From a virus (lineage: Duplodnaviria > Caudoviricetes): DNA of 35,576 nucleotides. A program made the translations under genes and the position numbers. The notes beneath the pieces were generated by a model. That model was not told the DNA's origin, made no database searches, and saw only the letters and a list, made by a program, of their open reading frames with translations. Numbering within the stretch: position 1 is the first letter of the stretch; each line of letters begins with the position of its first letter. The DNA lies in IMG/VR virus record IMGVR_UViG_3300044785_000013, positions 1 to 35,576 of that record; one strand, 5' to 3'. Positions 1-35,576 of the stretch are shown here, piece by piece.

Positions 1-306
1 TGCACGCTCCGCGACGGGAGCCCCCATGGCGCCTGGTGCAAGCTCTGCTACCGGTGCACGCTTGGCGACAGGTGCACGCTCGGCGACTGGTGCAAGCTCG
101 GCGACAGGTGCACGCTCGGCGACGAGTGCACGCTCGGCGACGAGTGCACGCTCGGCGACGAGTGCACGCTCGGCGACGAGTGCACGCTCGGCGACGAGTG
201 CACTGCCGCGTACTGCTGCAAGCTCGGCAACAGGTGCACGCTCGGCGACGGGTGCACGCTCGGCGACGGGTGCAAGCTCGGCGACGGGTGCAAGCTCGGC
301 GACGGG
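1..306 (+). repeat. 18-bp tandem repeat, about 17 units, consensus TGCACGCTCGGCGACGRG
   Basis: Directly visible; a few units are degenerate (19-54, 199-216). Confidence 0.95.
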
Positions 307-513
307 TGCAGCGAACCTCAAGACTTGGGGGTAGTTACGGGGTATCGTGTCTGCCTTGCACAAGTATCGGGGGTGGCACACCTGGGGTCCGGGTGCCAGT
401 GGCTCACCTTGGCTGTGGCGGACGCCAGTGACTGGACGGCGGGAGTCGAACGTAAAGCAGTAGTCGCCTACGCAGCGACACTGGCGGCACTACGCGGCTG
501 GAGTGTGAAATGA
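1..513 (+). CDS. 5'-truncated hexapeptide-repeat (left-handed beta-helix-like) protein, (C-T/K-L-G-D-x)n plus a short C-terminal domain
   Basis: Frame +1 is open from base 1 to TGA 511-513. It gives 17 units such as CTLGDE/CKLGDG, then DLG...GYRVCL...GSGCQW...RGW (the listed 325..513 ORF is its tail). Its stop overlaps the next ATG (ATGA). Confidence 0.8.
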
Positions 514-776
514 GCAAACTACCTCAAGGCCCTGTTGTGATTCATGCGGATGAACTCGGCAAAGCGGCTCGCAAGGTGCTGCAAAAGTCCGCCATTGTGG
601 AGATTGCGTTTGACTTGCTGCGTGATGCCAGCCTAGGATATCCGCTCAAGGCACATAACGGAACAGTCACAGAGTGGTGGGGACAACCCACGCTCGACGC
701 GTGGGTCATCAAACACCGGTTACGCCCATTGCCCGTGACTGTGAACCGCGGGTCCGTCACTTTCTTTTCAACCTAA
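510..776 (+). CDS. Hypothetical protein, paralog A
   Basis: 88-aa ORF with ATGA coupling; alignable end to end with 836-1075. Confidence 0.85.
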   Translation: MSKLPQGPVVIHADELGKAARKVLQKSAIVEIAFDLLRDASLGYPLKAHNGTVTEWWGQPTLDAWVIKHRLRPLPVTVNRGSVTFFST

Positions 777-835
777 AACGCTGTCACGCGCGAGGGGCGG
801 CCTTGAGCGTAAGACCCCAAACCGGAAAGGACCCC

Positions 836-1075
836 ATGACACCTGCTCAATTGGGCAAGATCGCAAGCCGGGCACTTCAATCGCACCCCACTGTGGATAT
901 CCCGTTTGATGTGTTGAAAAGTGCCGGATTAGGATATCCCGCCACAATCCACAATGGCCGGGTTTTGGAGTGGTGGGCGCAAGACAAGCTGGATGCGTGG
1001 TGCACGACGCATCGCATACGTGTGTTGCCCATTCACTTCGCCAAGGGTTGCGTCGTTTTCTCTCGGGAGTTTTGA
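836..1075 (+). CDS. Hypothetical protein, paralog B
   Basis: ATG 836 follows an AAAGGA RBS; shares LGK..LQ..V.I.FD.L..A.LGYP...HNG.V.EWW.Q..LDAW...HR.R.LP with 510-776. Confidence 0.85.
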   Translation: MTPAQLGKIASRALQSHPTVDIPFDVLKSAGLGYPATIHNGRVLEWWAQDKLDAWCTTHRIRVLPIHFAKGCVVFSREF

Positions 1076-1077
1076 CC

Positions 1078-1263
1078 ATGGATGCCCCACGTAATGCGCT
1101 GGCCCGCAAAGATTACTCAGCCTGTGCCATCACGATTCGTTCCCTGTGGCGCTTTCGTCACTTCTCTTTGCCGCGGACCCGCAAGGATATCCGGGACGAA
1201 ATTCGATGGTTCATCATGTGCGCCAAGCGCGCAAAACAAGTCTTGAGGAGCACCGCATCATGA
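1078..1263 (+). CDS. Small basic hypothetical protein
   Basis: ATG 1078 follows GGGAG; packed tightly between its neighbours. Confidence 0.6.
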   Translation: MDAPRNALARKDYSACAITIRSLWRFRHFSLPRTRKDIRDEIRWFIMCAKRAKQVLRSTAS

Positions 1264-1469
1264 AATACTCATGCGTTTCGCAAGGTGCCGGGCAAACCGT
1301 GCACCTACTCCTTAACGACCTATTGGTGGGGCCAACCACCCCCAACACTCTTTGTGGTGTAGAACCCGCTGGGTGGTGGCGGGTCGAACGAGCTAGGACG
1401 GCAAGCTGCGACCACTGTTTGATATCCGCTATGGTCTTGAATTTCCCCACTCAAGGGCAGATGTCATGA
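1260..1469 (+). CDS. Small hypothetical protein, possible Zn-binding (H..LCG..CxxC)
   Basis: ATG 1260 follows a GAGGAG RBS, with ATGA overlap; motifs VH, TLCG, CDHC. Confidence 0.65.
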   Translation: MKYSCVSQGAGQTVHLLLNDLLVGPTTPNTLCGVEPAGWWRVERARTASCDHCLISAMVLNFPTQGQMS

Positions 1470-1544
1470 GCGTACAGGGATGTGTTGTGTGTCGCGAGGC
1501 AGCCGGGACCCAAGGCCCTTGGCCAAAATGGGGTGGGTGGCACC

Positions 1545-1856
1545 GTGCGAACCCTTGACGTCACCCAGCTTGAAGAAGCTGGAGAGGATGCCTCGTGCAT
1601 CCGTCGATTCCTCGAAACCCACGGTCCTACGGCGGTGGTCACACTGGCGTGGGCCGGGCAGTATGCAGAGCACCTGCATTGGTCCCGGCTGGCCGAACGG
1701 CTCTTGAGCAAACCAGGGCTTCGGCAGTACGATGCAGAGAAGGCCTTGGCGTGCCTGCTGTACCTCCGGCCGGCAGCCGGCCCCGTTGATTCAAAATCGT
1801 TCAATCAACACGTCGCGCTGTCGTTTACGGCGCTGTTCCTCGCAGAAGGAGCGTAG
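1545..1856 (+). CDS. Hypothetical phage protein
   Basis: Part of ORF 1482..1856; likely GTG start at 1545 (MRTLDVTQL...). Start uncertain. Confidence 0.6.
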   Translation: MRTLDVTQLEEAGEDASCIRRFLETHGPTAVVTLAWAGQYAEHLHWSRLAERLLSKPGLRQYDAEKALACLLYLRPAAGPVDSKSFNQHVALSFTALFLAEGA

Positions 1857-2207
1857 ATGCAACCCTTATTTATCGGCGGCCCAGCCCACTGGCACCCGGT
1901 CCCGCTTAAACACCGGCAACACCCGATTGGCTACGTTCTTGCGGTTAACGTGTCGGAATTCACTAACGATCCGGTGTTGCGCGCCAACGGTTGCACTACG
2001 TGGCCGATTCACGACCGGGCGAAGCCGCAACCAGGTGACCCGTACCGATATCGCGTCACGGTGCAGGCGTTCTACCGGTTGGAACTCACGACAGACCCCA
2101 ACAGCGTCATACGCACGCCCCATTTCATTTTCCAAGGCCTGACCGACGCGCAGGCAGCTCAAATTCTGCGCGAGGGAATCCGCACCACATGCGAGGATGC
2201 GCCATGA
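1857..2207 (+). CDS. Hypothetical protein (N-terminal LFIGGP motif common in small phage proteins)
   Basis: AAGGAG RBS; abuts the previous stop. Confidence 0.7.
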   Translation: MQPLFIGGPAHWHPVPLKHRQHPIGYVLAVNVSEFTNDPVLRANGCTTWPIHDRAKPQPGDPYRYRVTVQAFYRLELTTDPNSVIRTPHFIFQGLTDAQAAQILREGIRTTCEDAP

Positions 2208-2296
2208 TTCGCTTTCGAATCGCGCTCGCCGTGGTGGGGTTCCTGGCCTTCGTGGCAATGCTGGTTGCGGAGGCTTCCCAATGGCTCGCGATGTGA
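2204..2296 (+). CDS. 30-aa membrane peptide MIRFRIALAVVGFLAFVAMLVAEASQWLAM
   Basis: GAGGA RBS, ATGA overlap, one hydrophobic helix; too short for the ORF track. Confidence 0.5.
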   Translation: MIRFRIALAVVGFLAFVAMLVAEASQWLAM

Positions 2297-2415
2297 TTGC
2301 CGATGCACGTACCCTGGTGCGGAGGGATCCCGGGTTCGCTATTTGGATCCTGGTCTCTACCCTGCATTTCCCACTCAATCGCGCCATTCGGTGGGCGAGA
2401 AAGGTAAGACGATGA
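2281..2415 (+). CDS. 44-aa hypothetical protein
   Basis: GGAGG upstream of ATG 2281; its stop overlaps the ATG at 2412. Confidence 0.5.
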   Translation: MARDVIADARTLVRRDPGFAIWILVSTLHFPLNRAIRWARKVRR

Positions 2416-2705
2416 ACCCGATCGGCACGTTGGGCCAAGCGATGTTGGCTCAACAGGACACGCGCGAAGTCACGGCCCACGTCACGCAGGCGATCGATGC
2501 TCGCCTAGAACCCGGCACCTGGAAACTGCGCGAATTGATCAAGGGGCTTCGTTTGGTACGGGATCCCGGATATCCCGACCCGGCAAACCTCGCGGGGGTG
2601 TGGAAGCTGGACGGCACCAAACTCATCGAAGTCACCCCCCGAGAAAGTCACAGGCACCCGATCAGTGGGCACCTCGTGACTCGTCGCGGGTACAAGTCGT
2701 TTTAA
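2412..2705 (+). CDS. Hypothetical protein
   Basis: AAGGT RBS, ATG 2412; its stop overlaps the convergent primase stop. Confidence 0.65.
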   Translation: MNPIGTLGQAMLAQQDTREVTAHVTQAIDARLEPGTWKLRELIKGLRLVRDPGYPDPANLAGVWKLDGTKLIEVTPRESHRHPISGHLVTRRGYKSF

Positions 2706-5068
2706 GGTCCAGGCAGTTTGGGCAACTGCGCGGCCTGATAGTGCCGCGATATTTCTGCCGGGGATTGCAGGGCAAGCATCGGGTGGCCCTGGCGGATGAA
2801 AAGCTTCGGTTTCCCTCCGTCAGTCGCGATCACTTCCGGTACGCGCCCGTCCGGCAGGGCGGGGTGCCAGTCATAGCCCAGGTCCTGCATGATTTTGCGC
2901 CGGCTGTTCGGGGCAATGTTGCGCTTGATCCGTTCGAACAGCCGCCCCAGCGCGATTGAGCTGACCCAGCCCCCCGCAAAGCCCGGCTCATCACATTCGA
3001 TCGACTCCAGGATGTGCTGCTCCACGGACCCTAGTGACGCCCCGATTGCTTCCTCCGTGCTGGACGTGTCCGGTGCGCGAAAGCCGCGAGCGGGGTCCAG
3101 GTCGGGCGGAATTGGGTAGGTCCAAAGCATTTCCGACACCACTGCAAAGCCGGGCGGCTGCCCCGCGTACCGGTTCCGACCCTTCAACCAGTCAAACATG
3201 TCAATCAGGTAAGCGGCGGTGCGCTGTTCTCGCACCTGCCGCTCAGTCTGTTGTGCCGTGAAGAAAGGGGCGATGCGTCGATCGTTGCGGGTCTTTCGTA
3301 AACCATCCTTGTGGTTACTGTTCAGGATGAAATTACCGCACACCTCGGTTGTCACTTGGTCAACCCGCTTCGCTTCTATTTCCAACGCATCCCCGGTGAT
3401 CATCGGCTTGAGGTTCTCAAACACCTCCTCTTTCATCGCAGGGGTATAGATGTCTTCGACGCAATAGAGGGTGTGTCCGACCATCCAACTGTTAAATTGC
3501 GCAGTCAGCTTACTGGCGTGTGGCCAGTGTACGTACCTCTGCCCTATGGCTTCTGCCACGCATTTGGATAGGATAGTCTTGCCGTTCCCTTCAACACCTT
3601 GGATTAACGGGGCCCACTGAAACTTGATCCCCTGGCGCTGCACGCAGGCGGCCAAGTAGGCCAGTAGGATATCCCGATCCCGCGGCACGGGCAGGAGTCG
3701 CTCCAGAAGCCGCGTGAACGGGCTGTAATCACCGGCTATCCTAGGCACCTGCAGCGGCCACCACGTGTTGGCGGCTACCACGCCGTCCGGCAGGGTGATG
3801 AGGCTGCCTGGGGCTGCCAACGGACGGAAAACCGTTGTGTGTGCTCGGGGTGCCCGCAGCGCGTTTGACTGGATGAAAGCCTCCCAGGCGTCCCGGGTTA
3901 CTTTCAGGTTCGCGGTGTCCAGGTTATAAATGGCGCCGCCGTACCAGGCTTTGAAGTTTTCGGGTTTCACGCATTGGCCACCCGGAATCAGCACTTGGTG
4001 CTGATCCGCGATGTAGATGCAACCCGTGAAGAGGGTCACCTGATGTTCTACCGACACGAACGCTGAACCCGTCACACGTGCCGGCACCGCCGAACCCGGC
4101 GCGGCATCCACACGGGTGACGCCAGTTGGCAAGTTAGGCTCTTTGTCTTGCAGCACCTCCTTCTGCATGCCACAGGCTTTGGGGATCGTCAGTCCACAAA
4201 GGTACGTGACGTGCCGGTCCCATTTCTCCCGGGCCAGTTTGGATTGCCGCATCAGGCGTTCGATGCGTGGTGCGTCGCAACCAGTCCAAAAGGCCAGGTG
4301 CTGGGCGAGCGCTGCGTCAGCGCTGTTCCGGTCCCAGGTGTCGCCAGATGGGCTGGGGTATGCACGGGCTAGGGTATCCTGCCGGGCTTCCCACAGGTCA
4401 GCGAAGGATGCGCCACCACCGAACGCGGCGCGCGCCGACGTTGACTGCAATGCGCGCCGCAACAGGTCTTCGTCATCTACGGGGCCGCGCCAGTCTTCCC
4501 GGGGTCCCAAAAAATCCCCGACGTTTTCCACCACCTTCGGGGCGAAACCGGGGATCCGCTGCACCAACTGCACCAGGGCAGCGTCGTGCCGCGTGGCTGC
4601 GTCCCCCGTTGCGTTCCAACCCGTCAGGGCAATGAATCGTTTGCGGTGATACAGCTCAATGCGGTAGTCCGCATCCTTCGTGCCGTGCGGGGGAGGGGTG
4701 CCTGTGCCGATGATGTGCAGGCCCTCCCCGGATTGGGACACCTCCACTGCGGCGCCCGGGAAGAGCGCGCACACCTGTTGCGCAAACGTGGTCCAGGTGC
4801 CGTCGGGTTGTAGCTGGTGATCCAGATCGACGAAAAAGAACGGGTCCGTGTCAGCCAGGACAAAGCCCACGCCGAACGACTTACCGGCAGCCGTGGCGAT
4901 CGTCGCAGCGCGTTCGGCTGAAAGCCAGCAGGCGGGGTCATGAGCGTCATGCGGCCGTAAGGTGTGTGGGTGTACTGACACCTTGTCGGGTTTTGGGGTG
5001 GCAGTCACCAACTGCCACACGATGAACTGCTGGAACGCCTCTAAAGGAACCAACGGCGCGGGAAGCAT
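2702..5068 (-). CDS. NrS-1-like primase-polymerase fused to a helical bundle and an SF3/D5-type (DUF5906-like) helicase
   Basis: Prim-pol motifs FVDLDH, EVSQSGEGLHI, IELY..RFIALTG; helical bundle SADAALAQHLAFWTG..REKW; Walker A GVEGNGKT; NDRR motif. Confidence 0.9.
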   Translation of the reverse strand: MLPAPLVPLEAFQQFIVWQLVTATPKPDKVSVHPHTLRPHDAHDPACWLSAERAATIATAAGKSFGVGFVLADTDPFFFVDLDHQLQPDGTWTTFAQQVCALFPGAAVEVSQSGEGLHIIGTGTPPPHGTKDADYRIELYHRKRFIALTGWNATGDAATRHDAALVQLVQRIPGFAPKVVENVGDFLGPREDWRGPVDDEDLLRRALQSTSARAAFGGGASFADLWEARQDTLARAYPSPSGDTWDRNSADAALAQHLAFWTGCDAPRIERLMRQSKLAREKWDRHVTYLCGLTIPKACGMQKEVLQDKEPNLPTGVTRVDAAPGSAVPARVTGSAFVSVEHQVTLFTGCIYIADQHQVLIPGGQCVKPENFKAWYGGAIYNLDTANLKVTRDAWEAFIQSNALRAPRAHTTVFRPLAAPGSLITLPDGVVAANTWWPLQVPRIAGDYSPFTRLLERLLPVPRDRDILLAYLAACVQRQGIKFQWAPLIQGVEGNGKTILSKCVAEAIGQRYVHWPHASKLTAQFNSWMVGHTLYCVEDIYTPAMKEEVFENLKPMITGDALEIEAKRVDQVTTEVCGNFILNSNHKDGLRKTRNDRRIAPFFTAQQTERQVREQRTAAYLIDMFDWLKGRNRYAGQPPGFAVVSEMLWTYPIPPDLDPARGFRAPDTSSTEEAIGASLGSVEQHILESIECDEPGFAGGWVSSIALGRLFERIKRNIAPNSRRKIMQDLGYDWHPALPDGRVPEVIATDGGKPKLFIRQGHPMLALQSPAEISRHYQAAQLPKLPGP

Positions 5069-5074
5069 CGGGTT

Positions 5075-5461
5075 TTACTTTCGTGTTCTCATGTTTGATG
5101 TGTTCTTCGCCCGGGTGACCACGACCCAGTGGTCAGGGCAGGCGCAGCTTTGGCACCAGCACTGGTGGTCGATGGTCTCGTCGTAGGTCAACACCACAGG
5201 TGTCACGGTCGCGGCTAGGGTGAAAGGGTCAGGAATTGCGTCATCGGCAGCACGTTGCGCGGCGGCCGTTCGGAATAACTGCTCCATCTCACGGTGCACC
5301 CATTGGCTGCGCGGTTTTGGCACACCCGGGATTCTGTGACTGAACATCCCATACCCACGTGACGTGGTGCCTGTCCACAGCCAGCACCTGGTTTCAAGCT
5401 GGTCTGAGGCTAGCGCGACGTTGGCAACGAGTCGGCAATACCGGTTCAGGTACCGAGCCAC
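5075..5461 (-). CDS. HNH endonuclease-like protein with an internal insertion
   Basis: CWLWTG..GYG..WVHR and IDHQC..C..PDH..VT..N motifs. Confidence 0.8.
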   Translation of the reverse strand: MARYLNRYCRLVANVALASDQLETRCWLWTGTTSRGYGMFSHRIPGVPKPRSQWVHREMEQLFRTAAAQRAADDAIPDPFTLAATVTPVVLTYDETIDHQCWCQSCACPDHWVVVTRAKNTSNMRTRK

Positions 5462-5465
5462 GGAC

Positions 5466-5738
5466 TCACGCTGCTGCGGGGATGGATAGGTGGCCCTCTT
5501 CGATCGGTTGCGCGACCGTGGGGCCCGTTTCCCGCGTCAGAGCCAGGTACCACCAGGGTCCAATCTGCGCAACCAACATGGGCCCGGGGATGCGCTTAGT
5601 GTTGCGGATCCATCGAATCGTGCGCACCTCAATGCCGCACAACTGAGCCAGGGTCGAGAGGTTTAGCCGGGGGTCCAACAGCCGGCGCTTCAGTTCCAGG
5701 CCCAAAGCGTGGTCTTCGGTTTCGTGGGGGTATCTCAT
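5466..5738 (-). CDS. Small XRE/Cro-like helix-turn-helix protein
   Basis: LSTLAQLCGIEVRTIRWIRN..R.P fits the HTH pattern. Confidence 0.65.
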   Translation of the reverse strand: MRYPHETEDHALGLELKRRLLDPRLNLSTLAQLCGIEVRTIRWIRNTKRIPGPMLVAQIGPWWYLALTRETGPTVAQPIEEGHLSIPAAA

Positions 5739-6217
5739 AGCGTGCCTTCTCCAGTTGCGAACCGCGCGTCCCCGCCGGCTGCTTGTACCAATTGAATGAA
5801 TTTCAGTTGCGCGGGTTCTTCATCTCTGCCGGTGTAAACCCACCCGGGTTTCTTCATTTCTCGCGCTAGGAACTGACCTAGGATAGTACCCACATCGCGC
5901 TGTTCGATTCGCCTTTTACGCAAGCCGATGAAGTCGGACGACTTGAACACTTTGTTGACGGCCGAGCTGTCGTTGGCCAGCCCGAACCGCAGAAACGAAC
6001 CATCTTGCATGTAGCCGGCGCCGCAGTTGTTGCGCCAGAGGTAGTGACCTAGCCGGGCAGCTTCGAGGCGGATGACGCTTGACACCCAGGCTTCGCTTTT
6101 GCCAGATTCGGCCGGCGCCGCAACGTGCCCAACCACCCCAGTGCGCGCCCGCAGGTCTTCCAAGGCCGCGTAGGGGATGCCCCACGTAAGCGCCCACTCA
6201 TGCAGTACGTCAGACAT
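5735..6217 (-). CDS. VRR-NUC-like PD-(D/E)XK nuclease (putative Holliday junction resolvase)
   Basis: SE..V, LWRNNCG, SSDFIG, AREMK, QLKF..GG.A.F motifs. Confidence 0.85.
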   Translation of the reverse strand: MSDVLHEWALTWGIPYAALEDLRARTGVVGHVAAPAESGKSEAWVSSVIRLEAARLGHYLWRNNCGAGYMQDGSFLRFGLANDSSAVNKVFKSSDFIGLRKRRIEQRDVGTILGQFLAREMKKPGWVYTGRDEEPAQLKFIQLVQAAGGDARFATGEGTL

Positions 6218-6551
6218 TAAACAACTCCATCTGGTCTGGTTCCCAACGGTTACCCTTGCTGCAGTTCGAACGCCAAGGGATCACCCGCAGGTTCCAAGAC
6301 ACCGTTAAGCCGCACACGCGAGGATGCGTCAGCGGCACGATGTGGTCAAGGGTATGCAGCATACCGGTCATCCGGGTCATTGCGGCAGCCCAGGCCTTGA
6401 GCGCGTACAAGTCCCACCGATCAACCCAGGGCGGTGCGGACCGGACTACGGCTGCGATGTACTTACGCCGCTGGTGGTTTTGAATCCAGTGTGGGATATC
6501 CCCGACAATCACGCGTTTGCGGGACCGACCAACATAGTCAACCATACTCAT
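6210..6551 (-). CDS. HNH endonuclease
   Basis: PPW...LDHIVPL...VCGL.V.WNL.VI...N..K.N. Confidence 0.85.
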   Translation of the reverse strand: MSMVDYVGRSRKRVIVGDIPHWIQNHQRRKYIAAVVRSAPPWVDRWDLYALKAWAAAMTRMTGMLHTLDHIVPLTHPRVCGLTVSWNLRVIPWRSNCSKGNRWEPDQMELFNV

Positions 6552-6554
6552 ATC

Positions 6555-6887
6555 CTAGCAATCCTTTTCGAGTTTCGAGGCGAACCACTGCACGATATAC
6601 GCGAAGCCTTCGGTTTCTAGGATGTAATCCATCCCAACGTACAGCGCTACAGCTTGCGCGGCGTGAGTGGCTTCGTGGGCTATAACTGCGGTTCGGTCGC
6701 ACGGCGGCGCCCACACTCCAGCCACGATGCGCAGGTCTGGTGCGTTTGACCAGCCGCAGGCGCCCAAAGCGCACGGATCGGCGCGGCGTGGAGGTGTCAG
6801 CACGATGGCGGCTTTCCTGTCGAACGCCGCCGCTGAACGAACGGTGTAGAACCAGCCGCAGGAATAGATTGGTATGTGGTATTTCAC
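6555..6887 (-). CDS. Small HExxH-motif (zincin-like) phage protein
   Basis: IAHEATHAA followed by ETEGFAY. Confidence 0.7.
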   Translation of the reverse strand: MKYHIPIYSCGWFYTVRSAAAFDRKAAIVLTPPRRADPCALGACGWSNAPDLRIVAGVWAPPCDRTAVIAHEATHAAQAVALYVGMDYILETEGFAYIVQWFASKLEKDC

Positions 6888-8497
6888 TAGGCTATCCTGG
6901 CAGTCAGTGTGGCGGCGTCAGCCGCGTTCAGGGTTTGGGCTGTCAGGACATCAATACCATACTGGTGAAAAAATCTGCGTTGTGCGGTGGATAAGTCATC
7001 ACCTTCGATCATCCGCCAGCCACCCCACTGCGCCATCCGTTCGCGCAGGGCGCGCTGGGCCTCCTGCCGCTCCCAGTGGTGCTTGCGCATCGCGCCGAAA
7101 GCCGCAGGCCCCACCGCATGTGCCAGCCCGGGATTCGGTGCGCCGTCTATCCGGTCACGTTCTCCGAGTAGCGCTGTGATGAACTCTTGAGACAGCTCAG
7201 TCAAATCACCGTCTACCTCTTTGGGGGTGCTCCGGCCAGCCGGCTCCGGGTAAAAACCGCAGTATGGGCAGACTTTCAGTACCCGCTCATATGGCTGTAT
7301 GCACTCCCGGCACACCGTCAGTGGGATGGCGTCCGTGGCACCAGAGCGCACCCCACGGGACTGGTTGTCGAGCGTCCACACCCTGGGGATGTTTGGAAGT
7401 TTGTGTTCCCGGACATTGCCGACGTGATCGATGATGATCGCGAATTCCTTGCCTTCTAGGATACGCACGGCCCGACCAAATTGCTGCAGGTACAGCGCGA
7501 GGCTTTTTGTGGGCCGTGCCATGCTCACGACTTCGATTGCTGGTAAATCGAAACCCTCACCGAACATGTCAACGTTGACCAGTTGCAGAATCTCGCGGCG
7601 CTCGAACCGGCGCAGGATAGCCGAGCGAAGCACCGTAGGTGTCTGGTATGTCACCACTTCGGCGGGCACCCCGCGATCGTTGAACGCTTGCGCGTACTTT
7701 TGGGCTTCCTCAATATCCACTGCGAAGGTGACACCCAGCTTGCCAGCCGCATATTTCAGGTAGCAGCGCACCACGTCGCCGACGATCTTCTTGCTTGCGC
7801 GTACCGCCGCGCGCAAGGGTTTGTCGGAGTATTCCCCGCTCGCACCAATCGGCACATTCTGCAGTTGGATATCCGAGGGCGGGCAGAAGACACGGTACCG
7901 CGATAGGTACCCCTCTGCAATAAGCTGGCTCATCGTGGGTCCGACAATCATGTGATCCATGACGCCGCACGCGTGACGCCCTAGACCTTTCCCGTCCGCA
8001 CGTTGCGGTGTGGCCGTCACACCGAACCCGTATGCGTTCGGAAAGTGGCTGATAGCCCGGCCCCATTTGTTGTCGCGCAAGAGGTGGTGCGCTTCGTCCA
8101 TCACCCACAGGCCTACGCGCCCAAACCACGGATCATCGCGGCTGTTGGCATCAAGTAGCATGTCAACGCCGATTACGCGGCACTGACTTTCAGGGTGGTG
8201 GAAGTGGTGGCCGAATCGGTCGATTTGAAGCGCTATGATGTCCCGCTGCACGGCCGGGGGTGCCCCCAAGGCATGTCGAATCCCGTTTTTGCACAAAGCT
8301 AGGCTGATTTGCGAAACCAGCTCGCGCCGGTGCGCCATCACGCAACATGCTCCACCATAGTTGCGCACGATGTCTGAGAAGATCACCGTTTTCCCAGACC
8401 CCGTGGGGGCCACAGCTAGGACGTTGCGACGCTTCTGCCAAGCCTCGTACGTCTGGCCAACAATCGATTTTTGGAAGGGATGCAGTACGATTGACAT
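6887..8497 (-). CDS. SF2 DEAH-box helicase with a C-terminal Zn finger
   Basis: APTGSGKT, DEAHH, TATP, EGFD, QQFGRAVR, CREC..CPYC. Confidence 0.95.
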   Translation of the reverse strand: MSIVLHPFQKSIVGQTYEAWQKRRNVLAVAPTGSGKTVIFSDIVRNYGGACCVMAHRRELVSQISLALCKNGIRHALGAPPAVQRDIIALQIDRFGHHFHHPESQCRVIGVDMLLDANSRDDPWFGRVGLWVMDEAHHLLRDNKWGRAISHFPNAYGFGVTATPQRADGKGLGRHACGVMDHMIVGPTMSQLIAEGYLSRYRVFCPPSDIQLQNVPIGASGEYSDKPLRAAVRASKKIVGDVVRCYLKYAAGKLGVTFAVDIEEAQKYAQAFNDRGVPAEVVTYQTPTVLRSAILRRFERREILQLVNVDMFGEGFDLPAIEVVSMARPTKSLALYLQQFGRAVRILEGKEFAIIIDHVGNVREHKLPNIPRVWTLDNQSRGVRSGATDAIPLTVCRECIQPYERVLKVCPYCGFYPEPAGRSTPKEVDGDLTELSQEFITALLGERDRIDGAPNPGLAHAVGPAAFGAMRKHHWERQEAQRALRERMAQWGGWRMIEGDDLSTAQRRFFHQYGIDVLTAQTLNAADAATLTARIA

Positions 8498-8519
8498 GGC
8501 CGGGATCCTATCCTAGGAT
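8491..8519 (+). promoter_or_regulatory. Sigma70-type promoter for the rightward replication block
   Basis: TTGACA (8491-8496), 17-bp spacer, TAGGAT (8514-8519), upstream of an AAGGA RBS and ATG 8547. Confidence 0.8.
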
Positions 8520-8534
8520 GCGGCCACTTTGCAA
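8505..8534 (-). promoter_or_regulatory. Overlapping leftward sigma70-type promoter, probably giving a leaderless helicase mRNA
   Basis: The minus strand reads TTGCAA, 18 bp, TAGGAT, 7 nt, then the helicase ATG (8497). Confidence 0.5.
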
Positions 8535-8546
8535 AGGACCTTCTCG

Positions 8547-9425
8547 ATGTTTCAGATCACTCTCGACTCCAACACCAGCCCTCGCGACCTGCGCGCCGCC
8601 GCACACTTGATTCAAGCGCTTCTGGGTGCACCCGCTGTGGTTGCGGAGCCGACCATCCCCGGTTTGGCTGCGGCAAAGCAGGCCCTCGCTGATTTCCCCC
8701 TGCCACCGCCTGTTCCTTTACCAGCGCCCCCGCCACAGGGGGGCTGGCAGGGGACCCCAGTGCAGTTCGGAGGTGCCGCTGCGCCTGCCCCTTTGCCGGC
8801 GCCTGCCCCGTCTTTTGCGGGTGTCGATCAATCGCTGACTGCCCCCGGGGGCTTGCCGGCGCCTGGGGCACCTGGACAGGCCGAGTGGTCCTTGAGTGTG
8901 CCCTCGTTCGCGCAAATGGGGGCTGCCCCCGCGGCTGCGCCCACACCGAGCCCTGCCGGGCCCGTTAAAGTGGACATTTCCGGGCTCCCTTGGGATGCCC
9001 GTATTCACAGCTCCAGCAAGATCGTTCTCGCCGACCTCCGCTGGAAGAAGAAGAAGAACCTGAACGACGCGGCCTACGTTGGCCGGATCGAAACGGAGCT
9101 GCGTAATTTGATGGCACAGCCGGTTCCCCCGGGCATGCCTGCACCTGTCCCTGTTGCACCACCCGCTCCAGTGCCTGCACCTGTCCCTGTTGCACCACCC
9201 GCTCCAGTGCCTGCACCTGTCCCTGTTGCACCACCCGCTCCAGTAGGCAGCCCGCAGAGCTACGAAGAACTGATTCCAGTCTTGACGGCGCAATTCCGGG
9301 ACAACCCCGCCTTGATGGCCCGCTTGGCCCCTACCTTGGCTCACATGCAAATTCCGCAGTTGCCGATGTTGGCGCAACGGCCTGACCTGATCCCCGCCTT
9401 CTGGGCGATGCTGACCAGCGCATGA
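8547..9425 (+). CDS. Pro/Ala-rich phage replication-region protein
   Basis: AAGGA RBS, ATG 8547; a D..G.PWD.RIH..SK...W domain lies between low-complexity linkers. Confidence 0.85.
   Translation: MFQITLDSNTSPRDLRAAAHLIQALLGAPAVVAEPTIPGLAAAKQALADFPLPPPVPLPAPPPQGGWQGTPVQFGGAAAPAPLPAPAPSFAGVDQSLTAPGGLPAPGAPGQAEWSLSVPSFAQMGAAPAAAPTPSPAGPVKVDISGLPWDARIHSSSKIVLADLRWKKKKNLNDAAYVGRIETELRNLMAQPVPPGMPAPVPVAPPAPVPAPVPVAPPAPVPAPVPVAPPAPVGSPQSYEELIPVLTAQFRDNPALMARLAPTLAHMQIPQLPMLAQRPDLIPAFWAMLTSA
9136..9244 (+). repeat. Perfect 36-bp tandem repeat x3 (PAPVPVAPPAPV)
   Basis: TGCCTGCACCTGTCCCTGTTGCACCACCCGCTCCAG at 9136, 9172 and 9208. Confidence 0.95.
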
Positions 9426-9616
9426 AGTGCCTTCCCGACGCGGAGGTGGCAGCCTTGAGGCTAGCCGCTGCCCGGTATTACAAGGTTCGGCACGTGTTCA
9501 TGGAGCCCAGCGGGCCGGGGGTGGCCGAAGACCTGGGCCGCCGGCTTGACAACCTGGACCCCACCCCTGACAACTTCGACTGGTTCGTAGACCAGTTACC
9601 GGAGTCACCTCGATGA
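9422..9616 (+). CDS. Hypothetical protein
   Basis: ATGA overlaps at both ends. Confidence 0.7.
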   Translation: MKCLPDAEVAALRLAAARYYKVRHVFMEPSGPGVAEDLGRRLDNLDPTPDNFDWFVDQLPESPR

Positions 9617-10740
9617 GCCAGCAAGGCCACGCGTTCTTGCCGCCCAGCGGGGCGGCAGCCTGGCGTCTCTGCGCGCTTTGGCCAACGATGAACCAGCAGT
9701 TTCCAGAGCTGGAACCGTCCGAGGCCAGCCAAGAAGGCACCGCCGCTCACTGGGTGTGGAAGCAGCTTTGGGATGGTGTCCCGGTACCTGCAGGCACCAT
9801 TGCCCCGAATGGCGTTCGAGTGGATGAAGAAATGCTGGGTGCTGCCGAGCTGTTCTGCAGCACCATCCACACCCCTATGGCCGACCTGCGGCAAGCCACG
9901 TTGACCGAAGTGCACGTCACCGGAACCCGAATCCACCCCACGGCCAACGCAGGCACCCCGGACGTGTCGCGCTACAAACACCAACTTGAAGTGAAAGAAT
10001 TCAAGTACGGTCACAAGCATGTGCCGGTCTTTGAAAACTGGCAGATGATCAACTATGCCGCACTGTTGATGGACCGACACGGCGTTGACGGCATTCGTGA
10101 TCAAACGCTCGAAGTGGAACTGACCGTGGTGCAGCCACGCAATTATTCCGCGGAGGGCCCCGTACGAACATGGCTGGTACGAGCGGCGGACCTGCGGCCA
10201 TACATCAACGATTTGCGCAACGCCGCTGACCGGGCCACGCAACCCAACCCAACAGCCACACCTGGGCCGGTGCAGTGTGAATACTGCCCCGGCCGGCATG
10301 CATGCCCCGCTGTCCAGAACACATCTTTTGCGGCTGTCGATTACAGCCAACAGCGTGCGTTGCCACTGCGCATGAGCCCCGAAGCCGTTGCGCGGGAGCT
10401 GTCCACACTGACGTGGCACGAAGACATGCTGCGCGCCCGAAAGTCAGGGCTCGAAGAACAGCTCAAGGCCGAAATCAAGGCTGGCCACCGCACGCCCGGG
10501 TGGCATCTGGAGGCGGGCTCTGGCCGGGAGGTGTGGCAGAAATCCTTAGAGGAGGTGCGTATCCTAGGCACCCTGTTCGGCGTCGAAATGCAGAAACCCG
10601 CATTGATCACGCCAACACAGGCCCGCGCCGCCGGTGTCCCGGATACCATCATCAGTTCGTACAGCGTGCGCCCGCCCGGCGCGTTGAAGCTGGTCCAAGA
10701 CAACGAAGCCTTGGCTCGGCGCATTTTCGGAAAGAATTGA
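9613..10740 (+). CDS. DUF2800-like (Cas4-related) PD-(D/E)XK exonuclease
   Basis: H..L.PS.A..W..C, EGTAAH, GTPD, EFKYG, N.QM..YA, VQPR, C.YC....C. Confidence 0.9.
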   Translation: MSQQGHAFLPPSGAAAWRLCALWPTMNQQFPELEPSEASQEGTAAHWVWKQLWDGVPVPAGTIAPNGVRVDEEMLGAAELFCSTIHTPMADLRQATLTEVHVTGTRIHPTANAGTPDVSRYKHQLEVKEFKYGHKHVPVFENWQMINYAALLMDRHGVDGIRDQTLEVELTVVQPRNYSAEGPVRTWLVRAADLRPYINDLRNAADRATQPNPTATPGPVQCEYCPGRHACPAVQNTSFAAVDYSQQRALPLRMSPEAVARELSTLTWHEDMLRARKSGLEEQLKAEIKAGHRTPGWHLEAGSGREVWQKSLEEVRILGTLFGVEMQKPALITPTQARAAGVPDTIISSYSVRPPGALKLVQDNEALARRIFGKN

Positions 10741-10744
10741 AACC

Positions 10745-11110
10745 ATGGACAACCTGCAAGCCACCATCGACGCCAACGCCAAGCCGGGCGAGCCGCGCAT
10801 CACCAGCGAACACTACTTCACGGCTGCCGAAGGTGTTCAAGGGGCCACCCCCTCCCTGGCAGAGCTTGATTACTTTCCAAGCGCCCTGGAACAGGTGACC
10901 TTCTGTGTGCTGGTTCTCAAAAATGGCTTCACGGTCACGGGGAAATCCGCCGTACTGTCAGCAGCCAATTTCAACGCCAAGATTGGCCGAGAAGTGGCCC
11001 GCCGCGATGCCATTCGGCAGGTGTGGCCGCTGTTGGGTTATGCCGAAGCAGAACGACTGCACGCTGAACACCGCGAGCACCAAGAGGCCGCATCGCGCCT
11101 GCACGGCTGA
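10745..11110 (+). CDS. N4 Gp49/Sf6 gp66 family protein (candidate nucleotide-signal sponge)
   Basis: EHYFTA, TFCVLVLKNGFTVTGKSA, NFNA.IG, W.LLGY. Confidence 0.9.
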   Translation: MDNLQATIDANAKPGEPRITSEHYFTAAEGVQGATPSLAELDYFPSALEQVTFCVLVLKNGFTVTGKSAVLSAANFNAKIGREVARRDAIRQVWPLLGYAEAERLHAEHREHQEAASRLHG

Positions 11111-11144
11111 CCCCACTTTCCGCGCAACCTAACTAGGACACCCT

Positions 11145-11414
11145 ATGAGTGTAAATTTAAACAGCGGTAAGCCGCAGCAAGCCTCCCTGCTCTACGATGG
11201 CTTGCCGCGCCCAATCCCGACGCTTCAACCCCACCAGCAACGCGTCGTGGCTGAGAAAACCGAACTGGATGCCCGGTGTGAGAAGCTCGCGGCGTTCATC
11301 AACGGTGCAATTTTCCAGACCATGCCCGAGGCCGAGCGCACACGGCTGGAACGGCAACACACGTTGATGACCGAGCTTTCCGCGATACTCGGTGAGCGCA
11401 TCGCCGCTTTCTAA
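11145..11414 (+). CDS. crAss001_48-related small helical protein
   Basis: QPHQQRVV.EK.EL...KL..FI...L.RQ..M....ILGERI..F. Confidence 0.8.
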   Translation: MSVNLNSGKPQQASLLYDGLPRPIPTLQPHQQRVVAEKTELDARCEKLAAFINGAIFQTMPEAERTRLERQHTLMTELSAILGERIAAF

Positions 11415-11432
11415 ACCTAGGATATCCGAGAA

Positions 11433-12554
11433 ATGACAAAGATTCAGTTCACTTCACCAGTCGGGCGGCTCGTGATGGGAAACCTATACGACCCCCGCAC
11501 CACCGCCTTCGACGGCTCGCCGCTCGTCTACAAGCACGGCGCCGAAGCGGGCAAACCCAGAGTCGAATATTTCATTGGCTTGGCCATCGCCAAGAACCCA
11601 GCGCACAATTTCCCGCTTGGTTGGGCAAACAGCGACTGGGGCAAAGCCCTGTGGACGGCTGGTCACGCGTTCATGTCATCCGCTGGGCAACTGCTGTCGT
11701 TCAAGTGGAAGGTGGATGACGGTGATGTGCCGAAGCAGGATGAACGCACCGGCGCAGTGATGTCAATTCGCGAAGGTCACGCTGGTTGCTGGATCCTGAA
11801 GCTGACGGGCAGTTTCGCGCCGAAGCTCTACAGCGGTGTTGGTGCGGCCGACCCCAAGAATCCGCCAGCTTTGCTGGAGAAGGGTGCGATCAACCTCGGG
11901 GACTACATCCAGGTCTTCGCCGACACCGAGGGTAATGGCGCGGTGGGTGCCCAAGCGGGCATCTACGTCAACCACCGCATGGTGTGCCTCGTGGGATATG
12001 GCAAACGCATCCTCGTGGGTCCCGACGTCGGTTCGGCCGGCTTCGGCGGCCAACCCCTGCCGTCCGGTGCCAGCTTGATTCCAATTGGCGGTTTCCAGCA
12101 GCAAGCGGCCCCCGGTGTGCCAACCCAGGCACCCCAGGCCCCCAGCATGCCACCCCAGGCACCCCCGGGCTACGGCATGCCACCCCAGGCCCCCAGCATG
12201 CCACCCCAGGCACCCCCGGGCTACGGCATGCCACCCGGTACGCCCCCGAACTACGCTTTTATCCAGCCCCCGGGAATGCCGGCGCCCGGGGCCGCTGGCC
12301 AACCGTCGGCGGGGTACCCGACGCCTCCGGCCATGCCTGCGTCACCTGTGGCACCCGGCTATCCGGTCGCGCCTACTGGTCCCCCTTTGGCACCGGGCTT
12401 ACCTGTGGAGTCTGCGATGACATACCCTTCTAGCCCGCGCCCACCGGCGGCCCGTATGACCCCGGCGGCCACCGGCATCCCGTATGAAGCGTGGCGTGCG
12501 CAAAACTGGACCGACGAAATGCTGATCGCACAAGGCAAGATGCTCCCCGCCTGA
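11433..12554 (+). CDS. DUF2815/T7 gp2.5-like single-stranded DNA-binding protein with a long Pro-rich tail
   Basis: SPVGRLV, K..DGD, GHAG.W, GIYVN motifs; position between the DUF2800-like gene and the polymerase. Confidence 0.8.
   Translation: MTKIQFTSPVGRLVMGNLYDPRTTAFDGSPLVYKHGAEAGKPRVEYFIGLAIAKNPAHNFPLGWANSDWGKALWTAGHAFMSSAGQLLSFKWKVDDGDVPKQDERTGAVMSIREGHAGCWILKLTGSFAPKLYSGVGAADPKNPPALLEKGAINLGDYIQVFADTEGNGAVGAQAGIYVNHRMVCLVGYGKRILVGPDVGSAGFGGQPLPSGASLIPIGGFQQQAAPGVPTQAPQAPSMPPQAPPGYGMPPQAPSMPPQAPPGYGMPPGTPPNYAFIQPPGMPAPGAAGQPSAGYPTPPAMPASPVAPGYPVAPTGPPLAPGLPVESAMTYPSSPRPPAARMTPAATGIPYEAWRAQNWTDEMLIAQGKMLPA
12130..12236 (+). repeat. 51-bp tandem duplication (PQAPSMPPQAPPGYGMP)
   Basis: Copies start at 12130 and 12181. 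Confidence 0.9.
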
Positions 12555-12562
12555 CGCAGCGC

Positions 12563-12781
12563 ATGGTTCAATTCGTAATGGGGCTTTGCGGGCTCGTGGC
12601 GCTTTGGTTTGCCACGTGCCCGCACACGCACTTGCGTCGCTGGTCCCCCATCGCGGGGCTTCTCGGGCAACCAGCGTGGTTGTGGTTTGCCTGGAAAGCT
12701 GACGCGTGGGGTTTGTTCATTCTCTCGTGCGCCTACACCGCCGTCTATCTGCGTGACTGGCGCCGGTTCTGGACCCGATGA
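12563..12781 (+). CDS. Small 3-TM membrane protein (PnuC/SemiSWEET half-unit-like)
   Basis: 72 aa, three hydrophobic segments, GLLGQP.W..F....WGLF. Confidence 0.65.
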   Translation: MVQFVMGLCGLVALWFATCPHTHLRRWSPIAGLLGQPAWLWFAWKADAWGLFILSCAYTAVYLRDWRRFWTR

Positions 12782-15108
12782 TGCTCGCCGGCACACAGAT
12801 CCCCGTCGGGCTGGGGGTGGCCACAGTGCTGCCCGACATGGATTTCGAGACGTACAGCGAAGCCGGGTTCGTGTGGGTACCGCCCGTGGAGTTGCCTGCC
12901 AGTTGGAAACAGGGCCGCGGTGGTCAGTGGTCTGTGAGCCCGGCGAAGACGCAGCTCGGGTCCTGGACCTGTTTGCCGAACGCCAGCCAACGGCGCAAAG
13001 GGCTCCCAATCGTAGGGGCGGCGGTCTATGCCACGCACCCCACGACCGAGGTGCTTTCCTTCGTCTACGACTTGCACGACGGTCGCGGCGCGCACTGGTG
13101 GCGCCCGGGTGTGCCCAACCCTCAGGAACTGTTCGACCACCTGAACCGCGGCGGATTGGTGGAGGCGCATCGCAGCTCTTTCGAGCACTGGATCTGGAAC
13201 TACGTCTGTACGAAGCGCTACGGTTGGCCGTGGCTGGATGCGCAACAGCTCCGGTGCTCGGCATCGAAGGCGCGGGCCTACGCGCTCCCGGGGGCCCTTG
13301 ACGAGCTGGGCCGCGTGCTACAGCTCAAGCACCAGAAGGACCCCGCGGGGAAAGCACTTCTCGACAAATTCAGCATGCCGCGCAACCCGACGGCCACAGA
13401 CCCCAGGACCCGGATACTGCCGGAAACCGACGCTGACGGGCACGCGCTCTACGCCTACAACGTCCGGGATATCGTCGCGGAAAACGAAGCCAGCACCCGG
13501 ATACCCGATCTGTCGCCGTCTGAGCTGGAATACTGGCTGGTTGAACAACGAATCAACCACCGCGGTGTGGCCATCGACACCAAGGCGCTGGCCGACTGCA
13601 TTCGCATCGTAGAGCTGGCGCTTGCTCGGTATAACGACGAACTGCGCACCATCACGGGTGGGATATCCGTCACTGAAACGCAGAAGCTTACCGGTTGGCT
13701 GGCGGCCCGCGGGTTCTTCATCGAATCGATGAAAGCCGATTCGGTCGAAGACGCCTTGGAAGATTTGCGCAAACGCGGCGTTCCCGGAACTGACCCGGTG
13801 CACCGGGTGTTGGTCATTCGAGCCCTGACAGCTAGTGCCAGCGTAAAGAAAGTTTACGCCATCAAGCACCAGCTCAGCCCCTGGGGTCGGCTGCACGACC
13901 TGTTCAACTACTACGGCGCCCGAACTGGCCGGGAAAGCGGCAACGACGCCCAGCCGCAAAGCTTGACAAAGCATGGGCCGCCTGTGCGGGAGTGTTCGCG
14001 CTGCAAGCACTACTATGGTGCTCGGCTGCATGATGTGTGCGCGTGGTGTGGTGCCACCGATGTCGGCACCACGCGGGAGTGGGGCATCGAAGCCGCCTTG
14101 GATGCCTTGGCTGTCATCGCAACGGGCTCCCTGGCTGAAGTCGAACGGGTGTTCGTTGAAGCGCTGGCCACAGTTGCCGGATGCCTTCGCCCACTCTTTG
14201 TGGCCGCACCCGGGCTGCGCTTCATCAGCTCTGACTACTCGTCCATCGAAGGCGTGGTCATCGCCATGCTAGCTGGCGAAACCTGGCGACAAGAGGTGTT
14301 CCGCACAGGCGGCCAAATCTACATTGAGTCGGCCTCGCGTGCGTTTCACGTGTCCGTCGCGGAAATGCTGCGCCACAAGGAGGAAACTGGTATCCACCAC
14401 CCGCTGCGCGACAAGGGCAAGCGGATGGAATTGGGCCTGGGGTTTGGTGGCTGGATCGGCGCACTTCGCAGCCCCCAGATTGACTACCCCGGTACAGATG
14501 ACGAGCTGAAAGCAGCCGTCCTGGCCTGGCGCGCCGCAAACCTGGCGATCGTGGAGTTTTGGGGTGGCCAGGGGCGCTTCTACTACGGCTGGAAGCCGGA
14601 GCTGTTCGGGCTGGAAGGGGTGGCCGTCCTGGCCGTCTCGAACCCCGGCACACCTTATCGGTATCGGGATATCACCTTTGTGGTCCGAGACGATGTGCTG
14701 TTCTGCACACTGCCCTCTGGCCGCTCACTTTGCTACCACCGCCCGCGACTGGAGCCCCACAGCAAGCCCAACCGGCGCGGTGTGGCCATCACCTACGAAG
14801 GTTGGAACAGCAACCCAAAAGAGTACGCGCTCGGTTGGGTGCGGATGGAAATCTACGGCGGCAAGTTTGCGGAGAACATCGTTCAGGCCGTCGCCCGGGA
14901 TATCCTAGTCCACGCCATTGTCAATTTGGAGAAGGCCAGCTATGCTGTTGTCCTCCACCTGCACGACGAAATCGTGGTGGAAGTTAGCGCCACGTTTGGT
15001 TCGTTGGAAGAGGTAGAACAGATCATGGGCAAGCTACCGTGGTGGGCGTGTGGCTGGCCAATCTTCGCCAAGGGTGGATGGATTCACGTTCGGTTCCAGA
15101 AAAAATGA
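12778..15108 (+). CDS. polA: Family A DNA polymerase with a 3'-5' exonuclease domain
   Basis: DFETYS exonuclease motif, YN.RD, GARTGR, motif A DYSSIE, motif B K.MELGLGFGG, ENIVQAVARD, motif C HDEIV. Confidence 0.95.
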   Translation: MMLAGTQIPVGLGVATVLPDMDFETYSEAGFVWVPPVELPASWKQGRGGQWSVSPAKTQLGSWTCLPNASQRRKGLPIVGAAVYATHPTTEVLSFVYDLHDGRGAHWWRPGVPNPQELFDHLNRGGLVEAHRSSFEHWIWNYVCTKRYGWPWLDAQQLRCSASKARAYALPGALDELGRVLQLKHQKDPAGKALLDKFSMPRNPTATDPRTRILPETDADGHALYAYNVRDIVAENEASTRIPDLSPSELEYWLVEQRINHRGVAIDTKALADCIRIVELALARYNDELRTITGGISVTETQKLTGWLAARGFFIESMKADSVEDALEDLRKRGVPGTDPVHRVLVIRALTASASVKKVYAIKHQLSPWGRLHDLFNYYGARTGRESGNDAQPQSLTKHGPPVRECSRCKHYYGARLHDVCAWCGATDVGTTREWGIEAALDALAVIATGSLAEVERVFVEALATVAGCLRPLFVAAPGLRFISSDYSSIEGVVIAMLAGETWRQEVFRTGGQIYIESASRAFHVSVAEMLRHKEETGIHHPLRDKGKRMELGLGFGGWIGALRSPQIDYPGTDDELKAAVLAWRAANLAIVEFWGGQGRFYYGWKPELFGLEGVAVLAVSNPGTPYRYRDITFVVRDDVLFCTLPSGRSLCYHRPRLEPHSKPNRRGVAITYEGWNSNPKEYALGWVRMEIYGGKFAENIVQAVARDILVHAIVNLEKASYAVVLHLHDEIVVEVSATFGSLEEVEQIMGKLPWWACGWPIFAKGGWIHVRFQKK

Positions 15109-15299
15109 CCAACGATCACAGCTTCTGGCCCGACCTCGGCACCCCCGGCCTCTGCCAACTGAATGGTCGGGAGGTGTTCTGGACGGGGCGAGTCGCTATC
15201 GGGCTCCGTTTTGAGGCGCCCACACCTCAGTGCACGGATACCCTACCCGTGATGTTGTCTCTGTTACTTTACGAACTGGAAGAACTACTGCATGTCTAA
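15105..15299 (+). CDS. Hypothetical protein
   Basis: ATGA overlap with the polymerase stop. Confidence 0.6.
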   Translation: MTNDHSFWPDLGTPGLCQLNGREVFWTGRVAIGLRFEAPTPQCTDTLPVMLSLLLYELEELLHV

Positions 15300-15639
15300 A
15301 GAACGTTTGAGCCACCTCGCCGGCCGGCTGGCGCGTCTGGCTGCCCTTCCGAACGATCTGCTCGACAACCTGGGTGAGTTGACCGCGGTGACATCTGACC
15401 TGGCCTGCATGTCGCTCACGCCGATCAACGTGCCTGACGAGCCCCGCCGGCAAACGATGTTCGACGACCCCGTGCTGGCTGTCCAAATCGCAGCGGTGCT
15501 GACCGTGCGGCTGGGGGGCGCAATCAGCATCACTCAAGCCGACTTGAACAGCTTGGACCAGTTCAGCGCTGAGGAGAGTTTCAGCGCTGACACGGAAACC
15601 TTCACGTTGACGGTCACACCGAAGGAGCCCGCCGTATGA
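15292..15639 (+). CDS. Hypothetical protein
   Basis: 115-aa ORF overlapping both neighbours by a few bases. Confidence 0.7.
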   Translation: MSKERLSHLAGRLARLAALPNDLLDNLGELTAVTSDLACMSLTPINVPDEPRRQTMFDDPVLAVQIAAVLTVRLGGAISITQADLNSLDQFSAEESFSADTETFTLTVTPKEPAV

Positions 15640-15965
15640 GCGCCGATAAAACCCAAATGAACCCGTGGCAGGTGTGCTTGGATCCCAAGACGCTGCGCCC
15701 CACCGGTAAGACCCTGGAAGAGTTGGGCGAGCTGGTTGCGGTCCTGGCCCGCGTGATCATCCAGGGGGTAGACGAAGTGGACCCGGGGTCCGGCAGAACC
15801 AACCGGGTCCGGCTGGAAGACGAGCTGGCAGATGTGCTAGCCCAGTGCTGCCGGCTGATCGAAACCCTAGGTTTGAACCGGGGGACCATCATGACTCGGG
15901 TTGCGGAGAAAGACCGCCAAATGGCGGAATGGGACTCACTGTACCCGCTGAGGTACCCCGATTGA
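15636..15965 (+). CDS. MazG-like NTP pyrophosphohydrolase
   Basis: K.LEELGEL and LEDELADV acidic motifs; AAGGAG RBS. Confidence 0.8.
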   Translation: MSADKTQMNPWQVCLDPKTLRPTGKTLEELGELVAVLARVIIQGVDEVDPGSGRTNRVRLEDELADVLAQCCRLIETLGLNRGTIMTRVAEKDRQMAEWDSLYPLRYPD

Positions 15966-16219
15966 CGGCGGATCTCGTAGGCTGCGCTGGGGGCTGCGGC
16001 AGGTTGGTTAAACCAGAAGACTTGGACAACAGCGGCTGGACCTTCTTGCCTATTACTGGCCGGCGTAGGTGTGGGGAGTGCGACAGAGCGCTTGCACGCG
16101 TCGCCAATACCGCCGGTAGCCCGCCCCGCAACGAACCCGACAAGCTGCCGCCAACATCCATCGGCGCGTTGAAAAAGCTGCCGGAACCACTTCAACTACA
16201 CGAAAAGGTCAAACCGTGA
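15962..16219 (+). CDS. Small Zn-finger-like hypothetical protein
   Basis: TTG 15962 follows GAGGT; CAGGC..CGEC. Confidence 0.55.
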   Translation: MTADLVGCAGGCGRLVKPEDLDNSGWTFLPITGRRRCGECDRALARVANTAGSPPRNEPDKLPPTSIGALKKLPEPLQLHEKVKP

Positions 16220-16701
16220 CCAACACTGTTCGTAAATTCGCCCTGATATCCCACTGCGGCCGATACCGCTACTCCCTGATGCGCATCTGGGACCCTACCG
16301 GGGGCGTTGTGACGTTCATCGGGCTGAACCCGAGCACCGCCGACGCTGTGCAAGACGATGCCACGATCCGGGTGTGCGTGGCCTACGCGCGCCGCTGGGG
16401 CTTCGGTGGGATCTGCATGCTGAATCTGTTTGCGTTCAGGGCGCGCAAACCCAAAGACATGCTGGCGGCCGAAGATCCGGTCGGACCGGAGAACGATTAC
16501 CACATCGAATACCTAGCCGCCAGATCCACTGAAGTCATTGCCGCATGGGGCGCGCACGGCAAGCACCTGGCGCGTGAAGCTGCCGTTGTGAGCCTACTCG
16601 GCCGGCAACTGAAGTGCCTGTCGTCCAACAAGGACGGGTCACCACACCACCCCCTCTACCTGCCGGCAAACCTGGAGCCGAAGCTGTGGGTGCCGACGTA
16701 G
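16216..16701 (+). CDS. DUF1643 family protein
   Basis: S.CGRYRYSL.R.W, FIGLNPSTAD, NLFAFRA, AAWG, G.P.HPLY. Confidence 0.93.
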   Translation: MTNTVRKFALISHCGRYRYSLMRIWDPTGGVVTFIGLNPSTADAVQDDATIRVCVAYARRWGFGGICMLNLFAFRARKPKDMLAAEDPVGPENDYHIEYLAARSTEVIAAWGAHGKHLAREAAVVSLLGRQLKCLSSNKDGSPHHPLYLPANLEPKLWVPT

Positions 16702-16881
16702 CTGGGGCGCTTGAAGGGTTGCTGTTCGTGCGTCAGTTGCTCCTGGATGGCGGCCCAGGTCTTCTGCACGAAGTGCACGCTTCGATATTCGAGGGCTTCA
16801 CACACTCTGAAGCGTGCGAACTGAGGTTCACGTGCGGCCTGCTTCTCGCCGGGCCTTACCACCTCAGCGAAACGCTGTTTG
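16702..16881 (-). ncRNA. Candidate structured RNA in the gap between the convergent blocks
   Basis: At least five consecutive hairpins; one 10-bp stem pairs fully only on the minus strand, through G-U pairs. Confidence 0.4.
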
Positions 16882-17145
16882 TCAGACTGCTGCCGGAGGT
16901 GTCCCTAGGGATCGCCTGAGCTGTTCGTTTTGCAGCTCCAAACGGTGCCGTTCCAGCCGGCCCGACTTCCAGTGGTTGTATGCCAGCACGAGGGACAGCA
17001 GGCCGCCCGCTGCTGTTCCCAACGCCGTAAGCCAGGGCTGCAGAATCTGCAGCCAGCCCACGAACGTTGACATGAAAGTGGCGGCCACCACCGTGACGCT
17101 GGCTTTCACCCCCGAAATGTGCTCCATAAACTCTCGCTTCCTCAT
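16882..17145 (-). CDS. Holin-like small membrane protein
   Basis: Two hydrophobic segments and a charged C-terminus; last gene of the late block; ATGA overlap at 17142-17145. Confidence 0.6.
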   Translation of the reverse strand: MRKREFMEHISGVKASVTVVAATFMSTFVGWLQILQPWLTALGTAAGGLLSLVLAYNHWKSGRLERHRLELQNEQLRRSLGTPPAAV

Positions 17146-18020
17146 AGCAAAGCCCGAACAATCCACATTGTGGGCATATTGACTGGGCGCGTCTCGTCCG
17201 CGTCACCGGTGGACCCAGTATTTACGGTGGTAACGCCTTCAACGAACGGGCCTGACCCGCCAGACCCTGACCCGTTCGGTGTGGCTTGCACGGTGTGGAC
17301 GTGTGCCTTGAACACGTCGTCCTGCACGGTTGTAAAGTCTCGCCCCGAACCTTCTGGGTCAACGTCTTCGGTGGGGTCGTAGCCCCGTAGAAACATCCCT
17401 TGCCAAGCGGGCACATTGAAGGTAGTGGTTCCATCCCCCACACCGAATGTTGTCCCCCACAGGGTGAACAGCGCGGGGAAATCCTCCCGACTCACAGCCT
17501 GCCCGTTCACGGCCAGGTACCTGTCGGGCACTGTGGTTGTCACCCAGGCCCGGATGGAACCTACCGGCTCTTGCCCCGCCGTCAACGTCACCACCGCGGC
17601 GGCTACCGCGGCTGCGATGGCGTCTTCCATCTGGCCAAGCGTCGGCGGCTGCAGCTCGGCCTCTGCCGGCCCGGCCAGCTCGAACAGCCCTTCCATGGCC
17701 ACATCTCCGGCCAGTGGTAGAAAAGTGGCGTCCGCTGCGGGTGGGATAGCGCTGACGTTCGTCCACTCGTGGATGGGGGCGTCATCGGGGTCCAGTAGGG
17801 TGAAGTCGTAGGACCCGGTTTCTTCGAGGAAAAATCCAACTGGGATACGCCCCTGCTCGTCCAGTATGATCGGGTGTTCGTGGGCAGACACCTCGTCAAT
17901 GTCTTGGAAAGTACCCTTCGGGGTGTTTGTCCCGGAGACGAAGGCATACAGCTTGAAGTCAACGCAGGGTTGGCCGTCGTGGCTGAATTGGTGGTTGAAA
18001 CCTGGGCTTTGGCCGGCCAT
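17142..18020 (-). CDS. Short tail fibre: tailspike-type N-terminal attachment domain plus tail-collar domain
   Basis: G.P...KLY.F..GT.TPK..PI.LD..GR; PVGSI, NGQAVSR..P.LF, FGVGDGTTTFNVP...G.FLRG.D, ETRP.N. Confidence 0.85.
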   Translation of the reverse strand: MAGQSPGFNHQFSHDGQPCVDFKLYAFVSGTNTPKGTFQDIDEVSAHEHPIILDEQGRIPVGFFLEETGSYDFTLLDPDDAPIHEWTNVSAIPPAADATFLPLAGDVAMEGLFELAGPAEAELQPPTLGQMEDAIAAAVAAAVVTLTAGQEPVGSIRAWVTTTVPDRYLAVNGQAVSREDFPALFTLWGTTFGVGDGTTTFNVPAWQGMFLRGYDPTEDVDPEGSGRDFTTVQDDVFKAHVHTVQATPNGSGSGGSGPFVEGVTTVNTGSTGDADETRPVNMPTMWIVRALL

Positions 18021-18096
18021 GAAGATATCCTAGTGATTGAGTATCAAATCGCCAGAGCGGTAGTGCTTATTCTGCTGGCGTTCGTTGTTGGGTTCG

Positions 18097-20397
18097 TCAG
18101 TCGGTTGCCCCGGGCAAGACAGGCACGGCGCGGTACCCCAGGGAAAGTGCGTTGCTCGCCGAAGCGCCCAGCGGTTGCTGACCTGCCAGGAACGATTCCA
18201 GCCCCCGTGCTGTGCGATCTGGGTCCGACAGTACGGCTGCCAGTTCCGCAACTCGCTGACGCCTCGCCGCGTCCCGCAGCGCCAGAAGCGTTGGGCCACT
18301 GATAGTAGAACCGAAGCCAAACGGCAACCGTTGGGCCACGGCGCCAAGTAGCGGGTTTTCGAGCAGACCGTTCCCCTGCATGGCGGCCTGCAACTGCGCC
18401 GTGTTCGAACCAGCCACACGGCCTGCGCTGTGGGTTGCAGCCGCCCGGTCCAGGTCCGCTTGGATCGCTTGCAGCGTGGCCATCTGCTGAGGGTCCATGA
18501 TTTCACGCAGCGCAGGCAGCCTGTTTTCCAACCAGTTGGAATAGGCCCGTTGCGTCAGATCGCCACCGGCGTTCACACCGGCACCCGCTTCGGTCAGTGC
18601 CAATCCGCGCAGTTGGTCCATCATGTGTGGGTTGTCATCCACCAGCGTTCGGTATGACTGGACGTCACCAACCTGGCCTGGGGTGGCGTTCCAGAACAAA
18701 CCTGGGATTTCCCCGCCGCGGGCACGCGTTAGGTTCGATTCGTCCCGCTCAAACAACTCCCGTTGCGGTCCGGTCCTGAATCGCTCGTTTCGGGCTTGAG
18801 AAGCTGCACGGGCATCCGTCCACCGCGCCAACATTTCAGGGGTGAACACCTCGCCCGGCCTGAGGTTCCCCGCGGCGGCGTCCGCTACCCGGGCGTCAAT
18901 CTGCGCCTGCATGCCTTCCAGCGCAGCGGCTTCCCGTGCCGTGCGCGGGTCCCGGCGCAGGTCTCGCGCCAATGCGCCGAGTGAACTGCGCAAGTCCTGC
19001 ATCTCACGCCAGCCCACCAACTGTTGGCCAACCTGGCCAGGTGTGGTCACTTCTTCCGTGTGGTAGATGCCGCGGGCATTTTGCACCCGTGCCGTCGATG
19101 TCGTGGCGGGGCCGCGCGTCAGGTCCGCCGCCGTGCCGATCGCAGCTCGCGCGTCAGCGCCCGCGCCCACCACCCCGGGGCCCAGGAACTGCGACAGGGC
19201 GTTTTCCATGTCGCCCAATGGCAGTTCAATGGCGGCAGGCTGTTGCGGGCCCATCGGGCCAACCGGCGGCACATCTACGTTTTGGAACATGTCGCTCACC
19301 TGCGCGCCAATGCGCCGGTCCTCCGGCAAAATTCGCCGTTCCAGCTCGCGGCCCAGGTCTTCGCGCACCTGCGCCACGTTGTCGCCCCGGCCGCCCAGGC
19401 CGGCCAACGTCTGCATGCGGACGGCTGCGTTTGCCTCCGCCTGATCAAACAACTCTCGACCGCCGCCAGCTTGAACAGCGCGCACCAGGTTGGCCAACCC
19501 GTTGTCACCGGTGGCTTCCGCAGCGTTCGGCAAGGAACCGGGCAAGAACTGTTGGCCACCGCCGCGTAGGTGCTGCAACAGCGCGTTGACCGCCGCGGGG
19601 TCATCCGGCAGCACCGCTGCGATACCGGGCGCCACGCGGCGTTCCATAGACTGGAAGGGACCCGCCACCACACTGGCCAGCCCGGCACCCAGCGCACCTG
19701 CGCCGCGCAGCGCCGAGGGTAGTGCAGCGCCGATCGCGCCGCCGGCCAACGCCGCGTTTGGGTCGGCAAGGCCGGCCGCCGCCGCACCCCCGATCGCACC
19801 GCCCACCGATCGAATGCCCTGTTCCCCAACGCGAGCTGCCCAACCCATGGCCGGCGCGGCTTGACCCACAGGCCGCAACGCAAAGCCACCGGTGGCCAGC
19901 GCTTGCGCCAGCAACGGCAGGCCGGCCCGGGTGGCTACACGGCCCAACGCCGGCCCAACGCCACCCGTTCCAGCCACCTCGGAGGCCAGCTCACCTCCGC
20001 GGAACGGCAGGGATCCCGGGTCAGCGCCAAACTCATTGGCGAGCGTCGCCTTGACCGCGCCCCGCCGGTTTGGCAGCCCAATGAAGCTGTTTTCGATGCC
20101 CCGAGCCCGCGCCCCTTCGTCGATGGGGATCATCAAGGTGCTGCCGATGTTGGCCGCCCCCTGGACCGCGCCCGCTGCGGTGTCCCCGATGCTCTGCTGC
20201 AGCGAGCGCCGTTCAGCTTGCGTTGCGTGACTGGGCAGCGGGGCGCTTTGTTGCCCTGGGTAGCTCTGCTCACGCGGCAACGCGGCAAAAGCGCGTTCGG
20301 CCGCCGCACGCAACTGCTCAGGAGGAGCGTCCGCCGGGCCACGGATAGTGAACTCGCGACCGTCAGGCCCGCGGATGGTGTAGTCCTTGTCAGCCAT
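18097..20397 (-). CDS. Large internal virion/DNA ejection protein (P22 gp16-like by position)
   Basis: N-terminal Y.I.GPDG..F.I.GP..A, Gly/Ala hydrophobic stretch, GSNT motif; third of three such genes. Confidence 0.75.
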   Translation of the reverse strand: MADKDYTIRGPDGREFTIRGPADAPPEQLRAAAERAFAALPREQSYPGQQSAPLPSHATQAERRSLQQSIGDTAAGAVQGAANIGSTLMIPIDEGARARGIENSFIGLPNRRGAVKATLANEFGADPGSLPFRGGELASEVAGTGGVGPALGRVATRAGLPLLAQALATGGFALRPVGQAAPAMGWAARVGEQGIRSVGGAIGGAAAAGLADPNAALAGGAIGAALPSALRGAGALGAGLASVVAGPFQSMERRVAPGIAAVLPDDPAAVNALLQHLRGGGQQFLPGSLPNAAEATGDNGLANLVRAVQAGGGRELFDQAEANAAVRMQTLAGLGGRGDNVAQVREDLGRELERRILPEDRRIGAQVSDMFQNVDVPPVGPMGPQQPAAIELPLGDMENALSQFLGPGVVGAGADARAAIGTAADLTRGPATTSTARVQNARGIYHTEEVTTPGQVGQQLVGWREMQDLRSSLGALARDLRRDPRTAREAAALEGMQAQIDARVADAAAGNLRPGEVFTPEMLARWTDARAASQARNERFRTGPQRELFERDESNLTRARGGEIPGLFWNATPGQVGDVQSYRTLVDDNPHMMDQLRGLALTEAGAGVNAGGDLTQRAYSNWLENRLPALREIMDPQQMATLQAIQADLDRAAATHSAGRVAGSNTAQLQAAMQGNGLLENPLLGAVAQRLPFGFGSTISGPTLLALRDAARRQRVAELAAVLSDPDRTARGLESFLAGQQPLGASASNALSLGYRAVPVLPGATD

Positions 20398-20403
20398 GGG
20401 GGC

Positions 20404-21648
20404 TCACTTCGGCACGAACGAGAAGCCGCCACCCAAATCAACCATCGTACTGGTCATGGGGGTTGCATTGGGCGCCCGAGACGGCAACAGCGGCGTGGCT
20501 CGGGTGTTGGACACCTGGTCCGTGCCGGGCATCTTCGGGGCGCTCCGGCCAACATACCGCCCCTGAATGGTCCTGACGGTTTGAAGGGCGGCTTGTTTTT
20601 GCGGCACAGGGACACTGGGATCGGAAAGCCGGCCCACGGCCTGTTCATACACCTTCCGGTCGGCGTCCGATTGTGGGCCTTCCATCCGCTCGGTCAAAGC
20701 CAACATCTTGCCTTGGATGACGCGCAACGACGCGATAGCGTCGGCTCCAGAAGGAGACGCACCGAACAGCCCCGCCGCCCAGTCCACTCCAGCGCCGATT
20801 CCACTCCCGGTAGCCTCTCTCAAGAGTGGTTCTGCTTCAGCGGCTAAAGTGGCCATGTCCCCTGCATCCCGGGCTTTCTGGGCCAGGGCTTGGCCTCGCT
20901 TGCCCAACACGTTCGCCCCGCCCGCGTCCACCACGGGGTGGCTGACCCCGGTATCCAGGTTCGCCGTCCGAAACCCTTCGGGTCCTTCAAACAACTGCAT
21001 GCGCGGCGCTTTCTCGTGCCCGGCCCGCGTGGCCGCCGCGTTCACCTCCAACGCACGCAGCCGCTCCAACTCCAATTGGTGTCGATTTTGGTTGGCCAGG
21101 GTGGCATCTGCCCGAACGTTGTCCTGCACCTTGTCCGGGCCCATCACCAGCGCGTCACGCCACTGCGCCAACTGAACCGGGTCCTTTGGAATCGACCGCA
21201 TGAGTTTTGAGGCGTCCTGCATCGAGTAGACGCCGCCCACCACGCCGTCAGCCAGGTGCTGTCGTACGGATTCAGGGTCGTTGATCCCGTTCAGGCCTTG
21301 CATCAGGAACTGCCTCTTTCCCGCCGCGGTTCTTTGATCTTCCTGGGCTGCGCTGGCTGCGTCACGCCGTCGGGTAGATTGTTTGCCGCGCAGGTTCTCG
21401 GCCTGTGTGATGTACCCAGCCTGCTGATAGGCCCCCGGCAACTGATCCTCCGGGGTGTTGCCTAGGCCGCTCTCAAACGTCATCAGCGCGTTCTCTCGCG
21501 ACATCCGGTCTCGCTGTTCCTGCATGGACAGCGCGTTCATTTCATGCCGTTGCTGGGCGCCGCGCAGGTTCGCGAAGTCCCCTGCGTAATCCAAGAAAGA
21601 CCGCGGTTGCGGGATCGCGTTCCAGATCGAAGGGTCGAATCCGGCCAT
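20404..21648 (-). CDS. Internal virion/DNA ejection protein (gp20-like by position)
   Basis: Helical and Q/A-rich; ATGSG.G and RMEGPQSD.D motifs. Confidence 0.75.
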   Translation of the reverse strand: MAGFDPSIWNAIPQPRSFLDYAGDFANLRGAQQRHEMNALSMQEQRDRMSRENALMTFESGLGNTPEDQLPGAYQQAGYITQAENLRGKQSTRRRDAASAAQEDQRTAAGKRQFLMQGLNGINDPESVRQHLADGVVGGVYSMQDASKLMRSIPKDPVQLAQWRDALVMGPDKVQDNVRADATLANQNRHQLELERLRALEVNAAATRAGHEKAPRMQLFEGPEGFRTANLDTGVSHPVVDAGGANVLGKRGQALAQKARDAGDMATLAAEAEPLLREATGSGIGAGVDWAAGLFGASPSGADAIASLRVIQGKMLALTERMEGPQSDADRKVYEQAVGRLSDPSVPVPQKQAALQTVRTIQGRYVGRSAPKMPGTDQVSNTRATPLLPSRAPNATPMTSTMVDLGGGFSFVPK

Positions 21649-21656
21649 AACTCACC

Positions 21657-22892
21657 TCACCTCACCAGTTGCTTGCGAAACATCATCAGGGCGTTGTGGC
21701 CAGCCGCCGGGCTGCCACCCCCAAGGGCGGCCACCTCAGGCGCCGTGAACACGTGTTCGTTGGGCGTCAGCCAAGCCGGCTCGGTATCCACACCGCTCGG
21801 AGGCCCGGTCACCCGGCCGCCTTGCAAGTAGTTTTTCCGCTGGACAGGCCCGCCGCGGTTGTACGCCCCAGCATCCTTGAGCACCTTTTCCGTCTGCAGG
21901 TCTCGCATCGTTCGGTATTTGGGCCGCGCAGCCTGCGCGGCCGGGGCGCTGGCGGCTGCATCCAGGGCCTGCAGGATCGCTTCCCGGCTCATGGCGCCGC
22001 CGGCTGCCTGTCCGGGCAACGGCGTGCGCATGCCGACTTTCGGCACCATTCGGCCGGCACCGTCATCCACCATCACCGGGCCGCCGTTGTTGTAAAACCC
22101 GTTGCTACTGCCCGGCTGGTACTGCCCGGCCATGGTGGGTGCCTTCATCGGCACGCTGCCACCACCACCACCACCACCACCACCACCCCCGCCACCCTGG
22201 TTGCCGAAAAGGTCCATCAGGCTACCGCCGAACATGCCTAACGCATTCTGGCTGGCCCGGCCATCGGCCAGGTTGGCAGCCGCCGCGGTGTTGCCGTAGC
22301 CGGTGAGGTATCCGCCCGTCATGTCGGCGTAGTGCTGGTCCGCCGCGTTCTGCCTGCCAACGGAACGCTCGCCGAAGCCTGCGGTGGTGGTGGCCCGGCC
22401 GAAGCGGGCGTTCGTGTCGGTCTGGTTGCGATTGAACGCGTCATTGAAGAACCGGTTCGCGTTGCCGCTGTTGAACGTGGTCAAGTCCTTGAGCGCCTGC
22501 CCACTGTAAAGCCCGCCGCGCGCTGCGTTCGTGCCCTCAATACCCCGAACACCTTCGCGCTGCGCGAACTGATATCCGGGATCTGAGTACACATCGTTCG
22601 CCGTGGTGGGGCGGTAGTTGAATCGGGATAGCGCGTTCAACCCTTGCGCGCCAACATCGCCGTAAGGCTGTTCACGACCCAGGATAGCCCCTCGGGCTTG
22701 CGACTGCCCGGCGATGGCCTCGCGCTTGGCTTGTTCCAGTTGTTCTTGAGCCCGGCGTCGCGACCGCGACCCAGATAGCCCACTGACCAACCCCAGCGCA
22801 CCACCCGCCAGGGCGCCCCAGGGGCCGCCGACGGAAAACCCCGTGGCGGCCCCAGAACCCACACTGCCCAACACTTCACCATCGACCGCCAT
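21657..22892 (-). CDS. Pilot/DNA ejection protein (gp7-like)
   Basis: Gly-rich N-terminus GPWGALAGG; PGYQF...G......AARGGLYSG.ALK. Confidence 0.85.
   Translation of the reverse strand: MAVDGEVLGSVGSGAATGFSVGGPWGALAGGALGLVSGLSGSRSRRRAQEQLEQAKREAIAGQSQARGAILGREQPYGDVGAQGLNALSRFNYRPTTANDVYSDPGYQFAQREGVRGIEGTNAARGGLYSGQALKDLTTFNSGNANRFFNDAFNRNQTDTNARFGRATTTAGFGERSVGRQNAADQHYADMTGGYLTGYGNTAAAANLADGRASQNALGMFGGSLMDLFGNQGGGGGGGGGGGGGSVPMKAPTMAGQYQPGSSNGFYNNGGPVMVDDGAGRMVPKVGMRTPLPGQAAGGAMSREAILQALDAAASAPAAQAARPKYRTMRDLQTEKVLKDAGAYNRGGPVQRKNYLQGGRVTGPPSGVDTEPAWLTPNEHVFTAPEVAALGGGSPAAGHNALMMFRKQLVR
22158..22196 (-). repeat. (GGT)n tract encoding Gly13
   Basis: Seen as (ACC)n on the plus strand. Confidence 0.9.
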
Positions 22893-22905
22893 GTTTCTCT
22901 CCTAG

Positions 22906-23112
22906 TTACGCCAAGTTTACCCGGGCGGGAGGCAGCCTCGGGGCGATCAACGCGAGTTGCACGTCAATGACAGCTACTTGGTCCTGAATTTCCTGTCGGC
23001 GTGCGATTACGGTTGCGTTTGTCAACGTCAGAAACTCATCCTGCAGTCTCTTTTTGTATTCACGCAATCGTTGTGTTTGCTCAACAGCGATGATCTGGTC
23101 GGCAGTGGCCAT
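22906..23112 (-). CDS. Small coiled-coil protein, possible tail-fibre chaperone
   Basis: 68 aa, directly downstream of the fibre gene. Confidence 0.6.
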   Translation of the reverse strand: MATADQIIAVEQTQRLREYKKRLQDEFLTLTNATVIARRQEIQDQVAVIDVQLALIAPRLPPARVNLA

Positions 23113-23114
23113 AG

Positions 23115-24983
23115 TTAACTCGGTTCGAAGATTGAATATACGAATGTGGATGTTTCTAGAACGCTGGTGCTTGTTATCGTGAATGAGGTTCCGGCAGCCT
23201 TCGCATAGCTGATGTGCCCCAGTGTTCCACCAGGGGTTTCTCTAGTAAGCTGAATACGGCTGTTAGCGGTAACTGAGGTGTTGTTTACAACAAGAGTGCC
23301 AGCCACGAGATTACCGGTCAGCCCCTGCTTGCAGTTAGACCCTTCTTTGATAGAAAGCCCTGTGCCGGCTGTCGGTATAGATACTCCTGAACTACTAAAC
23401 AAGGCCCTATTTACAGCATTTGTGGAGATGTAGCACTGGTTCGATCCAGGGACTATTCCAAACGTCTCTTCTCCTGCGTTTCCTGTCACGGCTATCTGCG
23501 TCGAGTCGGAGTACAACCCTCCAGGCGTGCCGCCTGTAACTTTAATGATGAAACCGGCTGCCCCGACCACCCTAAGTGGAGCGCCGTCTGCGTTCGTCGT
23601 ACCAATCGCAACTTTACCGGTACTGTCTACTCTCGCAAATTCAGTGCCGTTTGTAGTCAGCCCAAGAGTATTCGCTGCAGGTAGATACACCCCGTTGGCA
23701 GGTACGGAAGACCCGGTAGGTATTAACGCCGCCGCCGACAAACTACCAGAAGCTACGCAAGTGCCGCCCTGGTTGAACTGGAACATTGACCCTGCCGCGG
23801 AGGCTGTCCCGAAATGCACGCCAAGCGTGTCAAGCCCACCGACACCGGATGATCCTTGGAAATAGCTCATGCCGAAGGCATCAGCATTTGCGAATCGCCA
23901 TATCGGGTTTCTGACATTCGACGCGAATGTAGTGCTTGAGAAACCAGACGCCCCTGCCGCGGCAACGCCTGCAGTTGATACGAGACCAGCAACAGAAACG
24001 CTATTGCTGAAGGCGTGAGTGCCGCTCCACGTTGGTGAGATGCCCTGTGACAGCGCCGGAGCACCATCCGACCGCATGAACGTCGTGGCCGACCCGTTCA
24101 CTGCCGTCAGGCCGACACTCGCTGATGGGTTCGCCGCCACTGGCAGTTGTGCAGTCGTGGCCAGCGTGCCGGAAGTCGGGAACGTCACGGCCGTGGTGCC
24201 GGTCATCGTGAACGTGCTGGCGAACGCGCCGGAGATGGTGATGGTGCTTGCGGCGTTGTTTGCGATACCGGTACCGCCGAAGTTGGCTGCCACCGCCGTG
24301 CCTTGCCAAACCCCCGTACCAATCGTTCCGAGCGTAGTAATGCTGGCTTGCCCGACGTAGGTGGCCGCGATGTCAACAACTGGATTGCCCGAAACGCCAT
24401 CCCCGTTCGTCAAGGTGATCCGCGTAGCGGTACCTGTGATGGTCCTCTGTGCCCAGGTATCCGCAGATGTCCGTACGGCAATCCCAGTGCCGCTCAAACC
24501 CTCCACCGCCGACAGGTCATTCGCCAGAGCAAACGTCAGCGTCAACTGACCGACAGAAGGGCCAGTTTCTTGAGTAACTAAAAGACCCTCGGCCGGGTTT
24601 TCGAGTATCAAGTTTTGTACTGCAAACGCCCAAGTTTCATCCCCGCGCCAGAAAGAATTCGAGCTGGCCCCTGTGCCGCCATTCAGCCGGCTGGGTGGGA
24701 GGTTTCCCGCCACGTCCTGATCCAGGCGTACCGGCCCGTACGTCGGCGCACCCGTGGGATTCCCGTGGAGCACCTGTTGTGGTGACCCCCGGGAGCCGAT
24801 AGTTCGAAGCGTGTTGACGTTGGAGCTGGTCATCACCAGTTGGTTTGGTTGCATCCCAGCGACCGGCGCACTAGCCTCTCCATTCGACGCGTCTAACCCT
24901 TGAAAAAACGCACGCCACTCGGGCTTGACCAAGCCGGTTTCGACATCCACAAGCGGCACGTTCCAGAGGTTTGGTTTCGGCAT
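23115..24983 (-). CDS. Tail needle/fibre protein (putative receptor-binding protein)
   Basis: N-terminal P.VD..TG....W..FF right after the hub gene; GGTG repeats; T/S/G-rich. Start refined to ATG 24983. Confidence 0.8.
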   Translation of the reverse strand: MPKPNLWNVPLVDVETGLVKPEWRAFFQGLDASNGEASAPVAGMQPNQLVMTSSNVNTLRTIGSRGSPQQVLHGNPTGAPTYGPVRLDQDVAGNLPPSRLNGGTGASSNSFWRGDETWAFAVQNLILENPAEGLLVTQETGPSVGQLTLTFALANDLSAVEGLSGTGIAVRTSADTWAQRTITGTATRITLTNGDGVSGNPVVDIAATYVGQASITTLGTIGTGVWQGTAVAANFGGTGIANNAASTITISGAFASTFTMTGTTAVTFPTSGTLATTAQLPVAANPSASVGLTAVNGSATTFMRSDGAPALSQGISPTWSGTHAFSNSVSVAGLVSTAGVAAAGASGFSSTTFASNVRNPIWRFANADAFGMSYFQGSSGVGGLDTLGVHFGTASAAGSMFQFNQGGTCVASGSLSAAALIPTGSSVPANGVYLPAANTLGLTTNGTEFARVDSTGKVAIGTTNADGAPLRVVGAAGFIIKVTGGTPGGLYSDSTQIAVTGNAGEETFGIVPGSNQCYISTNAVNRALFSSSGVSIPTAGTGLSIKEGSNCKQGLTGNLVAGTLVVNNTSVTANSRIQLTRETPGGTLGHISYAKAAGTSFTITSTSVLETSTFVYSIFEPS

Positions 24984-24984
24984 T

Positions 24985-26202
24985 TCATCTAACCCCAAAG
25001 TCCATCGTTACGGGGTTGAATGGCGCGTCGTCCGTCATCCTCAGTTCGAATACCCGTCCGTTCAACCCATCCGCAGCCCCCAACTGGTTGAACTCGACTG
25101 CAGTGCGGTACTTGCCCCGGGCACCGACGGAAACCCGTTGCCAGCCGGACCAACCATCTTGTGGGTCGTCTTTCCAGCGAAGCATGGCCACCCCTCCCGT
25201 GGCGCGCTCACACACCAACTGGGCTTTGGGGTAGTGCGCCATACGGCCCTGATCCTGACCCATGGCTGGGCAAATTCGGGTGCGCACCAGTGGGTCACCG
25301 GCGAGGCTGTGCGCGTCGTGGTCAGCGTAGTACAGCCGCCCCTCTCGGTCACCGAAGTAATTTCGGCCGTAGGCAAATGCATGACACCGGGCCCGCCAGC
25401 GGGTGAATCTGCCGTTTCTTAGTTCAGCAATTTCTGTCCACTGCCGCGTCGTAGCGTTGAATACCTGCGTGGCGTCAAGTCCGGGAACCTGCAGTGCGTA
25501 AAACTCGTCCTTCAAAAACGTGAAAGTAAAGGCCTCTGCCGTATACAAACTCCGGCCCCGCAACCGCTCCTCCACGGCTCTATCGGACACCACCGCCACG
25601 CCTTGCCCGGCGCCAGCCATCACCACCACAGCTTGACCTCGCCGGCCCGAAGTAGCCAACCACATGGGGCGACCGGCGCATTTCTGCATGGCGTAGGGCG
25701 CTGCGCTACCAAACTCAAGTGTGGCGCCGTCATACCGCTCAAACACCGCGCTGGTGCCTGTATTGGTGTGCACTTCGGTGCCAATCGCTCCGGCGAGCCA
25801 CAAATCACTGTTCACGGCAACCATAGATACCAACACGTCGGGGAGAGACTCCGCCGACTTAAAATCCAACGAGCTTTGGACCAAGGCATTGCCGGGGTCT
25901 GTCCACCCATACCGCTGTGAGTTTCTTTGGATGGCCACCGTTCGTTCGTTCACAACGGCAAAACGTCGGCCGGGCGGGAAATTTGGAGCTTCTTGGAGGG
26001 TCATACCATCCCAGATATACAGGTATGTGCCGTCGCAAACCTGCAGTTGGGTTAGGTTTTCGTCAAAAGTCACCACCCCCGCAGAACTGTTCAACGTTCC
26101 GATAGTAACTGCGCTGCCCTCTTTAGGCACCTGGTACAGCGTAGCGCCGCGTGCGGCGTAGAGCTTGTCTTTCCAATTAAATAGTCCGCGAATTTGAGCC
26201 AT
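24985..26202 (-). CDS. P22 gp10-like tail hub/DNA stabilization protein lacking its N-terminal ~50 aa
   Basis: IRGL..LY...G..LY, F.SAES.PD, FY.L..P, GD...G.LY, GKY, RVFE....D. Own ATG at 26202 (TGATG overlap, GGGAG RBS). Confidence 0.88.
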   Translation of the reverse strand: MAQIRGLFNWKDKLYAARGATLYQVPKEGSAVTIGTLNSSAGVVTFDENLTQLQVCDGTYLYIWDGMTLQEAPNFPPGRRFAVVNERTVAIQRNSQRYGWTDPGNALVQSSLDFKSAESLPDVLVSMVAVNSDLWLAGAIGTEVHTNTGTSAVFERYDGATLEFGSAAPYAMQKCAGRPMWLATSGRRGQAVVVMAGAGQGVAVVSDRAVEERLRGRSLYTAEAFTFTFLKDEFYALQVPGLDATQVFNATTRQWTEIAELRNGRFTRWRARCHAFAYGRNYFGDREGRLYYADHDAHSLAGDPLVRTRICPAMGQDQGRMAHYPKAQLVCERATGGVAMLRWKDDPQDGWSGWQRVSVGARGKYRTAVEFNQLGAADGLNGRVFELRMTDDAPFNPVTMDFGVR

Positions 26203-26726
26203 CAGCGATTCTCCCGCAGCCATCGATTGCTGTTGCCGATGCCGACGCGTGTGCTCGGCCACAGCCGGGCCCCGCCTGGGCCTGGTCTCCAGTCGTACCG
26301 CGGCACCGGGTCCCTCTGGTACCCCCGGCGCTTGAGCACGCCGTACGCGATGGCCTCCCAGTGGTAGCTGCCCTCTGGCCAGTTGATTGCACGCAGGGCC
26401 GCGACGTTGCACACCACGCCGTGGTGTGGGTGCCCCCGCTTGTCCAGCTTGCCGTGCACCGTTTCCGCGGCCCACCCGATGGTGTGCCCCTGGTCTGCCG
26501 CGCGCAGGGCTAGCGCGTGCATGGCCGGGACGAAGCCGAAGTCGAGCACATCATCACCCCCGTCCACGAAGCAGAACCACTCGCAGCGGCTGGAGTCGAT
26601 GCACTCCAGCCGGCGCAGGTAGAGCGCCGCACAGGTCGGCTCGGCCAACGGCACGCACCGGAGCGTCGGCACCCCGGGCAGGGCCTGGGCGCCGACGGAA
26701 ACGAAGTCGATCAAGGGTTCGGCCAT
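26202..26726 (-). CDS. Putative GT-A (GT2-like) glycosyltransferase-fold protein
   Basis: R......EWFCFVDGGDDVL resembles the GT-A beta-strand plus DxD region; short (174 aa). Confidence 0.5.
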   Translation of the reverse strand: MAEPLIDFVSVGAQALPGVPTLRCVPLAEPTCAALYLRRLECIDSSRCEWFCFVDGGDDVLDFGFVPAMHALALRAADQGHTIGWAAETVHGKLDKRGHPHHGVVCNVAALRAINWPEGSYHWEAIAYGVLKRRGYQRDPVPRYDWRPGPGGARLWPSTRVGIGNSNRWLRENR

Positions 26727-27583
26727 GGCGCCACCGGTGGGGTGAAGTTTGCGGCTGAGGCGGATCCGCCGATGCTAGCGCGGCAGTCCTCCAGGTAGAT
26801 TGCCGATCCAACCTGACGCATTTCCATGCGGTTTATTGGGTTCACCAGTTCAAGTAAACCCGTCGCCGCAGTCTGCGCCGACAACGTGCCGTCCACAAAC
26901 AGAACTAGTGCCGTCCCTGTATATAGTAGTCTCAGGTGGACCCAGATATTGGTTGGAATTGGATCTGCACTAAATACCTCCACAGAGGTCGATCCGTCGT
27001 CAAACCTGGCAAGAGCATCAAACTCGTCATTGACGAGCAAATCAAACTCTGCAATAAGCGGGTAGGCGAAAGTGCCTACCGCCAACGAGGTGCGGTCGTT
27101 TACCGCAACAGAACCCGATTGCACGTAGAACCAACCGTCAATTTGCAACGTAGAAACAGCGCTGGTGCTGTAGTCATCCGGTATTTCCGGGTCAGTCTGT
27201 GGCGCGTCCCGACTCCAAGTTATGTCCCCTGTACCGCCGAGAAGGAATAGACCGAATACGGGGTACGGGAAAGTGGCCAACAACACCCAGTCGGTACTGT
27301 CCGACGTCCATGTGGCCCCTGTCTGGTCCAGTGCGCTGGTAGGCCCACCGATGAACTCAGCGATCCCCTCTGCCGTTGCCGTCTCCGTCATGTGGAATAG
27401 GAACAGCACAATTTCAGTCGCCGCAAACGGTTCCACCTCCACCAGCCCGGGGAAATCCTTGAAAACCCAGGATGTGCGTTCGTTGCCGGGTTCGATCGGC
27501 ACCGGGTACATGCCGATGGTGCGCTGGACGCTGGCCGGCTTGCTGACCAGCGGGTAGGTGGGGCCAACGAACGAGATTTTCAT
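26711..27583 (-). CDS. Fusion of a gp10-like N-terminal peptide and a LamG/concanavalin A-like domain
   Basis: Residues 1-50 (FVGPTY..S..ASVQRTIGMYP.PIE....FPGL) match the hub N-terminus. The rest has GWFY, W.HL...G....LFVDG, YLED.R and NFTPP.APW, typical of phage LamG domains. Confidence 0.8.
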   Translation of the reverse strand: MKISFVGPTYPLVSKPASVQRTIGMYPVPIEPGNERTSWVFKDFPGLVEVEPFAATEIVLFLFHMTETATAEGIAEFIGGPTSALDQTGATWTSDSTDWVLLATFPYPVFGLFLLGGTGDITWSRDAPQTDPEIPDDYSTSAVSTLQIDGWFYVQSGSVAVNDRTSLAVGTFAYPLIAEFDLLVNDEFDALARFDDGSTSVEVFSADPIPTNIWVHLRLLYTGTALVLFVDGTLSAQTAATGLLELVNPINRMEMRQVGSAIYLEDCRASIGGSASAANFTPPVAPWPNP

Positions 27584-27585
27584 GG

Positions 27586-28245
27586 TCAGAAGTAGTCGGC
27601 GGTGGGTGCTGGGGTGTCTGTGACCTGGGCGCCGGCAGCGAGGATATCCGACTCCCAGGTGTCTCGATCACCACGCCAGCGGTTGATGCGCAACTCGTCC
27701 ACGTCAAACTCATCGGCCAGGTCCAACGCCACCAGGTTTGCGAATGAACCCATGGCGTCTGATCGCATGTCCAGCGCTTCGGCGTCTGACGAGTCCGCCC
27801 CGTGCTGCTGGTATGTCAGCTTGAGGGTGTATCCGGTGTCTGGGACCGGATAGAGGTACATGGTCGCCCCATCAAAGAACACCATACACGGTTGTCCGGC
27901 CCTGGCCTTATCTGGGATATCCTGATATGTGCGGTGGTCGATGATCTTCACTGGCTCATCTTGATCGCCAACCCGAACGTGCACCGTGGTGGCGTAAAGG
28001 AAACCAACATTGATCAAGTCAACCGTCGGGTCCCCACTCGTCAAAACGACGTCGGCCGCAGCACCGGATGTGGAGAACCACAGGGTGTTGCGGCCGTGAA
28101 GCTGTTTCAGCCGAAGGTCTATGCCTTCGTTGATGACTGCCCGGCGCTCCGGGTGGAGGCTATTTCCCGCGGCTTTGATTCCCAGCCGCCTTGCCACCTT
28201 GTCCCGGAGCTGCCGGCGGTTGAGAGTAAACAGGTACGTTGCCAT
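27586..28245 (-). CDS. Head-tail adaptor (P22 gp4-like)
   Basis: R.LG, G.P, YLYPVPD, LA.DLA.EF; GGAGG RBS; gene order. Confidence 0.8.
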   Translation of the reverse strand: MATYLFTLNRRQLRDKVARRLGIKAAGNSLHPERRAVINEGIDLRLKQLHGRNTLWFSTSGAAADVVLTSGDPTVDLINVGFLYATTVHVRVGDQDEPVKIIDHRTYQDIPDKARAGQPCMVFFDGATMYLYPVPDTGYTLKLTYQQHGADSSDAEALDMRSDAMGSFANLVALDLADEFDVDELRINRWRGDRDTWESDILAAGAQVTDTPAPTADYF

Positions 28246-28429
28246 TGGGGCCTCCGATTGCAGCCCCCATTGTGCCGTCTTCGGGCATCTTCAGGAAATG
28301 GCCGTTCCCCTTGAGCTTGCCGGCCAATTTCGGGTGCTCCTTTTCGTCCACGTCAACTGGAATGTGCTGGGGAAACTCCACCCCATACATGGCCACCTTC
28401 GGGTGGTCTCCGGTGTACATCACTTTCAT
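28160..28429 (-). CDS. Small virion-module protein
   Basis: GGAGA RBS; Y.G..YGVEF..KL.GN.HF; the 3' end overlaps the adaptor gene by 86 nt. Confidence 0.65.
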   Translation of the reverse strand: MKVMYTGDHPKVAMYGVEFPQHIPVDVDEKEHPKLAGKLKGNGHFLKMPEDGTMGAAIGGPNGNVPVYSQPPAAPGQGGKAAGNQSRGK

Positions 28430-28455
28430 AGATTCTCTCCAGTTACTTGCAGGGC

Positions 28456-28947
28456 TCAGGGGACGTAGTAGAACGCCACCATCGTCATGAGGCCGGTACC
28501 CCCAGCGTTGGCGTCAGCGTTGAACAGCAGTTGCAGCGTGGTGCGCTTCGTGAAGCTGACCACACCTTCGGTCAGCAGCCGGCCCTGGAACGGCACCAGG
28601 ATCCCCGCAACGGGCTTGAAGTCCAGCACCACATCGCCGGTGATGATGCCCAGGTTCCCGAAGCCGTCGGGGTCTGCGGCATCGAACGTGCCGGTGCCGC
28701 CGTTGGCTGCCCAGCCGATGTCGAAATCGAGCGCCTCCGTGCCGGTGTCGATATCGGCGCCGTAGACGTACCCGGCCACAACAACAGCATTGGGCGGGAG
28801 GCGGACCATGCTGACCGTCAGGGCAGCCGCCAACGTCACGTCGGTGTCGAACGTAACGGACTCGTGGGCGACCGTCAGGGCGCCTTGCCCGGCCTTGAGA
28901 ACCGGGCTGGTGGACCGAGCGGCCACCGCAGTGAAAGAGGTTGCCAT
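28456..28947 (-). CDS. Putative capsid decoration/cement protein
   Basis: Beta-rich, LP..AVV, DIDTG, D.DG; follows the major capsid gene; AGGAG RBS. Confidence 0.7.
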   Translation of the reverse strand: MATSFTAVAARSTSPVLKAGQGALTVAHESVTFDTDVTLAAALTVSMVRLPPNAVVVAGYVYGADIDTGTEALDFDIGWAANGGTGTFDAADPDGFGNLGIITGDVVLDFKPVAGILVPFQGRLLTEGVVSFTKRTTLQLLFNADANAGGTGLMTMVAFYYVP

Positions 28948-28977
28948 TTGAGGCTCCTGGGGTAGTCGTGCGGTTGA

Positions 28978-30063
28978 TTAGGCGTCGGCGACGGAAGCGA
29001 CGTACAGCGTCGCTACGCCGTTGTCTTTCAGGTCGTCAGTGTCCGCCTCGCCTGAACCGAACAGAAGCTTTTCGATTCCTCGGATTTCGCGGCCGCCGAC
29101 GCCGTTCTTGAACGCGTAGTCCGACGCCTGGGTGGTGGATTTGAATCGCTTGGCATAGCCAATGCCGACAGCCTGGGCGCCGCAAAGGAACACCTGAGAC
29201 ACGTCAATGGCGCCCGCCCCCACCCCTGTGATCACCGGGATTTCCGGAATCTCACGGATGATCATCCCGTCGAGAATGAGCGAATCCCCGGTGAACAGCG
29301 GGTTTTCGTAGACGTCCCGCGGCCGGGCCTCGCGGTTCACCTGCTTCATTTCCGTGCTTTGGGAGAAGTCCCGGAACGGCAGTGTGCCCGCAAAGACAAC
29401 GTACCACTCCTGATCGCCCTTGGTCTTCATTGGGCGGATCTTTGGGTTGGCCGTCTGGGCGCGACGCTTCATCAGCCGGAGCGTGTCTGGCGTCAGCTTG
29501 TCGGCCGTGTTGTCGATGTTCGCCAAAGAAGCGCTGTGGTCATTGCTGGAGTTGTTGGACAACGCCGCACCGAACAGCACCCGATCGGCGTTGTCAACCA
29601 ACCAGGCATCTTTCTGCGCTTCGCTGGCGTCCGCGTAGAACACCCGATTGATGGACTGGAGGGCGCGGATGATGTGGTCGCGTTCCTTCTCCATGAACCA
29701 ATGCTTGAGCATCGTCTTGCCTGCGTTGCGCAAGTCGATGGCCGACTTCTGTTCGTCCCATTCGGTGACGGCCACAGCGTGTCGCAGCGGGCGGACAGTC
29801 AGGTAGTGAGACCGGCTGCCCAGTTCTTCTTCGAAGCCTTCCAGGGCCTCGTTGTCCTGCCGGCCGTCGCCTTGCAGTCGGTTCACCAGGGCGAACGTGA
29901 GACGGTCGCCCTTCTTGTATGTCAAGGTCTCCTTGACTTGAATGAGCGCGTTCTCGTCTTCGCCCTTGTACCTGGTGAATCGCGATTCGCGGACGTACTC
30001 TTCGAAAAACTGGTCATCCCATTGCTGGGGGGTGAGGCCTGTGGCGGCGGTGGTATCAGCCAT
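28978..30063 (-). CDS. Major capsid protein (N4-gp56/DUF4043-like)
   Basis: KKGD..TF.L...L.G.G....LEG.EE, IDLR, NPLFTG, LCGAQA, DY, GIEK. Confidence 0.92.
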   Translation of the reverse strand: MADTTAATGLTPQQWDDQFFEEYVRESRFTRYKGEDENALIQVKETLTYKKGDRLTFALVNRLQGDGRQDNEALEGFEEELGSRSHYLTVRPLRHAVAVTEWDEQKSAIDLRNAGKTMLKHWFMEKERDHIIRALQSINRVFYADASEAQKDAWLVDNADRVLFGAALSNNSSNDHSASLANIDNTADKLTPDTLRLMKRRAQTANPKIRPMKTKGDQEWYVVFAGTLPFRDFSQSTEMKQVNREARPRDVYENPLFTGDSLILDGMIIREIPEIPVITGVGAGAIDVSQVFLCGAQAVGIGYAKRFKSTTQASDYAFKNGVGGREIRGIEKLLFGSGEADTDDLKDNGVATLYVASVADA

Positions 30064-30069
30064 GATTGA

Positions 30070-30972
30070 TCAAGGTTTCCATTTCAGGATTTCGGACAGT
30101 GGCTTTGGCCCGGTCCACGCGGCGGATGCACCGCTTTGGAACTGGCCATTTGCGCCACGGCTGTTGGTGAGAGTCACCGGGAGTGGCGGGGGAGGAACGG
30201 CACCCGGCACTCCACCACCCGAGAGTGGTGGGAGTGCTGGTGCCGGCGAGGGGGTGGCTTTCTTGAGTTTGTCCTCCAGAATTCCCAATTGCCGATCGAT
30301 TGCACGAGAAGAGCCCAATTGCGCGATTCTTGCCGCTTCTGCAGGATTCTTTCCAAGGTAATAGGCCACCTCGAATGTAGATTCTTTCAGATCCAGCAAA
30401 CCTTCGTGCAGGTCAGGCGACAACTGCAGAAACGGCGCCAACCCCGTATTCACTGTGGCGTCATAGTCCGGGTACTTTTGGAGCCCAGCCATGCGCGCCT
30501 GTGTCGCGGTGTTCTCCAACTCACTCACCCGGTTTGAGTGCGCCTGTTGGAGTCGCGTTTGTTCCTGCCGACGTTCATTCTCTCGTTGATGCTGTTGGAA
30601 AGTCTCCGAAACCGTCTCGCGGGCGAGCCATGCCATGTAGTCCACTTGGAACTCCATGTCACTGGCGTACTGGTCCCGGCGAGGCTGTTGGGGTGCCTGT
30701 GCGGGCGGGGCGGCAGGCGGCGTGTTCCCCCGGCCACTCTGGGCCAGGGCCTGCGCCGCAATCTGTTCCGCACGCTGGCGACCCAACCGCTCGGCTTGAA
30801 GAGCTGCAATCAGCCCTGCGTTTCGATTGGCATCCGGGTCAACCGGAGGTGGCGCTGGGTTTGGGGCCGGCGGCACCCCCGTTACGCCCGGATCGCCACC
30901 CGACAGTTCTTCACCTGACGCCGGAGGCGGGTTGTTTCCCAGAATATCGCCCAAACTCTTTTGACCGTCCAT
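30070..30972 (-). CDS. Scaffolding protein
   Basis: Lies between portal and capsid genes; AL.AER..RQ, KYPDYD, AYYLGKNP.EA.RI. Confidence 0.85.
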   Translation of the reverse strand: MDGQKSLGDILGNNPPPASGEELSGGDPGVTGVPPAPNPAPPPVDPDANRNAGLIAALQAERLGRQRAEQIAAQALAQSGRGNTPPAAPPAQAPQQPRRDQYASDMEFQVDYMAWLARETVSETFQQHQRENERRQEQTRLQQAHSNRVSELENTATQARMAGLQKYPDYDATVNTGLAPFLQLSPDLHEGLLDLKESTFEVAYYLGKNPAEAARIAQLGSSRAIDRQLGILEDKLKKATPSPAPALPPLSGGGVPGAVPPPPLPVTLTNSRGANGQFQSGASAAWTGPKPLSEILKWKP

Positions 30973-30987
30973 TTGCTACCTCTAAGA

Positions 30988-31032
30988 CGCCCGAAACCCG
31001 GCGGCGGTTGCGCCCGAAACCCGGCGGCGGTT
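30988..31032 (-). repeat. Perfect 22-bp direct repeat x2 in the scaffold leader (AACCGCCGCCGGGTTTCGGGCG)
   Basis: Copies at 30988-31009 and 31011-31032, just upstream of the GAGG RBS. Confidence 0.9.
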
Positions 31033-31034
31033 AC

Positions 31035-32936
31035 CTACGATGGTACTACTTCTTGCGGCTGGCTGGCCGCGCTCACGGCTGCCGCGAGTTGTTGTTGTTC
31101 TCCGATCAACTTCTGCTGCTCCAACCTCAACTCCGCGGTAATCGCCCTCTTTTCCATTTCAAACAGCTTGCGATCTGCCTCCAACTGCGCTTGTTGGGTT
31201 TTGATGTCATTCATCTGCACTTGCTCTGTCAACTGCTGCATCTGCTCTTGCATCTGAACGACTTCAGGCGGCGGCCCTTTCTTGTCCTCACCTCTGAGCT
31301 TACGAAGGATCTTGTCTTTCCCCCGGAGTGACGAGGCCTCCACAAGGGCTTCGAACAGAACGGGCGGCATTGCACCCGCGTTGGGGGCAATCTCAGCCAG
31401 ACGGTCGAACTGCTCCCCCTGCAGAGATGCACTCGCGGGTTGCTCACCCATTCGGATGTCAACGTCCAGTTCCCCGACGTTATTCCGCAACCCTACAACC
31501 TGCTGCATTTCTGGGTCATTTTGGGCTTGCTCCTCAGCCATCGCCAAATCTTCTGGGCTCACATCGGGTTGTTGCTTGAATTGCTCCAACAGCTTCTCCC
31601 CCAACGTCATTGGCACGTTCAACCCAACAAACCGAATGTTCTCCTCGTCCTCTGTCACTCGGATCCACTTCTCAGCAGTCCAGAATTGCCGAATTCGATT
31701 CCACAGCTTTCGGTAAACCTCCAGCTTGAATGCTTCCCAGGTGGAAAAACATGGGCCTACTTCATTCAACCCTTGTTCACTGCGTTGCTCCAGTGCCCGG
31801 CCACTCATCACACGGCGCTCGGTGCCAGCGAGCGCCGCATTGACCCCTACTGAGTCAATTTCGGCTTTCGCTTCACTGCCAAGTCGTTGGTGTGCATCCG
31901 CCAGTTCCAGGTTATCTAGCATTTCGATCTTCTTACCTGGCCGAGTCTCTACCACTCCATTCGGGTCGGCCAACTCTCTTTTCATCTTGTTGATGTCTTC
32001 TACCGTACCGCGCTCCATTTGCACGCGATTGGAATTCAACAAGTGCATGGCTTTGCTTCGCCGCTTGTTAATTTCGTCCTGAACGCTCATCCAAGCTTTC
32101 ACCATGCCATATCGATTGCCCTCTTTATCGACGAAGCACGATGAGAACACGAATCCAGGTTCGGTCACCTGGTCCTCATTGATCCAGGGGGACTCGATCA
32201 CTTCTAGGATAGCGGATCGCGTGAACTGCGCGAAGTACCATGTATCCCCCTCTTTGAAATAGCATTCGGCAACCCGGATACGCTTCCTTTTCGGGTCACT
32301 CCACTTCGTGCGGGGCGTATCGTCGTATGTATCCTGCCCGTACCACTCTTCGCCTGAGTTTTCTAGGATATCCGCTCGGTTCGGCCATTTCAGCTTGGCT
32401 TGCTTCAGGTCCATCCACAGAAACTGGCCCCTCACCAGTGAGTCAGACCAGTCCGGGTTTCGCGAATGGACGTCACCCCACATCCGATCCCATGATATCC
32501 ACTTGATGTAGATGCATGGCTCCCCATCCGGTTTCTTCTCCACCGAAATATCAACCCCACCAGCACCTTCGATGATGTGGTTGAGAAACACCCAGCCGCA
32601 CAACTGGTCCCAAGCGTTGGAGTCCAGCACGTACTTCAGGGCATCTGACGCGGCACCGGCCGACTGGTCATCACTGGGGGTGTTGCGTGGGAACGCCCGA
32701 GGCTCAGCCCGCCGGCTGGACTCCAGGCCCCGCAGCGAATTGATTTTCGGCGCGATGCGGTTGTAGGTGACCACAGGTTGCCGGCGAGATTTCAGCCTCG
32801 CAACCTCCTCCTCGGTCCACTGCTTTGAGTCGTAGTAGTCGCGTTCTCGTTCGCGTTGGCTGCGTTCCGGCCGGGTGGTTTGCTCCCACTCCTCGAAATA
32901 GTCAACCAATTGCGTGAGTAGCTCTTGCTCGGTCAT
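31035..32936 (-). CDS. Portal protein (P22 gp1-like)
   Basis: DYYD..QWT, R.QP....NRI..KI, YG.V....QDEINKRRSK, SGRA, W..EKWIRVT; C-terminal coiled coil. Start refined to ATG 32936 (AGGAG). Confidence 0.93.
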   Translation of the reverse strand: MTEQELLTQLVDYFEEWEQTTRPERSQRERERDYYDSKQWTEEEVARLKSRRQPVVTYNRIAPKINSLRGLESSRRAEPRAFPRNTPSDDQSAGAASDALKYVLDSNAWDQLCGWVFLNHIIEGAGGVDISVEKKPDGEPCIYIKWISWDRMWGDVHSRNPDWSDSLVRGQFLWMDLKQAKLKWPNRADILENSGEEWYGQDTYDDTPRTKWSDPKRKRIRVAECYFKEGDTWYFAQFTRSAILEVIESPWINEDQVTEPGFVFSSCFVDKEGNRYGMVKAWMSVQDEINKRRSKAMHLLNSNRVQMERGTVEDINKMKRELADPNGVVETRPGKKIEMLDNLELADAHQRLGSEAKAEIDSVGVNAALAGTERRVMSGRALEQRSEQGLNEVGPCFSTWEAFKLEVYRKLWNRIRQFWTAEKWIRVTEDEENIRFVGLNVPMTLGEKLLEQFKQQPDVSPEDLAMAEEQAQNDPEMQQVVGLRNNVGELDVDIRMGEQPASASLQGEQFDRLAEIAPNAGAMPPVLFEALVEASSLRGKDKILRKLRGEDKKGPPPEVVQMQEQMQQLTEQVQMNDIKTQQAQLEADRKLFEMEKRAITAELRLEQQKLIGEQQQLAAAVSAASQPQEVVPS

Positions 32937-32960
32937 GTGGGTATCTCCTGGCATCCGGCA

Positions 32961-34517
32961 TCATACCGTCCGCCAACTATCCTCGCCGTCGTCTGCATCC
33001 TCAAACGCCTTGTCCCAGCGATCCTGGGGTTTCGCGTCCGCGGTAACCGGCACGATTGCCTCGTGACCCATGTCGATCGCCCGACCCATGATCCCCGAGG
33101 CGTCGGTGAAATCCTTCCCGCCGGCCGGAAACTTACACAGCTCGTTGATTGCCCGGTCGCCCTCCGGTCCCTCCCGGACGAACACCTTGCCCATGCTGGC
33201 CATGGCTTGGAACGATTGCGCCTTCGCCTCTTTGTCACTTCCGTGCGGTGTGATCGGCTCTATCCGAACGAACGTGTTCTTTTCGATCATCATCCGGGTC
33301 ACGAACCCCTTCACGGATTTCCAGTTGTTGTCATCCTCCGGGAACCACGCAAACGGGTCCTTGTCCTTGACCCGTGGGATGATCCAGTCCGCAAAAATGT
33401 CCATCGTGCACCGGCCTAGGATGTACTCATCCAGGTAGATAGCGCTTTTGCTGTCCTCGTACCAGAACTGGCCGCAGTTCTGGTCATTTCCCTCTGTCCC
33501 AGCGGGAGCGTGGTCAGTCACCAGGTATGGGTGACAATACTTCGGCAAGTCCCTGAATCGACGGAACCACTCCCGCTTGAAGAAATCCCCCTCCAAACTG
33601 TTCGGCAGTTGCTGAAACAGCGACGCCCAGGTGCGCGGCTTTGCTTGGTACTGGGCCCAGTGGCGCTCGGTGAACCACTCCGGCCACAGATACTCCCCGC
33701 GCTTGCGCCCCAGCGGGTCATCGTCCACGTCGCACATGGCCTGCAGGCAGATCACGTGCCACACCTGGCCATCGCGGCATAGGATATCCCCCGACTGCCC
33801 CGCCCACCCCTTCGGCAGGATGTTCCCGGCCAGGTCATCTTCCGCCCACCGCGTCTGGATTAGCAGCACCCAAGCTCCGGGGGTCAAACGGGTACTCAGC
33901 GAATCGTCGTATTCGTTCTGAACGCTCTTTTTCACCGTATCTGAATCGGCCTCTTCGCGGTTCTTGTACGGATCGTCGATCACCAACCCACCAGCCCGGT
34001 TCCCGGTGACGCCCGACAAAATCCCCCGGCTCATGTATTCGCTGCCGTTGGTGAGCGCGAACTCATCCGAAGCACGGCTGTCGTTTGTCAAACGTACGTC
34101 AAACGTCTCTCGATGGCGTTCGTCCTGAATGAGCTGTTTCGTGCGGCGGCCGTGCTTGCGAGCCAAATCATCCCCGTAGCTGGTCAGGATCAACCGCCGG
34201 TTTGGCTTGGCGCTCAACCACCACGCGGGGCCAACCACACTGGCATATGTGCTCTTTGCGGAGCCGGGGGGCATTAGGACCATCAACCGGCCGTAGGGGG
34301 TCTCCGTCATCTTCTGGAAAGCCCGGAGAAGCAGGACGTGGTGGGACCCCAGAACCGTTTCGATTGGAGCAAACGCCGTGTCCATGTCCATATCGTCAGC
34401 CCAGCTTGCGTGCGCGGGCCGCCCCGGGACAGGCACGCTTTGGGCATATCGAACCAGGTCCCTTTGCATTTCCTCGCGAAGGATGATCTCCTTTGCGGCT
34501 TGTGAAGGTGTGGTCAT
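32961..34517 (-). CDS. terL: Terminase large subunit
   Basis: MPPGSAKS Walker A, TGNRA..IDDP Walker B, QTRW..DDLAG, LWPEWF, W.SLFQQ.P, C-terminal nuclease ending FP.G.KD..DA. Likely start ATG 34517. Confidence 0.95.
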   Translation of the reverse strand: MTTPSQAAKEIILREEMQRDLVRYAQSVPVPGRPAHASWADDMDMDTAFAPIETVLGSHHVLLLRAFQKMTETPYGRLMVLMPPGSAKSTYASVVGPAWWLSAKPNRRLILTSYGDDLARKHGRRTKQLIQDERHRETFDVRLTNDSRASDEFALTNGSEYMSRGILSGVTGNRAGGLVIDDPYKNREEADSDTVKKSVQNEYDDSLSTRLTPGAWVLLIQTRWAEDDLAGNILPKGWAGQSGDILCRDGQVWHVICLQAMCDVDDDPLGRKRGEYLWPEWFTERHWAQYQAKPRTWASLFQQLPNSLEGDFFKREWFRRFRDLPKYCHPYLVTDHAPAGTEGNDQNCGQFWYEDSKSAIYLDEYILGRCTMDIFADWIIPRVKDKDPFAWFPEDDNNWKSVKGFVTRMMIEKNTFVRIEPITPHGSDKEAKAQSFQAMASMGKVFVREGPEGDRAINELCKFPAGGKDFTDASGIMGRAIDMGHEAIVPVTADAKPQDRWDKAFEDADDGEDSWRTV

Positions 34518-34590
34518 CGCTGAAAGTGGTCGTTCAGACTGGGCAAAAACGCAAAGTGGTCGTTCAGCGTACGGGAGGGGGCCCCAAGTT

Positions 34591-35178
34591 TCATGGGACC
34601 CAATTCCCTGGCACACGCACGGGGGTGGGGGAGGGGGTCGCACTTTCAGCCAACAAACGAGCCGGTTCGCTGCTAGAAGTCAGTGAGTGCTCACGTACAA
34701 CCGTCGCATCCTCTACGTCAGTGAGTGCTAGCTGCGCTATACGCTGCAATTCATGCGTTGGGAGCTTGCGAGCCGGCATCTGTTGGCCCGTCTGCACGTT
34801 GACGCCCACTTGAACGCCGACCTCCGCAGCGCGGCGTGTTTCGAATCGCACTGGATCGCGAATGGTTGCGCACCGCCACGCGGCTTGCGCTTGTTCCTTC
34901 GCTAGGCTGACCACAGCGCCCGCAATCGTCGGATTGGCCTTGGCTAGCTCGAACGCATCCTTTAGCACTCGCCGCGCTTCTATTTCCCACCATTCGGCAC
35001 CGTCGATTCGGGCATCACGTATGCGGGCGGAGCGTTGCGCGCTCTTTGCGCCCCAATCCCTTAGCGACCCAATCGACATGTCCAAGCGTCGCGCTATCTC
35101 GTGCAGCGAATCACCCTGTTCGAGCCACGTGCAGATGATCTCCACACCCAGCGCGTCTAAAAGCTCTAATTTGCTCAT
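34591..35178 (-). CDS. terS: Terminase small subunit
   Basis: N-terminal HTH (IC..LEQG.SL.EIA....S.GSL.DW), AR..GA, W.....DP.RF; upstream of TerL. Likely start ATG 35178. Confidence 0.85.
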   Translation of the reverse strand: MSKLELLDALGVEIICTWLEQGDSLHEIARRLDMSIGSLRDWGAKSAQRSARIRDARIDGAEWWEIEARRVLKDAFELAKANPTIAGAVVSLAKEQAQAAWRCATIRDPVRFETRRAAEVGVQVGVNVQTGQQMPARKLPTHELQRIAQLALTDVEDATVVREHSLTSSSEPARLLAESATPSPTPVRVPGNWVP

Positions 35179-35204
35179 TGCACGATCATAAGCACCGTGG
35201 ATTG

Positions 35205-35512
35205 CCCCCCAGGACCCCGGGATCCCCCCAGGACGTCCCGGGGTCCCGGCGACCGTTGATTTATAAGGCTTTTTTACTACTTTATTTTTAATGCCAGTAT
35301 ATATCACATATTAGCCCCTACCTCCTATCTATGTACAACCAGCCCCGTACAACCAGCCCCGTACAACCAGCCCCGTACAACCAGCCACCCATGTGGCCGC
35401 CAGCCGGTTAAGTGGCCGCGCTGGTTTTTTCCGTTGTTACGTGGAAAAATCCTTATAAATCAACGGCAATCAGGACCCCCGAATGTCCTGGGGTGTCCCG
35501 GGGGTCCGGGGG
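35205..35512. repeat. Imperfect ~68-bp inverted repeats flanking an AT-rich patch and tandem repeats (putative origin or terminus region)
   Basis: Arms at 35205-35275 and 35445-35512 share a perfect core CCGTTGATTTATAAGG / CCTTATAAATCAACGG. Confidence 0.85.
35333..35386 (+). repeat. 14-bp tandem repeat GTACAACCAGCCCC x3.9 (iteron-like)
   Basis: Copies at 35333, 35347, 35361 and a partial copy at 35375. Confidence 0.95.
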
Positions 35513-35576
35513 TGTGTTACACATGAATGGTGCTGTTTGACCCTCAAATGGCCCGGTTCGTGCTGGTGTCACACAG

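Follow-up and report, generated by a model that had tools for sequence, protein, structure and literature searches.

Why does an uncultured phage carry the same short palindrome many times over, mostly in the middle of its genes? We studied this question in the sediment/freshwater phage record IMGVR_UViG_3300044785_000013, whose 35,576 nt (hereafter, the window) form an incomplete contig that begins inside a gene. The window contains the core palindrome GGATATCC 15 times and the half-site CTAGGATA (reverse form TATCCTAG) 12 times, and on recounting, all coordinates that the original prediction had given for both words were exact. The near-copies that it named at 6887 and 4369 are also present, with 2 and 3 mismatches to the 14-mer, respectively. 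Its total of about 25 sites was close; the two lists share four places and therefore amount to 23 loci, or 24 when a TAGGATA-only site at 3568 is included. The perfect palindromic 14-mer that it announced has 0 occurrences in the window.

The actual motif is a graded dyad, ctaGGATATCCtag. A dyad model was narrowly better than a free model by AIC (-137 versus -134) and clearly better by BIC (-93 versus -40). Most of the information lies in the central 8 bp, and the weaker CTA/TAG flanks around GGATATCC have less than 0.2 bits each. There are 24 strict sites and about 50-60 soft sites, and the longer word TAGGATATCC has 7 copies. Three one-mismatch core variants are enriched (seen/expected: GGCTATCC, 5/1.1; GGAAATCC, 6/1.6; TGATATCC, 5/0.9) and seven of the 12 have zero copies, which gives a graded profile; flank-extended half-sites are enriched as well. 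Such graded tolerance of variants is compatible with a protein-binding site. Contigs from the runs of two other studies in all are identical to the window, with zero differences, across the region of sites 3568 and 3664 and that of site 13658; thus, the sequenced DNA is genuine. Contigs near 85% identity to the window were also found, and these are short.

The leftmost sites lie in two small paralogous genes on the plus strand (510-776 and 836-1075; 510..1075): CTAGGATATCCGCT at 633..646, using the codons L-G-Y-P, a core-only site at 892..905, and a motif site at 929..942, again L-G-Y-P and at the paralogous position to 633. Core sites follow at 1182..1195 (a doubtful ORF or intergenic) and 2565..2578 (gene 2412-2705). 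The primase-helicase gene (2702..5068, minus strand) holds the half-site TAGGATA at 3568..3581 (peptide GKTILS), a motif site at 3664..3677, the half-site TATCCTAG at 3731..3744, and the near-site CTAGGGTATCCTGC at 4369..4382 (13.3 bits). The half-site CTAGGATA at 5878..5891, in the endonuclease gene 5735-6217, is about 146 bp upstream of the start of a helix-turn-helix (HTH) gene (5466..5738, minus strand). A core site is found in the endonuclease VII-like gene (6491..6504), a half-site at a gene junction covers a stop codon and AGGA (6545..6558), and the near-site CTAGGCTATCCTGG (14.8 bits) covers the helicase stop codon (6887..6900). The helicase gene contains a half-site (7456..7469) and a core site (7864..7877), and the exonuclease gene a half-site (10554..10567). 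The near-site CTAGGACACCCTAT (11133..11146, 10.6 bits) is at the start of gene 11145, and the top-scoring site CTAGGATATCCGAG (11417..11430, 17.6 bits) is directly upstream of the ssDNA-binding protein (SSB) gene 11433-12554. The DNA polymerase gene has a core site (13658..13671) and the motif site CCGGGATATCCTAG (14895..14908), and a half-site at 18020..18033 covers the ribosome site of the tail collar gene. A 9.6-kb stretch of ejection, tail, and head-closure genes (18034..27638) is without strict sites. Beyond it, motif sites occur in the adaptor gene 27586-28245 (27639..27652, and 27912..27925 with the peptide YQDI versus YQAI in three relatives), the portal gene (half-site, 32204..32217; CTAGGATATCCGCT, 32363..32376), and the large terminase gene (33779..33792). 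The gap that had been noticed (18,020-27,639) is real, with P = 0.012 under uniform placement. Spacing in the left arm is neither clustered nor even (CV 0.91, P = 0.51 versus random).

The enrichment is independent of peptides and codon use. Markov models expect 0.34 copies of GGATATCC and 0.14 of CTAGGATA at order 2, and 1.0 and 0.23 at order 3, against the 15 and 12 seen. None of 1000 codon- and peptide-preserving shuffles, the control that the original prediction had set for its own refutation, reached the observed counts: the 13 in-gene copies of GGATATCC compare with a mean of 0.84 (max 4) when synonymous codons were shuffled genome-wide and of 2.0 (max 8) when they were shuffled gene by gene (1000 shuffles each), and the 8 in-gene copies of CTAGGATA with means of 0.28 and 0.47. 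Two thirds of the positions at which the peptide permits GGATATCC are filled with it (13/19; expected 0.85). All three reading frames are used (3/5, 2/4, and 9/11 compatible positions, in a tally that still included one doubtful ORF), and the orientation of half-sites in genes, 9:3, matches the peptide opportunities (expected 0.48:0.11). The remaining 255 palindromic 8-mers are under-used (131 versus 164 expected), and CTAG alone, which had also drawn attention, shows no enrichment, with 48 copies where about 50 are expected. At 4 of the 43 gene starts checked, the motif lies within 19 bases upstream and doubles as an AGGA ribosome site.

The motif is lineage-specific, its enrichment being absent from the relatives examined and from the sampled bacteria. 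In 13 related phages, the core occupies 5 of 173 peptide-compatible positions, although each genome offers as many compatible peptides (6-19) as the window. For the 15 in-gene sites with orthologues, the core peptide is kept in 23 of 457 orthologous stretches, and the core DNA in 3 of these 23. The number of copies of TAGGATATCC per genome among 401 Pseudomonadota is at most 8, and zero in 204 of them. The density of the word in the window is several hundred times that in the sampled bacterial genomes. None of the 178 other viral loci with the exact 14-mer repeats the dispersed pattern.

We consider it very probable that the motif is a binding site for a protein on double-stranded DNA, and probable that the reader is phage-encoded. 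Selection, rather than biased mutation, would have written the sites, and the reader would be a dimer. The leading candidate is the 90-aa Cro/C1-type (XRE) protein encoded at 5466-5738, in the slot of the relatives' TetR-like gene. Its predicted structure has four helices (pLDDT about 90), its Pfam match is weak (E 0.14), the top Foldseek rows are XRE proteins (best E 0.15), and its Atlas feature neighbours are HTH_3 (score 0.93-0.94); the assignment is weak by each single method. The protein is absent from the 34 relatives searched. The sole contig with a homologue (L153; 62% identical, 1,751 bp) has zero strict sites, where about two are expected at the left-arm density of the window. In classic 434-type operators, the outer bases are those read, and the concentration of information in the central 8 bp counts against a 434-type reading by this protein. 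That it reads the dyad is put forward tentatively. The original prediction had proposed as dimer either this HTH protein or a host factor; the former fits the Cro/C1-type fold (by weak matches), the regulator slot, and the dyad model, and a host chromosome-type motif is not supported in the phyla sampled.

The regulator-slot gene has been swapped, from TetR-like in most relatives to HTH in the window. Of 19 relatives that share the replication module, 16 carry the TetR-like gene and 8 have at least five TGAC-N6-GTCA sites; the window has neither, although zero copies alone is not significant (about 0.4-2 are expected per genome). In the enriched relatives, most of the 5-14 copies lie between genes and overlap a -35-like box. 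Of 16 relatives, 11 carry this palindrome upstream of SSB; no relative carries it upstream of the primase (0/16), exonuclease (0/18), or polymerase (0/16) gene. Likewise, the best site of the window is upstream of SSB, and none is upstream of these three genes. The window site is 3 to 16 bases before the SSB start, over the ribosome site, whereas the family palindrome is 60 to 211 upstream. The relative G427 has neither the TetR-like gene nor TGAC-N6-GTCA, and no substitute motif was seen in it. Jedunavirus JD001, Scuro, and their kin resemble the window in the replication module, a 14-bp dyad, a candidate regulator gene in the same slot, and a copy upstream of SSB, and differ in having few, mostly intergenic copies rather than mostly in-gene ones. 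A limited literature search found no published description of their palindrome.

Our preferred reading, which we hold with a little less than even confidence, is that the graded dyad may be the docking site of a phage-encoded dimer, most likely the HTH protein. This dimer would act as a repressor at early promoters and would coat the genome by occupying dozens of in-gene sites. The half-site at 8503..8516 overlaps the spacer and -10 box of the best sigma-70-like promoter of 1-18,200 (8491..8519, plus strand; TTGACA-17-TAGGAT, 10/12), which lies between the divergent helicase and 8547 genes and is a consensus match only; promoter-like sites are no commoner than in shuffles (4 versus 4.2). This copy and that upstream of SSB could be operators. 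Promoter repression alone leaves selection on the mid-gene sites unexplained. Most conjecturally, in-gene copies might serve as roadblocks, or they might form a sink that enlarges as genome copies multiply and in this way sets the moment at which early and replication genes are shut off.

The known systems offer partial parallels. According to the accessible text on Cluster A stoperators of L5/Bxb1 (PMC6550527), a single phage HTH protein has 20-30 sites across the genome with few in promoters, as in the window, and motif and repressor diverge together from lineage to lineage; those sites are asymmetric, oriented with transcription, and serve lysogeny, whereas the core here is palindromic, randomly spaced, and accompanied by no integrase or repressor match in 35.6 kb. 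The other suggested precedent, parS, finds no support in the spacing or in a ParB match. The scan of window proteins, from an incomplete contig, gave no matches to the ParB/KorB family, integrases, repressor families, or methyltransferases. Closer are the Cluster O mycobacteriophages with the dispersed 17-bp dyad repeat TGTTCGGNNNCCGAACA, for which the part of PMC4351075 available assigns neither reader nor function and describes the phage as not obviously temperate. These dyads are also scattered, denser in one part, often in genes, mostly away from promoters, and absent from the host (PMC4351075, in part); the window motif likewise has dyad symmetry and dozens of copies, many in genes. In the 401 Pseudomonadota and 61 cyanobacterial genomes sampled, which may not include the host, it is rare. 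Cluster O repeats have invariant 7-mer arms around a short spacer, with 14/34 sites intergenic (same partial source), whereas the window motif is short and degenerate, and its copies are for the most part embedded in codons.

A somewhat unlikely alternative is that a different phage protein (one encoded in the missing region, the 510/836 paralogues, the 8547 product, or the small terminase) reads the motif as a self-tag, which marks phage DNA for packaging, compaction, or nuclease protection. The reader is possibly missing from the window because the contig is incomplete. The density over sampled bacteria would be ideal for discriminating phage from host DNA, the sites are mostly mid-gene and randomly spaced, three lie within the paralogues, and the genome encodes several nucleases. 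However, the 9.6-kb stretch is untagged, though the restriction-type words that it shuns are those shunned elsewhere in the window; the small terminase gene has no strict site in or near it; and the paralogues, weaker candidate readers, could not be assigned a DNA-binding fold (best Z 4.6, best E 0.21), with their LGYP conserved at the protein level in distant homologues.

It is unlikely that the motif is bound by a transcription factor or nucleoid protein of the host and that the phage gathered sites to recruit this protein or soak it up. In 19 of 20 Mycobacterium/Actinomycetota loci, one gene is preceded by a conserved copy of the exact 14-mer in the extended form TACTAGGATATCCTAGTA, and bacterial proteins therefore plausibly read the motif; the half-site presumably resembles DtxR/IdeR and RcsB boxes. 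Nevertheless, no motif-saturated genome was found among 401 Pseudomonadota, 61 cyanobacterial genomes, and 120 GTDB-scan loci (indirect evidence, as these may not include the host), and no unrelated virus among the 178 loci shares the pattern. The head and ejection genes are of podovirus type, known from Gram-negative hosts, and do not point to mycobacteria.

Very improbably, the phage primase itself recognises the motif, which would then mark priming points on either strand. The N-terminal PrimPol-type domain of this enzyme, as in the NrS-1 type, matches solved primase chains (E 3.5e-25), which we take to be the NrS-1 enzyme. NrS-1 PrimPol recognises the 8-nt site TTTGGTTA, with a short GTG(A/G) site more efficient, and neither is a palindrome (PMC8718748). 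Relatives with 43-50% identical primases have no comparable word, and a single-strand reader explains neither the dyad nor the 9.6-kb gap.

Slighter still is the chance that unselected sites accumulated by biased repair or a methylation-linked process, as proposed for HIP1. The available text on HIP1 of cyanobacteria (PMC4390886, PMC5861425) describes an 8-bp palindrome that is far over-represented, also in genes, and is a host-chromosome feature tied to methyltransferases, whereas, across the sequences searched, the window word is restricted to a single phage lineage. High occupancy and the seven absent neighbours resemble conversion; against this, three neighbours and flank-extended half-sites are enriched, other palindromes are under-used, no window protein matches a methyltransferase, no sampled host displays the drive, and such conversion would have reached the gap region as well. 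A by-product of D-I-L/L-G-Y peptides, TAG stops, and AGGA ribosome sites, to which the four gene starts and the protein-conserved LGYP might point, has practically no likelihood, being refuted by the shuffles, the orthologue comparison, and the seldom-used compatible peptides of relatives.

Returning to the HTH protein as reader, we regard as doubtful a broader scenario in which a Cro-like protein took the place of the family's TetR-like regulator and promoter operator in this lineage, after which sites were written into the genome wherever possible, at the cost even of changed amino acids in the adaptor, primase, and helicase; an operator would thereby have become a genome-wide self-tag or copy-number counter in a lytic phage. 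The reach of our finding is limited by its origin in one uncultured phage with an incomplete contig. Dispersed dyads without an assigned reader or purpose have already been described in lytic phages, as far as the accessible text of PMC4351075 goes. Our analysis adds an unusually strong selection signal within coding DNA and the observation that phages closely akin in the replication module rely on a different regulator and a different palindrome, and it singles out a concrete pair, one 90-residue protein and one 14-bp duplex.

GGATATCC and CTAGGATA head the ranking of over-represented 8-mers in the window under both Markov and codon-aware models. Every coordinate listed in the original prediction proved exact; the full 14-mer proposed there is absent from the window. 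The predicted enrichment withstood the codon-preserving check, since the counts were reached in none of 1000 synonymous shuffles, whether genome-wide or per gene, and the explanation of the motif by peptides and ribosome sites is refuted. CTAG by itself is not enriched. Among the in-gene positions whose peptide permits the word, GGATATCC fills 14 of 20 (13 of 19 once one doubtful ORF is excluded), and the second-placed palindrome fills 3 of 13. In 13 relatives, the genes of which were machine-called, GGATATCC fills 5 of 173 compatible positions. CAGCTG, GTCGAC, CTCGAG, GAGCTC, and AGATCT have no copies in the window; thus, this genome shuns palindromes in general yet collects GGATATCC.

The fitted motif is ctaGGATATCCtag, with about 0.8-1.3 bits at each central base and less than 0.2 bits at each flank base, and the model gives 50-60 soft sites in the window. 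The dyad model was preferred by a narrow margin on AIC and a clear one on BIC. Because no site bears the full flank on both sides, the asymmetric 11-mer CTAGGATATCC is, on sequence grounds, a possible alternative form. Three one-mismatch variants of GGATATCC are enriched and seven are absent. The left-arm sites are spaced at random, and the HipB-type spacing TATCC-N8-GGATA has no copies. Between 16.8 and 27.5 kb the motif is scarce even when opportunities are taken into account (GGATATC, 1/12 versus 33/59; P = 0.003).

The window is an incomplete phage contig (35.6 kb, 61% G+C) in which a replication module is joined to podovirus-type head, head-closure, and ejection genes. Its left end cuts a gene (1-513, + strand) made of CTLGDE-type hexapeptide repeats; two called ORFs, at 26 and 36, are shadow frames of it. 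The replication module consists of a primase-helicase (2702-5068), a helicase, an exonuclease, the single-stranded DNA-binding protein SSB (11433-12554), and a DNA polymerase. Its primase shares 42-50% identity with the primases of phages B2, SppYZU01, and Scuro and of the Jedunavirus group. The nearest head module is that of locus L018, with 66-90% identity in six of the eight common genes; the scaffold (40%) and the small terminase (47%) are less alike. The best match among sequence runs is a sediment metagenome, possibly the one from which the window came, and pieces identical to the window are present in runs of other studies, so the sequence is not an assembly artefact. No RNA data are among the listed sequence sets that contain the window. 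The region 35200-35510, an AT-rich tract with about four direct 14-bp repeats (GTACAACCAGCCCC, 35333-35390) and inverted repeats on its flanks, looks origin-like. Across the window, CCACCACC/GGTGGTGG is enriched, with 19 copies where the codon model gives 5; phage JD001 shows the same enrichment, which may be either Chi-like or a Gly/Pro codon effect.

Sixteen sites were compared with orthologous positions; one had no orthologue. The core peptide is kept in 23 of 457 orthologous stretches and the core DNA in 3 of those 23; nine of the 457 score at least 10 bits. The adaptor reads YQDI in the window versus YQAI in L018 and two further loci (L017 and L021), which suggests, without proving, a motif-driven amino-acid change. 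Close strains, roughly 85% identical and present in freshwater runs, yielded short pieces; at site 2565, two loose ends show one- and two-mismatch variants, too few to count.

In 16 of 19 relatives, a TetR-like gene lies between the primase and an endonuclease that matches PHROG 93 and that we take to be VRR-NUC-like. The palindrome TGAC-N6-GTCA occurs in 5-14 copies in 8 of the 19, mostly over -35-like boxes; it stands 5' of SSB in 11 of 16 relatives and never 5' of the primase, exonuclease, or polymerase. This co-occurrence suggests the TetR-like protein as its binder. TTGACG-N4-CGTCAA covers -35-like boxes 5' of replication genes in JD001 (14 sites, e.g., 33475 and 35804), Scuro, and genomes G005, G417, G425, G428, and G429, and in these phages the TetR-like gene adjoins the primase. 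Together, gene and palindrome are a candidate operator system for the whole family, and one present in cultured phages.

The window contains no TetR-like genes and no TGAC-N6-GTCA sites; the slot is occupied by the gene at 5466-5738 (- strand), for which weak but concordant evidence points to a Cro/C1-type helix-turn-helix (HTH) fold. This protein has three homologues among 5.8 billion proteins and none in 34 relatives. The top-scoring site (11417-11430) immediately precedes SSB. The best predicted promoter has a half-site across its -10 box. We tentatively favor, at somewhat less than even confidence, a phage-encoded dimer as the reader, probably the HTH protein, which would repress early promoters and would bind at many sites within genes, these acting as roadblocks or as a sink. 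Several observations count against the HTH protein: locus L153 encodes one that is 62% identical and has no sites in 1,751 bp, the position of the site at SSB does not match that of the family palindrome, promoter-like sequences are no more numerous than expected by chance, and G427, which lacks both the TetR-like gene and TGAC-N6-GTCA, has no substitute motif. A self-tag read by a different phage protein is rather unlikely; fold searches with the protein at 836-1075 gave nothing clear.

A family-wide motif is ruled out, as the pattern is found in 0 of 72 replication-module loci, 0 of 80 capsid loci, and 0 of 19 longer genomes. It is also absent from the 178 IMG/VR loci reached via three exact 14-mers (56, 79, and 43 loci), and no saturated genome was found among 120 of an estimated 310 GTDB stretches with the perfect 14-mer. 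Of 401 Pseudomonadota genomes, 197 contain TAGGATATCC, none with more than eight copies, compared with seven in the window, and CTAGGATATCC reaches at most nine copies per genome in 61 cyanobacterial genomes. Confinement to one lineage and rarity in the bacterial genomes examined suggest that the phage itself encodes the reader. We consider it improbable that a host factor reads the motif. That the motif is a primase site (cf. PMC8718748) is very doubtful. Least probable is a mutational drive that made the sites; general palindrome-perfecting mutation is ruled out, as the window under-uses other palindromes.

Other words were seen elsewhere. The B2 word AATCATGA was rejected as an analogue, being largely start-codon context, as was that of loci L008/L009, which is located in promoters: several carry TTACTAGTAA in the spacer that separates their -35 and -10-like boxes (e.g., L009 13463, 16639, 17384, and 17811). 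Scattered through L010 (G414) are GGTA(A/T)TAC words, a fainter counterpart of the window motif. L193, a 20-kb portion of a 95-kb IMG/VR contig (39% G+C), is rich in another CTAGG word, not the window motif; it is saturated with (G/T)CTAGG (e.g., CCTAGC, 43 versus 8 expected; CCTAGA, 42 versus 8 expected). In 20 Mycobacterium/Actinomycetota loci among the 120 GTDB stretches, the perfect 14-mer lies inside the conserved 18-bp palindrome TACTAGGATATCCTAGTA, a likely operator 30-50 bp 5' of one gene (L225, L227, L229, L235, L236, and 15 more); 19 of the 20 precede the same gene start, presumably that of mmsA (methylmalonate-semialdehyde dehydrogenase). Rumen Bacteroidaceae/Prevotella loci (L231, L245, L277, L286, and others) carry intergenic arrays in which CTAGG/CCTAG words recur around the 14-mer at intervals of roughly a helical turn. 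Several restriction-like palindromes are enriched at once in SppYZU01 (CTGCAG 51/15, GATATC 36/9.5, and TTANTAA 23/7), L139, L144, and L152, and also in L102, L130, and L150, the last two being enriched in CTCGAG; this is the reverse of the usual avoidance.

In literature searches of a library with few subscription journals, none of the papers listed was on the motif (GGATATCC with phage, TAGGATATCCTA, and descriptive terms) or on DUF7662, and none listed under Jedunavirus, promoter, and TetR was on the window motif. The motif behaves like the dyad repeats of Cluster O (PMC4351075) but is not invariant as they are, and it resembles stoperators (PMC6550527) in logic but differs from them in the test of orientation. 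What is new in this phage is the motif itself, the near-saturation of its coding opportunities, and an apparent swap of the regulator.
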